Sequence record: MT135025.1
Length of the DNA stretch: 64,000 nucleotides
Reading direction: 5' to 3' (one strand)
This document shows, in pieces, positions 1-64,000 of this stretch. The notes under the pieces are model-generated. The model searched no databases. It worked only from the letters and a program-made list of their open reading frames with translations, and was not told the origin of the DNA. Within the stretch, counting starts at the first letter, position 1; each line of letters begins with the position of its first letter. Position numbers and translations under genes: made by a program.

Positions 1-765
1 TTCCACGTGTTTGACTGTTGGGATCCAGAGCAACCAGACCTACCTTTTGAACAACGTTACGAGCTTTACAAAACGCACGTTGCGGCGCTGTGTGCACTTG
101 TGGGCCACATTGTACATGCGGTGCACCAATACCCCTATGTTAGCGAAAACGACGCTATGCAAGCCTATGCGTGGGCTATTGAGCACGGTTACGAGGGTCT
201 TTGCTTTAAGCGCAAGGATCTAGGGTACAAACTCGGACGCTCTACTGTTAAACAGGGTTACTTCCTACGTATCAAACCGGAAAACCCATATGACGGGATT
301 GTTCTAGGGTTTATCGAACGACAACACAACCTATGTGAAAGCCAAACGAACGAACTAGGTCATTTGTACAAACCGCAAAACAAAGACATGAAGCGTGCTG
401 CGGGTATGGTTCAAAATGCTTTGGTGTACACACCTGAGATTGATAAAATTCACAAGGTTGCTATGACACGTGGCTTAACCGACCCTGACCGTGCAATGCT
501 TTGGGATACGCAAGATCAATATATGGGTTGCGGAATTCAGTGGGTTGGTATTCCAGTTCCAGGACAGGACATCCCACGTTCCCCGCGCTTTGACAAATGG
601 CGACACGACATTCAACCGACGTTCCTTGCGCATGATAGCGGTTCGCTTATGGTTGAATGGGACGCAGACAAGGTTGCAAGTTACTTGGAAAGCGGTTGCG
701 ATTCTATTCCATTGACCACATTCTTGGAGCGTGTTGCTAGCGGTGAGTGGCAACTCGGTAAGTAG
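1..765 (+). CDS. ATP-dependent DNA ligase, 5'-truncated at the window edge
   Basis: Frame is open from base 1 (FHVFDCWD, ligase motif III); HGYEGL (motif IV), LRIKP (motif V), OB-fold region, PRSPRF (motif VI). Confidence 0.85.
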   Translation, partial: FHVFDCWDPEQPDLPFEQRYELYKTHVAALCALVGHIVHAVHQYPYVSENDAMQAYAWAIEHGYEGLCFKRKDLGYKLGRSTVKQGYFLRIKPENPYDGIVLGFIERQHNLCESQTNELGHLYKPQNKDMKRAAGMVQNALVYTPEIDKIHKVAMTRGLTDPDRAMLWDTQDQYMGCGIQWVGIPVPGQDIPRSPRFDKWRHDIQPTFLAHDSGSLMVEWDADKVASYLESGCDSIPLTTFLERVASGEWQLGK

Positions 766-832
766 AAGTCTAAGGTTTATTAATAGCGTGGTTTATTTGA
801 ATTAACTTTGCTATTAGTTGCTTATACCACAT

Positions 833-865
833 GAAGCCTTGTTAACTATAGCAAGGCTTTTATTT
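833..865 (+). terminator. Hairpin followed by T-run downstream of the ligase
   Basis: AAGCCTTG-N10-CAAGGCTT followed by TTATTTT. Confidence 0.6.
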
Positions 866-1103
866 TGACTTAAAGATGGGTATTGCGCCAAAGCTTAGTT
901 TTTAAAATTCAAATGTGGCATTATCTAATTGCACTTCATAGACTTATGCTTTGCTATAGTTGAATGTGGTTTAGCAATGCCGGGATGACCCGTATTACGA
1001 ATAATACAAACTTTATTGCAAGAACGCACTGTTGGCAGCAATTAAACTTGTGTGTGCACACCAAAAAAGCTATATAAAACAAGGGTTTAGGGGCGAAAAT
1101 GCA

Positions 1104-1172
1104 CAAGTGTGCAAGTGCGCCAGCGAGGTTGGCCTATTTTTGGGGATCCTTTGCTGCGCACTTTGCACACTT
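1104..1172. repeat. Near-perfect 17-bp inverted repeat next to an AT-rich tract
   Basis: CAAGTGTGCAAGTGCGC ... GCGCACTTTGCACACTTG (one extra T); AT-rich 1200-1330 follows. Confidence 0.75.
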
Positions 1173-1400
1173 GTTTCTGCTTAAACCATTGCAGACATAA
1201 AAGCAACAAATAGTAAAATATAGAATATAAAATAAAAGCTTATAACGTAATATATATAATGTGTGTATTTAATTAATAAAAGTCTATTAGTAGTTGGAAC
1301 TTAAAGTTAATTAGGATAATACTTCTAGTGGTATTAATGGAATGTACAGTTGTGTGCAATTTTCTGGCGCACTTTGGGGTAAGTTGCGCAATGAACGGTT

Positions 1401-1434
1401 TTGTCTATGCTTTACTGCAAGAAATATGTATAGT
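1401..1434 (+). promoter_or_regulatory. Promoter of the T[AT]GTCT[AT]-N20-(-10) family
   Basis: TTGTCTAT-N20-TATAGT, same geometry as the minus-strand copies. Confidence 0.55.
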
Positions 1435-1631
1435 AGCAACATAAAGCCTATGGCTTACCCTTAGTAACCGCGAGCCAACATACCGGCAGCGGCACACGGT
1501 GCAGTGTATACACGTGGTCACCGTGTTTACGCAGCCACTTTCGGGGGTGCTACGGGGTTTTAACTAGCGATCGGTGCAGTTGTACCGGCATTATTAACAA
1601 AGCGGCCCACAGGGGCTTACAGGGGTTTAGA

Positions 1632-2168
1632 ATGGTAGCTGTAACATTACAAGAACCAAAGGCAAGTAAAAACATTATTACACTACGTGAAACTATTCAA
1701 TTTGGACGTTTCCGTGGTTGCACTGGTGCGGAACTTATGAAGTCTGGTGAAGGTACTTCTTACCTAGTTTGGATTTTCAACAACACAGACATCCAGATCG
1801 AAGCTCCAATTGTTAACACCTTAGCTGCGCAAGGTCTTGTGAAGTTAGACACAGAGCGTCGCAACCAGAAAGCGGGTGGTGCTCAACTTGATACCAATAA
1901 GGCGATTACACTTGCCGAATGGGGTGGTACAGGTCAAATGATGGTTGACGCTGCTCGCGCTGCTGCACGCTTGGAACATTGCATTAAAGACAGTGTTCCA
2001 ATTAATCCAGACCGTAAAATTACAGAACCTGTCACGGTTCGAATTGAGCGTCGTTTTGAACCTTTGGACGTAACGTTGGAACCGGAAGAGCGTGAGCGTA
2101 TTTGCCACAAGTTCCGTCAAGCTATTAAGCGTGAGACGTCCCGTATGCTTCGTGATATTGTTGGCTAA
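1632..2168 (+). CDS. Hypothetical protein with a short FGRFRG...YLVW motif (DUF3820/ExoX C-terminal-like)
   Basis: TIQFGRFRGCTGAELMKSGEGTSYLVWIF resembles the FGKYKG...YLxW module. Confidence 0.5.
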   Translation: MVAVTLQEPKASKNIITLRETIQFGRFRGCTGAELMKSGEGTSYLVWIFNNTDIQIEAPIVNTLAAQGLVKLDTERRNQKAGGAQLDTNKAITLAEWGGTGQMMVDAARAAARLEHCIKDSVPINPDRKITEPVTVRIERRFEPLDVTLEPEERERICHKFRQAIKRETSRMLRDIVG

Positions 2169-2271
2169 AACTTACAATATGCAACCCTTTACAAAAGCAA
2201 GGAGAGATCCTTGCTTTTTTATTGAGCTTAATATACCATTGTCTGGACTGTAACCATTTCTTGAGGTTTCC

Positions 2272-2808
2272 ATGGACACCACTACTATGATAACAGGGTC
2301 TACTTATATGGATCCTTCAGAAAAACGCGAACTTGATGCTTTTATTGCTGAGTACATGAAGGACTATGATTCCTATCGTGCTACACTTCGCCTAAACTAC
2401 GATCCAGAGGTTGCGCTCGAGCGTGCCAAGCAGTTCTGGGATCACCCGTATGTTCAACAATGTATTACCGAAATCCAAGAAAACCGTTCAGCTTTATGGA
2501 AGCAGAACGAGCAGCGAGATCTAAGTCGTCTACCGGAAGACTTTGTACCGTCTGATGAAGATTCAGATAAGCAGCGTATTGTCTCCGCGCTGTTTAGAGA
2601 AGCGTTCTATCGCGGTCCAGGCTCGACGCACAGTGCGCGAGTTGCTGCTTTGAGTAAACTCTCGGGTATCTACAAGCTAGAACAAGAGAAGCCGCCTGAA
2701 GCAGATGGCCGTTCGGTAATGGTTGTGCCTGCGACTGGTAACTTAGATGACTGGGAGAAGGGTGCGGCGAAACAGCAAGAGCAGCTCAAGAAAGAGGTAA
2801 AACTATGA
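2272..2808 (+). CDS. Terminase small subunit
   Basis: FIAEYMKDYDSYRATLRLNY...HPYVQQCI HTH pattern, RVAALSKL motif, upstream of lysis genes and TerL. Confidence 0.7.
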   Translation: MDTTTMITGSTYMDPSEKRELDAFIAEYMKDYDSYRATLRLNYDPEVALERAKQFWDHPYVQQCITEIQENRSALWKQNEQRDLSRLPEDFVPSDEDSDKQRIVSALFREAFYRGPGSTHSARVAALSKLSGIYKLEQEKPPEADGRSVMVVPATGNLDDWEKGAAKQQEQLKKEVKL

Positions 2809-3296
2809 TCCCAAGGCGAATAACCGTTCATTGTAGCGGTTCCCGTAAAGGACATTCGATGACCGTACAAGAGATTCGAAATTTCCACACGTCCCCGAAA
2901 CCGCATGGGCGAGGTTGGTCTGATATTGGATACCATTTCATTATCGACCAGTATGGTAACGTTCACGATGGACGTCCCATTACTCGCCAAGGTGCAGGTG
3001 TAAAAGGACATAACAAAGATACTGTTCATATCTGTTTAATTGGCGGGTTAAATAGTCACGGTGAGCCTGCGTTCACTTATACTGACCCACAGATGGAAGC
3101 TCTGTTTAAGCACATCATTGCGCTTGACGAGCAATACGACACCATTAAACTGGAGGACACACGTGGTCACCGTGATTATTCTCCAGACCGTGATGGTGAT
3201 GGTAAAATTGGCCCGCATGAGTACGTAAAAGCATGTCCTTGTTTCGATGTGCGCGAATGGTTAGCTGCGGGTCTTGAAGCTCACGGAATGGTCTAA
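2805..3296 (+). CDS. Endolysin, N-acetylmuramoyl-L-alanine amidase (T7 lysozyme/Amidase_2 type)
   Basis: ITVHCS, GWSDIGYHFII, GHRD, KACPCFDV zinc-amidase motifs. Confidence 0.93.
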   Translation: MIPRRITVHCSGSRKGHSMTVQEIRNFHTSPKPHGRGWSDIGYHFIIDQYGNVHDGRPITRQGAGVKGHNKDTVHICLIGGLNSHGEPAFTYTDPQMEALFKHIIALDEQYDTIKLEDTRGHRDYSPDRDGDGKIGPHEYVKACPCFDVREWLAAGLEAHGMV

Positions 3297-3628
3297 TGGC
3301 ACAAGAAAAGGTTACAGTTGTTGAGGCAATTCTTTTCAGTGGTCTTGCTGGCGTTGGTGGTGTGTTATCATACTGCTTACGTCAAGCAAACAAAGGAAAG
3401 AAACCTTCATTTGGATTGGCAGCACTCGAGGGTTTTTCCTCAGCTTTCGTTGGCTTCCTTGCCATGCTAATGTGCAAAGCTACGGGATTGGACTGGTATT
3501 GGTCCGGTGTTGTGGTTGGTGTGTTTGGTTGGTTGGGTGCGAATGCGAGTATTGCAGTTCTAGCCAAAGTTGTTTACGGAAAGATTGGCGTCAAAGGTAA
3601 AACCGATGATACTAGCAAACATTCGTAA
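3296..3628 (+). CDS. Holin
   Basis: 110 aa with several hydrophobic helices and a basic C-terminus, directly after the endolysin. Confidence 0.8.
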   Translation: MAQEKVTVVEAILFSGLAGVGGVLSYCLRQANKGKKPSFGLAALEGFSSAFVGFLAMLMCKATGLDWYWSGVVVGVFGWLGANASIAVLAKVVYGKIGVKGKTDDTSKHS

Positions 3629-4016
3629 ATATTTAATGGTAGGGTTAGCGCTTTGCGCTGCCCTTACCCTTATTTACGCTGCTGTAACTCACTCACGCTT
3701 AAAGAGTGCGAAGCTTGTAATTAATTCCCTTAACGGGGAAATTGAAATGTTGCATAACGCAGCACAAGTGAACGAAACAACTATTGCTATTTTGAGAGAA
3801 AATGACAAGGTTAACCGTGAGTATCGTGCACGTGTCAAAGCGAAGTTTACAGAGTTGGAGCAAAACCATGAAATGCAATTACGAAAAGCTAAAACGTTCA
3901 TTCCTGAGTCTGACCGTGCTTGTCTTAACCGCGTGCATCCTGTCGAGTATGGGCGGATGTTCCAGCGTGAAAACGGTGGTGGAAACACGGACGGTACTTC
4001 TGAAACCGGACAGTGA
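3606..4016 (+). CDS. Inner-membrane spanin (Rz-like)
   Basis: N-terminal TM helix followed by coiled coil; overlaps the downstream lipoprotein gene; start chosen at ATG 3606. Confidence 0.75.
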   Translation: MILANIRKYLMVGLALCAALTLIYAAVTHSRLKSAKLVINSLNGEIEMLHNAAQVNETTIAILRENDKVNREYRARVKAKFTELEQNHEMQLRKAKTFIPESDRACLNRVHPVEYGRMFQRENGGGNTDGTSETGQ

Positions 4017-4179
4017 GTTGCTTGATGTTTGCAAAGTACCTGAGTATCATGGTACAAAGTATATAGACATCCACGACTTCGCGGGGGAACTATGGTTAGC
4101 CCTGTTGAAGTGTGAAGCCCGTGACTTACAACGATTAGACTGGTATGAAAAACAAGAAAAACTTACCGGACAACGTTAA
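3868..4179 (+). CDS. Outer-membrane lipoprotein spanin (Rz1-like)
   Basis: Signal peptide with lipobox MGGC then SSVKT; overlaps Rz in another frame. Confidence 0.75.
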   Translation: MKCNYEKLKRSFLSLTVLVLTACILSSMGGCSSVKTVVETRTVLLKPDSELLDVCKVPEYHGTKYIDIHDFAGELWLALLKCEARDLQRLDWYEKQEKLTGQR

Positions 4180-5713
4180 CGTAATTTGGAAACCTCAGCC
4201 CGGCTCCCAACAGTTAGCAATTAGTTGTCCGTGTAACCACATCTTAATGGAAGGCACCCGAGGCGGCGGTAAGACTGACAACCAAGTCATGTTCTTCCGT
4301 CGTTTTGTTGGTTTGGGCTATGGAAGTTTTTGGCGTGGTGTAATCTTTGACCGCGAATACAAAAACTTGGATGACTTAATTGTAAAGTCGCAACGTTGGT
4401 ATAAACAGTTTAACGACGGTGCGAAGTTCCTCAAAGGTGGTGGTGACTATAAGTGGGTTTGGCCTACTGGAGAAGAGTTGCTATTCCGTCAAATGAAGAC
4501 CGAAGATGATTACTGGAAATATCACGGTCAGGAATTCCCATTTATTGGGTGGAACGAATTAACCAAACAACCGAACGGTAACTTATACGAAATGATGATG
4601 TCGTGTAACCGTTCATCCTTTCTACCAATGGAGCATACGCCACGTCATCAATTGACGTTTGACGATGAAGGTAACATTATAGACGGGCTTCTACCTGAAC
4701 TTCCATTGGTAGTTTTTTCTACGACTAACCCGTATGGAGTTGGGCATAACTGGGTGAAACAGCGTTTCATCGATCCCGCTCCTCCGGGCGTGGTGGTACG
4801 TGATACCAAAGAGGTATTCAACCCACGTACACAGCGTAGGGAAAACATCACTAAAACACAGGTACGATTGTTCAGCTCGTATAAAGAGAACCGTTACCTG
4901 TCACCCGAATACGTTCTGGAGCTTGAGTCCATTACCGACCCGAACAAACGTGCTGCATGGTTGGAAGGTTCATGGGACATCACGTCAGGAGGTATGTTCG
5001 ACGATGTGTGGTCAAGCACGCACAATATAGTGGAACCGTTTAGACCACCTGAAGGTTGGCGTATCTTCCGGTCGTTCGACTGGGGTTCATCGCGCCCGTT
5101 CTCTGTTGGTTGGTGGATGGAAAGTGACGGGTCCGACTACGTTGATGCCAAGGGTAACATTCGCAGCTCAATCCGCGGTGACGTGTATCGCATCGCTGAG
5201 TGGTACGGTTGGACGGGTGTTCCTAACGAAGGTTTGCGATTACTTGCAACCCAAATATCCAAGGGTATTGTCGAGCGTGAAATTCGTTGGGGTATTAGGG
5301 GCCAAGTTAAGCCGGGGCCTGCGGATAGTTCCATTTGGGACGATCAGAACGGTAACTGTATTGCAACGGACATGAAAAAGCGTGTTCGTATTGACGGTAA
5401 GCAATATTCTGGTGTTACTTGGGAACGTGCTATTAAGTCTCCAGGCTCACGTCACAACGGTTGGGAAATGATGCGCGTTGCAATTGTCAACGGGCAACCA
5501 GACCCTGACGGTTTCCCACGTGAGAAGCCAGGATTCTTTGTGTTCCGTAACTGTGACCAATTCCTACGAACTGTGCCACCTATTCCGCGCGATAGCAAGG
5601 ATATGGACGATGTGGATACTGACGCAGAAGATCACATTGCCGACGAAGCCCGATATGTGGTACTATCTTTGGGCAAACGCTTTAAAGTTAAGAAGACTAC
5701 TGGTTACTATTAA
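4145..5713 (+). CDS. Terminase large subunit
   Basis: GTRGGGKT Walker A, FIGWNE Walker B, STTNP, RSFDWG nuclease, DHIADEARY. Confidence 0.95.
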   Translation: MKNKKNLPDNVNVIWKPQPGSQQLAISCPCNHILMEGTRGGGKTDNQVMFFRRFVGLGYGSFWRGVIFDREYKNLDDLIVKSQRWYKQFNDGAKFLKGGGDYKWVWPTGEELLFRQMKTEDDYWKYHGQEFPFIGWNELTKQPNGNLYEMMMSCNRSSFLPMEHTPRHQLTFDDEGNIIDGLLPELPLVVFSTTNPYGVGHNWVKQRFIDPAPPGVVVRDTKEVFNPRTQRRENITKTQVRLFSSYKENRYLSPEYVLELESITDPNKRAAWLEGSWDITSGGMFDDVWSSTHNIVEPFRPPEGWRIFRSFDWGSSRPFSVGWWMESDGSDYVDAKGNIRSSIRGDVYRIAEWYGWTGVPNEGLRLLATQISKGIVEREIRWGIRGQVKPGPADSSIWDDQNGNCIATDMKKRVRIDGKQYSGVTWERAIKSPGSRHNGWEMMRVAIVNGQPDPDGFPREKPGFFVFRNCDQFLRTVPPIPRDSKDMDDVDTDAEDHIADEARYVVLSLGKRFKVKKTTGYY

Positions 5714-5722
5714 GGTTCACAT

Positions 5723-7303
5723 ATGAGCGGCACTAAGCGCAAAATAAACCATCACCCACTGTACACGGCTATGTTGTCGGTTTGGACAATGTGCCGTGAC
5801 TGTGAGGGTGGTTCCCGCGTTATCAAATCTAAACGCGATACTTACCTACCGCCTACTTCTGGTATGCTTGCGGATGGGTTCTCAAATACTAACTTGAATA
5901 GTTTGGGTTCTAAGGTTTATGAAACCTATATTACCCGAGCTTATTACCCTGACGTGTTTAAAGATGCTGTGGAAACTGCGGTAGGTATTATGCACCGCAA
6001 ACCTGCAAACATTAAACTCAGTCCAAAACTTGAGCAACTGCGAGACCGTGCGTCAGATGGTGGTGAAACACTTCAACTGCTGTTAAGACGTATTAACGCG
6101 GAACAGTTAACAACTGGTCGACTTGGTTTGATGGGTGACATTCGTGTTAAGAATGGTAAAGAAGAGCCTGTTATCCTAGTGTACAAGGAGTCAACTGCAT
6201 ACAACTGGGATGATAGTTCGCGTTCGCGTGCGGATTCTAACTTGCGCTTTGTAATGTTAGATGAGAGTTCTTACGAGCTTAACGATTCCTTTGCATGGGT
6301 GTGGAAGGAAAAGTCGCGTGTGCTTGCACTGGTTGACCCTACAACTAAGCGTATTGCACAATTGGACGATGACGGTAAAATTCCTGATAACGCTGTGTAC
6401 GGTTACGCAGAGGTTGAAAGCGACGACGAGTTAGCTGAAAAAGAATTTACAATTGTAAGCGTTAAGGGTAGCAATGTTGACGGTATTGCGTTCACGTTTG
6501 TTAACTCACGCGACCTATTGTCGATTCCGGATACCCCACCACTTGAAGGTCTTGCTGACCTGTCTTTGCTTATTTATCGTGGTGAAGCTGACTACCGTCA
6601 AAACCTGTTCATGCAGGGACAGGACACCCTTGTTACGATTGGTGACGTTGGTGGGGAAGATGACGACGGTGACGGTAAAACAACTCGTACGGGTGCGGGT
6701 GCTCGTTTAGCTCTACCAGTTAACGGTGACGCGAAATATATTGGTGTTGACTCACAAGGTTTACCTGAGCAGCGTCAAGCACTTGAAGCTGACTATAAGC
6801 GCGCAGAAAAGAAGACGTCCAAGTTGATGTCTGGTACTAACACGCAGGAATCGGGTGACGCACTTCGTATTCGTGCAGCTTCACAAACAGCAACACTTCC
6901 GCAAATTGCTCAGTCCGGTGCTGCGGGTCTACAATACATCCTTCGTAAGCTTGCGCAAATGCTCGGCGACAACCCAGAAGACGTTGTGGTCACGCCGAAC
7001 ATGGAGTTCACAGACAAAGGTGGTAATCCTGTTGACCTTAAATCTATTATGGAAGCGAAACTACTTGGTGCGCCAATTAGTATCGAGTCTATTCATAGCT
7101 GGTCTAAGCGCTCTGGTTTCACCGATTACGATTGGGAAGAGGAACAGAAGAAGCTTGCTGAAGACGACAAATATGACTTGTCGTTTAGCACTGGTAACGA
7201 AGATGAAGCAACGTTGAACGTTGGTACGAACATTGACATTAATAATCCGGACGACACTGGTAAAGGTACGCGCGACGGAGTAGATGACAATGGCGACGTT
7301 TAA
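5723..7303 (+). CDS. Portal protein (DUF4055-like)
   Basis: Follows TerL; YLP...Y..Y..RA.Y...F N-terminus, PPLEGLADL, ESGDALRIR. Confidence 0.9.
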   Translation: MSGTKRKINHHPLYTAMLSVWTMCRDCEGGSRVIKSKRDTYLPPTSGMLADGFSNTNLNSLGSKVYETYITRAYYPDVFKDAVETAVGIMHRKPANIKLSPKLEQLRDRASDGGETLQLLLRRINAEQLTTGRLGLMGDIRVKNGKEEPVILVYKESTAYNWDDSSRSRADSNLRFVMLDESSYELNDSFAWVWKEKSRVLALVDPTTKRIAQLDDDGKIPDNAVYGYAEVESDDELAEKEFTIVSVKGSNVDGIAFTFVNSRDLLSIPDTPPLEGLADLSLLIYRGEADYRQNLFMQGQDTLVTIGDVGGEDDDGDGKTTRTGAGARLALPVNGDAKYIGVDSQGLPEQRQALEADYKRAEKKTSKLMSGTNTQESGDALRIRAASQTATLPQIAQSGAAGLQYILRKLAQMLGDNPEDVVVTPNMEFTDKGGNPVDLKSIMEAKLLGAPISIESIHSWSKRSGFTDYDWEEEQKKLAEDDKYDLSFSTGNEDEATLNVGTNIDINNPDDTGKGTRDGVDDNGDV

Positions 7304-8453
7304 CGAGCAACTTCAAGATAAGCTGTGGTTGCACAGCTTATACGTTCAGCGCTACGCGGCACGCTTAGGTCGTTTGGGTAATGATCGTATACTTACCACT
7401 GAGCGCGAAATACGCGCTCTTATAACCGAGTACGTTGCCCGTATGGACGGCGTACCGATTACCACTAAGCGCGGTCAGCAACTTCTTAAAGAGTTTGAAC
7501 GCAAGTTAATTGAATTGCGTCGAAAAGCGTGGGTTGAGCTCACAGCTGAACTTGAAAAAGAAGCAAAGCAGTTTGCAAAAGTTGACCACGCTGCACAAAT
7601 TAAAGTGGTTGACGACATTATGCCACTTGCAATTGGTATGCACGCGCTCGATGTTGCTTCTATTACTGCTATTGCAACGGTGCAACCTTTCGAGGGTAAC
7701 ACGCTTCGCGGTTGGATGACGCTTGCTCAACAGCGCGACATTAACCGCCTGCTTCGTGTTGCTCGTATTGGTATGGTGAACGGTGAAACCATTGAGCAAA
7801 TGGTTGCGCGTGTTATTGGTTCACAGAAGTATCAATACAAAGATGGTATGTCGCGCAAGTTCCGCTCCGATATTGAAGCTAATTTAATCACCTGTATTAA
7901 CGGTATTAGCAACAACGTATGGGCGAATCTTGCTGCTGCTAACGACGATATCATTGATTACGAAGTGTTCCAGGCTACACTGGACGGTAGAACTACTATT
8001 CAGTGTGCGAGTAACGATAACAAGAAATTTAAGGTGGGTGAAGGACCGATACCTCCGCTTCACATGCGATGCCGATCTAAGCGTTTACCTGTGGTCACAG
8101 ATGCAGCGTTCAACCGCCGTGGTATGGATCCAACGTTTGAAAAAGAACTTGTGCAAGAGTTTGCTCGCAAAAACCAACTTGGACAAGTTAATAAGGTTGG
8201 GGACTTGCCTTATGGGTACAAAACAGCGTATAATAAGTGGATGCGCCGCCGCCGTCGTGAATTGGTTGGTGATGCGCCTGCTGACTTGCGCTTTGAAGAT
8301 TGGCTGCGTAAACGTAGCACAGCTTTCCAGGATGAGTATCTTGGTAAGCGCAAGGCGGAACTTTTCCGTCAAAACAAATTGTCTTTGGATAAGTTCGTTA
8401 CCCGTGACGGGTATGAGTTGACCATTGACCAACTAGAAAAATTAGTTTCCTAA
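7284..8453 (+). CDS. Head morphogenesis / minor capsid protein (SPP1 gp7/Mu F-like)
   Basis: ATLDGRTTIQC...PPLHMRCRS motif; position after the portal. Confidence 0.88.
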   Translation: MTMATFNEQLQDKLWLHSLYVQRYAARLGRLGNDRILTTEREIRALITEYVARMDGVPITTKRGQQLLKEFERKLIELRRKAWVELTAELEKEAKQFAKVDHAAQIKVVDDIMPLAIGMHALDVASITAIATVQPFEGNTLRGWMTLAQQRDINRLLRVARIGMVNGETIEQMVARVIGSQKYQYKDGMSRKFRSDIEANLITCINGISNNVWANLAAANDDIIDYEVFQATLDGRTTIQCASNDNKKFKVGEGPIPPLHMRCRSKRLPVVTDAAFNRRGMDPTFEKELVQEFARKNQLGQVNKVGDLPYGYKTAYNKWMRRRRRELVGDAPADLRFEDWLRKRSTAFQDEYLGKRKAELFRQNKLSLDKFVTRDGYELTIDQLEKLVS

Positions 8454-8479
8454 GAGAGCATGGGCTCGGGAGTATATAA

Positions 8480-9349
8480 ATGAAACGTACACTATTATCG
8501 CACGCTGTGATGGCACAGGTTGCACTTCTGTCTTCTAAAGGTTACGGTGAAGACGACATTTCTCTAATGACGTCTTACAACGCAGTGGATGAGATTCCAG
8601 AACCTTTCCGCGGTCTGTATACTGAACAGGACGGTAAGCACGTTCTGTCAAAAGTTGTTGGTCTTAAGACACAAGACGACATCAACCGTTTGCAAGGTGC
8701 ATTGGACAAGGAGCGTAACGACCACAAGGCTGTGAAGGGTGCACTTGCGAAGTTAGGTGATCGTTCGATTGACGATGTACTTACCATCCTCGATAAGGTT
8801 CCAGCTTGGGAAGCACTTGAAGCACAAAGCGATCCGAGTAAGATTGACGAGCTTGTAAACGGTAAACTTTCGCAGCACACTGCACCGCTACAACGCCAAG
8901 TTACTGAGTTAACTACCGAGCGTGACGGTTACAAAGAGAAGTTCGAAGCGCTACAAACACAAGTTAAGACAGATAAGATCCGCGGTACGTTGAAGGACGC
9001 TGCGCTTAAAGCTAAAGCACTGCCAGAAGCTGCTGACGACATTGCAAACATGGGTCTAGGTTTGTTCGATGTGGACGACGCGGGCAATGTTGTGGTCAAA
9101 GCGGATGCTAAGGGTGTCACTCCGGGCATTATGCCTGAAGTATGGTTAAACGACCTGAAAGACAGCAAGCCGTTCTACTGGCCTGCATCGCAAGGTGCTG
9201 GCGGTCAAGGTGGTCAAGGTGGTGGCGGTCAAAACAACCCTTGGAAGCAAGAGACGCTAAACCTAACAGAGCAGGGTAAACTTGTTCAAACAAATCCAGC
9301 GTTAGCTCGTCAACTTGCACAAGCTGCTGGCGTAACTCCAACATGGTAA
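8480..9349 (+). CDS. Capsid scaffolding protein with an N-terminal leader
   Basis: Coiled coil, G-rich linker and NNPWKQETLNLTEQGKL C-terminal capsid-binding motif; between MuF and the capsid gene. Confidence 0.8.
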   Translation: MKRTLLSHAVMAQVALLSSKGYGEDDISLMTSYNAVDEIPEPFRGLYTEQDGKHVLSKVVGLKTQDDINRLQGALDKERNDHKAVKGALAKLGDRSIDDVLTILDKVPAWEALEAQSDPSKIDELVNGKLSQHTAPLQRQVTELTTERDGYKEKFEALQTQVKTDKIRGTLKDAALKAKALPEAADDIANMGLGLFDVDDAGNVVVKADAKGVTPGIMPEVWLNDLKDSKPFYWPASQGAGGQGGQGGGGQNNPWKQETLNLTEQGKLVQTNPALARQLAQAAGVTPTW

Positions 9350-9358
9350 AATGAATTG

Positions 9359-9418
9359 TTGCATTGACAACAATTATCCATTATATTTAAGGGACTGTCA
9401 TGGGGCAGTCCCTTTTTT
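9359..9418 (+). promoter_or_regulatory. Sigma70-like promoter overlapped by a terminator hairpin upstream of the capsid gene
   Basis: TTGCAT-17-TATATT (9359-9387); AAGGGACTG-N8-CAGTCCCTT-TTTT (9389-9418). Confidence 0.6.
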
Positions 9419-9482
9419 ACGTTAGCGGCCATGGGGTACGCGACATTATTTCGTTAATACGCCATAATAGAGGAGATATCCT

Positions 9483-10541
9483 GTGGCTAAACTGAATCCT
9501 ATTCTTCGCTCAATTGGTGCGGGTGAATCTGGTGTTGTACGTCTAGCGGACGTAGTTGTACCTCAAGTGTTTACCCCTTACGTACAGCAACAAACAGAAG
9601 AAAAATCACGCCTAATTCAATCTGGTGTGTTGGTGCGCGATGCGTTCTTGGACAACTTCCTAGCTGGGGCGGGTGCTACCATTAACGTTCCTGGCTGGAA
9701 GGACTTGGATAACGACGAAGAGAACTACTCTAACGACGACCCAAGTGCAAACAGCACTCCAAAGAAAATCGGTACTGCGACTGAAGTTGCAACTCGTATG
9801 AACCGCAACCAATCTTGGAGCTCAATGGACTTGACTGCGCAACTTATTGCGCGTGATCCAATGGCTGCAATTGGTGGTCGTGTAGCAAACTACTGGACAC
9901 GTCGTATGCAAGCGATGTTCATTGCTACCGTTCGCGGTGTGTTTGCGGATAACGCTGCTGATCCTGTTTCAGGTGAGCACGTTAAGAACGACCTTACCCA
10001 CGATATTTCTGGTACTGGTGCAGCTTCTGCGACAACTCGTTTCAACGGTTCTGCGTTCATTGATACGCTGACCACAATTGGTGATAGTGAAGACGATCTA
10101 GGTATCGTGTTCATGCACTCAATCGTGTATGCGCGTGCTAAGAAAAACAACCTTATCGACTTTATCCCTGATGCAACTGGTAAGGTGAACATCCCGACTT
10201 ACATGGGTCGTACTGTTATTGTTGATGATGGTCTAACGTCTACAACTGCTGGCGTGTACGAAACTTGGGTGTTCGGTCAAGGTGCATTCCGCCTAGGTGT
10301 TGGTACTCCAGAAGTTCCAACTGAAGTGGATCGTAAACCTTCTGCGGGTAACGGTTCAGGTCAAACTGTTCTGCACAACCGTGTTGAGTGGTCTATCCAC
10401 CCTGTGGGCCACGCTTACACAACCACTCCAGGCCAGTCTGGTCCAACTAACGCACAGTTGGCGTCCGGTGACAACTGGAAGCGTGTGTACGCAGAGCGTA
10501 AGATGATTAAGATGGCACGTCTAATCACTCGTGAAGCTTAA
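9483..10541 (+). CDS. Major capsid protein (HK97 fold)
   Basis: GTG start after GAGGAG; RLADVVVPQVF, INVPGW, DPMAAIG..VANYW, VFMHS, PTYMGRTVIVDD. Confidence 0.93.
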   Translation: MAKLNPILRSIGAGESGVVRLADVVVPQVFTPYVQQQTEEKSRLIQSGVLVRDAFLDNFLAGAGATINVPGWKDLDNDEENYSNDDPSANSTPKKIGTATEVATRMNRNQSWSSMDLTAQLIARDPMAAIGGRVANYWTRRMQAMFIATVRGVFADNAADPVSGEHVKNDLTHDISGTGAASATTRFNGSAFIDTLTTIGDSEDDLGIVFMHSIVYARAKKNNLIDFIPDATGKVNIPTYMGRTVIVDDGLTSTTAGVYETWVFGQGAFRLGVGTPEVPTEVDRKPSAGNGSGQTVLHNRVEWSIHPVGHAYTTTPGQSGPTNAQLASGDNWKRVYAERKMIKMARLITREA

Positions 10542-10572
10542 TTCACAACCGAGGGGTCTTTGACCCCTCAAG

Positions 10573-11223
10573 TTGGAGTACCAAATGAAACAAGTAATTT
10601 TAGATGCACTAGCTAAAGTTGACGTTGAGAATGACGATCATTGGACTGCTGATGGTGCTGTTCGCGTTGACGTAGTTTCTGACCTTATTGGTGAAGAAGT
10701 TACACGTGCTGATATTACCGCAGCCGCTCCAAAGTTTAACCGTAAGAATACGGAACTTGCTGACGGTGGTGTGGTGGTTGCTGAGTCTACAACCGAACCT
10801 GACCTACCTGTTGACACTGGCAACCAAGTTGCAGAAGACGACGCAAAAGGTGACGGTGAAATCCCAGAACCGCAGTTTGCGAACCCTTGGGCAAAAGCAG
10901 CAACCGAAGCACGCGAGTCAATGGTTAAGCAGGAAGTTAACATTGGTGAGACGCAAGAAGCAATTGTGGAACTAACAGCGTTGCGCAAGGACTACGTTGG
11001 CAAACGTGTGGTCATTGATGCTAAGATCCAGGAAATCGACGAAGAAGTTCACCGTCTAAGTCAGCTTTGCAAGCAACCAGAACTGTCGCTTAAAGAGCAG
11101 TTAGATATGGTTCTAGCTTCTGAAGCGGGTGAAGTTGAAGAACGTGAAAAACGTCGTAAGCTAATCAAAGAGCTTATGAACAATGATAAGTCTATGCTTG
11201 ACGGTCTTGACATGCTTGACTAA
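10573..11223 (+). CDS. Hypothetical acidic protein, probably head-associated
   Basis: Position after the capsid gene; DHWTADG...TRADI N-terminal domain plus coiled coil. Confidence 0.55.
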   Translation: MEYQMKQVILDALAKVDVENDDHWTADGAVRVDVVSDLIGEEVTRADITAAAPKFNRKNTELADGGVVVAESTTEPDLPVDTGNQVAEDDAKGDGEIPEPQFANPWAKAATEARESMVKQEVNIGETQEAIVELTALRKDYVGKRVVIDAKIQEIDEEVHRLSQLCKQPELSLKEQLDMVLASEAGEVEEREKRRKLIKELMNNDKSMLDGLDMLD

Positions 11224-11235
11224 CTGGGGATAACT

Positions 11236-11424
11236 ATGGCGATAAAGCGCGGTGTTAAGGGTATTAAAAGACATCACCCAATGAACGGTTTACGTCATCC
11301 AGGATATAAATTAGCGGCGGGTCAATCTCGCCGCTTTATTGCATGGTCCGTACAGCAGAATGATTCGGTCAATGATGAACCTGTTGAACCTGTTGAGCCG
11401 GTTGTTGATGGTGACATTGTATAA
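11236..11424 (+). CDS. Small hypothetical protein
   Basis: ATG after GGGGA; EPV repeats at the C-terminus. Confidence 0.5.
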   Translation: MAIKRGVKGIKRHHPMNGLRHPGYKLAAGQSRRFIAWSVQQNDSVNDEPVEPVEPVVDGDIV

Positions 11425-11451
11425 TAATGACAACCCCTTATAATGGGGTTG
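11417..11451 (+). promoter_or_regulatory. Promoter whose -10 box forms a hairpin loop
   Basis: TTGTAT-16-TATAAT; CAACCCCT-TATAAT-GGGGTTG. Confidence 0.55.
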
Positions 11452-11470
11452 TTTCGTTTTTGGAGGATTT

Positions 11471-12001
11471 ATGGCAATTACTGTTGAAACTGGTTCCGGT
11501 GTTGCGGGTGCAGATTCTTACATCTCTGTTGGGGAAGCGGATTCGTACTTCGCACGATTTGGCAACACAGTGTGGTCGGGTAAAGGTACGGAGCAAAAGG
11601 AAACCGCTTTAAAGGTTGCAAGCTCATACGCTGATTCGCGTTGGGCTGCACGTATTAGCGCGGCGCCACTTAAATCCGAGCAAGGGTTAAGCTTACCAGT
11701 AAACGGCCTGTATAGCCCGCATGGTGCCCCTGTGGTGGGGATACCTAAAAAGTGGAAAGAATCAGTTATGGAATACGCGCTTCAGTCGTTTAGGGGTGAA
11801 CTGTACCGCACCACCGAGCAAGCCGATGTATCTGGTAAAATTAAGAGTGAGCGTGTAACAGTGGGCCCAATTACCACAAAAACTGAGTTTGCGGTTAATG
11901 AGGGTGCGGCTCGTAAGTTCAATAACTACCCTAAAGCGGATGCACTTGCGAAAGCAGCGTTTCGCTCACGTGGTGGTTCTTCACGTGTAATTCGAGGTTA
12001 A
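11471..12001 (+). CDS. Head-tail adaptor (DnaT-like/gp6 type)
   Basis: ITVETGSGVAGADSYISV..ADSYF N-terminus; KSERVTVGPI..EF C-terminus. Confidence 0.8.
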   Translation: MAITVETGSGVAGADSYISVGEADSYFARFGNTVWSGKGTEQKETALKVASSYADSRWAARISAAPLKSEQGLSLPVNGLYSPHGAPVVGIPKKWKESVMEYALQSFRGELYRTTEQADVSGKIKSERVTVGPITTKTEFAVNEGAARKFNNYPKADALAKAAFRSRGGSSRVIRG

Positions 12002-12002
12002 C

Positions 12003-12380
12003 ATGGCAGATGACGCTTTTTACCAGAAGATAATTGAAAAGGTTGTTCCTGTGATTGAGCGCTTTGGCACATCATACAAGGTGCGCTCTAAGGGTGAATA
12101 CGATCCGGACAAAATGGAAACATCTGCTCCAAGCGAGCGTACTGTGAAAGGGGTTCGCGCGAACTCATTTGTAGCGTCTGAGCTTGGTTCTGATGTTGGT
12201 GGTATGAACCGAGGTGGTGCGTTTATTATTGGGCACAACTCGCTGTTAATTGAACCGTCTGCAAACATCCTACCAACGGACGAAATTGAAGTTGACGGTG
12301 AATGGCAGTCCTGCAACCGAGCGGAAAAGGTGCAGCCTGGCAATGTGGTCATCTTGTACGTGGTAACTATCGGTGGCTAA
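12003..12380 (+). CDS. Head closure/stopper protein
   Basis: Size, synteny and beta-rich pattern ending VQPGNVVILY. Confidence 0.65.
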   Translation: MADDAFYQKIIEKVVPVIERFGTSYKVRSKGEYDPDKMETSAPSERTVKGVRANSFVASELGSDVGGMNRGGAFIIGHNSLLIEPSANILPTDEIEVDGEWQSCNRAEKVQPGNVVILYVVTIGG

Positions 12381-12777
12381 TTTTGCAGCAATAATTGAGA
12401 AGTTCGGTCAGGACAGTCTCAAAGCAATTGAAGACGTTAAGCGAGGTTCTATTATTGACCTCGCTACGTCTATTGTCATGCAAACACCAGTTGACAAGGG
12501 TTATCTTGCGAACAACTGGTTCCTCACCTTGGGTAAAACCACTTTCAAAACAACAGACACACCTGACCCGTCTAAGCGTATTCCAATTGAGCGCTTAAAG
12601 GCAACTGCGGTTAAGATTAGTTACAAGGACGATGTGTACTTTTCGAACAACCTACCGTATTCTGTACCTATAGAGTACGAAGCTCACTCTAAGAAAGCTC
12701 CGTCCGGCATGGTTCGAGTTAACACCGCACGTTGGGATATAATTGTTGACGCTAACGTTAAAAAGGTCTTAGGATGA
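12373..12777 (+). CDS. Neck/tail completion protein (HK97 gp10-like)
   Basis: TPVDKGYLANNW, FSNNLPYSVPIEY, SKKAPSGMVR. Confidence 0.8.
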   Translation: MANFAAIIEKFGQDSLKAIEDVKRGSIIDLATSIVMQTPVDKGYLANNWFLTLGKTTFKTTDTPDPSKRIPIERLKATAVKISYKDDVYFSNNLPYSVPIEYEAHSKKAPSGMVRVNTARWDIIVDANVKKVLG

Positions 12778-13514
12778 TTTATCTAGATTTGGAACAGGCA
12801 CTGATTGGGGCGCTTAAACCGCACATCCCCAATGGAGTTAACGTAAGTTGGCCTAACGCCGAGCTGTCTAAAAAGGGTGAGGTTTGGTTTGACGTAGACA
12901 ACCTATTTTCAGATGACGTGCCAATTACTGGCGGTGATAGCGGTGAAAACGAAATACGCGGAATTCTGCAGGTATTGGTGAAAGTAAAACCTAACGTTGG
13001 TGCTAAAGTTGCACTAACTCACGCGACTAATATTGCACGTAAGTTCAAAGCGGGTAGCGGTGTGACGCACGGTAACGCACACCCTGTATTCCGAGGTGCA
13101 AAACCTGGACCCGCTTTTACGTCTGGTGAATATTACGTTGTCCCGTTATCTATTAATTACTACGCGAGATATTCCCGCACGTTGGGGGTTCCTGCGTCTA
13201 ACAATAGTGGTGAACAGCGTTCTTCGTTTGTTGTTGGAGAAACATCCACGCAAGTTGGTTTCTGGCGTGACCACGATATAGGGTCTACAACGGTCTCATC
13301 CCTTACTCGTTTGAGCGTTACCAAGTCTAACAATTACGTGTTCTTTGAAGACCCTCGCTTTACAAGTAACATGTCTGCTACATTGAAGATTGACGGGATA
13401 GAACTTACGCTCACCCGTAACGGTGATCGCTTCACGTCTAGCGAGGGTGCACAGCTTGAAACTTACTTACAGGCGCGTGTTGGTCAAAGTGTTAGCTATG
13501 ATATCACCGTCTAA
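12774..13514 (+). CDS. Tail terminator with a ~110-aa C-terminal extension
   Basis: VSWPN...GILQV.V.V.P..G...YVVPLSINY core (first ~135 aa) plus an extra beta-rich domain. Confidence 0.7.
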   Translation: MIYLDLEQALIGALKPHIPNGVNVSWPNAELSKKGEVWFDVDNLFSDDVPITGGDSGENEIRGILQVLVKVKPNVGAKVALTHATNIARKFKAGSGVTHGNAHPVFRGAKPGPAFTSGEYYVVPLSINYYARYSRTLGVPASNNSGEQRSSFVVGETSTQVGFWRDHDIGSTTVSSLTRLSVTKSNNYVFFEDPRFTSNMSATLKIDGIELTLTRNGDRFTSSEGAQLETYLQARVGQSVSYDITV

Positions 13515-13515
13515 C

Positions 13516-13550
13516 TTTACAGGTTGTCCAAAGCGTGGTATATTTACCAC
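13516..13550 (+). promoter_or_regulatory. Promoter of the tail operon, -10 box inside a hairpin
   Basis: TTTACA-17-TATATT; GTGGTA-TATT-TACCAC. Confidence 0.6.
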
Positions 13551-13593
13551 ATTAGGCAACCTATGTTCCACTGTCTCAGTTTAGGAGATTAAC

Positions 13594-14544
13594 ATGGCTG
13601 ATGGAAGTCGTCATACCCTCTATATGGTTGAAGAGGGCACAACCAAGGATAAACACGGTGTCACACCTAGCACCCCCGCTATGGCGACTGTTCGTAATAC
13701 GGGCGTTACACTAGGTTTATCTAAAGATTCACTACAGTCTGAAGAGATTCGTGGTGACCGTCAAATTGCGGATTTCCGCCTTGGTGCTAACCAAGTTGGC
13801 GGTGACATTAACTTTGAAATGAGTCACTTAACCTTTGACTCGCTTATTTTGGGTGCACTTCAAGCGGAAAATTGGGTAGATACTGTTCCAGTTAACGCGA
13901 AACAAAAACGTGCACTTGCGGGTACGACACGTCGCTCGTTTAGTATGATGCGCCACTTTGCGGACATTACGGATAAACCGTACTTTATGTTTAAAGGTGT
14001 TGAAATTAACTCAATGAGTTTAAGCTTCGGCGCTAACGCAATGGTGACAGGTACTTTCTCTGTGCTTGGTAAAACACAGGCGTTGGCAACAACCGCACCG
14101 ACTGGCACAACTTATCCTGACGCTACAACCACACGCGCGATGGACTCATTTACGGGTGCAATCAAAGAAGGTGGTAGCAACATAGCTGTGGTCACTGAGG
14201 CAAGTTTCTCTATTGAGAACTCGCTAAACCCTCGCTTTGTAGTTGGTAGCAAGGACGGTATTTATCCAGAAAACGGTCGCTCTAACGTGACGGGTTCTAT
14301 CACTGCTTACTTTGAGAACGCATCCCTAGTTGAGAAGTTTATCAATGAAACTCCAAGTTCTTTGATCTTGGAAGCAGCGGATACAGCTGGCAATAAATAT
14401 CAATTTGAAATGCCTCGTATTATTTACACGGGCGGTCAACCGGATGTTGGTGGTGAAGGTTCCATTGTGTTAACAATGCCTTTCCAAGCCATCCTTGACC
14501 CAACCAAGAAAACTAACATTATTGTAACTCGCATCAACGCATAA
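13594..14544 (+). CDS. Major tail tube protein
   Basis: SEEIRGDRQIAD.R.G...VGGDINFE, NSLNPRFVVGS, VTGSITAYF. Confidence 0.9.
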   Translation: MADGSRHTLYMVEEGTTKDKHGVTPSTPAMATVRNTGVTLGLSKDSLQSEEIRGDRQIADFRLGANQVGGDINFEMSHLTFDSLILGALQAENWVDTVPVNAKQKRALAGTTRRSFSMMRHFADITDKPYFMFKGVEINSMSLSFGANAMVTGTFSVLGKTQALATTAPTGTTYPDATTTRAMDSFTGAIKEGGSNIAVVTEASFSIENSLNPRFVVGSKDGIYPENGRSNVTGSITAYFENASLVEKFINETPSSLILEAADTAGNKYQFEMPRIIYTGGQPDVGGEGSIVLTMPFQAILDPTKKTNIIVTRINA

Positions 14545-14554
14545 GGATAACAAG

Positions 14555-14962
14555 ATGAAACTGGCAGACTTATTTACCCGTCAAACTGCTAACGAAACTC
14601 GTAACATGCCTCTGGAACTACCAGATGGTTCTGTTTCCACCGATTTCCACCTAGAAGTTGTAAGTACAGAGTCGGATGCATTCCGCCGTGCTGAAACTAA
14701 GGCGAAACGTCGCGCGGTTGAAGCTGCGGCAATCGAAGACGAAGACCAAAGCGCGGACTTCCAAGCTGAAGTTGAAATTGAGATGCTCGCTGCGATGGTT
14801 GTTGGTTGGAACTTGGATGAAGAGTTTTCGTTTGCTAACGTGAAAGAGTTGCTGCGCGAAAGCCCTGGCAACCGTGACCGTCTGTCTCGTTTCACTGCCA
14901 CCCGTTCGCATTGGTTTGAAAAAAAGCAAAAGAGCTCCTCAACTGGCTCGAAGCAGAAGTAA
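14555..14962 (+). CDS. Tail assembly chaperone (G)
   Basis: Between the tail tube and tape measure genes; VVGWNLDEEFS..NVKELL. Confidence 0.85.
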   Translation: MKLADLFTRQTANETRNMPLELPDGSVSTDFHLEVVSTESDAFRRAETKAKRRAVEAAAIEDEDQSADFQAEVEIEMLAAMVVGWNLDEEFSFANVKELLRESPGNRDRLSRFTATRSHWFEKKQKSSSTGSKQK

Positions 14963-15246
14963 AGTTAGAAAAGAAACCGGAGGGCTCTAACCAGTCCCTC
15001 CGTGAATCTTTACTACAGGTTCAAAAGCAAACAGGGTTCACCCCGCCTGAACTTCTAAACATACCAGATAGACCCCCTGAAATGGAGTATATTTGGGAAT
15101 GGTACGGTCAGTTGAAAGGTGCTCAACCACTTACTAACACTGAAATTTTAAGTTGGGCCTGTCTTTATGGGATTGAACCTACCCCCCGCGAGGTTGAGTT
15201 ACTAAGAGACATGGACGACACGTTATGGAGAGTCCTAAATGGCTGA
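14920..15246 (+). CDS. Frameshifted chaperone extension (GT); -1 slippery site A AAA AAG at 14920-14926
   Basis: The -1 frame is open from the slippery site to TGA at 15244-15246 and encodes PELL..P..P.EMEYIWEWY..L...PLT..EI.SW; absent from the ORF track. Confidence 0.85.
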   Translation, partial: KKAKELLNWLEAEVKLEKKPEGSNQSLRESLLQVQKQTGFTPPELLNIPDRPPEMEYIWEWYGQLKGAQPLTNTEILSWACLYGIEPTPREVELLRDMDDTLWRVLNG

Positions 15247-17677
15247 TGTAGCTCGCCTCCAAATTAAGATTGACAGCTTGTCAGCGGAGATCGCTGCGTT
15301 ACGTTTGGACAAGGTAACTGGCGCATCTAAAAAGACGCAACGCGCGACTGGCGGGTTAAGCAAAGCATTTGCTGGCGCAACTGTGGTCACTGCTGCGTTC
15401 GCTGCTGCTGTCAAAGCCCTTTCTGTTGTTGCAGACGTAAGTAAACGCTTCCAGGATATGGAAGCTCGTCTTGTAACAGCTACAGGTTCAATGGATGGTG
15501 CTGCGATTGCAATGGAAGCAATCAAAGACCTTGCTGTTGAAACCCCCTACGACATTGAGCAAATTACCAACGGTTTTATTCGTCTTGCTAACTTGGGTTT
15601 AAGCCCATCTGAGCGAGCGCTTAGAAGTTACGGTAACACAGCTTCCGCGACTGGTAAATCCCTGAACCAGTTAGTTGAGGCGGTAGCTGACGCCGCAACG
15701 TTCGAGTTTGAACGTCTAAAAGAGTTTGGTATTAAAGCCAACCAAATGGGTGACCGTGTATCGTTTACGTTCCGCGGTGTGACCACAACTGTTGAGAAAT
15801 CTTCTAAAGCTGTAACAGACTACCTGACTGCACTTGGTGAGAACGAGTTCGCAGGTGAGATGGAACGCCGAATGGAAACGCTTGGCGGTGCTGTTTCCAA
15901 CTTGCAAGACCAGTTCACCATTGCAGTTAATAACATTGGTGAGTCCGGTTTAGCTGACCTAATGGAAGACGGTTTCCGTCGTGCCACCGATGCGCTTGAG
16001 CTGTTTAACGCTTCAATGGAATCCGGTGAAATGGGTGCACGTTTGGAGTTGGAAGCATCACGCTGGCAATTCCTTGCAGACGAAGCGTCCGGAGCGATGG
16101 ACTTCATTACCAAAATGTGGGATGACGCGCCCGGCGAGTGGAAGAAAGCTGCAACGGACGCAATACAGTTCATTATTGACTTGTGGACGTACCTACCGGA
16201 AAACATTGCGTATGTCCATAAGCGTATTATTATTGAGTTTAAGTACCTTGTCGGCGTAATCCAGCGTTACACTAGCAACATTGGTGAGCGTTGGGAAAAC
16301 ACATTTGACCATATCGTTGCTCGTGCGAAAGTTTACGCTGTTGCTATTGGTGACGCGATGGACCCGTTCTCAGATGGGTTCGATATGGAAGCTGCGCTCA
16401 CACGTGTTGACAAGTTCTTTGAGGGTGAAGCTAAACGTTTAGCAGTTAGCTATACGGATCTCAACAGTGAGCGGGACAAAGCGCTTGAGGGTATCAAGCT
16501 TGAGCGTGCTGTTGCAATTGATTCGTATGAGAAACAAAGTGCGGCTGTTAAGCGTTTGCGCGAACAGTACCTTAAAGAGCGCGAAGAGCGCCGAGCTACT
16601 GCGGGTGACCGTCTTGCACAGTTTGGACAAGACGAAGGTGGTGGTGCAACCCTAGCTGAACAGCGTGAAGCTGAGAAGAAAGCTAAAGAGCGTGAGAAAG
16701 AGTTTGAACGTCTTCAAGCTTACCTTCGCACAGAAGAAGAGACAATTCTTGAAAGTTACAACAACCGAATGCGTATTATTCTTGAGAATACGCAAGCGGG
16801 CAGTGACGCACGTAGAAACCTTCAACAAGAGTTAAACCAAAAGTTCCAAGAGGACTTACTTGGCGAGCAGGAAGTCTTAGATAATGATTACGCAACTAAG
16901 GAACAAAAGCTGCGTGACTATTGGGAACGCCGCCGCCAAATCATTATTGAGAATACGCAGCTAACCGAGGAACAGCGTACCGCACTGGAAGCGGAGCTAA
17001 CTAAGAAACGTGACGACCAGTTGCGCAAGTTAGAGCGTGAAAAGGTTAAATACGTTGTAAACACTTCTGGTAAGATGTTCGGGGATCTTGCGGGTCTTGC
17101 CGAACAGTTTGCAGGTAAGCAAAGCGGCATTTACAAGGTAATGTTCGCAGCGTCTAAAGCGTTCGCAATTGCTGACTCGATTATGAAAATTCAGCAAGGT
17201 ATTGCAAACGCGGCAGCTATGCCTTGGCCTGCTAACTTGGGTGCAATTGCATCAACTGTGGCTGCAACAGCGGGCATTGTTAACACCATTAGCTCAACTC
17301 AAATGAAGGGTTTCCGCAAAGGGGGATACACTGGTAACAGTGGTGTGAATGACGTTGCGGGTGTTGTGCATGGTAGGGAGTTCGTATTTGACGCAGAGTC
17401 GACAAGTCGTATTGGTAAGGACAACTTAGAAAGCTTGCGTAAGGGCGGAATGCCTAGTAACATGGGTAACGGTGGCAACGTTAAGCTGAACATTGTGGTC
17501 AATAACAATGCAGCCAACGTTGAAGTTGAAACTAAAACACAGGTTGTTGACGACGAGCTTAAAGTTGAATTTATTGTTAACCAAGCTAAGAATGAAATTG
17601 CAACAGAAATTCGAAGCGGTTACGGTTCTGTGACTGAGAGCTTAGAGCAGACCTACAGCTTAGGACGTACAGGCTAA
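15239..17677 (+). CDS. Tape measure protein
   Basis: 812 aa helical; ETPYDIEQIT tape-measure motif; GFRKGGYTG...AGVVHGREFV C-terminus. Confidence 0.92.
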   Translation: MADVARLQIKIDSLSAEIAALRLDKVTGASKKTQRATGGLSKAFAGATVVTAAFAAAVKALSVVADVSKRFQDMEARLVTATGSMDGAAIAMEAIKDLAVETPYDIEQITNGFIRLANLGLSPSERALRSYGNTASATGKSLNQLVEAVADAATFEFERLKEFGIKANQMGDRVSFTFRGVTTTVEKSSKAVTDYLTALGENEFAGEMERRMETLGGAVSNLQDQFTIAVNNIGESGLADLMEDGFRRATDALELFNASMESGEMGARLELEASRWQFLADEASGAMDFITKMWDDAPGEWKKAATDAIQFIIDLWTYLPENIAYVHKRIIIEFKYLVGVIQRYTSNIGERWENTFDHIVARAKVYAVAIGDAMDPFSDGFDMEAALTRVDKFFEGEAKRLAVSYTDLNSERDKALEGIKLERAVAIDSYEKQSAAVKRLREQYLKEREERRATAGDRLAQFGQDEGGGATLAEQREAEKKAKEREKEFERLQAYLRTEEETILESYNNRMRIILENTQAGSDARRNLQQELNQKFQEDLLGEQEVLDNDYATKEQKLRDYWERRRQIIIENTQLTEEQRTALEAELTKKRDDQLRKLEREKVKYVVNTSGKMFGDLAGLAEQFAGKQSGIYKVMFAASKAFAIADSIMKIQQGIANAAAMPWPANLGAIASTVAATAGIVNTISSTQMKGFRKGGYTGNSGVNDVAGVVHGREFVFDAESTSRIGKDNLESLRKGGMPSNMGNGGNVKLNIVVNNNAANVEVETKTQVVDDELKVEFIVNQAKNEIATEIRSGYGSVTESLEQTYSLGRTG

Positions 17678-18051
17678 TGATTGTTGCAGAATACCCTATT
17701 CATGAGCTACCGTACCCGCAGGACGCATCTGAAACTGTGGGTGCGTCCCACACCACAATAAAGAAGATGGTAAGCGGGCGTAGACGTGTATCTACGACCA
17801 TTCCTGGATACATTGGGGAAGCGACTCTGAAGTGGGACTTAACTGAGGATGAGCTTCGTTTCTTTTTGGGGTGGTGGCGTTGGATACTTGGTCGTGGCGG
17901 ATCCATTATCAAGTTTGAGCCAACATCAGATTTTGTTGCTGAGACTGGTCTTACGTATTGTATTCTTCGCAAGAATATGTTAAAAATAACACCTAAGGAC
18001 GCTGGCCACGCTGTGTCCGTTGGTGTTTATGTTGTTGAGGGTCCGCAATGA
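17677..18051 (+). CDS. Distal tail-like protein
   Basis: Position after the tape measure; MVSGRRRV, F..WW pattern. Confidence 0.55.
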   Translation: MIVAEYPIHELPYPQDASETVGASHTTIKKMVSGRRRVSTTIPGYIGEATLKWDLTEDELRFFLGWWRWILGRGGSIIKFEPTSDFVAETGLTYCILRKNMLKITPKDAGHAVSVGVYVVEGPQ

Positions 18052-18557
18052 GTTTCTATAGTGTTACATATCCGACATACCCTGTTGGGTTGCCTAATGC
18101 AAGCATGGGCAGTACACTCACAATTGAAACCAGTTCGGTACAGAACTCTGCAACTGCGGGTTATCCGTATTTAAAGACCCGCTTTGCCAACTATGGTTTT
18201 CATGGTAACTTAAAATTCCAATTTACAAACGATCAAATGAAGACGTTTTTGGAGTTTTGGAACAACACGTTAAGGAATGGGCGAATTGCATTTACATCTA
18301 ACAAGATTTATCTTCTTGGTGTGGCGGGGTTATACTATATCGCCCCACTTGGTGTATTACGCAAAGCAAAGGTGGCGCCCAATACGTGGTCAGTGAGTTT
18401 CCAAGTATATGGTTGGAACTTCCCAACACTTAGTGAGCAAGATGTATTGAACCGCTTTATTAGTGCTTCTACACTGGAGCGTCAAACAGCGCAAATTCAT
18501 TCTTACTTGAAGTCTTACTACGATTTAGGAGATCAGCCAAGTGGCAACATTACCTGA
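18048..18557 (+). CDS. Distal tail-like protein 2
   Basis: YP..LP, F.EFW...LRNGRIAF pattern; synteny. Confidence 0.55.
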   Translation: MSFYSVTYPTYPVGLPNASMGSTLTIETSSVQNSATAGYPYLKTRFANYGFHGNLKFQFTNDQMKTFLEFWNNTLRNGRIAFTSNKIYLLGVAGLYYIAPLGVLRKAKVAPNTWSVSFQVYGWNFPTLSEQDVLNRFISASTLERQTAQIHSYLKSYYDLGDQPSGNIT

Positions 18558-18765
18558 ACTTATTGAAAAGATGCGCGTGGACGTTAACGCGCTAGACACG
18601 ATATTGCTAGGTGACGCGAACGCAACCGCAACGGTTGACGGTAAAACTAAACCGAGTATTACTAAAGCGGTTGAAGAACGTTTAGACGGATACCGCACAA
18701 TTAGCACTTCAGCACCTTCCGGAGTTCCAAAGCGCGGACAGGAATGGATTGTAACTAGGAGTTAA
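18541..18765 (+). CDS. Short fibre anchor/adaptor protein
   Basis: Resembles fibre N-terminal anchors; ends STSAPSG..GQEW. Confidence 0.5.
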   Translation: MATLPELIEKMRVDVNALDTILLGDANATATVDGKTKPSITKAVEERLDGYRTISTSAPSGVPKRGQEWIVTRS

Positions 18766-18766
18766 C

Positions 18767-21460
18767 ATGCCTTCTTTATTCCTACCGGACGGCGATAGCT
18801 GGAAAGAAGTAAAAGAGTTCCACGTTGAGGACAAGGGCCAATGGAAGGAAGCTTCCATTCGCCTTGTCGAGCACAACGGCAAGTGGCGTGAGACTTTCAA
18901 CAATGAGGGTGTAAAGACCGATAACATTGTTGAAATCCACGAGCTTAAATTTCGCGCGGGTAACAAGGAACAAGGTGACTTACGCATCGAGGGGCAAGGT
19001 TTATCGGACATCATTCCAACAAAGCCTGCCGTTGGTGCAATGTATTCCTTCCGCTCCACCCTGCGGGACTACTTCGATAACTTTGGTAAAGTCGACCAGT
19101 TCGGCACTGAGTTGACTTTGCCTGCGGAGCAGGATGGGATTCCTTGCTACGCAATGGACGCAGCTAAACAACAGTATATGACCGCGAACAACTCAACTCG
19201 CGGTTATTACGACTTCTTGGGTTTAATTGGGTCTAATACTCCTTGGGGACATTGGGAGCTTGGCGGTAAGTTCAAACCATCAACATGGCCTAGCGGTCAA
19301 TACGACTCAATCTGTGTTTACTTTACGGGAACGCAGACGCAGTGTGTGAGCGTAGTCTACAACGGTGCAGGGACATTATTCGGCATTGTGCGTAACGGCT
19401 CGAAGTATACTGTGGTCACGCTTACCAATGCGGTTAAGCTTAACGAGTGGACGGGTTTTTGTTTGCGTCATAAGCAAGGTGGGCAACTCGAGCTGATGTT
19501 GCACGATAAACGCACACATAAAGCTCAACTGACCACAGGTTATTGGAAGCCCGCTCCGCGCATCCCGATTAAAATGGGTAACGGGTTTGCTTTCACCGCT
19601 GAAAAGGTTGCGGACGCTTTCTTCATGCGTAGTAACACACATGCGGATATTGACATTGTTGACAATGGCTTGCGTCTTAACTATACTGGAACTGCGTACC
19701 GAGGGTCTCAACCTTCGCATGAGATGGCTCCAAACACTGGTAAGTATTATATTGAAATCTTCCATGAGACTGCGTTTGACATGCACTACGGTGTTGCTGA
19801 GCCGGGAGCGCGTTTGGACATTGGTGCGGGTGTTGTTGGTTGGTGTGTAAACACAATTAACGGTCGTAAGTTTGACCATCAGACAGGTGGTGGTACAAAC
19901 TGGTCTACTGCAACACCACAAAACAGCACCATTGGGATGTTATACGACTCCGATAAGGGCACACTTGAAATTTACGTTGACGGTGTTAAGCGCCCTAACC
20001 CGTTCTGGGACAATGAGATTACTGTTCCGGTTAAGTTTATTATTTCTGGTCGTGCTAAGGACGCAACAACTCAAATCTTTGCTCCCCGCGTGAACTTAGA
20101 CCCGTCCACTTGGGCGCACAAACCAAATTACACTGATATTAAACCTGTGCCACTTTCGCGCGTTGTTGGTGGTATTGGGCAGCAAGAAACCTTTTTTACA
20201 GGGTATGTCAGCGACTTCTTTATCCGTAGCGCGCCAATGATTAATGATGCGCACATTTATGCGGTTATTGACCCGAAAGCACGCTTTAAGGTTAAATTCA
20301 CCAGTATTGACAAGGGTGATGTTTACGATGCAACCTCAAGCGTTATTATCCAAAAGGGTAATCACTGCATAATGACAGTTCCAAACGTACCTGTTGGCAA
20401 CTACTGGTTAACCGCCGAGAAAGAAGGGCAAGATACCTCAACCAAGAAGTTTTTCACAGTTACGCAGTTTAACCAAACTAACAAAGCGTTAGATATCAAT
20501 ATGGAAAGTTCCTCTATTGAGGAAATCCGTGACGGGTTAATTGTTGCTCATAAGGGTTGGGGTGGCACGAATGGTGGCTGTGTGCAGGACAACGTTCTGC
20601 TAGATATGAAACAGAAAATCATGCGCATTACCGCCTACGGAAACCTATACACTGGACCCGTCAAAGGGGTGGACCGTGTTGGTGTACCGAATGGGTTCAA
20701 CAAGCGGATTGGCGCATGTGTGGCCACACGTGATTATCACGGCCCTGGCTCCTATCGTGTGCTGTGTAAGTTCCCTGAAAAGACTGGTGTATGTTCCGCG
20801 TTTTGGACGTTCCACTATGAAGAGGGGTATCCAGGATCCCGCTTGTTCAATGAGCATAAGGCGGACGGGTTGCATGTTGCAGGTACAGAAGCTGACGGTT
20901 TTTACACTGTTCGAAACCACGAAATTGATATTGAGGTTCCAACAGCCTTAAAGACGGACAAAGACCAAGAGGAAGTGTCCTATCTGAACGCTCGTTTTAA
21001 CACGTGGCACGGTGAGCGACGCAACTGGGCGGTTAAGAATAAGGATGTACCTATACATGACCCAATGTACAGTCCTGTAAATGATCCAGCTTATTGGTCT
21101 GAGTACACGGATGATTTCATTAAGCACGATGTAAATCTAAATGATGGACAATATCACGAGGTGCGGTTTGATTGGCATCTTGACAGCGATCCGCGTGTGG
21201 TGTATTATGTAGATGGTGTGGAAAAGCATACAGTTCGCACTCACGTGCCTAACATTCCTGGGCGTTTTTGGGTTGGTTTATGGTTCCCAAGTGCGTCCAC
21301 ATTGTGGGCGGGTAAGAATGCGGATTGGGTTGTTCAACACATGGATGTTAAGCGTATTCAAATTATACCGTTTGAAAATGAAATTCCCAATGCACGTCAA
21401 ATCACTGAGACGTACCCTTGGGATGTATACCGAGACTTTAAGCACATAATCTATGAGTAA
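18767..21460 (+). CDS. Tail fibre/receptor-binding protein with LamG-like, SPRY-like and GH16 domains
   Basis: SPRY-like TGKYYIEI...TIGMLYDSDKGTLEIYVDG; GH16-like SAFWT...EIDIE (20921-20935), YHEVRFDW, VVYYVDG. Confidence 0.75.
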   Translation: MPSLFLPDGDSWKEVKEFHVEDKGQWKEASIRLVEHNGKWRETFNNEGVKTDNIVEIHELKFRAGNKEQGDLRIEGQGLSDIIPTKPAVGAMYSFRSTLRDYFDNFGKVDQFGTELTLPAEQDGIPCYAMDAAKQQYMTANNSTRGYYDFLGLIGSNTPWGHWELGGKFKPSTWPSGQYDSICVYFTGTQTQCVSVVYNGAGTLFGIVRNGSKYTVVTLTNAVKLNEWTGFCLRHKQGGQLELMLHDKRTHKAQLTTGYWKPAPRIPIKMGNGFAFTAEKVADAFFMRSNTHADIDIVDNGLRLNYTGTAYRGSQPSHEMAPNTGKYYIEIFHETAFDMHYGVAEPGARLDIGAGVVGWCVNTINGRKFDHQTGGGTNWSTATPQNSTIGMLYDSDKGTLEIYVDGVKRPNPFWDNEITVPVKFIISGRAKDATTQIFAPRVNLDPSTWAHKPNYTDIKPVPLSRVVGGIGQQETFFTGYVSDFFIRSAPMINDAHIYAVIDPKARFKVKFTSIDKGDVYDATSSVIIQKGNHCIMTVPNVPVGNYWLTAEKEGQDTSTKKFFTVTQFNQTNKALDINMESSSIEEIRDGLIVAHKGWGGTNGGCVQDNVLLDMKQKIMRITAYGNLYTGPVKGVDRVGVPNGFNKRIGACVATRDYHGPGSYRVLCKFPEKTGVCSAFWTFHYEEGYPGSRLFNEHKADGLHVAGTEADGFYTVRNHEIDIEVPTALKTDKDQEEVSYLNARFNTWHGERRNWAVKNKDVPIHDPMYSPVNDPAYWSEYTDDFIKHDVNLNDGQYHEVRFDWHLDSDPRVVYYVDGVEKHTVRTHVPNIPGRFWVGLWFPSASTLWAGKNADWVVQHMDVKRIQIIPFENEIPNARQITETYPWDVYRDFKHIIYE

Positions 21461-21950
21461 ATTAACCGCAGCACTTCAGGAGAGTTATGCGATTGGCGGA
21501 AACACTGACGAGTATTACGAAACGTTGGAAATCCGCCACCCGTCACTCTCACAAACATTGTACATTGTTCGAGCAATGCACCCAATTGAAGCAACGCTGG
21601 AAGACGGGAACAAGGTTACTTTTAAACCCGTTGGTTTCCGTGTTAAACTTCCAAGCGCTTCAAGTTACGGGAACATCAACTTGGACTTTGTTGTTGATAA
21701 TACAGAAGGTATTGCTATGTCCTATATCCAGGACACTGCAACATCAAACGAAGCACCTAGTGTGACATATCGCCCTTACTTAAAAGGGGACTTGAGTAAG
21801 CCACAAATGGTTCCTCCACTTAAGATGTTTATTAAAACACCGCGAGTGACAGACCAATCCATCTCGCTGCGTGCGAGTTTCTTTGACCTTGCTAACAAAG
21901 ACTTTCCAAATGACGATTACAATAGACAGCGCTTTCCGGGCATCGGCTGA
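21453..21950 (+). CDS. Tail tip protein (DUF1833-like)
   Basis: YYETLEIRHP..LYIVR, TF.PVGF.V.LP, V.YRPYL..DLS.P. Confidence 0.8.
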   Translation: MSKLTAALQESYAIGGNTDEYYETLEIRHPSLSQTLYIVRAMHPIEATLEDGNKVTFKPVGFRVKLPSASSYGNINLDFVVDNTEGIAMSYIQDTATSNEAPSVTYRPYLKGDLSKPQMVPPLKMFIKTPRVTDQSISLRASFFDLANKDFPNDDYNRQRFPGIG

Positions 21951-22365
21951 TGAATTTATCACCCAATGGGTCTTGAGCCGTACAAAATACAGCCCGTTGG
22001 AGTCCACAAAACATGCAAGCGATTGCTATGGTTTTGTTCATTCGTTTTATAAGGAAGTTGCAGGGGTTGAGCTCCCAACACTTAAAGACGAAGATATGTT
22101 AAGTTTGCTTACGCTGAGCAAAGCTTACGACAGGTTGTTACCGTCAAGTTTAGAGAACGGTTGGGAAGAGGTAGCGGAGCCGCAACCGTATGGCATTGTG
22201 GTCATGGGGCGCAATAATCGCGTTTACCATGTGGGGATTTATCACCCTGACGGTGTGGTGTACCATGTAACTAGAAACGAGGGTGTTGTCGGTCGTCCCC
22301 TACGTCTTATTAAGATGGGTTTGGGGTACAGTTACTTCGCTCATTACGTTTACACAGGCAAGTAA
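21871..22365 (+). CDS. Tail tip NlpC/P60 cysteine peptidase (start uncertain)
   Basis: DCYGFV...GVELP, HVGIY, VYH catalytic residues. Confidence 0.8.
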   Translation: MRVSLTLLTKTFQMTITIDSAFRASADEFITQWVLSRTKYSPLESTKHASDCYGFVHSFYKEVAGVELPTLKDEDMLSLLTLSKAYDRLLPSSLENGWEEVAEPQPYGIVVMGRNNRVYHVGIYHPDGVVYHVTRNEGVVGRPLRLIKMGLGYSYFAHYVYTGK

Positions 22366-22366
22366 T

Positions 22367-25300
22367 ATGAATATTGTTATTACCGAGCATAAGGATCACT
22401 TTAAACCCAATGACCACACGGTTACTGAGTTTGTCACTTGTGCTACCACAATCCGCGGAGTGTTACAGGAACGCTTTGAGGGTTTTGTTGAGTTTGACGG
22501 GCCGACGATTGTTGTGCTTGATGGTGTGCCCCGTTTACGTGCGGAATGGGACGACGAGCTTGTTAAGGAGGGGTCACACCTATCCATTGCAGCCGTTCCA
22601 GGCACAGGTATTGAGGTTGTTGTAATGGCTGTTATTGCGGTGGCTGCTGCTGCGTATGCTGTATATGCGGTGAACAACCTGCCCGATACTAATACGGTTG
22701 AGCGACCAAAATCTAAACCTGTGTACACACTTGAGGGGGAGTCTAACATTGCTAAGTTAGGTCAGCCAATCGAGGTCCCATACGGTCGTAACCGTTGGTG
22801 GCCTGCATACGCTTCTCGTCCGTTTACACGTTTCCAGGACGACAACCAATTCTTGTATCAGTTGTTCTGTTTGGGACAGGGTAGTTACGACAATGTGGAA
22901 GTGCGTATCGAGGACACGCTGATTAACAACTTCCAAGAGGTGCAATGGGAGCTATACCCTCCAGGCACAGCGGCGAGTATGTTCCCAGACAGTGTGGTCA
23001 CATCTAATGAAACTGCGGGGTTGGAGTTATTCGGTACGAACGAGAGCCAGCACAAGACCTATGGTCCGTTCATTGTTAACCCACCTAACACCAAGACCAA
23101 CCGCATCGAGATTGACGTAGTAATGCCTGAGGGTATGTACTACATGAAAGACGATGGTGGTTTGGAATACCGCGAAGCTCGTGTTATCTTTGAAGTGCAA
23201 ATAATTGACGACCAAGGGAACCCGACAGGCCAGTGGACAAAGATTGCAGATAGAACATACCGCTATCGCACAACGGAAGCAATTCGCAGAACAATTGCCG
23301 TAACGGTTGCGTCTGCGCGTTACCAAATTCGCGGTCGACGCGCTAACAGTGCGGATACAAGCTACCGTTCTGGTAATAAAATCACTTGGGAGGGTACACG
23401 CGCCGTATTACCTTCCACTAAATTGTACGGTAACGTGACACTATTAGCTGTCGCAATTCGTGCAACCAACAACTTAAACAGCGGGAGTTCTAACCGCATT
23501 AATGTAACAGCAACGCGAAAAATCCCTGTGTTTGAGGGTGGTAAATGGGTTACTAAGGCATCGCGATCCGTTGTATGGGCTGCTGTGGATGTGCTTCGCA
23601 ATAGTGAGTATGGGGGTCAAATCCCGCAACAGTACATTGACATGGATAAACTCAAGTTGCTGGACACTGAATTAACGTCCCGTAACATTTTCTTTGACTA
23701 TATTTTCACGCAAAAGACCAAGGTTTGGTCCGCGCTAAAGTTAATCCTAAAGGTGGCACGTGCGGAGCCAATTGTCATGCTACCACTCATTTCAGCGTTC
23801 CGGTATGAGAAGAAAAGCATCCCTGCGGCTGTCTTCACACCGGATAACATTGAAGAGGGGTCATTTGAGTGGTTGGTAAACTACCCCGACCCACTTGATT
23901 ACGATGGGTTGCGTGTTACATACGTTGACCACACTAAGTGGAAAGAAGACGTTGTGGACTGCATACCTCCTGGCTCTGATGGTAAGCGGTTGAAAGCTGT
24001 TGAGCTGTTTGGTTGTGCAGACCGTAACAACGCTTATCACGAAGGGATGTACATGGCAATGACCCAACGCAAGGTTCGTGAGACTGTCAAGTTTAAAACA
24101 GGGCGCGAAGGTTTTATCCCCGTCCGCGGGGACATGGTTGCATTGAGCTATCCTATTCCTAAGTGGGGTGATCACGCATGGGTAACTGAAATTGCGGACG
24201 ATAAGAAAACCATCACATTTGACAGGAATTTAGATTGGGGTAGCGGACAGCACGTCCTGTTATTGCGCTTGGACAACGGGCAGGGTAACGGACCGCATAA
24301 TGTGGTCAAAGGATCAACCCCTAACGTTGCGGTACTAGCTGAACCATTGCCAAACATTAGCTTCTCCACAAAAATTGGACGCGAGCCTGTGTACGCATTG
24401 TTTGGCAAGGCGGGTGAGTTTGCTCGTTACTTGCGCGTGGAAAATACCGTTGCGGACGCTAACGACACGGTTGCAATTACGTGCAGTAATTACGTATCGG
24501 ACTTGGATCAGTTTGATAATGCAACCGCTCCAGCAAGCACCTCAGACGTAACTGTACCAACTGTGCCGGACTTGCCTAATATTCCGTATGTAACGGTGAG
24601 TAAGATTCCAGGCGATTACAGTCGAGTGAATGTGTATTGGGGTTCTGCGTTAGGGGCGAAAAGTTACAACATACAAGTGTCCTATGATGGGGGAACAACA
24701 TACCGTCACGTTGCAAGTACGGACGCAACCAACTATACACTAATCCTAGAGCGTAGCGGTACAATTCACGTTCGTGTTAGTGCTGTGAACGTTGGTGCGG
24801 GCCCTTGGAAGGTGTGGACGGGTCAGGTTGGTGAGGCAACTAACAAACCGTTCCCAGTATCCGGTCTTGCACTAGCGTTCCCGTTTGTTGGTAAAACAAT
24901 TGCGCTTCAATGGAACCGTGCAATTGATGCGAACGACTACGTTATTGAGGTGTACGGTCTACCTAACGACAACCTCTTAACAACTCGATATAGTAGTGGT
25001 GTATCGCTTAACATTACACTATCCGAAGCTATTGCTGGCAACTATGTGTCACGTGCTTACCGTTTCCGAGTTTACGGTCGCAACTCGAAGGGTTGGAGTG
25101 AAACTGCTGCGAGCGTGGATGTTGCTAACCCTGCACCTCGTAAGTTAGCGTTACCAACATCTGTTCAAATCGCAGAGACCTCGACAACAGCGACGTTCCG
25201 CGTTACGTGGGAGCAGCTACCGGACGACGACATTGTTGCCTACCGTGTATGGGGCTCTCAAACTGACGGGTTTACACCAAGCGATTCGAACAAGTTCATG

Positions 25301-25441
25301 GATGTTCTTGGTGGTAGCGGTGACATTACGGTACAGAAGAAATCGGGTGCGATACCAATTACATATGGTCGTATTGCTGCAATTGACGCATGGGGTAGCG
25401 ATCACAACCTTAGCGATCAGTTTGTTGCAACGCAACCGTAA
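22367..25441 (+). CDS. Central tail fibre / tail tip hub (lambda J-like) with FN3 repeats
   Basis: GQPIEVPYG, LFCLGQG, RGDMVALS, C-terminal FN3-like repeats. Confidence 0.88.
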   Translation: MNIVITEHKDHFKPNDHTVTEFVTCATTIRGVLQERFEGFVEFDGPTIVVLDGVPRLRAEWDDELVKEGSHLSIAAVPGTGIEVVVMAVIAVAAAAYAVYAVNNLPDTNTVERPKSKPVYTLEGESNIAKLGQPIEVPYGRNRWWPAYASRPFTRFQDDNQFLYQLFCLGQGSYDNVEVRIEDTLINNFQEVQWELYPPGTAASMFPDSVVTSNETAGLELFGTNESQHKTYGPFIVNPPNTKTNRIEIDVVMPEGMYYMKDDGGLEYREARVIFEVQIIDDQGNPTGQWTKIADRTYRYRTTEAIRRTIAVTVASARYQIRGRRANSADTSYRSGNKITWEGTRAVLPSTKLYGNVTLLAVAIRATNNLNSGSSNRINVTATRKIPVFEGGKWVTKASRSVVWAAVDVLRNSEYGGQIPQQYIDMDKLKLLDTELTSRNIFFDYIFTQKTKVWSALKLILKVARAEPIVMLPLISAFRYEKKSIPAAVFTPDNIEEGSFEWLVNYPDPLDYDGLRVTYVDHTKWKEDVVDCIPPGSDGKRLKAVELFGCADRNNAYHEGMYMAMTQRKVRETVKFKTGREGFIPVRGDMVALSYPIPKWGDHAWVTEIADDKKTITFDRNLDWGSGQHVLLLRLDNGQGNGPHNVVKGSTPNVAVLAEPLPNISFSTKIGREPVYALFGKAGEFARYLRVENTVADANDTVAITCSNYVSDLDQFDNATAPASTSDVTVPTVPDLPNIPYVTVSKIPGDYSRVNVYWGSALGAKSYNIQVSYDGGTTYRHVASTDATNYTLILERSGTIHVRVSAVNVGAGPWKVWTGQVGEATNKPFPVSGLALAFPFVGKTIALQWNRAIDANDYVIEVYGLPNDNLLTTRYSSGVSLNITLSEAIAGNYVSRAYRFRVYGRNSKGWSETAASVDVANPAPRKLALPTSVQIAETSTTATFRVTWEQLPDDDIVAYRVWGSQTDGFTPSDSNKFMDVLGGSGDITVQKKSGAIPITYGRIAAIDAWGSDHNLSDQFVATQP

Positions 25442-25463
25442 TTTATAGCTTTTACGGGCATTC

Positions 25464-25496
25464 AAAAGGGGGTACGCGCTGCGTTACCCCCTTTTC
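25464..25496. terminator. Bidirectional terminator between the convergent gene blocks
   Basis: AAAAGGGGGTA-N10-TACCCCCTTTT. Confidence 0.8.
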
Positions 25497-25539
25497 TTTA
25501 CCATTGTATTGGCTGCGCGTTAAAAGCGCTTACAGCCGC

Positions 25540-25845
25540 TTATGCGTAAGGTGGTTCCCAATAACCATAAGCCCAGTAACCCATTCTATTTCCGCAAAGC
25601 TTACAACTTATTTCAGTTTCACATGGTGTGTAGTCCAAACGGTCAACAACTGTTTCCTTGTGATCGTTCCAATGCCAACTGTCGCACTGAGTGCAGCGAA
25701 GTGGCTCACCGTTCATTGTAAAGTACCCACACCAAACAGCATAACGCCAACGCCACCAGTTAATGCGGTGAGTTATACGCTGCTTCAGCGTCGTTTTAAT
25801 CTCTAGCGGATAATTGTGGGGTATCATTTCTAACTCCAAAGACAA
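25540..25845 (-). CDS. Hypothetical protein with two CxxC motifs
   Basis: CTQC and CKLC, ending YWAYGYW. Confidence 0.55.
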   Translation of the reverse strand: MSLELEMIPHNYPLEIKTTLKQRITHRINWWRWRYAVWCGYFTMNGEPLRCTQCDSWHWNDHKETVVDRLDYTPCETEISCKLCGNRMGYWAYGYWEPPYA

Positions 25846-26161
25846 CTAGTAGCATAAAGTCCATTTGGCGCTGTGCTGCAACGTCAACCCCGCAGCGAAT
25901 GCCTACCGCAGCTGAACAGTATTGCTTTGTGACCACATGTGCGGTAAACGGCACGCCGAACATTGTACCCGTTATGTGACCGTCCTCCAAGTTGGTCCAC
26001 GTGCCTGTAACCTCGAGGTGCGTTTCAATCTGTGCGGGTGCTTGTTCCATAATACCAAAGAACGAGCGATACTCTTCATTAATGGTTAACTGACGTGAAC
26101 CCGTTTTGACTTCCTTACCGTCTAAGTACAGCTTAATTCCCACTGGCTTCATTGCGAGCAC
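25796..26161 (-). CDS. Hypothetical protein
   Basis: Overlapping chain of minus-strand ORFs. Confidence 0.45.
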   Translation of the reverse strand: MLAMKPVGIKLYLDGKEVKTGSRQLTINEEYRSFFGIMEQAPAQIETHLEVTGTWTNLEDGHITGTMFGVPFTAHVVTKQYCSAAVGIRCGVDVAAQRQMDFMLLVVFGVRNDTPQLSARD

Positions 26162-26432
26162 CCTCTCTCATTGCAAAATCGTTAACAAAGGCTTCACGTA
26201 ACATCTTGGAGTTGTGTTTGTCTGCCATACCCCAAACCAAGAAGAAGTCAATGAAGAACCCAATACCCAAGAACCCTAGTGTAATCATGTACAACAGGTT
26301 GAACACTGTAACCCCTTTGACATAAAAGCGGTGTGCACCAAGTAAACCGAACAACAGGTACAGGAACACACAAGCACCGGATGATTTTACTTTAGCTTGT
26401 GCAATTGTAGTATTAATAAATGGACTAGTCAT
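26133..26432 (-). CDS. TM2-domain membrane protein
   Basis: FGLLGAHRFY...TLGFLGIG..ID TM2 signature. Confidence 0.85.
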   Translation of the reverse strand: MTSPFINTTIAQAKVKSSGACVFLYLLFGLLGAHRFYVKGVTVFNLLYMITLGFLGIGFFIDFFLVWGMADKHNSKMLREAFVNDFAMREGARNEASGN

Positions 26433-26955
26433 TTTGATCTTCCTTCATAGCTTCAATGAACATGTGAGTTGCTTGTGGTAAGCAAGACGTGCGAGTTGGT
26501 CGTTTAATTGGTTTACGGTTCTGTTTGCGGCGCTGTGCTTTGCGAGAGTCGAGCGTTTCACGGTCACGCTGCTCGAGTTTAGCTCGCGCTTGCTTTTTGC
26601 TGTGGTACTTAGCTTCCGCAATTGCGCCCGCTGCACAGTGTATTTCGTTATACTCAGTTAAACCGATAATTCGTTTGGTCTCCAAGAACACGTTGAAGAT
26701 GGTTGGGTACGCGGAGTATGTGGTCAGTGTTTCGCGGTCTCCTACCATCCACTTGAAGTTGTACATGTTACCCTTTAAGAACTTAGCAATGCACACGTAT
26801 GTTCCGCGGTCATTAGGTGCTTCGTCACCTGTGCGAGCGTACACGCGCACGTGTTCCCAATTCGCGTCACCTGTGCTGTTGCGGCGTGGGTGTAAACCCA
26901 TTTGTTTCATTGCTTCAATAAATTGTGAAATTACCATTTTGTGAACCTTATACAA
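26425..26955 (-). CDS. Hypothetical protein with a basic C-terminus
   Basis: ORF directly after a promoter and RBS. Confidence 0.55.
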   Translation of the reverse strand: MYKVHKMVISQFIEAMKQMGLHPRRNSTGDANWEHVRVYARTGDEAPNDRGTYVCIAKFLKGNMYNFKWMVGDRETLTTYSAYPTIFNVFLETKRIIGLTEYNEIHCAAGAIAEAKYHSKKQARAKLEQRDRETLDSRKAQRRKQNRKPIKRPTRTSCLPQATHMFIEAMKEDQND

Positions 26956-26975
26956 AAACCCCTGTTACAGAACTA

Positions 26976-27009
26976 ACTATAACAGGGGTTAACTATTTAA
27001 ACTAGACTA
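26976..27009 (-). promoter_or_regulatory. TAGTCTAG-N20-TATAGT promoter/terminator module
   Basis: -10 box lies in the loop of AACCCCTGT/ACAGGGGTT, followed by a T-run. Confidence 0.7.
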
Positions 27010-29214
27010 TTCGGCGCTAGGGTGTCCAATATCTTTTAGGATACGCTTCGCTTCGTTAACATACCAATCCATGTCCAGGTTTTCAGGTAACTCGTCCAGC
27101 ATTGTCATCATTGGGTATGCACCTTCGGTCTTTGGAACCTTGCTACCCTTTTCAGCTTGCAGGATAACCGTCTTTGAGTTTTCCGGCGGTTTCCCGTAGT
27201 ACCAACGAATTGCACCGCCAAGGTAGTCATACTCAACAGGGTTCCATTTGCAAGCTTCAAACGCTTGGTCCATTCGAACAGCGTTCTTATCCGGTCGCTC
27301 CTCGTCCTTGTGCACCCATAAAGTTCCAACATACGGGATGTAACCGCATTTGCGAATGTGCTCCTCCATTTGGTCTTTGTTAGGGTTTTGGAAGTCTGTC
27401 TTGTACATGCACCAAACAGAACCCCCTGTAACCTTACGCACCGAGCTAAACATAAACGGGTCTTTACACGCGCTAATAGTTTGCTCAATAGGTGTGCCGT
27501 GTGCAACGTATGCCTTAACAGCCTCGGCACAGATCGGTGTAGTAGGGTTCTTGGATAGTCCAGGCTTGGCGTAAATACCCTTCGCCTTTACGTCCGTCTT
27601 CATTTTGCCGGTTTTCTTGTCCTCGTAAGGCATCTTGACCGCGAAATAGTTGTTTACGTCCTTACTACACAGTGCAGCATAGTAAGTCGCTTCCAACTCG
27701 AACGCTGTAACACGCTGCCACCACTCAAGGATCTGCTCACGTAGCTCAAACTTAGATTTGTGGCACTTGATTACAATACCATCCGTGTTCGCGGACACAA
27801 CTTGAATCCCGTTCAGCTCAAAGGTTTCAATCAGCAATAGTAGTGACAACTGACCTGTAAGTGTTACATGGATAAGCAAGTCTGGTGAGTAGAACAGTGA
27901 GTATTGCGAACCCAATTTACCAAACGTACCGTTGATAACGATTTTAAGTGATTGCGCTGTTTTGCTGTCACCGTTGTGTTTAGCTTCCAGACGTGTTTCA
28001 ACAATGTTATCAAACACAGCTAGGAACGGACGTCCCAAGTGCTGCGGGTAATAGTTGTTGTTCAGCATTATGCGCGGGTAATAGGACGCTACATCGTGGT
28101 CACTTAATTGGTAGTTCTCATCACTGATGTGTGTAGCTTTCTTTTCGGTACTGTGTAGACCACCAATGCCCAACTTGTACGACATCTCACCGATGGTGAC
28201 TTTCAACCCTTTAAGCTGAGCAGGCGTTTCAATACCCCCTTTGTAACTGACCACATATAGACAGTTCTTAACTACCTCCAATGTTTGTTTCATTAGTGGT
28301 GTTTGGAACTGCAAGAACGCCGGTGCATTGTAGCGGTAAACAGTTCCTGGCTCAATGGTTGGTTTCTGCGGTCGCTTACCCGTTAAGCGTTCCAACTCGT
28401 GCGCAATTACCGCTTCAGCAATCTGTGCATCAGACTTACTACGCAAGTCCACACCGTATTGCTCGCTCATGTCCTCACGCAACTTCATCTCGTCCTGAAT
28501 CTTGCTCATTACGGTTGCAGTTGCGTCCAAGTCGTTTGCCCAGTAGTAGCGCGTTACAACAATTTGATCCGGTGTTAACTCAACGTCGTGTTCGTACGGC
28601 AAGTCCTGCATACGCTTGCCACCGGAACGACCGTTGTAAATCTTCAAGCTACCAAAGTTTGGAGCAACTTCCATAATATCAATATGGTTTGCTTCAATTT
28701 TCTTTAGACGTAGCTTGCGCAATACTTGCCAACCGCGATAGTTTTCTTGGATCATCATGTTGGTTGCAGCTTTCATCTGCGCACACGATTTACCCGCAAT
28801 TGCCATCGCAGCTAGGGTCATATCAAACTCCATTGAGTTAAACCCTACAAAGTGCATATTACGTACAAACCAATCCAACATTGGCAAGGGTAGGTTCCAA
28901 TCGCTGTCACCGTAATCAGTAGCCGTCTTTTCCCAATAAATAATCTTGCCAGTGTTCTCATTACGGAAACCAATCAAACACCAGTTAATGTAAGACTCAA
29001 TATCGAATGTGAACAGGTGTTTTTGCTGCCACGCTTCAATTACTTCGTCCTCGGTCATGATTGAGATGCCCGTCATGTTTACCGCATCGTCATAGTACGG
29101 TAGGTGTGACGAACACTTCCATGTTGCAGGTGGGAGGTTGAAAATCTCCTCCTCCTTTTTCTTTTTGAAGGTTGGCATATCCTGCCAGAACAAACCTAGC
29201 GCATCAGCACGCAT
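27007..29214 (-). CDS. DNA polymerase, family B-like
   Basis: FDIE exonuclease motif, DVASYYP, KIVINGTFGK, NTDG, VKAKG. Confidence 0.9.
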   Translation of the reverse strand: MRADALGLFWQDMPTFKKKKEEEIFNLPPATWKCSSHLPYYDDAVNMTGISIMTEDEVIEAWQQKHLFTFDIESYINWCLIGFRNENTGKIIYWEKTATDYGDSDWNLPLPMLDWFVRNMHFVGFNSMEFDMTLAAMAIAGKSCAQMKAATNMMIQENYRGWQVLRKLRLKKIEANHIDIMEVAPNFGSLKIYNGRSGGKRMQDLPYEHDVELTPDQIVVTRYYWANDLDATATVMSKIQDEMKLREDMSEQYGVDLRSKSDAQIAEAVIAHELERLTGKRPQKPTIEPGTVYRYNAPAFLQFQTPLMKQTLEVVKNCLYVVSYKGGIETPAQLKGLKVTIGEMSYKLGIGGLHSTEKKATHISDENYQLSDHDVASYYPRIMLNNNYYPQHLGRPFLAVFDNIVETRLEAKHNGDSKTAQSLKIVINGTFGKLGSQYSLFYSPDLLIHVTLTGQLSLLLLIETFELNGIQVVSANTDGIVIKCHKSKFELREQILEWWQRVTAFELEATYYAALCSKDVNNYFAVKMPYEDKKTGKMKTDVKAKGIYAKPGLSKNPTTPICAEAVKAYVAHGTPIEQTISACKDPFMFSSVRKVTGGSVWCMYKTDFQNPNKDQMEEHIRKCGYIPYVGTLWVHKDEERPDKNAVRMDQAFEACKWNPVEYDYLGGAIRWYYGKPPENSKTVILQAEKGSKVPKTEGAYPMMTMLDELPENLDMDWYVNEAKRILKDIGHPSAE

Positions 29215-29578
29215 AGACCGTCACCCCCGCTTTCTTTGCTTGTTTAGTCATGTCAGCTGTTCCCGTACCCCCAGGAAAAGCTAGTAATAAGTCAGGTTTA
29301 GTAAAGTGCAACATCCAACCGTTGCGAATGTTGCCCGCGTTGTTACCGTAAAAGTCCCAAGCTGCGTTCATTGAGATAACAGGGTGGCCGTTTGTAATCG
29401 CCCAATTCTTAGCGTGCCAATCTACACCAGTAGCGTCACCCTGCACAATAACAAAATTGTCATCGAAGAACGGTAAGCACTCCTCAAGCTTGCGCTCAAC
29501 ATACGCACGGTCATTAAAATTGCGACCACCAGTAACAAGAATAACTTTAGGTTTCATTATAGACGCCCTTCCAACCAA
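29204..29578 (-). CDS. YspA/SLOG-family protein (DUF2493-like)
   Basis: LVTGGRNF, VQGDATGVD, AG.IRN..ML, AFPGGTGTADM. Confidence 0.85.
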   Translation of the reverse strand: MVGRASIMKPKVILVTGGRNFNDRAYVERKLEECLPFFDDNFVIVQGDATGVDWHAKNWAITNGHPVISMNAAWDFYGNNAGNIRNGWMLHFTKPDLLLAFPGGTGTADMTKQAKKAGVTVYAC

Positions 29579-30531
29579 CGCAACCCAATAATAACACCGC
29601 GAATTTTATCACCAACCCACGGGCACGGATTAGGGTACTGATTTAGATCAATGCGCTGTGCAACCCCGTCCAACTTGCGAAGCATGTTGCACACAAATGT
29701 AGAGCGGTTGGTAATAAACTCACACTCAACAATAGCACCCTCTTCGTCACCGTCCAAGTGGGTCATCATCTTTCCTTCTTCCATAAGCACGCGACCGATC
29801 TTATCCGTAAACGGGGCAATGTGGTCAAGCGAGTCATAAAAGCTTTGCGGGATGTCAACCATACCTTCCATTGGAGCTGTAAGCACCTTAGTCATATCCG
29901 GCCACTTCTCGTCAATTAGCAAGGTGCGCAACCAACGGTCACCGCTATAGTGCAGCGTCAAGGATTGGTCGTCCATTTGGAAGCGTTCAGGTGCTTCTTT
30001 AAGACGAAGGATTTCCTTAACTGCGTCGCGTGGAATGACCACACTGCACGGGAACGGTGAACCGAGCCAATATTCCGCTGCAATGACGTTGTTAGTTGCG
30101 AACGCACTGCTACCACTAAATAACACCCCGTTAGACCAAGGGCGCGAAGCATCGTCTGCAATTAGCGGTTCTAGTGTTTTGAGCGCTTGTAACAACTGGT
30201 CGCCGTTAATGTCAACAAAAGCACCGCTCGGTTGTGGGTGTGGTGGTTCAATATCTACGCACTGGATATACGAACGGAACTTGCCGCTTTTAACTGAAAG
30301 TTTGCCAGCGGGCGTCATACCTAGTACAACAGTATCTTCACACTGTTGCAAAGCTTTCACCAAGGGTGTAGCCTTTGGGATACAATCAACATCAAAGTCG
30401 ATTGGTGCACTTAACGAGATACGACCGTTGTACCCCGTTGCGCGTTGGTTTTCAATCTTAAAGTGGGATAGGGCGGGTAGGAAATCTTTCTTACTTACCG
30501 AACCCATTACGAATTTCAGTTCTTTAAGCAT
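29557..30531 (-). CDS. DNA polymerase sliding clamp (beta-like)
   Basis: 324 aa; GKLSVKSGKFRS, FATNNVI three-domain pattern; adjacent to PolB. Confidence 0.75.
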   Translation of the reverse strand: MLKELKFVMGSVSKKDFLPALSHFKIENQRATGYNGRISLSAPIDFDVDCIPKATPLVKALQQCEDTVVLGMTPAGKLSVKSGKFRSYIQCVDIEPPHPQPSGAFVDINGDQLLQALKTLEPLIADDASRPWSNGVLFSGSSAFATNNVIAAEYWLGSPFPCSVVIPRDAVKEILRLKEAPERFQMDDQSLTLHYSGDRWLRTLLIDEKWPDMTKVLTAPMEGMVDIPQSFYDSLDHIAPFTDKIGRVLMEEGKMMTHLDGDEEGAIVECEFITNRSTFVCNMLRKLDGVAQRIDLNQYPNPCPWVGDKIRGVIIGLRWLEGRL

Positions 30532-30736
30532 TTACGTCCACCTTTACAAAGCGACCGTATGTTGAACGCTTTACTTTCTTTTCAAACATTAACTGACCTA
30601 GTGCAAACTCAACGGGTACGGTTGCCACTTTAAGTTGGTTACACAGCTTGCGAACAGTTAAACCCTCAGCATTTTCTTTATCAGCAAGTAGCTTTAGGAT
30701 GTTTTCTTGTAATTGTGTATATACGCTATCAAACAT
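30524..30736 (-). CDS. Small winged-helix protein
   Basis: GLTVRKLC..L...VEFAL..L...KKV. Confidence 0.55.
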   Translation of the reverse strand: MFDSVYTQLQENILKLLADKENAEGLTVRKLCNQLKVATVPVEFALGQLMFEKKVKRSTYGRFVKVDVNA

Positions 30737-31686
30737 TAAAATAGTCCTTGTATCATATCTGCTTTGGTGTTACGCTTGTGTTTGTTGACAATTTCGTTAA
30801 TTTTCATGTAAGCGAAAATGTTGTACACAGCACGCGATTCGTAAATGGTTGCTAAACGCTCAGCGTCAAAGCCTTGCGACTGTAACAGGTTGTAAAGGTG
30901 TTCGCGCTCAATTGGGGACATGTTTTCAATGTGCTGTCCCAACTGGTGGCGTGACGGTGACTTTTCAGATACCGAAAGGTTAATTGCACCTTTACGCTCA
31001 TCTGGAAGTACAATACCACCAAACGACGCTGACTGGATCCAGGAAGATGAGTCGCAGCTATACCAAGGGTAACGCTCCATCAACGGAACTGCGGTGATAC
31101 CAAATCCATGCACCTTAATGCGAGGGTTGCCGCTTGGGTCGGTTAGGTAGTTATCCCAAATGTGGTCAAGCCATTGCATCAACGCCTGTGTTGACGCGCC
31201 AACCATACCACCAAGTGTGATGTAATCGTAATTCTTTACGTACCACTCTAAATAGCGTTCATCCTCGTTTGCGTGGAAACAGGGTAACGGACGCACACCT
31301 AAACGTTCCATAGCCATTTGGTTTTCAAACGTTTCTTGCGGGTCACCGATACCATCGAGCACGGACGCCATTAGGTTCCCATCTTCTACGCGAATAATAT
31401 CACTGTTGCGTAATATATAGTCCACATAGTCTTCCACCTTTAATTTAACGCCGAGTGTGTACGCAGAGAACGCACCACTATCGAGGAAGATCTTTGCGTT
31501 GTTTTCACGCATGTTGTTAACATAGCTTTGCTTGCCAACGTAGTGCCAAGATTCAAGGATGTTGTGCTGTTTAGCGTCCAACATAATTTGGCATTCTTGC
31601 TCATTGAGCTTAGGCCAACGGTTTCCTCCCGGCATATAGCTGTTCGTGTAAACCGCAGCTAAATAGACTTGTAATGGTTGTGACAT
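30736..31686 (-). CDS. dpdA: DNA 7-deazaguanine transglycosylase (TGT fold); start chosen at MSQPLQ
   Basis: FLDSGAFS, LPCFH, ITLGGMV, KVHGFG, SCDSSSW; clustered with folE/queD/queC/queE. Confidence 0.85.
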   Translation of the reverse strand: MSQPLQVYLAAVYTNSYMPGGNRWPKLNEQECQIMLDAKQHNILESWHYVGKQSYVNNMRENNAKIFLDSGAFSAYTLGVKLKVEDYVDYILRNSDIIRVEDGNLMASVLDGIGDPQETFENQMAMERLGVRPLPCFHANEDERYLEWYVKNYDYITLGGMVGASTQALMQWLDHIWDNYLTDPSGNPRIKVHGFGITAVPLMERYPWYSCDSSSWIQSASFGGIVLPDERKGAINLSVSEKSPSRHQLGQHIENMSPIEREHLYNLLQSQGFDAERLATIYESRAVYNIFAYMKINEIVNKHKRNTKADMIQGLF

Positions 31687-31687
31687 A

Positions 31688-31990
31688 TTAGCTATCCATA
31701 AATAACCAGTAAGCGAATGATTGTTGGGGTTGTGGGTTACTTGTGACCACAATCTTGTCGCGTGGTGGTTTGGTTACACGTGCGTGCAACTTGTCCAGCG
31801 CGGCAACGTTTGGGTCTTTGGGGAAGTCGATGGCGTTCTGACGTTTCAGCTCGTCGTACCACGCAGGGTGAACATTAATAATGCAGCTATCTGGTGTGTC
31901 AATAATAGCGTCCATCGCCTGTGCGTGACTGGTAACACCGTCAGGGTGTACAACCACGTTGCGACCCATATATAAAGGATGTGTTTCCAT
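31688..31990 (-). CDS. Hypothetical protein
   Basis: Follows a promoter and GGAG RBS. Confidence 0.55.
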   Translation of the reverse strand: METHPLYMGRNVVVHPDGVTSHAQAMDAIIDTPDSCIINVHPAWYDELKRQNAIDFPKDPNVAALDKLHARVTKPPRDKIVVTSNPQPQQSFAYWLFMDS

Positions 31991-32023
31991 ATTTTACTCC
32001 GGTAATAAAAAAGGCGTGCAAGT

Positions 32024-32057
32024 ATAATAACCCACACGCCCCGCCTATGCTAGACTA
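32024..32057 (-). promoter_or_regulatory. TAGTCTAG-N20-TATTAT promoter/terminator module
   Basis: -10 box inside the GGCGTG/CACGCC hairpin, followed by TTTTT. Confidence 0.7.
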
Positions 32058-32303
32058 ACCGTAAAACTTCTTGTGAAGATACGCAAAGGTTACTGAACCA
32101 AGCGCACCCCCTAGAGCAATTGGAAAGAACGCTTGCCACCCCTCAGTGACAATCCCCGTTACACCAATTACCATGGATAAGTCTATGCCTATGCTCGTCA
32201 GAAACATCGCTTTGTAGTTGAGGGAAACGATATTCCTTGTTTGCACCACACGCAACCCCACTGACAGGAATGTGGCGCAAAAGAGAACTAAATACGAAAC
32301 CAT
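32055..32303 (-). CDS. Small multi-TM membrane protein
   Basis: Three hydrophobic segments; GGALGS; coupled to the folE stop codon. Confidence 0.65.
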   Translation of the reverse strand: MVSYLVLFCATFLSVGLRVVQTRNIVSLNYKAMFLTSIGIDLSMVIGVTGIVTEGWQAFFPIALGGALGSVTFAYLHKKFYG

Positions 32304-32926
32304 TAGAGCGCCTTGTTAATATTTCCCAAAGCCATGAACTCGGCACGTGTTTCAGGTTCAGTTTTGATCGCACCACGTAGTGCGGTTGTGACAGTATGGT
32401 GCCCCTGCTGACAAACTCCGCGCGACTCCATGCACATATGTCGGGCACGAATCTTAACTCCCACACCAATCGGGTCAAGATGCTCAACGAGGGCGTCCGC
32501 AATTTGCGTCGTAAGGCGTTCTTGAACTTGTAAGCGGCGAGCATACATATCAACCAAGCGAGACAGTTTACTAAGACCCACAATTTTCCCGTTAGGAATA
32601 TATGCCACTGTTGCGACACCAATGATATCAGCCATATGATGCTCACATTTACTGTAAAAAGGGATATCCACAACAGCGACCATAGAATCAGCACCTTCGG
32701 CGCCATCTTCAAAAGTCTTAAGGATAGATCCAGCATCCATACCATAACCGCCAAACCACTTAGCAAAAGCTTTAGCAACGCGCTTTGGAGTTTCTTGGAT
32801 ACCTTCACGGAGTTCGCAGTTTGCATGATCAATGTCACCTACCGTTTCAGGGTTTTCAATTAGGCGTAGCTGAGCTTCGACAAGTTTTTCCATTTCGCCC
32901 ATTACGCGACCGTTATCTTTATTCAT
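32303..32926 (-). CDS. folE: GTP cyclohydrolase I
   Basis: [39 protein letters not shown]. Confidence 0.97.
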
Positions 32927-32927
32927 T

Positions 32928-33053
32928 TTAAATACCTATACCAAGTGTTTCAAATACCCAAACCGCTGACGGTTCGCCAAGTTTTGCAAGAATTGCGGCC
33001 ACCATGACCGCATAAAGTAAACCAATTAATCCAAAGAACACTCTACCGAACAT
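32928..33053 (-). CDS. 41-aa hydrophobic peptide not in the ORF track
   Basis: [41 protein letters not shown]; fills the queD-folE gap, TAAATG coupling to folE. Confidence 0.55.
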
Positions 33054-33490
33054 TTGCGAGTCTCCTCAAGTACAACCTTTGTTAGCTGCACACCAGTGCC
33101 GAACAGCAACTTAGGGCCAATGTGGTCAAGGAAGTGCGCTGCAATGTTTTCCGCTGTTGGGTTGAAATCAACAAACACAAATGAGTTTTGCATGTCAACA
33201 ATGTCCTGGTCTTGGAGAATAATACCATGCGCTTCTTCCGCAATTGGGCGCATAATCGGATCGTCCAACCAAGCCATAAACTTGTGATCCCAATGGTCCT
33301 CAATCCACTCACAAAGCAGTTGCTTAATTACTGAAAAGTCAATTACGCGACCAACTTCATCCAAGTGTGCAGCTTCACAGTGGAAGTGAATGCGGTAATT
33401 GTGACCGTGCAAGTGGCGACATTTACCTTCGTGGCCTACAACACGGTGACCCATGCAAAAATCGTGGTAGCGAATAGCTGTTTGTTTCAT
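33026..33490 (-). CDS. queD: 6-carboxy-5,6,7,8-tetrahydropterin synthase
   Basis: FCMGHR, CRHLHGHNY, IDF..IK, WDH, PTAENIA, LEET. Confidence 0.95.
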   Translation of the reverse strand: MKQTAIRYHDFCMGHRVVGHEGKCRHLHGHNYRIHFHCEAAHLDEVGRVIDFSVIKQLLCEWIEDHWDHKFMAWLDDPIMRPIAEEAHGIILQDQDIVDMQNSFVFVDFNPTAENIAAHFLDHIGPKLLFGTGVQLTKVVLEETRKCSVECSLD

Positions 33491-33669
33491 TAGTGGTTTT
33501 CCCATTTCAGATAACCCCCGTTAATAGGGGAACTTTTATACACGTAACGCCCGTGCATACCATTAGCGTTGAATGTTAATGTACCGCTATTTGGGCATTC
33601 AAGCAAGATGCGTTGTTGGTGGTATGGCCCACCAACACACACGAGCCCGTTATTCGCAATCAGACTCAT
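33490..33669 (-). CDS. 59-aa hypothetical protein not in the ORF track
   Basis: MSLIANNGLVCVGGPYHQQ...YLKWENH; TAATG coupling to queD. Confidence 0.5.
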   Translation of the reverse strand: MSLIANNGLVCVGGPYHQQRILLECPNSGTLTFNANGMHGRYVYKSSPINGGYLKWENH

Positions 33670-35038
33670 AAGTAATTACCTCTTCCAAACCGTTAATTTC
33701 GAAAGCTGTTTTACGCATGAAGCACGGACCACACTGACCACAGTGTTGCTCACCGTGTTTGTAGCAGCTCCACGTTAGATGAAGGGGTGCACCCACTTCG
33801 TGCCCTAATGCCACAATTTCATGTTTCATTAGGTTGCCAACTGGTTGAATCACTTCCAGTTTAAATCCGTCGCGTACTGCGAACGGTAACAGCGCATTAA
33901 AGCGGTTGATAAACTCAGGTTCGTTATCAGGGTACGCACCTGCTTCTTCGAGGTTGTTACCTAGAGCGATGGTATCAAACCCGTTAGCTTCTGCAAATGC
34001 AGTTGCATACGATAACATCACAAGGTTGCGAGCAGGAACCCATTCGTGCGCAAACTCCGCACCCGTTTCACCACCGGCAATCTTCTCGTCTTTACGAAGC
34101 AAAGGGGAGTCTTTCGGGTCGTACACGTGCATTGGAATTACATGCAACGGAACATCCATGTACTCCGCAACTGCGTGAACCGCTTCCACTTCGTGCTGCT
34201 CAGCGCGGCAACCATACACAAAGTGCACAAGCTCTACCGAGTAACCGTTTGCCTTCGCTGCACACGCTGCGGTAACACTGTCCAGGCCACCACTGCATAC
34301 CACAAGTGCACGCTTACCTGTGCCGCCGTACAGCGACTCTGTGTGCATGATGCCAAAGTGGTTAAAACATGCAACCGTGTAAGGTGCAAGCATTTGCGGA
34401 ACTGCGTTTTCGTAAGTATCTTCCAAGTACGCTGCTGAGCTTGCGAAAAACACCCCGCTTTCCGTTACTGTGTACCACACTGGACGGTAGTTTGCCGCTA
34501 CATACATCGCTGTCTCGGCACGGTTGTTAATAGCTAAGATTGCATAGCTACCCTTCAGCGACTGAATACCACGCTTAAACTCTTCAAACACTTGACGCCA
34601 GTTTGCATTGCGAGGCATCATTTTCATGCACTCAGGGATTGCAGCACTGTCAATCTGCGTTTCAAGTTGGTTGGTACGCAATTCCACGTCATTTGCAATT
34701 GTACCGTTATGAGCTACAACCCAACCATTCGCACAGTACGGTTGTTGATCAAACTTCTCTTTAATCTCAACGAACTCAGTTGTTGGTTCTGCACGGAAGT
34801 TACCAACTACACGCGAGTGACCCAATGCAATATCTGGAACGCGAAGGGACTCAACGTCGAACGGGCCAACTTCATGCACAATGTCGTTCAGCATTGACTT
34901 TTCGTGGGTGTGTACGAAACCATAACCGTCGCGACCGCGCTCGGTACTACGCTCCATAATTGTGGTCATAGCTGCTTGACATTGGATTGTTTCGTAGTTG
35001 GTTTTAGGGTTAAGAATTGCACCAAAAATAGAACACAT
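33650..35038 (-). CDS. queC: Gat-QueC fusion (class II glutamine amidotransferase + preQ0 synthase)
   Basis: N-terminal MCSIFG...RGRDG...HNGTI..DS; C-terminal SGGLDS, VPARN, YPD, TWSCY, CGQCGPC..R. Confidence 0.95.
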   Translation of the reverse strand: MCSIFGAILNPKTNYETIQCQAAMTTIMERSTERGRDGYGFVHTHEKSMLNDIVHEVGPFDVESLRVPDIALGHSRVVGNFRAEPTTEFVEIKEKFDQQPYCANGWVVAHNGTIANDVELRTNQLETQIDSAAIPECMKMMPRNANWRQVFEEFKRGIQSLKGSYAILAINNRAETAMYVAANYRPVWYTVTESGVFFASSAAYLEDTYENAVPQMLAPYTVACFNHFGIMHTESLYGGTGKRALVVCSGGLDSVTAACAAKANGYSVELVHFVYGCRAEQHEVEAVHAVAEYMDVPLHVIPMHVYDPKDSPLLRKDEKIAGGETGAEFAHEWVPARNLVMLSYATAFAEANGFDTIALGNNLEEAGAYPDNEPEFINRFNALLPFAVRDGFKLEVIQPVGNLMKHEIVALGHEVGAPLHLTWSCYKHGEQHCGQCGPCFMRKTAFEINGLEEVITYESDCE

Positions 35039-35044
35039 GATTGT

Positions 35045-35749
35045 TTACTCCACGTTAATTAACTTGTGTACTTGTAAGCATAGGGTGTAACCGTGTTGCA
35101 TACAAGACGTCTTAACAGCTTCTAAGTTCTTAGCGTTAACAACTTCATCCTTACAGTCCATTGGTTGTAGGAAGATCTTAACGTTATCGAATTCAGGGTA
35201 GCCCATCTTAGCTTTAAGGTCAAGTACACGTGAAGGTAAACCGTTGGAAGGGTTAACATGACAGTAATGAAGGACGTACTTGTAAGCTGACACATACGCT
35301 GCAATATCGCGGTTGATGCGACCCTTCGGGGAGCACATGATAAATAGGGATTTACCAAGGAACATTGAACACAGGTGACGCATGTTAGGTGTGAGCCCTA
35401 GCGTACCATTAGTTTCGATTTGCACTTTGTAACCCTTACTAATGAGTAAACTCACTAAAGCGTACAACTCTTGTCGTAAAGGCTCACCACCACTAATGAC
35501 CACAAGTTTGTTAGGTGAGGTATGCATTCCCTCCACCTTGGCTGTGATTAGCTCCGCGGACATTAACTTAGCTCCGTCGGTGTACTCGGTATCGCATCCA
35601 GGACAACGCAAGTTGCACCCGCTTAAACGAACGAACGTTGCAGGTTCACCGGAGAAAATACCTTCACCTTGGATGGTGTGAAAAATGGTGTGCACCAGAA
35701 CAGCTCCGTCTTTACGGAAGTCCGGTTTAGATATAGGTTGGTTATTCAT
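35045..35749 (-). CDS. queE: 7-carboxy-7-deazaguanine synthase (radical SAM)
   Basis: IFHTIQGEG, GCNLRCPGCDT, ISGGEP, IETNGT, QVHK. Confidence 0.97.
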   Translation of the reverse strand: MNNQPISKPDFRKDGAVLVHTIFHTIQGEGIFSGEPATFVRLSGCNLRCPGCDTEYTDGAKLMSAELITAKVEGMHTSPNKLVVISGGEPLRQELYALVSLLISKGYKVQIETNGTLGLTPNMRHLCSMFLGKSLFIMCSPKGRINRDIAAYVSAYKYVLHYCHVNPSNGLPSRVLDLKAKMGYPEFDNVKIFLQPMDCKDEVVNAKNLEAVKTSCMQHGYTLCLQVHKLINVE

Positions 35750-35792
35750 TTGAATCCTTGTTTTGAACTGGTAAGGTTACAGTTAGAGGGAT

Positions 35793-35869
35793 TGGTCGGT
35801 GTTACAGGATTCGAACCTGTGACCCCTTGCTCCCAAAGCAAGCGCTCTACCAAACTGAGCTAAACACCG
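35793..35869 (-). tRNA. tRNA-Pro(UGG)
   Basis: Cloverleaf CGGTGTT...AACACCG-A-CCA; anticodon stem CTTGC/GCAAG with loop TTTGGGA; GTTCGAATC T-loop. Confidence 0.95.
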
Positions 35870-35877
35870 TATTGGAC

Positions 35878-35991
35878 GCAAAACCTAATTTTGATAGCTA
35901 CCAGTATACCCGCGATCTACACCCCACAAGGGGGATTGTACTGGATGATTTAAGGACTCGGATAAGTACCACTATCAAAACCAAGTTTTGC
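35878..35991 (-). ncRNA. Candidate structured RNA of unknown class upstream of tRNA-Pro
   Basis: 20-bp closing stem GCAAAACTTGGTTTTGATAG/CTATCAAAATTAGGTTTTGC with three G.U pairs valid only on the minus strand; inner hairpins. Confidence 0.55.
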
Positions 35992-36066
35992 TGACGATTA
36001 AAGCGAGGGATCACACCTCGCAACATCGGTTAATCTTAAAGTGCGCCGACTAGCACTACCGGAGAA

Positions 36067-36750
36067 TTATTCTGCGTCTTTAGCTGCGTTAGCTGCTTTA
36101 GCTGCTTTTTCAGCGGCTGCTGCTTCAGCTTTAGCTTTCTTTTCAGCTTCTTTAGCTGCTTTTGCTTCAGCTGCTTTAGCTTCTTTTTCCGCTTTAGCTG
36201 CTGCACGCTCTTCAGCTTTACGCTTTTTCTCAGCTTCTTTTTCAGCTTTAGCAGCTTCACGTTCAGCTTTCTTAGCAGCGCGTTCTTCTTCGCGTGCTTT
36301 CTTAGCCGCTTCTTTTTCAGCTTTCTTAGCTTCTTTAGCAGCTTCTTTCTCTGCTTTTTCAGCCATTTGCTTTTCAGACATGATGCGACCAGTTACACCG
36401 TGGAATTTACGCCATGCAGCGTACTCACAACGGACGTTACCTGCGTTAAGACCTTCAGCGTCAGTAACCACAAGTAGATCTGCAACCGCTACCGGAGCCT
36501 GTTTCTTAGCTGACATTTCGTCCGCGATAGCCCATACGCGACCACATAGTGTGTCAGGGCGTGGACGTGTTACACCGTTTTGAGAAGGCATTTTAGGCTT
36601 TTCAACTTTTTCTTTCTTAGCAGTTGCTTCACCTTCAGTAGCTGCGCCTGCTGCTTCAGTGTTTGCTTCAGTGTTTGCTTCAGGTTCTGCTTCAGTACCG
36701 AAACCAGTTGATGCGAAAAGTGGAAGTGCCAAAAGTGCTAGTTTGTTCAT
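36067..36750 (-). CDS. Putative nucleoid/histone-like protein: leader, small helical domain and Lys/Ala/Glu-rich tail
   Basis: TRPRPDTLCGRVWAIAD...EYAAWRK domain; ~85 aa of KAE repeats. Confidence 0.65.
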   Translation of the reverse strand: MNKLALLALPLFASTGFGTEAEPEANTEANTEAAGAATEGEATAKKEKVEKPKMPSQNGVTRPRPDTLCGRVWAIADEMSAKKQAPVAVADLLVVTDAEGLNAGNVRCEYAAWRKFHGVTGRIMSEKQMAEKAEKEAAKEAKKAEKEAAKKAREEERAAKKAEREAAKAEKEAEKKRKAEERAAAKAEKEAKAAEAKAAKEAEKKAKAEAAAAEKAAKAANAAKDAE

Positions 36751-36797
36751 TGTTCTGTCTCCGATAGTGGACTAAATTTAAAAAGTTACGTTTTACC

Positions 36798-36849
36798 GCT
36801 TTAGGGTTCCCATTATACGGAAAACTCCCTACAGTGCAACCCCTAAAGC
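36798..36849 (-). promoter_or_regulatory. Sigma70-like promoter enclosed by an inverted repeat
   Basis: TTGCAC-16-TATAAT (36839 to 36812) flanked by GCTTTAGGG(G)TT repeats. Confidence 0.6.
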
Positions 36850-36868
36850 AAATAATTTTAACGTGTTA

Positions 36869-37453
36869 TCAAGATGCCAAGCGTGACTTTTGCCAAGCAC
36901 CCAAGGTTGATGAAGCAGTAGTCTTTTTGATACCCAAAGCCTCCCAATCGTTCATCCATTGCTTACGCAGTTTGAGGACAACCGATAAATCCGTTGGTGA
37001 GCCCGCGGCTTTCCAAGCTTCGTCAGCAAGCTCAAAAATACGCTCTTTTGCACCGCTTTGACGCTCGCCTGTGCCACTTGTGCGGGGGTTACTAGCTGCG
37101 CGGGGCTCTGCTGCGGGTAGTTTGCTTGGCTTAGTTGGTACGCGGCCCAGCGCCCCATACAGCGCCCCGACACTACGCTCGTCTTTGACGTCACGCGCTA
37201 GGTTTAGCAGCAAACCAACCAAGAATTCGCGGTCGTTGCGGTCGCGTTGGTTGCGAATTGGAGACCCTGTAGTGTGGTCATAAATGGTTGCCAGTTCCGC
37301 ATTGCTAAAGACTTCCAACCCCGCAAAACCCATGTCATCAATGTGCGGGTTACTTTTTGCGTCAACCAGTAGGTCAGCAAGGTACTCCGCTTGCTCCATT
37401 GTGTCGGTGGTTGCAACTAGCTTCATGCTAGTTGTATCAAGAATGTAAAGCAT
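36869..37453 (-). CDS. Hypothetical protein with a C-terminal helical domain similar to that in 36067-36750
   Basis: GAKERIFELAD...GIKKTTASSTLGAWQK. Confidence 0.55.
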   Translation of the reverse strand: MLYILDTTSMKLVATTDTMEQAEYLADLLVDAKSNPHIDDMGFAGLEVFSNAELATIYDHTTGSPIRNQRDRNDREFLVGLLLNLARDVKDERSVGALYGALGRVPTKPSKLPAAEPRAASNPRTSGTGERQSGAKERIFELADEAWKAAGSPTDLSVVLKLRKQWMNDWEALGIKKTTASSTLGAWQKSRLAS

Positions 37454-38031
37454 TATTTAAGCTCCAAACCAAAGTTAGCTTTGATTCCGTCTAACAGCAT
37501 TTGGTGCTGTACGCGGAACTCTTTAATGGAATAGCGTGGAGTGTAACACTCACCCGCTTCCGTTTCCAAGACAAGTTGCCCGCGAACGACTCTCATTGCT
37601 TTAATTGGGGATAAGCGCGTGTTATGACCGTATTTGTCAGTATCACCAACAATGTCACATCCAACAAACTTAGGGTCATGGATATATTCAATTGTTTTTG
37701 GTGGTACACATTCACCCGCAGCTTCGCGATACATGATCATTGCGGTGAAGTTGATGACACTTGCGTGGTCGTTATCCGCTAGTGCTTTTGCACGCATGTT
37801 CATTAAGTCGTCAATTGTGCAGATGTTATCACTCCACCAACCTGTGCGACCCTTTTCAAGGGCTGCTGCTTTAAGGGTTTCCTTCATTACCTTTTCGGTA
37901 AACCCTGCAAGATAACCACTTGCTAAACCTTCCAATCCTGGAGCAAGAACCCCCTTATTGGATTCAGTTGCTTTTAGAACTTGCATTGTTGAATGCGCTG
38001 CGACAAGTGCGTTGGAACTTAGTTTTGGCAT
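37453..38031 (-). CDS. Hypothetical protein
   Basis: Follows a promoter; GRTGWW..CTIDDL..M..A..D...V.NF.AM helical motif. Confidence 0.55.
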   Translation of the reverse strand: MPKLSSNALVAAHSTMQVLKATESNKGVLAPGLEGLASGYLAGFTEKVMKETLKAAALEKGRTGWWSDNICTIDDLMNMRAKALADNDHASVINFTAMIMYREAAGECVPPKTIEYIHDPKFVGCDIVGDTDKYGHNTRLSPIKAMRVVRGQLVLETEAGECYTPRYSIKEFRVQHQMLLDGIKANFGLELK

Positions 38032-38062
38032 TTTGTTAACCCCTTATTAAGTAAGTGGGGTA

Positions 38063-38096
38063 ACTATAACAAGCTACCCCACACAGTTCTAGACAA
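38063..38096 (-). promoter_or_regulatory. TTGTCTAG-N20-TATAGT promoter module
   Basis: -10 box in the loop of GTGGGGTA/TACCCCAC. Confidence 0.7.
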
Positions 38097-38098
38097 TG

Positions 38099-38323
38099 TT
38101 AAAACGGAATGTCGTATTCCCAACTGTTGCAACCCTGACCACATACTTTCATGGGTGGTGTCGCGTTGTACAGCTTGCAAATGTTGCGTTCATGGTCTGC
38201 GTGCCCGCAGTTAGAACAATTCTGTAACACACCCGCGTCCATCATTAGCTTCTGCGTCACGATAACTTCCTGCTTAGAACGAAATAACAGGGGTAGTGGC
38301 TTCTCCGTCATATTGACCCTCAT
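38099..38323 (-). CDS. Small Cys-rich protein (start probably MTEKP)
   Basis: CSNC...C...C.SWE..IPF. Confidence 0.55.
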   Translation of the reverse strand: MRVNMTEKPLPLLFRSKQEVIVTQKLMMDAGVLQNCSNCGHADHERNICKLYNATPPMKVCGQGCNSWEYDIPF

Positions 38324-39986
38324 AATCTATCTGTAGGATTTGTGGATAAGGTTTCTTGTTGGTGTGCACGCGAATGTTGCGAGGTGTACGACACTCGTCA
38401 AAACGCTGTGCAGCGTCCGCAATGGTTTCAGGTACATTATCGTCGCAACCTGTAGCTTCACGCCACCAGTCACGCGCTTTCTTACCCGCGAAACCTTCGT
38501 GCTCCAGGCATAGCGGTTGAGTAAACTTGCGCAAACCTGTGTGATATGCAATTTCCAAGTAATCGGGTTTACCCGCACGTCCACCCTTACGAGTGAAGAA
38601 CACACGGCCGACTTTGAAAATATGCACTTCCGGAGGTGGTGCAGACTTCTTAGCACGTGCAATAAGTTCATCTGTTCCCGCTTTAGCTTTGAACTTGATC
38701 TCAGGTGGAAACTCCATACCACACTTAGGACATACGCGAAGCGATGCGTGCATCATAAAGCTACACTGATCACAAATGCGAACAGGTGCTTCACCACCAC
38801 CTTTCTTTTTCTTCTCGGGTGTAACAGGGTCGTTAATCGGTCCTAAGCGTTGCGTGTTACCAGCAAAGTCCAAAACAAGACAATCAGGTTTTAAACTGTT
38901 AGCAATTGCGTCAAGTCTACCTTGCTGCGTTGATAAATCGTAACCCTCTGCGTAATCTGTACGAGTACCGCGACCAAGTATTTGCACCCACAACGAAGCT
39001 GATTCTGTAGCTCGGAGGATACCTAGCAAATCCACAAAAGGCGCGTCAAAACCAGTAGTTAACACACCCATGTTGACAAGTGCGGTAACTTTCTTCTCCA
39101 TAAACAGCTTGATATTTTCGTCACGCTGCTTAGAACTCATCTTACTGTGCACAGCTACCGCAGTATAACCCTGCTCAATGATCTCCGTGACAATGTGGTC
39201 ACAGTGTTCAACACCCGTTGCAAAGATTAGCCAGTGTTCGCGTCCTTGGTCTTCCGCTGCACGAACCATTTCCGCAACAGCCGCGTGTGTAATCTCTTCT
39301 TTATCTGTAGCTTTCTGAAGTTGTGATTGTACAAAGTCGCCCCCTTGTTTAGCAACACCCTTCAGGTCTATTTCTGTGTCAGTTTTGTACGGTGACAGCG
39401 TGCACAAGTACCCCTGATCAAAGAACCAGTTAAAAGCGTGGAATTCAGTTGCATCAACTAGCACATGGTTGAAGATACCCATCTCAAGGAGTGTACCGCC
39501 ACCCATGCGGTAAGCGGTAGCAGTTAACCCCAACACAATCATGTTCGGGTTCATCTTTTTAAGGAACTTGATAACCTTTTGATAACTGGTGTTACCCGCT
39601 TTAGGTATACGGTGACACTCGTCAATAATGAGCAAGTCAATTTTACCAAACTGCCCAGGATTTTTGACCACACTTTGCACACCGCCAAACGTAATTGGAT
39701 ATTGCGTGTCCTTACGACCCGCACCCGCAGAATAGATACCCGCCGGTGCATGTTTCCAAACTGTTTTCAACTTGTCATAGTTTTGCTCAATCAGCTCTTT
39801 TACGTGAGTGAGCATCATTACACGTGTTCCGGGCCATTGCCCGCACATGCGGCGGACAATTTCAGCAATAATGATAGACTTACCCGTTCCGGTTGGGTAG
39901 AGCAACAACCCGTCACCCTTACCCCCGTTACAATAGTATCGAAAGAACTCCTCGATACCAAATTCTTGATAGTCCCTAGGCTTCAT
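38274..39986 (-). CDS. SF2 DNA helicase (UvsW/RadD-like) with a zinc finger
   Basis: PTGTGKS, DECH, GLTAT, VLTTGFDAP, QILGRGTR, CDQC..CPKC. Confidence 0.93.
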   Translation of the reverse strand: MKPRDYQEFGIEEFFRYYCNGGKGDGLLLYPTGTGKSIIIAEIVRRMCGQWPGTRVMMLTHVKELIEQNYDKLKTVWKHAPAGIYSAGAGRKDTQYPITFGGVQSVVKNPGQFGKIDLLIIDECHRIPKAGNTSYQKVIKFLKKMNPNMIVLGLTATAYRMGGGTLLEMGIFNHVLVDATEFHAFNWFFDQGYLCTLSPYKTDTEIDLKGVAKQGGDFVQSQLQKATDKEEITHAAVAEMVRAAEDQGREHWLIFATGVEHCDHIVTEIIEQGYTAVAVHSKMSSKQRDENIKLFMEKKVTALVNMGVLTTGFDAPFVDLLGILRATESASLWVQILGRGTRTDYAEGYDLSTQQGRLDAIANSLKPDCLVLDFAGNTQRLGPINDPVTPEKKKKGGGEAPVRICDQCSFMMHASLRVCPKCGMEFPPEIKFKAKAGTDELIARAKKSAPPPEVHIFKVGRVFFTRKGGRAGKPDYLEIAYHTGLRKFTQPLCLEHEGFAGKKARDWWREATGCDDNVPETIADAAQRFDECRTPRNIRVHTNKKPYPQILQIDYEGQYDGEATTPVISF

Positions 39987-41052
39987 ACTTCGTACCCAAC
40001 TCCACTAATTCAACAGACGTGATAAATCCCGGACCCTGTTTGAAGTCCCGCCCGCTGCGAGTTCTGAGTATGGTGTAATTGTCTTCTGTGCTTCCACCCA
40101 CATGGTCAAAGGACGGTAATAGTGATGGATCGAACACGTGTTCGTTGCACCCCTGCATGGATAATTGTTTATCATGTACGTGGTTGTTTCCACGTCGACA
40201 TGAATAAGTGCCGTCTTGTTCAGCACTCCAGTGACAGCAAGTGCGACAGTTGACAGCGGGAATTTCCTTTCCGTGGCAGACTTGCTTAACGTCACACCAA
40301 CGACATTTCCAAAATGTAATCTTATCGGAGATGCGAGGTAACGATGTTTCGGCGAAAATAACTCGTCCAGCGCGGTTGCTGTATTTCTCAGCAATTTCTT
40401 TATCATACGATATAATTTCAGCATACAGTTCGTCCGTATTTTTGTTAACAACCATAAAGAGAGTGTATGGCAAATTCATATAGTGCATACACTGTTGACA
40501 CTGCACATAGTAGGTAAAGTTCTCAACGCGACAACCGTCTTTAACGAACTTGTTAAACTTACTATCGCTAGCGGTTTTAAACTCGGTGTAACACGCCGCG
40601 CCTTGCGGAACGTCGGGTATACCTAGTGCAACCCCATCTAAAGCTGAGCCATAATGCCCACCGTAATCACTCCATTTAATTTGACCCCCTTCAGGGGTTT
40701 CATACCAAAGCTGAACACCAGGAATGCACATTAACATAGATAAGAAACGTGCTTCCTCCAAGTGTCCGCGGTTGAACAAACGCAATAAGCGCGGTTCAAA
40801 ACTAGGCGCGGCTGTCCAGCGCCACTTTAATTGAATTTCACGATCACATTCGTTACCAATACCAGAGGCACCTTGGTGGTTGCGGAACTTGTCTTCTTGT
40901 CCGCGGTAAGCGTCCTCCATCTTAGGAAATAAGTCACGCAGGTTTTGGCGGAATTGACCACAATTATCCGCAGCGAGCGCGTTCTCAATTGCTTTAAGTG
41001 TTTCAGTCGCGTGCTGAACAGGGTTGGCAAAGTTGGTTGTAATTCCTACCAT
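39976..41052 (-). CDS. Cas4-like PD-(D/E)xK exonuclease
   Basis: ASGIGNECDR, LDGV, EFKT, YVQCQ, CRWC..C, CRTC. Confidence 0.85.
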   Translation of the reverse strand: MVGITTNFANPVQHATETLKAIENALAADNCGQFRQNLRDLFPKMEDAYRGQEDKFRNHQGASGIGNECDREIQLKWRWTAAPSFEPRLLRLFNRGHLEEARFLSMLMCIPGVQLWYETPEGGQIKWSDYGGHYGSALDGVALGIPDVPQGAACYTEFKTASDSKFNKFVKDGCRVENFTYYVQCQQCMHYMNLPYTLFMVVNKNTDELYAEIISYDKEIAEKYSNRAGRVIFAETSLPRISDKITFWKCRWCDVKQVCHGKEIPAVNCRTCCHWSAEQDGTYSCRRGNNHVHDKQLSMQGCNEHVFDPSLLPSFDHVGGSTEDNYTILRTRSGRDFKQGPGFITSVELVELGTKYEA

Positions 41053-41534
41053 GATCCTTTATCCTTAATGTGACGCTTTTTACCCCCACGGTAAACAGCT
41101 TTCTGCTTCTTCTTAGATTTGTACAACTTTAGGCGCTCCTTAGACCATTCAATAACAAACTCACATTGCTCAGCATTAAACTGACCTATGTGGCAATCTT
41201 CAAACTTAATGTTCATTGATGCAGCGAGTGAGGCGTAAGCGTGTACACGTGCACAATACATGTAACGCTTCCATATTTTATCAAATACACGGTGAGCTTC
41301 TTGACGTAACTTACCAGTCTCACGGTCGCACATGAAACCTTTGGGATTGCGGGAACCTTCGTGGCACGCAACCAAAGCACCGCAAGAACCACACAACCAA
41401 ATGTAAGGCCAGTTTCCGCGTTCCTTGCCGTATACAACGCGATGGTTTACGAACTGCACGTGGTCATGCCCACATGCGTCGCAGCTAGTTGGTTCTGGAA
41501 GTTGGGAACGTTGGTGCATTATTTTACTCTCCAT
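41046..41534 (-). CDS. Zinc-finger protein (DUF3268-like)
   Basis: CDACG, WLCGSCGALVACH, AHRVFDKIWK, CHIGQF. Confidence 0.85.
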   Translation of the reverse strand: MESKIMHQRSQLPEPTSCDACGHDHVQFVNHRVVYGKERGNWPYIWLCGSCGALVACHEGSRNPKGFMCDRETGKLRQEAHRVFDKIWKRYMYCARVHAYASLAASMNIKFEDCHIGQFNAEQCEFVIEWSKERLKLYKSKKKQKAVYRGGKKRHIKDKGSW

Positions 41535-41553
41535 AATTACGAATACAGGGGGT

Positions 41554-41587
41554 ATTGTAACCCCCTGTATTAAACTATGCTAGACTA
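41554..41587 (-). promoter_or_regulatory. TAGTCTAG-N20-TACAAT promoter module
   Basis: -10 box is exactly the loop of ACAGGGGGT/ACCCCCTGT. Confidence 0.75.
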
Positions 41588-41599
41588 AGTCTTGCGAAC

Positions 41600-42520
41600 T
41601 TATTGTTGAGCCCATGGAGGGTTGCCACCTTGTGCAGCTTGCTGAGCGTTTGCATCAGACTGCACGTTGCTTGGATTACCCTGACCGTTGTCTTGAACCG
41701 GAGCTTGCTGTTGTTGCTGCTGCTGCGGTGCGGACTGTTCTTGCTGCTGCGGTGCAGAGTTTTGCCAAGGTTGCTGCTGAACTTCACCACCTTGCGGCGC
41801 TGCTTCTTGCTGTGGTGCTGGCTGTTGCTGCTGTGCAGGCTGCTGCTCGGTTGGTTGCTGCCACTGCTGCTGTTGTACCGGCTGTTGCTGTTGCTGTTGC
41901 TGCTGTTGTGGTGCCTGTTGTTGCTGCTGTGGTGCGTTCCATTGCTGCTGTTGCTGCACTGGTTGCTGTTGCTGCTGTGCACCACCGTTCCAACCTTGTT
42001 GCTGTTGAGGCGCTTGCTGCTGACCGCCGAATTGCTGCTGTTGCGGAGCTTGTTGACCGCCACCCGCACCGTTCGCCGCGCGGTAGCCTTTAATTTCGTT
42101 ACGCTGTTCGTAACCGTCTTGTGGCTTAGACAGACCAACTTTCACTTCCATTGGAATACCGTGAAGCTGCATTGTGTCTTGTAGCTGCATCACGTTAGTT
42201 GCGTGACAGATAGCTGACAGTGTGCGTTGTGCAATTTCAACCGCAGTTTGGTTCGGGTTGTTTAGGTTCAAGCGATCCCAAAGCTTACGACCTGCGTACT
42301 GCTGAGGTGCAATAACTTCAAGTGTTAGCAGGATGTGCGAACCGTTGTTAGTGCTGTTCGGTTTCTCTTCAGAGTCAACGATGCGTGCAACGTACCAACC
42401 AAGAGGCAAGTTCTCAAACGCTTCGTTTGGAGAAACTTGGTTAGCGTCAAACATTCCGCCAAGACCTGCGCCTGCACCGATAGAAGAAAGAACTGCGATA
42501 GTAAGTGCTTTAAGTTTCAT
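41600..42520 (-). CDS. DUF669-type ssDNA-binding protein with an N-terminal leader and a Gln-rich tail
   Basis: FDANQVSP..LP.GWY...I..SE.K, GRKLWDRLNL.NPNQTA, NEIKGY; ~130-aa Q/P/A-rich C-terminus. Confidence 0.8.
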   Translation of the reverse strand: MKLKALTIAVLSSIGAGAGLGGMFDANQVSPNEAFENLPLGWYVARIVDSEEKPNSTNNGSHILLTLEVIAPQQYAGRKLWDRLNLNNPNQTAVEIAQRTLSAICHATNVMQLQDTMQLHGIPMEVKVGLSKPQDGYEQRNEIKGYRAANGAGGGQQAPQQQQFGGQQQAPQQQQGWNGGAQQQQQPVQQQQQWNAPQQQQQAPQQQQQQQQQPVQQQQWQQPTEQQPAQQQQPAPQQEAAPQGGEVQQQPWQNSAPQQQEQSAPQQQQQQQAPVQDNGQGNPSNVQSDANAQQAAQGGNPPWAQQ

Positions 42521-42532
42521 GGATATATCCTA

Positions 42533-43276
42533 TTATTGCTGTGGTTGAGCGTTAGCGCCCAAGATTTTGTTGATAACGTTACCAATATGTGGGAACTCAA
42601 TTTCGTCTAGTGCACCCGAACGATCTTTTGCGTCTGCACTAAAGTCAGGTTGAGTTCGCAGAGCACGGTATGAACTCTGGTCGGGGTTGCGACCGCTAAA
42701 GAGTTGGAACACCTCATCTGTTAGATAAGGGGAAGCTGGGCCAAGCTTCTGTCCAGGAACCGAAGGACCCGCAAGGGTTAGACCTGTACCCTCGTCCTTA
42801 TTGCGTTCCTCTTTAAACAGTAACACCACATGTTTCCCGTCTAGGTCGCGGAAGCTTTTGATCACTTCCAACATTTGCTCAAGCATTACACCGTAAGCTT
42901 GACGCGGGTCTTTTGCACCCTTTTTAGCGTGCGCAAGAACTTTTTCAGCCACTTCACTAACAGAGTCAACAATAATCGTTTGAAACTGCTGTGCCTGTGG
43001 GTTAGTGCGGCAGTATTGCTCCGCAGCTACTAAGTCATCAATTGTTTCAATTTGAATAACTGGTAGCTCGTAGCTAATGCCAGGAGTGTTAACACCCCAA
43101 ACGCGCTCAATGTTCTCTTTCTTAAGAGATAGCAGACCGCGCTCTGCACTGATTACTAGCGGCGCCGGTGCAGTACAGCTCAACATGGTTTTACCCATGC
43201 CAGAACGTCCGTAGATGGACATTTTAACACCGTTAGCAACTGCTAGTACATTTGAAGATTCAAGTTGGATTGCCAT
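42533..43276 (-). CDS. AAA ATPase (AAA_24/Sak4-like recombination protein)
   Basis: YGRSGMGKT, ISAERG, IIVDSVSE, AKDRSG. Confidence 0.85.
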   Translation of the reverse strand: MAIQLESSNVLAVANGVKMSIYGRSGMGKTMLSCTAPAPLVISAERGLLSLKKENIERVWGVNTPGISYELPVIQIETIDDLVAAEQYCRTNPQAQQFQTIIVDSVSEVAEKVLAHAKKGAKDPRQAYGVMLEQMLEVIKSFRDLDGKHVVLLFKEERNKDEGTGLTLAGPSVPGQKLGPASPYLTDEVFQLFSGRNPDQSSYRALRTQPDFSADAKDRSGALDEIEFPHIGNVINKILGANAQPQQ

Positions 43277-43305
43277 TTAACAACTCCGGTTAAGGTAGGG
43301 GGTAC

Positions 43306-43339
43306 ATAATACCCCCGCCCAACTATTTAAGCAAGATTT
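43306..43339 (-). promoter_or_regulatory. Variant promoter module AAATCTTG-N20-TATTAT
   Basis: TTGCTT-17-TATTAT; -10 box within the GGGGTA/TACCCC hairpin. Confidence 0.65.
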
Positions 43340-43761
43340 TTCAGTAGGTCTTCCAAACCACCCTTGTCCAAGTTTAGCTCGGTCATAAGGGTTTCAAGTG
43401 CACGTGTTTTCTGTGCTTCACGTTGCAACTCTTCAACTTTCTCAGTTGCAGCGTCGTCCTTAGCTAGAAGGTCGTCGTACTGTTTACGGTCAACCTTAGC
43501 AACAATCCATTTGTAACGGAAAGGTGCGTCAATGTCAATTTTAGCTGTGTTATGGACTCCAGTGACCACAACTACTGTCATGCCTGTGCTTGGCGCGTCG
43601 ACTACAACTTCGTCACCCACTTCAAGCTCCATATCCTTTGGCGCTTTGTAAGTGTATCCCTGACCGATAGCATTACCGTTATGGTCTTTGAAACGCACGT
43701 TAACCGTTACACAGTTAGCAGCAACAAGTGTCATTAGAGCGATAGCAGCGTTGTTTTTCAT
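43327..43761 (-). CDS. Conserved phage hypothetical protein (start MKNNAA)
   Basis: VRF...YTYK...LEVGD.VVV...YKWIV.KVD. Confidence 0.65.
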   Translation of the reverse strand: MKNNAAIALMTLVAANCVTVNVRFKDHNGNAIGQGYTYKAPKDMELEVGDEVVVDAPSTGMTVVVVTGVHNTAKIDIDAPFRYKWIVAKVDRKQYDDLLAKDDAATEKVEELQREAQKTRALETLMTELNLDKGGLEDLLKNLA

Positions 43762-43809
43762 AAATCCTCCGGGATTTGTTTTGTGTGAACCGTTGTTGGT
43801 ATGGGGTAC

Positions 43810-43842
43810 ATAATACCGCACCCCGTTAATTAAGCTAGACTA
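43810..43842 (-). promoter_or_regulatory. TAGTCTAG-N19-TATTAT promoter module
   Basis: -10 box within the GGGGT/ACCCC hairpin. Confidence 0.65.
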
Positions 43843-43847
43843 ACTGT

Positions 43848-44267
43848 TTACTTTTCTTTTGGAGGTACAATTTCCAGCGTTGGGGCCTTAGGCTTAGTCA
43901 CAAGTGCTTCATCCAGCAACTCGCGGTCTTCTAAGCTCAGATCCTTGTACCCTTTAGCAACTAAGCTCGGGGTAAACTTAACAGCCTTGTCTACAACGTG
44001 CTCAGGTAACTCAGCACGCATAAGCTCAAACGCTTGAGGATCGAGTTTAGTCTCTTCACCGCGCACATACTTGAGCACGTAACCAGCACCAAGTTCATGC
44101 TTGTTAGTGCCGTTCTTAGCTTCAGGGAACATCTTGTCAGCTAGGGCTTTACGTTGATCCATTTCAACGGTTTTCAACTCTTTAAGCAGAGCTTGGTTAA
44201 GCGACCACGCATGGATCATCTGATCTGTGGTCATGTCTGGTGTAAAGTGGGCAATCTTGTTATTCAT
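43848..44267 (-). CDS. Conserved phage hypothetical protein
   Basis: E...RK....FP..K.GTN..ELG.GY.LK...TKPKAPTLEI. Confidence 0.6.
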   Translation of the reverse strand: MNNKIAHFTPDMTTDQMIHAWSLNQALLKELKTVEMDQRKALADKMFPEAKNGTNKHELGAGYVLKYVRGEETKLDPQAFELMRAELPEHVVDKAVKFTPSLVAKGYKDLSLEDRELLDEALVTKPKAPTLEIVPPKEK

Positions 44268-44835
44268 CTTCGTTGCTCTCCGGTTCAGCTACTTCAGGCT
44301 CAGAGCGCGGTGGAACCCACGTTGGCCAATCTGTTTTTAACGTGCGGCGGATAACGTCAGCACTGTGTTCCATGGTACTAGTATCAAACCAGTCAATGCC
44401 ACCACCAGTATACACATCCAAGTCCATTGCAATGTCGAGGGCTTTAGTTGCAGAAGCTTTCATTGCCATTGCACCCAACGCAAATTGAGCACCACTACCG
44501 ATCGCGGTACGCTTTTCGTATTCACGTTCCATGTGACCACATTGTTGCTCGCTGCGGAAACCTGTGAAGATTTCTGTTGGTAATCCTGGAGTTACGCGCA
44601 CAGCTAACACGGTGAAGTCACCCTGCGGTACACCAAAGCGCTCACCCGTAGCAATTTCACCAACCGCCCAGTCCACCACTTCGATAAAGCTTGGTGCATT
44701 ACCCGCAACGGTTAGAACTAGTCCATAGTCAGGGTAATGGTAAAGCTTACGCGCGAAGCGGTCACTTGCATGGTTATTAGACGTAACCTGTTTGTCCGTT
44801 GCAAACACAACGCCATCAAATGCTGCTGTGGTCAT
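44260..44835 (-). CDS. HslV/proteasome-beta-like Ntn threonine protease
   Basis: N-terminal MTT, ATD.QVT, RKL, AG, AIGSGAQFALGAM, DVYTGG. Confidence 0.8.
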   Translation of the reverse strand: MTTAAFDGVVFATDKQVTSNNHASDRFARKLYHYPDYGLVLTVAGNAPSFIEVVDWAVGEIATGERFGVPQGDFTVLAVRVTPGLPTEIFTGFRSEQQCGHMEREYEKRTAIGSGAQFALGAMAMKASATKALDIAMDLDVYTGGGIDWFDTSTMEHSADVIRRTLKTDWPTWVPPRSEPEVAEPESNEDE

Positions 44836-44966
44836 TATAAACGCTCCAAAGCTTTTTCAAGCAGGTCTAAGTTTTTGAAGTTTCCGGTTACACGCTCACC
44901 ACCCTTGGTTGCATAGTATCCGAACTTGTTACGTGAAACGGAGTATGTAACCCCGTTCACAGTCAT
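44835..44966 (-). CDS. 43-aa hypothetical protein not in the ORF track
   Basis: MTVNGVTYSVSRNKFGYYATKGGERVTGNFKNLDLLEKALERL; TAATG coupling to the protease gene. Confidence 0.55.
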   Translation of the reverse strand: MTVNGVTYSVSRNKFGYYATKGGERVTGNFKNLDLLEKALERL

Positions 44967-44970
44967 GTGA

Positions 44971-45504
44971 CTAGCTAGACGCGCCAAGGTCAGCCTCCTT
45001 CACAAAAGTACCATCAATCCATTTACCACCACGGTCTTTAATTTCATCGTAAGCAGTTTCCAGAGCTAACTCAGGGGTAACGTCCATTGCTGCACACATG
45101 GTAAACAGCAAACTGAAGAAATTAATAAGTGGTGTGCGTAAATCACGCTTACGACCTACCGCCGCAGCTAGTGCACCGTGTGCAGCAACCAAACGACAGA
45201 ATGTAAGACCCGCATCATCATCTGGATCACGTAGGTAAACGTTTTCCATCAACTGTACAGGATCTAAACCTGACATGTGCGCTTGGATAACACCAACAAC
45301 AGTCTGGTCACCAAGATCATCAAGAACGGTAACAGCTTCCCCTTCAGCTAGGCGCACAAGGTTAGCAGCGAACTCACCCTGCTCTTCTTCACCTTTTACT
45401 TGCTGTGACACAAGCGTAGCACCTTCTTTAAAACCACGAGCGTCAGCCCAAGCAACAACTTTTACAATTAGTTCCGCAAGTTGCGGAGTAGATACATTAG
45501 ACAC
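44971..45504 (-). CDS. MazG-like nucleotide pyrophosphohydrolase
   Basis: WADARG, EEEQGEFA, DDLGD, AYDEIKDRGG..IDGTFVKE. Confidence 0.85.
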   Translation of the reverse strand: MSNVSTPQLAELIVKVVAWADARGFKEGATLVSQQVKGEEEQGEFAANLVRLAEGEAVTVLDDLGDQTVVGVIQAHMSGLDPVQLMENVYLRDPDDDAGLTFCRLVAAHGALAAAVGRKRDLRTPLINFFSLLFTMCAAMDVTPELALETAYDEIKDRGGKWIDGTFVKEADLGASS

Positions 45505-45542
45505 AGGAAACCCCTTTGTGTGTTTGTTTATTAAGTGTGTAT

Positions 45543-45576
45543 ATAATACCCCGCGAACGGGGTATTTGCTAGACTA
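45543..45576 (-). promoter_or_regulatory. TAGTCTAG-N20-TATTAT promoter module
   Basis: Spacer forms the hairpin AATACCCC/GGGGTATT, whose 3' arm includes the -10 box. Confidence 0.7.
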
Positions 45577-45891
45577 AATCAATTTAACGCAGTGCATATA
45601 ACATCCATGTTCTAGCATTTCTTTTGGGCAGCGTAAAGCAAGTTCCGAATCTCGGTTCATAGCGTTAAGCACTTTCCACACAAACTCCAACCCAACACCT
45701 TCGAACAACGGGTTGGTAGATAGTTCGCGCTCCAAAAGGGGAACGGGCACATAGCCCATCTCAATAGCAGGCTCATAACCCACCTCAATGTCATTATCCC
45801 CCAAACAACCAACAGAATCATACACATTGACGGCTTCAATAATCGCGTTAACATGTTCTTGTGTAACAGTAAATACTTCCATACTATTCTC
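45574..45891 (-). CDS. Hypothetical protein (start MEVFTV)
   Basis: GGAG RBS; overlaps the primase stop codon. Confidence 0.5.
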   Translation of the reverse strand, partial: ENSMEVFTVTQEHVNAIIEAVNVYDSVGCLGDNDIEVGYEPAIEMGYVPVPLLERELSTNPLFEGVGLEFVWKVLNAMNRDSELALRCPKEMLEHGCYMHCVKLI

Positions 45892-48265
45892 CAATGTATA
45901 GATAACCAATACCTTTCGATTTGTACTTGTCGCGCATCTCTTTAGCGACAATTGTGCGAACGGTATCTTTAGATTCCATGTAACGCAATGCAGCGTTCAT
46001 ATGGTCTTCAACGTTACGACCACCACTATCCGCAAACAACTTGTTACGTCCAATCTTACGTGTTATGACAGAACGAGTAACAATACCATCCGCATGGACT
46101 TCCTTCTTGTATATCTTACGAATGGTTGCAGGTAAGTCCTCGTAAACAGTTGACAACAGACTAGACATAACGTTCTCAAGTAGTTCCGCACGACGTTGCG
46201 TTGTACCGTCCATCGTAACCTTACCACTTTGAACAGCATCCCAAACCAAATGGTTATGACGCAGAACATAGTCCCAAGCCCAGTTCATGTGCACTTCCGT
46301 AACCTTGGGCATAGTAGGATTATCCATCACTGCAAGCAGAGCTGATACTTTCATTACCTTCAAGTTAGTACGTGTCCATGTTGCATTCCATGCGTGCGAT
46401 GTGTTCTGTTGGTTTACCATGTCCGTACAGTAGCGGGACAACGAGCGGAACTTCTCTGCAATGTCCGGTGGCAAAGCAATGGGCATAACATCCACATGGT
46501 TTACATCGCGTAACGCGGAGCTCATACAAAGCACAGCGTTAGTCATGTGGTCAATTAGTGCGGGACTAGGTCGCACACCCCTGTCAATGTTATCGTACGG
46601 TACATTACCATCAAACTCTGAGAAGATAAAGCGCGATACAAAACCATCACCAAACGCCTCTTCGTTTAAACAGTCATAGAACGTCTCTGGTACACACTCA
46701 CCGAGGAAGCTGTAAGCAACCGCATGGTTAATGTTAATCGTCTTTTCCATGTCTGTGTAACGAACACCACCTAGCACATCATAAGCACCAGACTTAGAGT
46801 ATGTTTCAACCATTAAGTCTCGCACAGTACGGGTAGAACCGTCAGGGTTTACCATTGCGCGGAAGTGATTACCAAACTCTGATAAAGCGTGCAAGAAAGA
46901 TGTATTCTCTTGGAACACTTTCATCATAGAGTTACGGTGTGTAAACGCTTCTGTGACCACAAACTTGCTTGCATCAATTACACCTTGCTCACGCTCCAGT
47001 AGACGCATAAACTCTTGAGGTGCTGCGGTTAACTGTGACTTACCTGTACCCGATGGTGCTAACACCATGAAGTAATTGTTAAGACCAGTTCCACTGATGT
47101 TGTACGCACGACCAAACAGACCTGAAGCAAGGGATAAAGCTTCTGCAATAGCAAACTCTTTAATCTGCTTCACACCTGTAGCGTAGAAGTGACGTGCAAG
47201 TTCACCCATCCATCCTGGAGGGTAGTTGAGCTTACCTTGGAGCGGTGGCATCTGGTACTTTGGCTCAGCGTTACCCGTTTGCGCGTTAATATTGCGCTTC
47301 GCGTGTAACTCTTTTGCGAGTTTAGCACCTTCCTCAGCGTGGGCTTTGCGTAGCTCTTCGTCTTTCATGTTCTCAGTCGCCGCTTGTTTAATAGCTAAGT
47401 GTAACAGACGGTCGCTTCCTACATGGTTGCGTTTCTCGTGCTGCTTCTTACGGTTGCCGGGATAGCGAAGCTCAAGATTAGCAAGCGCAGACATACGCCA
47501 CAAGCGTTTACACTGCTCAATGTTGCGTGTGTAGTACGTTACAATAGTCATAAACGCACTGTCAGCACGCGAGGCATCAAACACGTCAACACCGTGTGCA
47601 CCCTGCTGTTTCATAATCTCAAGGTACTTGTCCCAATCACCCGTCATAAGGCATTCAAACTTACCACTGTGGTCATATGCGTAAACCTCATTGAGTAGAT
47701 CAGTGTCACTCATCTTCTCAGGTTCATCAATGTCCGCAATGTTGTCTACCTTACGGGATTGCGAGATGTATTGGTTAAACTGGTCAATAAGACCTTGGTC
47801 GTAACGAATGTCGTATCCAAGAATAACATTACCCGTACAAATAATGAAACGTTCCTTGGAGTACAACTCAAGTCCACCACGCTTGTATGAACCGTCAATC
47901 TCACCACCAAACCATAAGTGATAACCCCCACCTGAGCGGGAAGCCTCGGTATAGGTTTCATAAGACTGTACAGCGTTCCACCATTGCTCAGTAGCTTCAA
48001 CGGATGTATCGTCGCCAATATCAATGTCCGCTACTGTAAACCCGTCACCCTGTGTAAGGACAAAGCCAAAGCCACGTTCGGGGTGCTGTGCAAGCAAGGG
48101 TAAAAGTTCTTCATAACTAATAAGCTTGTTGTGGTCGCTAGTTACCGAAATCGGGACGAACTTACCGTCCACATAAGCAAACGGAGCCTTAGCCATCCCG
48201 CCATCATGTTCTGTGCCTGTAAAGCACCAACGACGCAGTTTCTTCAACTGCCAAGGCATATCCAT
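45884..48265 (-). CDS. Primase-polymerase fused to a P-loop (DUF3987-like) domain
   Basis: VADID, YTEASRSGGGYHLW, LELYS..RFIICTG, SRADSA; APSGTGKS Walker A. Confidence 0.88.
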   Translation of the reverse strand: MDMPWQLKKLRRWCFTGTEHDGGMAKAPFAYVDGKFVPISVTSDHNKLISYEELLPLLAQHPERGFGFVLTQGDGFTVADIDIGDDTSVEATEQWWNAVQSYETYTEASRSGGGYHLWFGGEIDGSYKRGGLELYSKERFIICTGNVILGYDIRYDQGLIDQFNQYISQSRKVDNIADIDEPEKMSDTDLLNEVYAYDHSGKFECLMTGDWDKYLEIMKQQGAHGVDVFDASRADSAFMTIVTYYTRNIEQCKRLWRMSALANLELRYPGNRKKQHEKRNHVGSDRLLHLAIKQAATENMKDEELRKAHAEEGAKLAKELHAKRNINAQTGNAEPKYQMPPLQGKLNYPPGWMGELARHFYATGVKQIKEFAIAEALSLASGLFGRAYNISGTGLNNYFMVLAPSGTGKSQLTAAPQEFMRLLEREQGVIDASKFVVTEAFTHRNSMMKVFQENTSFLHALSEFGNHFRAMVNPDGSTRTVRDLMVETYSKSGAYDVLGGVRYTDMEKTININHAVAYSFLGECVPETFYDCLNEEAFGDGFVSRFIFSEFDGNVPYDNIDRGVRPSPALIDHMTNAVLCMSSALRDVNHVDVMPIALPPDIAEKFRSLSRYCTDMVNQQNTSHAWNATWTRTNLKVMKVSALLAVMDNPTMPKVTEVHMNWAWDYVLRHNHLVWDAVQSGKVTMDGTTQRRAELLENVMSSLLSTVYEDLPATIRKIYKKEVHADGIVTRSVITRKIGRNKLFADSGGRNVEDHMNAALRYMESKDTVRTIVAKEMRDKYKSKGIGYLYIGE

Positions 48266-48269
48266 TCAC

Positions 48270-48587
48270 TTAACCTCGCATCTTAATCCAAGCTTGAATG
48301 TACTCCATCATGTCGTCAGTACGTAACCAGTACCAAGAGTTGCCAATCTTAAACTTCGGATACTTACGAAGCTTGTTAGTAACGCTAACAGGGGTAACAT
48401 CAACCATCTGGCAAATGTCAGCAACGGAAATATACAGGGCGTTAAATAACTCCTGGCCATCATACTTCTCGCGGATGTATGTTAGCATGTCCGCTTCACT
48501 CATGCTCGGCAAAGCCATGTCAGTTGGGTTGCCACGTTCGAAAGGTTGTTCCGTTGTACCGACCACATTATTGTTTACAGCTACCAT
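48270..48587 (-). CDS. Small HTH DNA-binding protein
   Basis: YISVADICQMVDVTPVSV excisionase-like HTH. Confidence 0.6.
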   Translation of the reverse strand: MVAVNNNVVGTTEQPFERGNPTDMALPSMSEADMLTYIREKYDGQELFNALYISVADICQMVDVTPVSVTNKLRKYPKFKIGNSWYWLRTDDMMEYIQAWIKMRG

Positions 48588-48622
48588 TGTTTATTCCTCT
48601 TTGCGTTCAATGTATGCGGTTT

Positions 48623-48655
48623 ATTATAAGCGCATAGTTTTAGTTAACAAGACAA
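48623..48655 (-). promoter_or_regulatory. TTGTCTTG-N19-TATAAT promoter at the head of the minus-strand block
   Basis: Variant of the same motif. Confidence 0.6.
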
Positions 48656-48696
48656 CCCTGTGGTTTATTGTGACCACATTACTGTCAGCTATTTAT

Positions 48697-48860
48697 AATG
48701 TGCAGAGTATTGGTACTGCTGAATAACACTACTCTTTACAATGCACAGAGCACTGGCCTCGCAAGAACATGCGCTTTATTAATAAACCGCAGAGCACTTG
48801 CTTAGCAGTGCATGGGTACGCTTTATATATTATGTGCAGAGCACTGGTCACGCAAGACAA
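48697..48860. repeat. Four iteron-like direct repeats, candidate origin
   Basis: CAGAG[CT]A[CT]TG core at 48703, 48746, 48790 and 48837 (spacing 43, 44, 47), each preceded by an AT-rich stretch. Confidence 0.65.
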
Positions 48861-49147
48861 GGGTTGCTGAAGGGTAACTTAAATTGTGCTATATGGCTAA
48901 TAAGCAGAGTTTATGTTTATTGCTTTACTTTCTGTTGTTAATTTAGTTTGCTTTAGTTGCTGTCCATAGGGTTGTGCTTGCAGGTATATAAAGTTTGCGT
49001 AATTATATGCGTGTTGTTCGCGTAGTGGGAAATAGTTCTGTGCAAAAAAAACGCAATTGCTGCCCGAGTTGCGCCAGTGGATAACCCGTTTTTTGTGTGC
49101 AAAAACAGGGGGTTACAAGTAAGTGCTGCAATTGCGCAAAAAAACGA

Positions 49148-49270
49148 GGGGGGGGGTAAATCTAAGAATCTCAGGGCCTGACTTTGTGGCTACCAAAAAG
49201 CAATAACACTAGTAGGTAATAATAGCAGACTATAAGCAATTATATTCATATACAATGTGAGAGCGTTGAG
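49148..49270. other. Approximate junction between two phage genomes
   Basis: G9 run at 49148-49156; composition, codon use and promoter style change downstream; a second TerS/TerL follows. Confidence 0.7.
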
Positions 49271-49273
49271 CGT

Positions 49274-49583
49274 ATGAAGTTTGAAATGGCTAATCAGCTT
49301 AAAGATCTTGCAGAGCGTAAGCGTGCGAAGAAAGCGGGTGAAGAGCCAGACCGCGTTATCTTCTTCATTGAAGACCGAACATCCAATCGTCAGCACCCGC
49401 GTTAGCATCTGAGCCACCGCCGAAGTTGTACGCACCAGATTCAGTTTTCCATCCCTCTGCGATAGCAGTGATGTAAGCCGACTTATTGACGCACTAGGTC
49501 TAACTGTTGAAGATTTCCGTGCGGAAGTTAAAAACGCTGTAGACGTTGAAAACAATGAACAACAAGTAGATAAGGCTGCTTAA
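49274..49583 (+). pseudogene. Early gene apparently interrupted by a 108-bp inversion (49374-49481) plus a 1-nt offset
   Basis: N-terminal part MKFEMANQLK...VIFFIE and C-terminal part LIDALGL...DKAA are on +; the middle reads as 36 clean codons only on -. Confidence 0.55.
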
Positions 49584-49585
49584 AA

Positions 49586-49774
49586 ATGAAAGCTACCCAA
49601 AAAGTACATCGCACGTCTCAATTTCCTCAAGGTGGTTGGCGTGTCCGTGATAATACTATGTATTCGTCTTTTAAGCGTTCTAAACAAGCACGTAAGGCTG
49701 TCAAACGCTATAAGCAATGCAATGGTATATCTAATGCAACAAAAGCTCTTAGCGAGGCTTTGAGAGCGTTGTGA
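49586..49774 (+). CDS. Small basic early protein
   Basis: ORF in the chain of early genes. Confidence 0.5.
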   Translation: MKATQKVHRTSQFPQGGWRVRDNTMYSSFKRSKQARKAVKRYKQCNGISNATKALSEALRAL

Positions 49775-49904
49775 GCATTCGAGTAGTAAAACCGTGTGGT
49801 GGCGTAATTGTCATCACACGTAATCCAATTATGAATACTTGCGGTCAGATGACTGTATCTTACCAACGTAAATGGCACGTAGTAACTAATGGAGTTATAA
49901 CACT

Positions 49905-50216
49905 ATGAATCTTGAAAACTTAGCGGTAATGGCTGCAAACCATGCTTTAAATGAAATGCTCACTAAGCGTGGTTATTTCGACATCTGCACTTTGGATAAA
50001 GTGTTGAGAAACATGGGTATTCAAGCTCAATGTGGTAAAAGCTATGGTATCTTGAACTCTTTGCACTGCATGGATTACAAAGATATGCCAGATGAGTTAC
50101 GTCGTAGTATTCCAGTTCTACTACAAAATGTAGTTGGTATTGAATCAGAATGTTATGAAGCTGAACCTAAACCAGAGCCTAAGCCTAAACGCTTGTCTCT
50201 ATCATTCTTCAAATGA
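49905..50216 (+). CDS. Hypothetical protein
   Basis: GGAG RBS; YFDICTLD...LHC..Y..MP.EL. Confidence 0.65.
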   Translation: MNLENLAVMAANHALNEMLTKRGYFDICTLDKVLRNMGIQAQCGKSYGILNSLHCMDYKDMPDELRRSIPVLLQNVVGIESECYEAEPKPEPKPKRLSLSFFK

Positions 50217-50225
50217 GGTGTTATA

Positions 50226-50420
50226 ATGTTTTCTTTGTATGATTTAGTTTCTGTTAACAACCCAAAACTCAAAACATTTAACCAAGATGGTATTGTTATT
50301 GGTTTCGGCGTTAGTTCTAACAAAAAGATTAGGGTTAAAATGTTTAACGGTAGAACTCATACCTTTAAGCGTGAAAACCTAACTAAGACCAAGGTTTGGC
50401 GTATTTCTCACTACCTGTAA
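50226..50420 (+). CDS. Small SH3/KOW-like protein
   Basis: GAGG RBS; DLVSV...GIVIG...IRVK. Confidence 0.55.
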   Translation: MFSLYDLVSVNNPKLKTFNQDGIVIGFGVSSNKKIRVKMFNGRTHTFKRENLTKTKVWRISHYL

Positions 50421-50432
50421 GGGGATATTTCA

Positions 50433-50699
50433 ATGAATACAAACATGACACTGTATGAGTTGAACTCTCAATTCATCATAAAACACGCTATTAAGTCTTT
50501 GAAGACAACATATTTACAGTTGAATGACTTAAAAGTAGTTAAAATTGAGCCGTCAGTTGAAAAACAAGGCTTTTTCTGCGTCGCTCTTGGTCATATTGAA
50601 GCCAACAAGACGTATACTATCAATGTTTCCATGAAAAACAGCTTAGAACAGCTACTAAACAGCTTAAATCTGGCATTGGAAACACTCACAAACCGTTAA
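50433..50699 (+). CDS. Hypothetical protein
   Basis: RBS and operon context. Confidence 0.55.
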   Translation: MNTNMTLYELNSQFIIKHAIKSLKTTYLQLNDLKVVKIEPSVEKQGFFCVALGHIEANKTYTINVSMKNSLEQLLNSLNLALETLTNR

Positions 50700-50711
50700 G
50701 AGGGTAAAACA

Positions 50712-51185
50712 ATGCGCAAGTTCTTCTATCTATTCATAATCGTCTACGTTATCTTATCAATTTTCTTCACTTACAAGGCTGTAGCTGGTGAGAATGATGA
50801 AGTAAAGGTGATGTTTGCAGGTTTTTCGCATCATATTGGTGCGCCTGATTATGCAGACCATAACGAAAAGCACAATTTGGTAGGTATTTCGTACAATGAC
50901 ACTGAGATTTTCTTTATGAAGAACTCATTTCACAACGATTCTGTAGGGATTGCGCATAATTTTACTTATTCTTACAGCCAATACTTGGATTTTGGATTCC
51001 GTGTTGGTGCTGCAAGTGGCTATGATATTGATGGAATATACAATGTAGGCGGTATTGCACCGTTTGCACAGCCAAATGTGACGGTAAAATACAGTAATTT
51101 AGGGGTTGAGTTGGGATATTTACCTCAATTTAGCCATTCAACGCCGTATGGAGCGGTAACATTAACATTTAATTGGAGCTTATAG
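50712..51185 (+). CDS. Signal-peptide-bearing small beta-barrel outer-membrane protein (PagP-like family resemblance)
   Basis: Hydrophobic signal sequence; FSHH..NEKH..G, F.NSF, G.ASGY, alternating beta pattern ending TFNWSL. Confidence 0.6.
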   Translation: MRKFFYLFIIVYVILSIFFTYKAVAGENDEVKVMFAGFSHHIGAPDYADHNEKHNLVGISYNDTEIFFMKNSFHNDSVGIAHNFTYSYSQYLDFGFRVGAASGYDIDGIYNVGGIAPFAQPNVTVKYSNLGVELGYLPQFSHSTPYGAVTLTFNWSL

Positions 51186-51186
51186 C

Positions 51187-51402
51187 ATGAAAATTCAATA
51201 CCTCATCAAGTTTTTCGACATTCTTACGTGGTTTCTTAATCGTACTATCGAGAAAGATAACAACGAAATCAAGAAAAACCGTCAAAAACGCAAGGATTTA
51301 AAGACAGCTATGCGTAAACTGGATGAAGCTAACAAGCAGGTTTATAAAGACCGTCAGCTTGCTGAGCGCATCAAAGCTAATGTAGCTAAAATTACTGAAT
51401 AA
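51187..51402 (+). CDS. Small coiled-coil protein
   Basis: Basic helical ORF. Confidence 0.55.
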   Translation: MKIQYLIKFFDILTWFLNRTIEKDNNEIKKNRQKRKDLKTAMRKLDEANKQVYKDRQLAERIKANVAKITE

Positions 51403-51429
51403 TCCACCAACTAGCCACAGGACAATAAA

Positions 51430-52914
51430 ATGAAGATTGAAGATATTGTAATTGGTCAAGAATACCGTATCGTTCGTAAAGGTTTGGTAAATACTGGTCG
51501 TATTGGTCGTGCTGTAGGTAAGAATGGCTTCAAAGTCAAACTTCTAATGCACCACAACAATGCTGAGCTTACACTTAATGCCATGTCTGTTGAACCAGTT
51601 GAAAAAGGCGTGAAAGCTAAGAAACAAGTTGACGTTAACGAAAACCGTAAACCTGTTGACAATGAGCTTGTTAAGCCTAAGAAGAAACCAGCTAAGAAGT
51701 TCGTAGAACGTGATGTACTTATCGAACCTGCCGAAGATGCAGTGGTTCTAATTGAACAAAATGGTGCTGTGGTATCGGTATCAAGAAGAAACTTAGAGTT
51801 CTTTGATGACCGTTTGATGTCTCATGGACGTGATTTCACCAAAGAGTATATAGGCTTCATCCCTCGTGGTGCTAAGTTTAAGGTTAATAAGCCTGATAAC
51901 ATCATGGAATATCCCTTTTGGAATGATGACGACATGCAAGACGGCATGGAACTTACATTCAAAAATTGGCGTAATGACTTCGGCTCTACAATACTAACGA
52001 CTGAAGAAAACTTTGACATTCTAGCTAAATGGATTGACCGTACTACTCTGCACAAAATGGGTAAGGCTAAGGTTGAAGTTGACAACAATGGTAATGAAGT
52101 AATTCCACCATTGGAAGAACAAGCTCTTAAACGCATGGAAAAGGATGCTAAAGAAGCTAGCGGTCTTGCATTCGCTCTTTACTGGGATTACCGTGGCAAG
52201 CTTGAGTCTGGCACTCGTAACCATGCAGCATGTCACTACCACATGCGCTGTTTCGTTGATGGTGACAAGCGTAAAGATGCTAAGGCATTGTTTGCAGCCC
52301 AATTCATCACTGAACACTATTACGTCAATATAAAGAAAGAACTTGTTGACCGTTACCTAACTTGGGTAATGAATGACTCTCCGTGGTCTGATTACATTGT
52401 CACTAAAGATTTGGCTGAGGGTAAAGAGAAAGGTATCCGTGTTCGCACTGATATTCCAGCTAATGCAATGATGTGTACATTCTACGCTCTGCGTTATCCT
52501 ACTGAATACTGTGGAGTAATCACTCTGTGGGGACGTTATACGGACGAAGGCTTAGACCCTACTATTGCCTTCTATAAAGCTGAAACTCGTGGCTATGACC
52601 GTGACACGGCTTCTCACCACGGCTTGTTGGACACATTCTCAATGACATTGCAAGATGTGATTGATTTTGCCAACAAGAAACGTGGTAAGATTGTTGATGA
52701 AATCTATGGTGTTAAATACTTCAACTACAAGAACGTGTCTGTACACCACGGCTCATCTGTAAACCGAGATGTTAAGACTGCTCTTACTGAACTTAAAGAT
52801 AAGTTTAAGCCTAAGAAAGTCAAAGAAAAACACCCTGTTCTGGGCGAAATTGAGAAAGAAATCGCTGCAACAGAGCAAATCGACCAATTCCTAACTAGCA
52901 AACTGGAGAAATAA
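51430..52914 (+). CDS. Large hypothetical protein heading the amidoligase cluster
   Basis: 494 aa; KOW-like N-terminus; ACHYHMRC segment. Confidence 0.6.
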   Translation: MKIEDIVIGQEYRIVRKGLVNTGRIGRAVGKNGFKVKLLMHHNNAELTLNAMSVEPVEKGVKAKKQVDVNENRKPVDNELVKPKKKPAKKFVERDVLIEPAEDAVVLIEQNGAVVSVSRRNLEFFDDRLMSHGRDFTKEYIGFIPRGAKFKVNKPDNIMEYPFWNDDDMQDGMELTFKNWRNDFGSTILTTEENFDILAKWIDRTTLHKMGKAKVEVDNNGNEVIPPLEEQALKRMEKDAKEASGLAFALYWDYRGKLESGTRNHAACHYHMRCFVDGDKRKDAKALFAAQFITEHYYVNIKKELVDRYLTWVMNDSPWSDYIVTKDLAEGKEKGIRVRTDIPANAMMCTFYALRYPTEYCGVITLWGRYTDEGLDPTIAFYKAETRGYDRDTASHHGLLDTFSMTLQDVIDFANKKRGKIVDEIYGVKYFNYKNVSVHHGSSVNRDVKTALTELKDKFKPKKVKEKHPVLGEIEKEIAATEQIDQFLTSKLEK

Positions 52915-52915
52915 G

Positions 52916-53608
52916 ATGGACATGGATAAACTACCGCAAATTATGAAAGTTATGGTCGTGGGTTCTGGTATGAACCTCGACTACCATCGTATGCTTAACG
53001 ACATGGGTCACACAACAGTGGCTTGTCGTTATGTTGAGCAAATCCGTCCAATCTTGTACAAAGGTGATATTGATGTTGTATTATTTGTGGGTGGGGCTGA
53101 CGTTAATCCTGAGCTTTATGGTCATACGTTACATCCCACGTCCGGTATTTCTAAAGCCGAAGATGAGTTATACCAGCAAGCTTTCTGTCAAGCTCAAGAA
53201 TTTGATGAAATCAAGTTTGTGGGTATTTGCCGTGGTAGTCAGTTCTTGTGTGCTGCTAGCGGTGGGGTTCTTGTTCAACATTGTGATAATCACGCTGTGT
53301 TTAATGGGCATAGTGTTGAAACTAAGTGGGGTCACGAATTTAATGTCACATCGACGCACCACCAAATGCAAGACCCACGGGAAGTGGAACACGAACTAAT
53401 CGCTTGGACTAAGCGTACTACGTTCAAAGATTACCACATTGATGGTGAGACAGTTACCATTGAAACTCAGGCAGACCCCGATGAGCTGGATATTGAAGTT
53501 GTTTGGTATCCACATACTAAGTCGTTAGCTTTCCAGCCACATCCTGAATTTGCAGGAGCTGGTGAGACACTAGCATTGTTTAAACGTTGTTGGAATGAGT
53601 ACATGTAA
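52916..53608 (+). CDS. Class I glutamine amidotransferase / peptidase C26 (gamma-glutamyl hydrolase-like)
   Basis: GGADVNP.LYG, GICRGSQFL, STHHQM, QPHPE. Confidence 0.9.
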   Translation: MDMDKLPQIMKVMVVGSGMNLDYHRMLNDMGHTTVACRYVEQIRPILYKGDIDVVLFVGGADVNPELYGHTLHPTSGISKAEDELYQQAFCQAQEFDEIKFVGICRGSQFLCAASGGVLVQHCDNHAVFNGHSVETKWGHEFNVTSTHHQMQDPREVEHELIAWTKRTTFKDYHIDGETVTIETQADPDELDIEVVWYPHTKSLAFQPHPEFAGAGETLALFKRCWNEYM

Positions 53609-53811
53609 TGCAAAATGTAAGAATTGAACTAGAGGGTGGTTGCACTTTTGGTTGTGTAGCTGTAGGTGATGTGTTCCTTTACAACAATACCCCATACATC
53701 AAACTAAATAATGACCCATGCTTAAACTGTAAGAAGTTTGGTACTGTAGGAACTGGTACTATCTCTAAAAGCACTCGTGTTATTGTTCCTGAAGAAATTA
53801 TCATTAAATAA
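53608..53811 (+). CDS. Small hypothetical protein
   Basis: TAATG coupling; F..V.VGDVF. Confidence 0.55.
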   Translation: MQNVRIELEGGCTFGCVAVGDVFLYNNTPYIKLNNDPCLNCKKFGTVGTGTISKSTRVIVPEEIIIK

Positions 53812-54042
53812 GGCAGGTAGTTATGAAGCTGGATACAAGTTAGAAATGTAAATGATTACTGGGGTGGATTCCATGTTTATTTGTAGATATTTAATTAATT
53901 ACAGCTTTGTGTGTGATTGGATGAATTCTCCTTACCACCCCAGTGGTTATCCTTATTAGTATTAAGTAGTATTAATAAAAATAACTTAGTTATTAGCGAT
54001 AGCAAGGCTATCAATCTGTAAAACCATTCTCTTGTATGAGAC

Positions 54043-54072
54043 ATACTAACACAAAAAAGTGTCACTGTCAAG
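54043..54072 (-). promoter_or_regulatory. Leftward sigma70 promoter with a CTTGACAGTGAC box
   Basis: TTGACA-17-TAGTAT on the minus strand. Confidence 0.65.
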
Positions 54073-54109
54073 AGGTAAATCAATGAAAGTTAAGAAAAGG
54101 TATTAAATT

Positions 54110-55462
54110 ATGTGTGGAATTGTAGGCGTTGTAGGTCTTATCACGGCAAACGAAGAAAAAGTATTCAAGCAGTTACTTGAAGTTGACTCTCTACGTGGTC
54201 GTCATTCGACTGGCGTTATTAAGCTTTCTTCTGGAGGTGTAGTAGAGACACGAAAGAAAGCGATTGATGGTATGGACTTTGTTAAGCTTGAGGGCAACTG
54301 GATTTCATCTGGTGTTAACCGTATGCTTATCGGTCATAACCGCTATGCAACTCGTGGTGGTGTTAATGATGCTAATGCTCACCCATTCTCACATGGACAC
54401 ATTCACGGTGTTCATAATGGTACATTAACTACCCAACTTGGTTTGAAAGACCAACATAAATTCCCTGTTGATTCTGATAACCTTTTCTACGATATGGCAC
54501 ATGGTAGTCTACGTGAAACAGCTAAGAAAATCTCAGGTGCTTGGACTGTTGCGATGTATGATGAACAAGAGAAAACGTTTAACATGTTCCGCAACACTGA
54601 GCGTCCAATGAGCGTTGCTCTCTCGGAAGATGGTACAGTTATGTACTTCGCTAGTGAAGCCACTATGCTTGAGTGGGTTCTTGACCGTAATAATGTTAAG
54701 TACAAAGACATTCTTAACCTAACTCCAGCTAAGCTGATTACTATCGAACCTACTGCTGTTGCAAATGCTGACGGTAAACGTGTTCCTGATTTGATGTCTA
54801 TTACTGACATTGAATACAAGAAAGTTCCTGCTGCCCCGGCTCGTGGTGCAAAAAAGTTCCTTTCAGACTTCGGGTTAAATATCCAAAAAAAGTATCCAAT
54901 TTCTTTAATCAACAGAAAGAAAACAAATGCAGGGTACGAGTATGAAGTTGAGCTTATGATTCCTCCATACAACTCTTGGACTGTATACGCTTACCAACCT
55001 AAGACTGCGGAAGTTCTTAGTAAGTTGTACGACAATGACGAGATTGCATGTTCTGTGTTAACTATTGGTTACTCATCTAACATGCCACACTGCTGGGGTA
55101 TGGATATTGAGCCAGCTACGGAAGAAGCTCTTAAAATCCTTGCGGATGAAGAAGCAGCAGCGGCAGCGGCTGTAATTGACCAAAACGATGTTGATGATTT
55201 GACAGAAGATGAGCTTAGTCAAATCTTTGATGCTTATGGTATCACCCAAATCAAAAAGGAATGGTATGACCACAATGGTTTAGCTATGACAGAAGCTGAG
55301 TTTGAAAAGACTCAAGCAGGTCAGCATGGCTGTTGTATGTGTGGCGACCACTTCCAAGAACCAGAAGATGTAGTGTGGAACGATGATGGCGACACTGCAT
55401 TTTGTACAGACTGTGTAGAAGCATACAACGCTATTTACGGAACTCAAGCACAATCTAAGTAA
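54110..55462 (+). CDS. Class II (Ntn) glutamine amidotransferase with a C-terminal zinc-finger-like domain
   Basis: MCGIVG, RGRHSTG, GHNRYAT, NAHPF, HNGTL, VDS; CCMC...CTDC. Confidence 0.92.
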   Translation: MCGIVGVVGLITANEEKVFKQLLEVDSLRGRHSTGVIKLSSGGVVETRKKAIDGMDFVKLEGNWISSGVNRMLIGHNRYATRGGVNDANAHPFSHGHIHGVHNGTLTTQLGLKDQHKFPVDSDNLFYDMAHGSLRETAKKISGAWTVAMYDEQEKTFNMFRNTERPMSVALSEDGTVMYFASEATMLEWVLDRNNVKYKDILNLTPAKLITIEPTAVANADGKRVPDLMSITDIEYKKVPAAPARGAKKFLSDFGLNIQKKYPISLINRKKTNAGYEYEVELMIPPYNSWTVYAYQPKTAEVLSKLYDNDEIACSVLTIGYSSNMPHCWGMDIEPATEEALKILADEEAAAAAAVIDQNDVDDLTEDELSQIFDAYGITQIKKEWYDHNGLAMTEAEFEKTQAGQHGCCMCGDHFQEPEDVVWNDDGDTAFCTDCVEAYNAIYGTQAQSK

Positions 55463-55489
55463 TTCACTAACAGAGAGAGAGATTTAATT

Positions 55490-56338
55490 ATGTCAAATTC
55501 AGTATTCGGTAAAGTAACACTAGGCGCAGACCCAGAAATCTTCTTAGTAAAACCTGATGGTACTCCTTGGGGTGCATTAACTACTGGCTGTAAAGGTACT
55601 AAAGAAGTGCCTGAGCCTACAGAGTACGGTGCATTACAAGTAGATGGTCTAGCTCTTGAATACAACATTCATCCAGTTGACAAATTAGAAGATTGGCTTG
55701 ACCTGCACACAGCAGCTTTAACACATATTGCTGACACAGCAGATAAAGCTGGTCTTGAAATTGACTCAAGCTCTCGTTTGGACTTTACCTCATACATTGA
55801 TGGTAACGGTGCCACTGAAGATGAGTTACTATTCGGTTGTGACCCTGACTTTAACGCAGACACAATGGAAGAAAACACCATGCCAGATAACGATGGTTCT
55901 ATCAAGTTCCGTACTACTGGCGGTCATGTTCACATCGGTCTAGCAAACTGGGGTGAGTTGCACGGTGGTGATGATAAGATTGCACACATGATGGCATCTA
56001 AAATCATCTTTGTATGTGACGCAATCCTTGGTCTACGTTCTGTCCTAACAGATGATGGTGTAGCTCGTAAAGAATTGTATGGTAAAGCTGGTGCTTACCG
56101 TGTTAAACCTTACGGTGTTGAATACCGTACACTATCAAACTTCTGGCTATTTGATGAAGAAGAAATGAAGTTCATCTTTGATGCACTAAACAATATCTTT
56201 GCATCTGATGCTGAGTTTGAACGTGTGTCAGAGTTTGCAACACTAAACCGTGCTGACATTGTTAAAGCAATCAACACGAACGACAAAGAGCTTGCTATCA
56301 AGCTACTAGCTGGTGACGCCCCATTAACTGATAAATAA
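55490..56338 (+). CDS. phiEco32-like COOH-NH2 ligase type 2
   Basis: TLGADPEIF, QVDGLALEYN, GCDPD, GGHVHIG, GAYR.KPYGVEYRTLSNFW. Confidence 0.92.
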   Translation: MSNSVFGKVTLGADPEIFLVKPDGTPWGALTTGCKGTKEVPEPTEYGALQVDGLALEYNIHPVDKLEDWLDLHTAALTHIADTADKAGLEIDSSSRLDFTSYIDGNGATEDELLFGCDPDFNADTMEENTMPDNDGSIKFRTTGGHVHIGLANWGELHGGDDKIAHMMASKIIFVCDAILGLRSVLTDDGVARKELYGKAGAYRVKPYGVEYRTLSNFWLFDEEEMKFIFDALNNIFASDAEFERVSEFATLNRADIVKAINTNDKELAIKLLAGDAPLTDK

Positions 56339-56349
56339 AGGAGTACCAA

Positions 56350-56946
56350 ATGAAGAACTTCCATGATAATGCACACGCTAATAACCGACTATCCCGTTGC
56401 TTTGTGTGCATTAAGATTAATGGCAAGTGGGTAACTAAACGTATTGCAGAAGCAACTAAGCAAAATATCATCTGCCGTGATGGTGAGGTTTACCCACTAC
56501 ATAGTGATGATGTTAAGATTACGTTTGATAACTTAGGTTATGTTAACACTCAACATCAAGCTATCTTCGTAAGCCGTACTCCTAAGCGTATGTGGAAAGC
56601 TGGTCTGGTTCCTGAGAACATTCAGGCAGAACACATTCACCCACAGCATCTACGCCACGGCGACATGGTTGAGTTTGACAAGTGTCTAGACAAGTTGATG
56701 AACAATGTATATCCATCTTACCGCATGGCTTACCTGCGAGTTAAGAACGGCAAGTGTGCAGCATCAGCTTTCCATCGTAACTTCGCTGTATCCTTGAGCG
56801 ACTTTACAGAACATTTGGTTCTTTACTATAAGAACTACGAAATCGGATTCATTGATAATGATTCTGAACAAATTGTGGTGGGTGATTCTTACACCCATCT
56901 ACGTGAACAAATCTTTGAAGCAACAGGTATGGAGTGTATCTCATGA
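56350..56946 (+). CDS. Conserved hypothetical protein of the amidoligase cluster
   Basis: LGYVN...F.SR.P.R.WK.G; AF.R.FA. Confidence 0.65.
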   Translation: MKNFHDNAHANNRLSRCFVCIKINGKWVTKRIAEATKQNIICRDGEVYPLHSDDVKITFDNLGYVNTQHQAIFVSRTPKRMWKAGLVPENIQAEHIHPQHLRHGDMVEFDKCLDKLMNNVYPSYRMAYLRVKNGKCAASAFHRNFAVSLSDFTEHLVLYYKNYEIGFIDNDSEQIVVGDSYTHLREQIFEATGMECIS

Positions 56947-57788
56947 AGAAAATCGCAGACATCTTTAAACTAAAACGTCCTCGCAATGATGACTCTTTTG
57001 GTGTAGAGCTGGAACTTGAGTATAACAACCGTCCTGCTGCCTCAGATGAGTGGAAAATGGAGCATGATGGCTCTCTGCGTGTCGCTGGTATCGAATACGT
57101 AATGAGAGAGCCTATGAGCCTAGCTGATAGTAAAGTAGCTTTACAGAACCTCTCAGACAAGTTCAAAGCTGTTAAGAACAACCCAAAAGCTACCAACTTG
57201 GCATCATCTCATATCCACATCAACGTCTCTCACATGACGTTACAAGAGTTTATCCAGTTCGTTAGTCTTGTACTGCTATTCGAACCACACATCGGTAAGC
57301 ATGGTGGTCAAGACCGTTGGATGAACTACTTTGCAGTGAGTTCACAAGAGAGTGGCATCCTAATTCGTGAGTTGTTAAAAGTGCGTACCGAAGAACAGTT
57401 CGCTAAATTCATCTTACGAGTAAATCAGCGTGACTGGCGCTACAACGGGATTAACTTTGCATCTGTGGCAAAGTATGGCTCGCTTGAAATTCGCTACTTA
57501 GGGGCTATGCCAGAGCCTCTGGATGTTATTCCTTGGCTTGAGTTCTACGATACACTTCGTGAAGCTGCAATGAATGACATTCAATGGGGTATGGTATTTG
57601 AAACAGTATCAGCAGGTGAGACATTCTTACTTGAGGGTACATTCAAAACTCCATTCCCTCTAAATCAAGATGACCTACTACTTGGTGCTCGTATGGCACA
57701 AGATTTGGTCTACCCAGTATACCATGATGCAAAAGGCGCTCCTTTCGCAGAAACATGGAAACTTACTAACTACTACGCAAACGTATAA
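56943..57788 (+). CDS. Putative amidoligase (glutamine synthetase-like fold)
   Basis: FGVELELE, DGSLR..GIEYV, HIHIN, Y.GIN, GSLEIR. Confidence 0.88.
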   Translation: MKKIADIFKLKRPRNDDSFGVELELEYNNRPAASDEWKMEHDGSLRVAGIEYVMREPMSLADSKVALQNLSDKFKAVKNNPKATNLASSHIHINVSHMTLQEFIQFVSLVLLFEPHIGKHGGQDRWMNYFAVSSQESGILIRELLKVRTEEQFAKFILRVNQRDWRYNGINFASVAKYGSLEIRYLGAMPEPLDVIPWLEFYDTLREAAMNDIQWGMVFETVSAGETFLLEGTFKTPFPLNQDDLLLGARMAQDLVYPVYHDAKGAPFAETWKLTNYYANV

Positions 57789-57801
57789 AGGAAATTTAAA
57801 C

Positions 57802-58929
57802 ATGGCTATTAAACTACACGCTTACAAAAACGGTTCTGAATCTGCTAAGGCACTTCGTGATGCACTAGGTATTAAGATGTTATTACCTGCCGGTAAAGGT
57901 AAATGGAAAGGTAAAGCTGGTGACAAACTAATCAACTGGGGTTGTTCTACACCACATCCAAACAAAGGTCTAGCTACCTACGTTAACACACCAGAAGCAG
58001 TACGAAGTGCAGCTAACAAGCTGATTACACAGCAACGTTTTGATGCAACTCCTGCAATGGCTAATCATACATTGCCTTGGACAACAGAACGTGTTACGGC
58101 ACACCAGTGGATTGAGAACGGCGATACAGTAGTATGTCGTCAGAAACTGACTGGTAACTCTGGCGAGGGTATTGTAATCGCTGAGAAAGTGGAAGACCTT
58201 GTTGATGCTCCTCTGTACACTTTGTACAAGAAGAAGAAAGATGAGTTCCGTGTTCACGTCTTTGATGGTGAAATCATTGATGTTCAGCGTAAGGCTCGTA
58301 AACATGAAGTAGAAGATGACAAAGTTAACTGGAAAGTGCGTAACTTGGACGGCGGTTTCATCTTCGCTCGAAACAATGTTATCGCTCCTGTTGTTGTCCG
58401 TCAGGCTGCTGTTGAAGCTGTTAAAGCTTTGGGTCTGGTTCATGGCGCTGTTGACATTGGTCATGGTCGTCATGGGACTTACGTTTACGAAGTTAATACC
58501 GCTTGCGGTCTCGCTGGGTCAACCTTGGTTACTTATGCTAAGGCATTTGCTAAGTACCTAGGCATGGACGAAGATAAACTAAAACTAACTAAGGAGCAGT
58601 TAGACAATTACGTACCGATGAATGAAGGCAATAAGCTTATAGCACTTGCTCAACCTGAGATTGAACCACTCCCACAAGAGGCTCAGGTTGGTGCCGGCAT
58701 TGATGTTGGTCGTCCAATAGCTCAAGTTGAACAAGAAATAGCAGCAGCTATTGAAGCACAAGAGGAAGAAGCGGAAGAAGAAAAACCTCTACATGTACAA
58801 GAGTTCGGCAAAAACAAACTCCAAGTTACTATCAACTTAAGACAAAAAGATGTACGCATTCTTTTTGGTAATGCTGAATTAACTATTACTCGTGACAACT
58901 TCGCAAAAGTTGTACAGGCACTGAAATAA
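57802..58929 (+). CDS. ATP-grasp ligase with an acidic linker and C-terminal extension
   Basis: INWG, NKL, G.GIV, EFRVHV, VRN..GGF, GAVDI, EVNTACG. Confidence 0.9.
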   Translation: MAIKLHAYKNGSESAKALRDALGIKMLLPAGKGKWKGKAGDKLINWGCSTPHPNKGLATYVNTPEAVRSAANKLITQQRFDATPAMANHTLPWTTERVTAHQWIENGDTVVCRQKLTGNSGEGIVIAEKVEDLVDAPLYTLYKKKKDEFRVHVFDGEIIDVQRKARKHEVEDDKVNWKVRNLDGGFIFARNNVIAPVVVRQAAVEAVKALGLVHGAVDIGHGRHGTYVYEVNTACGLAGSTLVTYAKAFAKYLGMDEDKLKLTKEQLDNYVPMNEGNKLIALAQPEIEPLPQEAQVGAGIDVGRPIAQVEQEIAAAIEAQEEEAEEEKPLHVQEFGKNKLQVTINLRQKDVRILFGNAELTITRDNFAKVVQALK

Positions 58930-58962
58930 TACTTGACAGTGACGCAAATAAGGTGGTAGACT
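58929..58962 (+). promoter_or_regulatory. Sigma70 promoter with an ATACTTGACAGTGACG box
   Basis: TTGACA-18-TAGACT with TG extension. Confidence 0.6.
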
Positions 58963-59450
58963 TGTTAGACGATAAAGAAAAAGTTCTGATTCCTAATGAG
59001 CTTCTTCCGCCTAAGTATCAAAATAAAGGTTATCGGATGAGTTCTGATGGCTCTGTGTACGGGGTGTATGGTAAGAAGCTACGCCCCAATGATTACTCGC
59101 CAAATGGTTTTAACCATCCGATGCTTTTCAACCGTAACTTATGGTACATTCGAGCAGCCATGTTCGTCCCTAACCCTAATAACTACAAAAGGGTTGTCGA
59201 GATTGACAACGAAGTTCACTGGCTGAGTGAAAAGAAATACCGAGAAATGGTTGCTAAATACTTAGGTCGTGAAGTAGTGGAGCGAAAGCCCTTGAATGAT
59301 TGGGGTGGGGTATTGATAGAAATGCTTGAAAAGGGAACACGCATAGCTGATGTAGCTAAGGCTCTTGGCTATTCCCGTGCAGCAATCTACAAATACCTAG
59401 AGAAGAATAACTATGAATACAAAAACCGTAGACTTAAAAAACGAAAGTGA
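58953..59450 (+). CDS. Degenerate NUMOD4/HNH-derived protein with a C-terminal HTH
   Basis: YRMSSDGSV, FVPNPNNY without the H-N-H residues; IADVAKALGYSRAAIY HTH. Confidence 0.55.
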   Translation: MVDLLDDKEKVLIPNELLPPKYQNKGYRMSSDGSVYGVYGKKLRPNDYSPNGFNHPMLFNRNLWYIRAAMFVPNPNNYKRVVEIDNEVHWLSEKKYREMVAKYLGREVVERKPLNDWGGVLIEMLEKGTRIADVAKALGYSRAAIYKYLEKNNYEYKNRRLKKRK

Positions 59451-59694
59451 ATACGTTCCATCAGTACGTGGTAATCCTGCTGACGCATTGAATACATACA
59501 TCGTCACAATTTACGACACCAAAACTGGTAAATATCACGAGGGGCTACGAACTCATCATTACAGTGGTGAAGCCTGTGCTTTCTGGGTAATGCAAAACCT
59601 TTCAGACGGATACGAATTTGTATCTGCTTACAACCCAGACAATAATGTAACAATCACTAAAAAAGACATCCTAAAACAAGAAGAGGAAAAATAA
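59413..59694 (+). CDS. Hypothetical protein
   Basis: Overlapping operon ORF. Confidence 0.5.
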   Translation: MNTKTVDLKNESEYVPSVRGNPADALNTYIVTIYDTKTGKYHEGLRTHHYSGEACAFWVMQNLSDGYEFVSAYNPDNNVTITKKDILKQEEEK

Positions 59695-59696
59695 TT

Positions 59697-59936
59697 ATGA
59701 AAAAAGTAATCATGTACGCATCAAACTTCTCACGCTACGGCAAACTTCAAGCAGTTAAATCTACTCTAGCTCACCTATCTCGTGAAGCAGGTTTCATCTT
59801 CGCTTTCGTAAATGACCCAGAGCGTGGCAACACAGCTAAAATCAAATTCGGCAAGAAGCAAGTCTTTGTTCGAGACTTCAACCCTGCCCAACTAAACAAA
59901 CACCTAGAAGAAATGCAAGACATCCACGCTGTATAA
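59697..59936 (+). CDS. Hypothetical protein
   Basis: RBS and operon context. Confidence 0.55.
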   Translation: MKKVIMYASNFSRYGKLQAVKSTLAHLSREAGFIFAFVNDPERGNTAKIKFGKKQVFVRDFNPAQLNKHLEEMQDIHAV

Positions 59937-59946
59937 GGAGAAATTA

Positions 59947-60393
59947 ATGTCATTAAACCAAATGTTCGATGAGTTTAACTCACTATACCGTGTGAAAGGC
60001 ACAGACATCAACAAAGAATCAGCCAAGGGTTTCGTTACCCTTGTGTGTGATGAAGTAGTAGAGTTCGCTGAGGAGTTCGATAAAGAAACTCTTGATAAAG
60101 CTGCTGCTGCTAAAGAGGGTCTTGATGCCATCTATGCAGGTATGCAACAACTACGAACTATGGGTATTGACTTGGAAGCAGGGCTTAAGGCTCTGCATTC
60201 CTCTAACATGTCAAAGACTGTTAAACGAGTTGATGCTGAGAAAGAACTTGAAATCGCTCGTGAACGTTACCCAGAAGCCTATATCGACGAGGCTCAAGCC
60301 TACTGTGTTATTCGTGATGCAGCTACAGGCAAAGTAATTAAACCAACAACTTACACTCCAGCAATCGTAAACGAGGACATCTACAATGCGTAA
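59947..60393 (+). CDS. MazG/PRA-PH-like NTP pyrophosphohydrolase
   Basis: DEVVEF.EE, KEGLDAIY, HSSNMSK, GKVIKP. Confidence 0.85.
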   Translation: MSLNQMFDEFNSLYRVKGTDINKESAKGFVTLVCDEVVEFAEEFDKETLDKAAAAKEGLDAIYAGMQQLRTMGIDLEAGLKALHSSNMSKTVKRVDAEKELEIARERYPEAYIDEAQAYCVIRDAATGKVIKPTTYTPAIVNEDIYNA

Positions 60394-60745
60394 ACTAACA
60401 AAAGCTCACTTTAACTACTTAGCACGCCACATCAACCTACGTTTTCTTAATTATGAGAAAGCATTTCTAGAAGATGTTGATAACAAAATTAAAGGCGTTC
60501 CTAACTTCTCTTGGATTATGAAAGTTCAAGGTACTTTTAATCCACACCAGACTCCAGAAGTTGATAAAGCAATCCGTGCTATTCTTAATAAGCTGTATGA
60601 AGAAGTTAAATTCAAGAAGTACGAACACTTCAATCATTCATTCAACTGCTTTATGAAGCGTCTGTGTGTTGAACTTAAGAAACAAAACCCTAAGTTCGTT
60701 GAGTCTAAATTCCGTGAAGCATGTACAAAAGGGAGCATCCAGTAA
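60386..60745 (+). CDS. Hypothetical protein with repeated HF.Y/F motifs
   Basis: Ends NPKFVESKFREAC. Confidence 0.55.
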   Translation: MRKLTKAHFNYLARHINLRFLNYEKAFLEDVDNKIKGVPNFSWIMKVQGTFNPHQTPEVDKAIRAILNKLYEEVKFKKYEHFNHSFNCFMKRLCVELKKQNPKFVESKFREACTKGSIQ

Positions 60746-60746
60746 T

Positions 60747-61055
60747 ATGACAGCATTGAAAGAACAAGTGGGAGGCGACCACTACAAACGCCTACAATAC
60801 CAACCGCACACATTTGCAATGGACTTATATGCATCTGGTGGTGTGTATTCGAAGTACGATGACACAATCGAGCAACTTGAGTACTTCAGAGATTGTATTG
60901 CCAACGCAACTGTACGTGAAGTCACAGAAGACGACTCTCAAACCGATCAGTTCTACGCTCGTGGACTCGTGTATTACTTACTGAAATCTAAAGCAAATAA
61001 AGAGATTAAGATAAATCTAAAGCAGATAAGGAATAAGTATGAGATTAACCTATAG
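60747..61055 (+). CDS. Protein with a DUF3310-like N-terminus, core apparently missing
   Basis: QVGGDHYK..Y QP motif but no N..KY..R...K.G..DL.KA segment. Confidence 0.45.
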   Translation: MTALKEQVGGDHYKRLQYQPHTFAMDLYASGGVYSKYDDTIEQLEYFRDCIANATVREVTEDDSQTDQFYARGLVYYLLKSKANKEIKINLKQIRNKYEINL

Positions 61056-61326
61056 TAAGACTATACTACTATATACTATAGTTCCAGTTCTATTTCTTAC
61101 CAGTTGCACTACTACAGTTCCACCAGTTCCTATTGAATCAGTTACAAATACAATGGATGATGTTAAGAATGCTGTTACCAGTTCAGGTAGTACAGTTATT
61201 AATAACAGCTTAGAGTGGTGGCAGTGGGTGATTATTGGTATGTTCATTCCATCCCCGTTAGACTACCTTTCTTCATTATTTAGTGGGTTTGGTGGCTTTA
61301 TTTTGAAATTATTTGGAAGAAAATGA
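61039..61326 (+). CDS. Lipoprotein with a C-terminal hydrophobic segment (possible spanin)
   Basis: Lipobox LTSC; WWQWVIIGMFIPSPL...FGGFILKLF. Confidence 0.55.
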   Translation: MRLTYSKTILLYTIVPVLFLTSCTTTVPPVPIESVTNTMDDVKNAVTSSGSTVINNSLEWWQWVIIGMFIPSPLDYLSSLFSGFGGFILKLFGRK

Positions 61327-61342
61327 TAAATTTCATAGTTTT

Positions 61343-61375
61343 ATACTTGACAGTGACGGAATATTAGTGTATAAT
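61343..61375 (+). promoter_or_regulatory. Consensus sigma70 promoter of the tRNA cluster
   Basis: TTGACA-17-TATAAT, preceded by the same ATACTTGACAGTGACG box. Confidence 0.85.
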
Positions 61376-61480
61376 ATAGGACATGTTTCAACAATTACTG
61401 TACATCTATACAGTAGTTAGGAGGACACTAGCGTTGACAAACGATAGTCATCGTTGGAAAAGGAATAATAAGGAAAATAT

Positions 61481-61557
61481 CTGTGTGTAGCTCAGTCTGG
61501 TAGAGTGTTAGCTTTGGAAGCTTAGGGTCGTAGGTTCAAATCCTGCCACACAGACCA
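61481..61557 (+). tRNA. tRNA-Pro(UGG)
   Basis: CTGTGTG/CACACAG acceptor stem, loop TTTGGAA, GTTCAAATC, encoded CCA. Confidence 0.9.
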
Positions 61558-61565
61558 AATTAAAT

Positions 61566-61640
61566 ACTTCTGTGGTAGAGAGGCTCTTACATTCGGCTGA
61601 TAACCGAAAGACGTTGGTTCGAATCCAACCAGAAGTACCA
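61566..61640 (+). tRNA. tRNA-Ile(GAU)
   Basis: ACTTCTG/CAGAAGT, TTCGG-CTGATAA-CCGAA, GTTCGAATC, CCA. Confidence 0.9.
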
Positions 61641-61647
61641 AATTAAA

Positions 61648-61746
61648 GGAAGGATAAGCCGAAAGATTCTGGGTAGCGGCAGCGGTCTTGAAAACCGAAG
61701 GTTACAGTGATGTGACGTCAGGGTTCGAATCCCTGTTCTTCCGCCA
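61648..61746 (+). tRNA. tRNA-Ser(UGA) with an enlarged D-loop
   Basis: GGAAGGA/TTCTTCC, loop CTTGAAA, long variable arm, CCA; 99 nt. Confidence 0.88.
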
Positions 61747-61751
61747 GTTTT

Positions 61752-61838
61752 AGAGGGTTGACAGAGTGGTTTAATGTATCGCACTGCTAATGCGACGTCC
61801 GAAAGGATGCATGGGTTCGAATCCCATACCCTCGGCCA
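61752..61838 (+). tRNA. tRNA-Ser(GCU)
   Basis: TCGCA-CTGCTAA-TGCGA, long variable arm, GTTCGAATC, CCA. Confidence 0.9.
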
Positions 61839-61854
61839 AATATAGGAGAGCAAT

Positions 61855-61998
61855 ATGTACAACAAAAGCAAATTAGTACAAGAATACGTACTTTACTTAG
61901 AACAACGAGTAGAGTTTTTAGAACGTGAAAACGAAGAACTTAAAGGCTCTGCTAAAGACATGGAGACAGCAATTAATGAGCAACGTAACCGAAATTAA
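61855..61998 (+). CDS. 47-aa coiled-coil protein not in the ORF track
   Basis: AGGAG RBS; MYNKSKLVQEYVLYLEQRVEFLERENEELK. Confidence 0.55.
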   Translation: MYNKSKLVQEYVLYLEQRVEFLERENEELKGSAKDMETAINEQRNRN

Positions 61999-62392
61999 AC
62001 GTGGTATCGGTGAGAAGGAACGCTTAGAAAAGTTCGCAGAAGCTTATGCAGACAACGGTGGTGACCATATTCAAGCCTACATTGCTGCTGGTTTTAGTGA
62101 GAAAACTGCTGCTCAGAACGCTAAAAAGTATTTAGACAAAAACAACGACCATGTGATGGCGGTGGTTAAGCGTAGAATGGGGCAGACTTCAGCGTTAGCA
62201 CAGAAACTACTTCTTACCGCAGCTACAGATGAGTCTGTTCCTTGGAATACACGTCTTAAAGCCCTTGAGATGATTCTTAAGAACTCAGGTATTCAGAAAG
62301 ATACACTGGTTATTGAGGATACTAAGGCTGATGAGATGACACCAGAGGAACGACAAAAAGAGATTCAAGAATTGATGGCGAGGTACAACTAA
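61976..62392 (+). CDS. Terminase small subunit of segment B (start MSNVTE)
   Basis: FAEAY...QAYIAAGFSEKTA.QNAKKYL HTH; RLKALEMIL. Confidence 0.75.
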   Translation: MSNVTEIKRGIGEKERLEKFAEAYADNGGDHIQAYIAAGFSEKTAAQNAKKYLDKNNDHVMAVVKRRMGQTSALAQKLLLTAATDESVPWNTRLKALEMILKNSGIQKDTLVIEDTKADEMTPEERQKEIQELMARYN

Positions 62393-63156
62393 TGGCAGAT
62401 GGCTTACTTACTGATATTTATAACCGTCAGGCTCTAATCCCAGAGGTTACTTTACAAGAGGTAAGCCTACCAAAAGTTAACTTACCAAATGTTACATTAC
62501 GCCTTTCTGAGTTTGACCCTTTAGAAAATGCTAAAGCTAATCAGAAGCAGAGAGGCATTGAACAAGTAGAACAGGCTGCTGAAACTCAACAGTTTGACCC
62601 AACAGAAGTAGTATTTAACCATCTAGCCGTATTAGAGGGTAGTGGTGATAATGTTACAGATATTCCAACTGGTAATCTTGGTGTTACTTCGGTAGCTCGC
62701 CAAGCAGTTAATGCACCAGATGATATGCCTGATGAAGAGGTAGCACGGGAGTACCTAGCACTGCTTAATCGTCAGTGGGGTATGCGTAAGGGCTTCAACG
62801 AAGCACCACCTGAACTTCAGGCAATGTTGATTGATGCATCATATAATATGGGTGAACAGGTACTTAATAATAGTTACTTTCCTAAGCTAAACAAAGCTCT
62901 TATGGAAGGCAATTATGACGAAGTATCTAAACAACTGTTAGATACAGCAAATGTTGGTGGACAGTCTGTTAAGGGATTGGCTAAACGAAGAGCATTATCT
63001 TATAACTTAGCAAATCCAGACAACCCTATCTCTGAGGTAGAACAGCTAAAAGATGGAACAATTATCTACCGAGATATGAAGGGTGGCGAATTATTAAGCT
63101 ACAGACCTGACGGTGGTAAACACGAAGCGTCTGAGGCAGGGAGATTACCTTTATGA
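62392..63156 (+). CDS. Lysozyme-fold protein
   Basis: LEG..D..T-like segment, MLIDASYNMG, F.KL..AL..GNY, GLAKRR. Confidence 0.7.
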   Translation: MADGLLTDIYNRQALIPEVTLQEVSLPKVNLPNVTLRLSEFDPLENAKANQKQRGIEQVEQAAETQQFDPTEVVFNHLAVLEGSGDNVTDIPTGNLGVTSVARQAVNAPDDMPDEEVAREYLALLNRQWGMRKGFNEAPPELQAMLIDASYNMGEQVLNNSYFPKLNKALMEGNYDEVSKQLLDTANVGGQSVKGLAKRRALSYNLANPDNPISEVEQLKDGTIIYRDMKGGELLSYRPDGGKHEASEAGRLPL

Positions 63157-63359
63157 GAAAATCAAGAGACTTCTTATGCGATAACTGTGGGTTCTCCACA
63201 ATCAAAATTGTAGAAGATGACGTTCATACACGACCATGTGACGAGTGTGCATTCCCGATGAAGCGAGTATTATCCGCTCCGGCAATTGGCTCTACTGACA
63301 ACATGGGTTCATGGAGAACAAATGGTACAGCGAGTAAGACCCCAGCGATTGGGAAATAA
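63153..63359 (+). CDS. FmdB-like zinc-ribbon protein
   Basis: DFLCDNCG...CDEC...MKRVLSAP. Confidence 0.75.
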   Translation: MRKSRDFLCDNCGFSTIKIVEDDVHTRPCDECAFPMKRVLSAPAIGSTDNMGSWRTNGTASKTPAIGK

Positions 63360-63455
63360 TCAGAATTACGTACAGCGTAATAAGAAACGGGCGTTTTGGA
63401 TGTCAGCTCCTATGACACATCAGAACCAGAAACAAGATAAAGGAGCAGATACATA

Positions 63456-63818
63456 ATGGGTTTTAGCTTAAATAGAGTACAGGGTGTTGTCACTAAAGGT
63501 GGTAACATCGGTGATGGTGAGTATGCTCGTATTTGGGCTTCACCAAATCGTAACTTCTTACAGGTAACTAACGATAACGTAGGTGACTTACTTGTCTTTA
63601 TTGGTTACCTACCAGAAGATATTCCTGCTCAGCGTGCATTAGGCAATTACTTCATCCTACAGGGTATGGAGCAAGGTAATGAGAAACAGGGGGGAGCCAT
63701 TTGGAATCCTAGTCCTGTAATCACAGACGACATCATCTTAGTTCCCGAAACGCCTGCTGTTAACTTTAAAGTATCGGTTGCTTCGGATAGCAAGGTTTCA
63801 TTGGAAACTTTTGCTTAA
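63456..63818 (+). CDS. Hypothetical protein, possibly structural
   Basis: AGGAG RBS; beta-rich sequence. Confidence 0.55.
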   Translation: MGFSLNRVQGVVTKGGNIGDGEYARIWASPNRNFLQVTNDNVGDLLVFIGYLPEDIPAQRALGNYFILQGMEQGNEKQGGAIWNPSPVITDDIILVPETPAVNFKVSVASDSKVSLETFA

Positions 63819-63837
63819 TTAAAACTTGGGAGAGTAT

Positions 63838-64000
63838 ATGGATGATTTAGAACGTTTGAAGAAACTAATTGCTGCTGAAGAAGATTGGAAACGAAAGAAT
63901 AAACTTAAGTTCTTTGAACCATATGATTGGCAGAAAAAGTTTATGTACGCTTCCAAAGAAAACAGACAGAAACTAGCGATGTGTGCTAACCGTATTGGTA
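63838..64000 (+). CDS. Terminase large subunit of segment B, 3'-truncated
   Basis: MDDLERLKKL...FFEPYDWQKKF...LAMCANRIG (start of Walker A). Confidence 0.85.
   Translation, partial: MDDLERLKKLIAAEEDWKRKNKLKFFEPYDWQKKFMYASKENRQKLAMCANRIG

What the first reader, a model, noticed from the sequence alone, without database searches (positions are those of the whole stretch)
8480..42520. Shared N-terminal leader [LF]-x-S-x-G-[AFY]-G on four unrelated proteins: candidate leader-processing system
Seen in sequence: scaffold MKRTLLSHAVMAQVALLSSKGYG|E (8480-8548), capsid MAKLNPILRSIGAG|E (9483-9524), histone-like protein MNKLALLALPLFASTGFG|TE (36697-36750) and DUF669 SSB MKLKALTIAVLSSIGAG|A (42470-42520). 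Each has a basic start, a hydrophobic stretch and S-x-G-x-G. The codons differ (TCA/TCT, GGT/GGC), so conservation is at the protein level. From recall of family N-termini, scaffold, capsid and SSB start their usual folds only after this motif, so it looks like an add-on. Established: leader cleavage of scaffold and capsid is known in staphylococcal phage 80alpha (host Prp). Inference: a common cleavage or targeting signal spanning structural and replication proteins. The head module has no recognisable prohead protease, but the genome encodes an HslV-like protease.
Basis: partly seen in the sequence, partly recalled or inferred. Interest (0 to 1): 0.8.

Follow-up and report, generated by a model that had tools for sequence, protein, structure and literature searches.

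The report
Shared leader peptide on phage proteins
Four unrelated proteins of this Vibrio phage (capsid, scaffold, a DNA-binding protein and the single-strand-DNA-binding protein) really do start with the same short add-on peptide, and its end motif changes in step in all of them from one phage lineage to the next, which points to an undescribed common processing or targeting step that does not depend on the phage's HslV-like protease.

Summary
Window bases 1 to about 49500 are a 58-kb Vibrio siphophage of the Queuovirinae. Its scaffold, major capsid protein (MCP), a KAE-rich DNA-binding-type protein and the DUF669 SSB each carry a 14-23 residue N-terminal add-on ending G-x-G. Each add-on stops where leaderless homologues begin. 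In 15 related lineages the last five leader residues of scaffold and MCP match within a genome far more than between genomes (0 of 100,000 shuffles). The motif is lineage-specific: G-x-G, S-A-x-I-G, P-L-R-A-G, P-R-G, V-A-G, P-A-R-A-H-A. The same lineage motif reappears on the DNA-binding protein or the SSB in several lineages. DNA similarity does not explain this. The HslV link is not supported as a general mechanism. The P-L-R-A-G and P-A-R-A-H-A lineages have leaders but no HslV-like gene was found in them. Only the window's own clade has one, in 3 of 3 lineages, which counts as one evolutionary event. No prohead protease or Prp was found. Best reading: a shared pro-sequence or recognition tag read by one co-evolving partner and probably removed after the invariant Gly. 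It resembles the 80alpha capsid/scaffold leaders but works without Prp and extends to replication proteins. Cleavage is inferred, not shown.

The parts
8480..8548 (+). Scaffold leader: 23 aa with a basic start, a hydrophobic stretch and the end motif S-S-K-G-Y-G
   Evidence: phrog_206 and Pfam Phage_scaffold matches start only at about aa 32. Leaderless homologues start 3-7 aa before the conserved core.
8549..9349 (+). Scaffolding protein body (phrog_206; weak PF06810)
9483..9524 (+). MCP leader: 14 aa, GTG start, end motif R-S-I-G-A-G, not hydrophobic enough for a Sec signal
   Evidence: G14 is invariant in 11 leader-bearing MCPs. The junction coincides with the start of leaderless homologues and with residue 3-4 of SPP1 gp13.
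9525..10541 (+). Major capsid protein body (Gp13-like, PF20036; phrog_247)
36697..36750 (-). Leader of the KAE-rich DNA-binding-type protein: 18 aa, end motif S-T-G-F-G
   Evidence: Orthologues in PaMx25 and R7M have no leader. Orthologues in pVco-14, ALK and the L179 phage carry their own lineage's motif.
36067..36696 (-). Body of that protein: acidic linker, a conserved 70-aa helical domain (aa 54-123), then a roughly 100-aa KAE-rich single helix. It lies next to tRNA-Pro and the 7-deazaguanine gene cluster.
42470..42520 (-). SSB leader: 17 aa, end motif S-S-I-G-A-G
   Evidence: DUF669 starts at aa 24. Leaderless SSBs start at the junction. SSB leaders carrying the local motif were found independently in L104 and L178.
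41600..42469 (-). DUF669 single-strand DNA-binding protein body with a Q/P-rich C-terminal tail
44260..44835 (-). HslV/proteasome-beta-like Ntn hydrolase. It is not part of the leader system in general; it co-occurs with leaders only inside the window's clade.
   Evidence: PF00227 scores 28.1 bits against a cut-off of 22.4, and phrog_1040 also matches. The protein starts M-T-T. A 30%-identical syntenic homologue exists in L178. No homologue was found in any other fetched locus.
5723..8453 (+). Portal (5723-7303) and MuF-like minor head protein (7284-8453). These are head-module context of the SPP1/80alpha type; no protease gene lies between portal and MCP.

Best explanation
The four N-termini are true add-on leaders that act as one shared recognition tag.

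Shown: they are translated. They end exactly where the leaderless versions of each protein begin. Their last 4-6 residues are held alike among unrelated proteins of one genome and change together between lineages.

Inferred: one partner with lineage-specific specificity reads this tag. The tag is most likely a pro-sequence removed by endoproteolysis after the invariant small residue (Gly, rarely Ala). That would release capsid, scaffold, SSB and the DNA-binding protein with the same N-termini as their leaderless relatives. This is functionally the arrangement of staphylococcal phage 80alpha, whose homologous capsid and scaffold carry 13-14 residue leaders cut by one protease. Here there is no Prp, the motif drifts with the phage lineage, and abundant DNA-binding replication proteins are included.

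The partner is unidentified. The HslV-like protease is not required, because leader-bearing lineages lack it. Phages of one host species use different motifs, so a phage-encoded or self-recognising partner is favoured over a strictly specific host protease.
For: 1. The starts are real: each has an RBS, and the MCP has no alternative start.
2. The junction coincides with the N-terminus of leaderless homologues for the MCP, the SSB, the scaffold and the KAE-rich protein.
3. The motif is lineage-specific and shared within genomes.
 - Window: G-x-G on four proteins.
 - R29Z: G-A-G, G-F-G.
 - L170/L178/L179 phage: S-A-x-(I/L/V)-G on four proteins.
 - pVco-14, ALK, K251 and AQKL99: P-(L/M)-R-A-G on scaffold and MCP, and also on the KAE-rich protein in pVco-14 and ALK. 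(L/M)-R-A-G occurs only at those three places in all six-frame ORFs of pVco-14.
 - L073/L104: P-A-R-A-H-A on scaffold, MCP and SSB only.
 - Further scaffold/MCP pairs.
4. Within-genome identity of the last 5 residues is 3.40 against 1.75 between genomes, and 0 of 100,000 shuffles reach it.
5. Codons differ and DNA similarity is near background.
6. L172 and L174 carry MCP bodies 80-82% identical to the window's but a leader of their own genome's R-A-G type.
7. The -1 residue is Gly in nearly all of about 30 leaders, and G14 is invariant in the MCP alignment.
8. Precedent: 80alpha (PMC5744158).
Against: - Cleavage has not been observed. The published BA3/CA8 virion LC-MS/MS gives only coverage figures (MCP 88.6 and 90.6%), which fit either a cleaved or an intact N-terminus.
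- No protease shared by all leader-bearing phages was found.
- Gly followed by D/N/S/T/E could simply be a helix stop plus N-cap, that is, a hinge of an uncleaved tag.
- In 80alpha the scaffold leader is needed for assembly but its cleavage is dispensable, so a tag function without obligatory cleavage is plausible here too.
- I placed the junctions by alignment, and the lineages are related, so the permutation P-value is conditional on those choices.
Confidence: 0.5

Rival explanations
1. One reading: the phage HslV-like Ntn protease (44260-44835) is the leader peptidase that cuts after the S-x-G-x-G motif.
For: - The gene looks catalytically competent. It has Thr right after Met, and the conserved D, K and G-S-G positions are kept in a 30%-identical homologue.
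- Every lineage of the window's clade that could be checked has both the gene and four leaders: the window/CA8/R31B group, R29Z and the L170-L179 phage.
- The switch from R to G or a small residue at -3, and the SSB leader, coincide with this clade.
- BA3 gp4, its orthologue, was detected by MS in a crude virion preparation.
Against: - pVco-14 and ALK, read over the whole genome, carry co-varying leaders but have no homologue.
- None was found in the fetched parts of the L031, L035 and L073 contigs, about 40 of 56-60 kb each. L104 has an SSB leader without the gene in the 19 kb around it.
- The clade-level co-occurrence is a single evolutionary event.
- HslV-type proteases are known as processive degraders working with an unfoldase and preferring hydrophobic P1 residues, not as site-specific Gly-P1 endopeptidases (my own knowledge).
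- No HslU-like partner was seen in the phage.
Confidence: 0.12
2. The leader is an uncleaved tag: an N-terminal helix ending in a Gly hinge. It would bind a common phage factor or other leaders, co-localising or co-chaperoning capsid, scaffold and abundant DNA-binding proteins. It stays on the mature proteins.
For: - Co-variation only requires a common binding partner, not cleavage.
- Gly followed by D/N/S/T/E is a typical helix stop plus N-cap.
- In 80alpha the scaffold N-terminal sequence is essential for assembly while cleavage is dispensable, and a common-chaperone role was proposed.
- The short window MCP leader has an i, i+3, i+4, i+7 hydrophobic pattern, read directly.
Against: - Long hydrophobic leaders (22-35 aa) on 415 capsid subunits and on a soluble SSB would be awkward if retained.
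- The most conserved position is exactly at the junction with the leaderless form, which is what a cleavage site looks like.
Confidence: 0.25
3. The leaders are genuine Sec/SRP-type signal peptides. They would give membrane targeting or export, with cleavage by host signal peptidase I.
For: - Scaffold, KAE-rich-protein and SSB leaders have a basic start, a hydrophobic core (best 8-residue Kyte-Doolittle mean 2.0-2.8) and small residues at -1 and -3 in the G-x-G, A-H-A and A-F-A lineages. The first mature residues are acidic.
Against: - MCP leaders of the Vibrio lineages are short and not hydrophobic (0.2-1.5), yet keep the motif.
- The commonest motif has Arg or Pro at -3 (R-A-G, P-R-G), which violates the -3/-1 rule. 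The -1 residue is Gly rather than the usual Ala (rule from my own knowledge).
- The cargoes are a capsid protein, a scaffold and an SSB, which act in the cytoplasm.
- A generic signal peptidase would not require the same five residues on every protein of a genome.
Confidence: 0.08
4. Chance resemblance, or mis-called starts with the true starts downstream.
For: - The SSB has an internal Met at residue 23.
- The motif was defined post hoc.
- Leaderless relatives have an in-frame non-coding L-(N/D/E)-P-(I/V) upstream of the MCP start that resembles the window leader.
Against: - The MCP has no downstream start codon before the conserved core.
- All four upstream starts have an RBS, while the internal SSB Met has a poor one.
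- The phenomenon is replicated in at least 15 lineages with different motifs.
- Expected counts are 0.39 and 0.002 against 4 observed.
Confidence: 0.03

Closest known systems
Staphylococcus phage 80alpha capsid (gp47) and scaffold (gp46) leaders cut by the host cysteine protease Prp (MEROPS C108)
   Same: - The head module is homologous: portal, MuF-like minor head protein, PF06810-type scaffold and an SPP1 gp13/80alpha-type MCP.
- Both capsid and scaffold carry a short N-terminal add-on with a shared motif (13-14 aa in 80alpha; 14 aa on the window MCP).
- The phage has no prohead protease gene.
- In related staphylococcal phages the motif also appears on non-homologous proteins (PMC5744158).
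   Different: - The 80alpha motif copies the host L27 extension (cut between F and A) and is fixed by host Prp. Proteobacteria lack Prp and long L27 (PMC9405229), and no PF04327 hit was found in the phage.
- Here the cut or hinge residue is Gly, and the motif differs between phages of one host species (window G-x-G against ALK P-L-R-A-G).
- Many leaders are hydrophobic and resemble signal peptides.
- An SSB and another DNA-binding-type protein are included.
T4 prohead protease gp21 with its shared cleavage motif and the capsid-targeting sequence of internal proteins; phiKZ gp175 likewise (from my own knowledge)
   Same: One short motif is shared by the major capsid protein, the scaffold and small DNA-associated proteins.
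   Different: - Those phages encode a recognisable prohead protease in the head module, and the tagged proteins are packaged in the head.
- Here no such protease is found.
- The cleaner CA8 virion proteome contains neither the SSB nor the KAE-rich protein.
- The T4 and phiKZ motifs end in Glu, not Gly.
Adenovirus protease (adenain) substrates: capsid precursors, the histone-like core protein pVII, pre-mu and pre-terminal protein share (M/I/L)-X-G-G|X or (M/I/L)-X-G-X|G sites (from my own knowledge)
   Same: Structural, DNA-condensing and replication proteins of one virus share a Gly-based processing motif read by one viral enzyme.
   Different: - It is a eukaryotic virus with an unrelated capsid and a clan CE cysteine protease that is absent here.
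- The P4/P2 rules do not fit: the window has S or R at the position corresponding to P4 and variable residues at P2.
Sec-type signal peptides and double-glycine (C39-cleaved) bacteriocin leaders (from my own knowledge)
   Same: The leaders have a basic start, a hydrophobic core and a small residue at -1. Like double-glycine leaders, they end in Gly.
   Different: - The cargoes are cytoplasmic.
- Arg or Pro is frequent at -3.
- The -2 residue is not Gly/Ala-restricted (Y, F, I, R, P, H).
- MCP leaders are not hydrophobic.
- No C39 peptidase or transporter is encoded.

Membership tests
80alpha/Prp-type capsid-scaffold leader | Both capsid and scaffold of an SPP1/80alpha-type head module carry a short N-terminal add-on with a common motif | tested here: met
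80alpha/Prp-type capsid-scaffold leader | The motif copies the L27 N-terminal extension (hydrophobic ...L-Q-F-F, cut before A) | tested here: not met
   Window leaders end G-x-G followed by E/T/A. The 80alpha and L27 sequences are in PMC9405229.
80alpha/Prp-type capsid-scaffold leader | A Prp (C108, PF04327) protease is available, from host or phage | tested here: not met
   No PF04327 hit appeared in any scanned phage ORF. Proteobacteria are listed as lacking Prp and long L27. The Vibrio host genome itself was not searched.
80alpha/Prp-type capsid-scaffold leader | The leader is physically removed from the mature proteins | not testable with these tools
   Only coverage percentages are published for BA3/CA8 virions. 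The tryptic map shows they cannot decide.
Sec-type signal peptide cut by signal peptidase I | Tripartite n-h-c organisation with a hydrophobic core | tested here: inconclusive
   Met for the scaffold, KAE-rich-protein and SSB leaders (KD8 2.0-2.8). Not met for the window and R-A-G-clade MCP leaders (0.2-1.5).
Sec-type signal peptide cut by signal peptidase I | Small uncharged residues at -3 and -1 | tested here: not met
   This holds for the G-x-G, A-H-A and A-F-A lineages, but the commonest motifs are R-A-G, R-P-G and P-R-G.
T4-type capsid-targeting / prohead-protease substrates | A phage-encoded prohead protease in the head module | tested here: not met
   Portal, MuF, scaffold and MCP are contiguous with no protease family hit. 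The only hint is a weak phrog_595 match inside the MuF-like protein.
T4-type capsid-targeting / prohead-protease substrates | Tagged non-capsid proteins are packaged in the virion | tested here: inconclusive
   The CA8 virion proteome lacks the SSB and the KAE-rich protein. The BA3 preparation contains them together with many replication enzymes, so contamination is likely.
HslV / proteasome beta (for 44260-44835) | Pfam PF00227 above the gathering score, and an N-terminal Thr nucleophile after Met | tested here: met
   PF00227 scores 28.1 bits against a cut-off of 22.4, and phrog_1040 also matches. The M-T start is conserved in the L178 homologue.
HslV-like gene as leader peptidase | The gene co-occurs with leaders across phages | tested here: not met
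   Present only in R31B, R29Z and L178 among 178 loci (2.69 Mb). Absent from the whole genomes of pVco-14 and ALK, which have leaders. Not found in the loci fetched from the L031, L035 and L073 contigs, L104 included.
Double-glycine leader (C39 peptidase) | G-G, G-A or G-S at -2/-1, and a cognate C39 peptidase or ABC transporter | tested here: not met
   The -2 residue is Y, A, F, T, I, R, P or H. No peptidase_C39 hit was found.
DUF669 phage SSB (for 41600-42520) | PF05037 above the gathering score | tested here: met
   59.2 bits against a cut-off of 21; phrog_6015 SSB also matches.
Histone-like / HU-type protein (for 36067-36750) | A recognisable histone, HU or H1 fold or family match | tested here: not met
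   No Pfam family matched. The AF2 model (pLDDT 87) shows a small helical domain plus a 100-aa single helix. No significant PDB fold match was found: best E 0.45, with weak resemblances to winged-helix-like folds.

The most novel reading that the evidence does not exclude
These phages run a virus-encoded, co-evolving leader-recognition system that marks capsid, scaffold and the abundant DNA-coating proteins (SSB and a KAE-rich DNA-binding protein) with one cleavable address tag. In function it would be a bacterial-virus counterpart of adenovirus protease or T4 capsid-targeting maturation. It would use an unrecognised enzyme or receptor; in the window's clade this could be the HslV-like Ntn hydrolase acting as a site-specific maturation protease. 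That would imply that replication and assembly proteins are brought to one site or compartment, or are co-processed on one timetable.
Probability: 0.15. Interest if true: 0.85.

Novelty: new variant of a known kind. Interest (0 to 1): 0.72.

Why it matters
Shared, cleavable leaders on capsid and scaffold are so far a Firmicute-phage curiosity tied to the host ribosomal protease Prp. Here the same architecture appears in phages of Gram-negative hosts that lack Prp. The motif drifts in step across unrelated proteins and reaches the SSB and a DNA-binding protein.

That pattern is the signature of a specific recognition step nobody has described. It gives a directly testable handle on how these siphophages coordinate head assembly with DNA metabolism. 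Leader swaps, Gly(-1) mutants, pull-downs and N-terminal proteomics would all address it.

About 10% of 150 diverse relatives of the scaffold family carry such leaders. The phenomenon is therefore not confined to one phage. Automated annotation that trims or ignores these N-termini will miss it.

Tried and rejected
1. DNA-level repeat or translation-initiation cassette: local alignment of the four start regions is barely above the background of other gene starts, and codons differ. Rejected.
2. HslV co-occurrence: the word-indexed protein search suggested the gene was private to the CA8 group. This was a false negative. Walking a 59.5-kb Logan contig found a 30%-identical syntenic homologue. 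The conclusion was revised to clade-restricted, not general.
3. Phyletic search for a protease present in leader-bearing but not leaderless phages: only clade markers emerged. These were a DUF3820-like 178-aa protein at 1632-2168, an amidase, tail genes, DUF3268 and the product of 43327-43821. None is protease-like.
4. The NlpC/P60 tail-tip protein (21871-22365) as peptidase: CA8/R31B-type phages with identical leaders appear to carry a different tail-tip module, judging by the annotated gene sizes. Rejected.
5. MuF-like protein as protease: there is only a weak phrog_595 match and no PDB sequence relative. Unsupported.
6. Alignment columns of portal, MuF or scaffold that segregate with R or G at -3: abandoned, because the G-type lineages form one clade for those genes.
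7. Inferring cleavage from published MS coverage: the tryptic map shows 90.6% coverage fits both states.
8. Literature searches for signal-peptide-like or processed capsid and scaffold proteins in these phages found nothing relevant.
9. Fold search to name the 'histone-like' domain: no significant hit.

Full report
WHAT THE WINDOW IS

The window is 100% identical to part of GenBank MT135025, 'Vibrio phage V07'. That is a 349-kb UNVERIFIED_ORG record filed under Schizotequatrovirus. Bases 1 to about 49500 are about 99% identical to the 58-kb Vibrio parahaemolyticus/harveyi siphophages AL-2, CA8, BA3 and R31B, and 85% identical to R29Z. R31B is classified in the Queuovirinae, the phages with 7-deazaguanine DNA. 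From about 49.5 kb the GC content drops from 0.47 to 0.40. That DNA is 97% identical to the unrelated phage KIT05. The record is therefore a concatenation of several phages. The finding lies wholly in the siphophage part.

THE OBSERVATION

The four N-termini read as reported. Two of the genes are on the minus strand, and the capsid gene starts with GTG. Each start has a Shine-Dalgarno-like sequence 7 nt upstream.

The capsid gene has no other in-frame start before its conserved core. The SSB has an internal Met at residue 23, but its ribosome-binding site is poor.

The strict motif occurs four times among all 435 six-frame ORFs of at least 40 aa, only at these N-termini. Among 58 real proteins, SxGxG within the first 25 residues is seen 4 times against 0.39 expected (P about 0.002). 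The strict motif has 0.002 expected. The DNA around the four starts is hardly more alike than background, and codons differ.

THE LEADERS ARE ADD-ONS

- MCP: most of the 120 listed MCP homologues (about 60% identical, for example Pseudomonas phages PAJD-1 and NP1) start M-A-S-G-V-T-R-I-A-D. The window MCP continues E-S-G-V-V-R-L-A-D right after G-A-G.
- MCP structure: the solved SPP1 gp13 structures align from MCP residue 19 to chain residue 3-4.
- SSB: leaderless DUF669 SSBs start M-A-G-L-N-F or M-A-Q-L-N-F. This matches the window's A-G-L-G-G-M-F after G-A-G.
- Scaffold: of the 150 best cluster representatives in a 1.84-billion-protein library, about 90% start 3-7 residues before the conserved core. 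About 14 carry a basic-hydrophobic leader ending in Gly (rarely Ala) followed by D/E/N.
- KAE-rich protein: orthologues in PaMx25 and R7M have no leader and place their KAE-rich region N-terminally instead.

THE KEY RESULT: CO-VARIATION

Related phages carry leaders on the same proteins but with a different end motif, and that motif is the same within each genome.

- Vibrio phages pVco-14, K251 g3, ALK and AQKL99 have P-(L/M)-R-A-G on scaffold and MCP.
- pVco-14 and ALK also have it on the KAE-rich protein. (L/M)-R-A-G occurs only at these three N-termini in all six-frame ORFs of pVco-14.
- A GC-rich IMG/VR phage (loci L073 and L104, one contig) has P-A-R-A-H-A on scaffold, MCP and the SSB, and at no other real N-terminus in the fetched loci.
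- A 59.5-kb Logan contig (L170, L176, L178, L179) has S-(S/A)-x-(I/L/V)-G on all four proteins.
- Further scaffold/MCP pairs: S-I-G-A-G and S-A-G-A-G (L171); A-R-A-G and L-R-A-G (L172); K-R-A-G and M-R-A-G (L174); M-M-I-G and M-G-V-G (L175); S-P-R-G and L-P-R-G (L173); V-V-A-G and L-V-A-G (L031); A-R-P-G and L-R-A-G (L035).

Over 15 lineages, the last five leader residues of scaffold and MCP share 3.40 identities within a genome against 1.75 between genomes. None of 100,000 shuffles reaches that value, and the result holds with the invariant -1 position left out.

Two caveats apply. I set the junctions by alignment to leaderless homologues, and the lineages are related.

R29Z, at 85% DNA identity, shows what is constrained. 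G(-3) and G(-1) never change, while -2 is free (Y, A, F, T).

A NATURAL SWAP

L172 and L174 have MCP bodies 80-82% identical to the window's. Their portal, MuF and scaffold, however, belong to the R-A-G clade (43-53% identical). Their MCP leaders are R-A-G, like their own scaffolds. The leader motif follows the resident genome, not the protein it is attached to.

THE HslV-LIKE GENE

The product of 44260-44835 matches PF00227 above threshold and phrog_1040, and it starts M-T-T.

The word-indexed search found homologues only in the CA8 group. This was a sensitivity artefact. The L170-L179 phage has a syntenic 182-aa homologue (30% identity, E 2e-14) that keeps the Thr, D, K and G-S-G positions.

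tblastn with both proteins against all 178 fetched loci (2.69 Mb) hits only R31B, R29Z and L178.

- The window's clade has the gene together with four leaders in 3 of 3 lineages.
- pVco-14 and ALK, read over the whole genome, have leaders but lack the gene.
- No homologue lies in the two stretches fetched from each of the L031, L035 and L073 contigs, which cover about 40 of 56-60 kb each.
- None of the 73 loci centred on the KAE-rich gene contains it.

The leader system therefore exists without this protease. The co-occurrence inside one clade is a single event and weak evidence.

NO OTHER PROTEASE

Pfam and PHROG scans covered the head genes and all the small unassigned ORFs of the siphophage. 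The genes with an evident role from relatives' annotation or from their pVco-14 orthologues (polymerase, helicase, primase, ligase, the queuosine genes, the large tail genes) were not scanned. The scans found no Prp, no S14/S49/S77/S78 prohead protease and no C39 peptidase.

The only other peptidase-like gene is an NlpC/P60 tail-tip protein. Going by the annotated gene sizes, the tail-tip module of CA8/R31B-type phages, which carry identical leaders, looks different. I did not test those phages for the NlpC/P60 protein.

Genes shared by leader-bearing phages but absent from leaderless ones are clade markers without protease features. The pVco-14-specific genes also gave nothing.

SIGNAL PEPTIDE?

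The scaffold, SSB and KAE-rich-protein leaders look like Sec signals: a basic start, a hydrophobic core, a small -1 residue and an acidic mature end.

Four points count against that reading:
- The MCP leaders of the Vibrio lineages are short and not hydrophobic, yet keep the motif.
- The commonest motif has Arg or Pro at -3.
- The -1 residue is Gly rather than Ala.
- The cargoes are cytoplasmic.

A generic signal peptidase also would not enforce five matching residues within a genome. ALK and the window phage both infect V. parahaemolyticus yet use different motifs. This argues against a strictly specific host enzyme. It favours a phage-encoded partner or leader-leader recognition.

PROTEOMICS

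- CA8 virions contain MCP (90.6% coverage), the MuF-like protein and portal. They contain no scaffold, SSB or KAE-rich protein.
- The BA3 preparation contains these three along with many replication enzymes, so it was probably contaminated (PMC7047879).
- No peptide lists are available, and the tryptic map shows the coverage figures fit either state of the N-terminus.
- Packaging of the SSB or the KAE-rich protein into heads is therefore not supported, and cleavage is untested.

THE 'HISTONE-LIKE' PROTEIN

An AlphaFold2 model built on 52 sequences (pLDDT 87) shows:
- a disordered leader and acidic linker;
- a beta-hairpin plus three helices (aa 55-116);
- one roughly 100-residue KAE-rich helix.

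The PDB fold search gives nothing significant, only weak resemblances to winged-helix-like folds. DNA binding is plausible but unproven, and the histone label is not supported. The gene sits next to tRNA-Pro and the deazaguanine cluster in all relatives.

COMPARISON WITH KNOWN SYSTEMS

The closest precedent is 80alpha.
- Its homologous capsid and scaffold lose 13-14 N-terminal residues to host Prp at a motif copied from ribosomal protein L27.
- The scaffold leader is essential for assembly while cleavage is dispensable.
- The motif also occurs on non-homologous proteins in related phages (PMC5744158).
- Proteobacteria lack Prp and long L27 (PMC9405229).

The present case shares the architecture. 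It differs in residue chemistry (Gly at -1), in lineage-specific drift of the motif, in the signal-like hydrophobicity and in including replication proteins.

T4 gp21 with its capsid-targeting sequences, and adenovirus protease, are functional analogies only (my own knowledge). Their defining features are not met here: a recognisable viral protease and packaged substrates.

VERDICT

- The add-on and common-signal reading is supported.
- The HslV mechanism is not supported as the general explanation. I put it at about 0.12 as a clade-specific role.
- The most likely mechanism, at about 0.5, is a shared pro-sequence read by one co-evolving partner and removed after the invariant Gly.
- An uncleaved tag is the main rival, at about 0.25.
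- The responsible factor is unknown, and that is the interesting part.

Noticed in passing
window 1-64000 (junction near 49500): The source record (MT135025, 'Vibrio phage V07', UNVERIFIED_ORG, filed as Schizotequatrovirus) is a concatenation of different phages. Bases 1 to about 49500 are a Queuovirinae siphophage. Bases from about 49500 to 64000 are 97% identical to the 50-kb phage KIT05 (VPp1-like), with GC falling from 0.47 to 0.40. Upstream parts of the record carry T4-like baseplate genes.
   Followed up: partly
window 9486-9506; L003:2501-2536; L019, L025, L045, L071 upstream of their MCP starts: Leaderless relatives have a non-coding, in-frame L-(N/D/E)-P-(I/V)-like stretch just upstream of the MCP ATG. 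One of them has an intervening stop codon. The stretch resembles the window leader's K-L-N-P-I-L. This suggests a conserved 5'UTR element, and that the MCP leader arose or was lost by a shift of the start codon.
   Followed up: partly
L172:10001-11068 and L174:2273-3358 versus window 9483-10541: The head module is mosaic. These two metagenomic phages have MCPs 80-82% identical to the window's, while their portal, MuF and scaffold are only 43-53% identical.
   Followed up: partly
window 43327-43821 (-); L179:7787-8227: This replication-module protein (orthologue of CA8/BA3 gp7, 144 aa from an internal Met) is among the best-covered proteins in both published virion proteomes (46-70% coverage). 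It has its own hydrophobic N-terminus ending A-N-C or N-N-C, and a weak PriA 3'-DNA-binding-domain match. It could be a lipoprotein-like or membrane-associated DNA-binding protein.
   Followed up: no
window 41600-42100 (-) and 36067-36370 (-): The SSB ends in a roughly 150-residue Q/P-rich low-complexity tail. The KAE-rich protein ends in a roughly 100-residue predicted single alpha-helix. The scaffold has a G/Q-rich patch. These are features typical of proteins that form condensates or act as spacers.
   Followed up: no
window 9391-9420: A GC-rich hairpin followed by a T-run (terminator-like) lies between the scaffold and MCP genes, just upstream of the MCP ribosome-binding site.
   Followed up: no
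window 17677-25441: The tail-tip module here (DUF1833-type, an NlpC/P60 protein, and large proteins of 897 and 1052 aa) is shared with pVco-14. Its gene sizes differ from those annotated in R31B and CA8, although the rest of the genome is about 99% identical. This suggests host-range module exchange.
   Followed up: partly
window 9826-10541 in the source record's annotation: The V07 record annotates the MCP from an internal start (717 nt), cutting off the leader and about 100 residues. R31B, CA8 and BA3 annotate the full 1059-nt GTG-start gene.
   Followed up: yes
window 50712-51185 (+), in the KIT05-like part: An unrelated protein of the other phage has a classical hydrophobic N-terminus ending A-V-A-G followed by E-N-D-E. 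Gly at -1 followed by acidic residues is therefore not unique to the siphophage leaders.
   Followed up: no
window 1632-2168 (+): A 178-aa protein upstream of terS has an F-G-(K/R)-(Y/F)-(K/R)-G ... Y-L-x-W motif. From memory this resembles DUF3820; there was no Pfam or PHROG hit. It is present in all Vibrio-clade leader-bearing phages checked and in 0 of 28 leaderless loci. It is probably a clade marker.
   Followed up: partly
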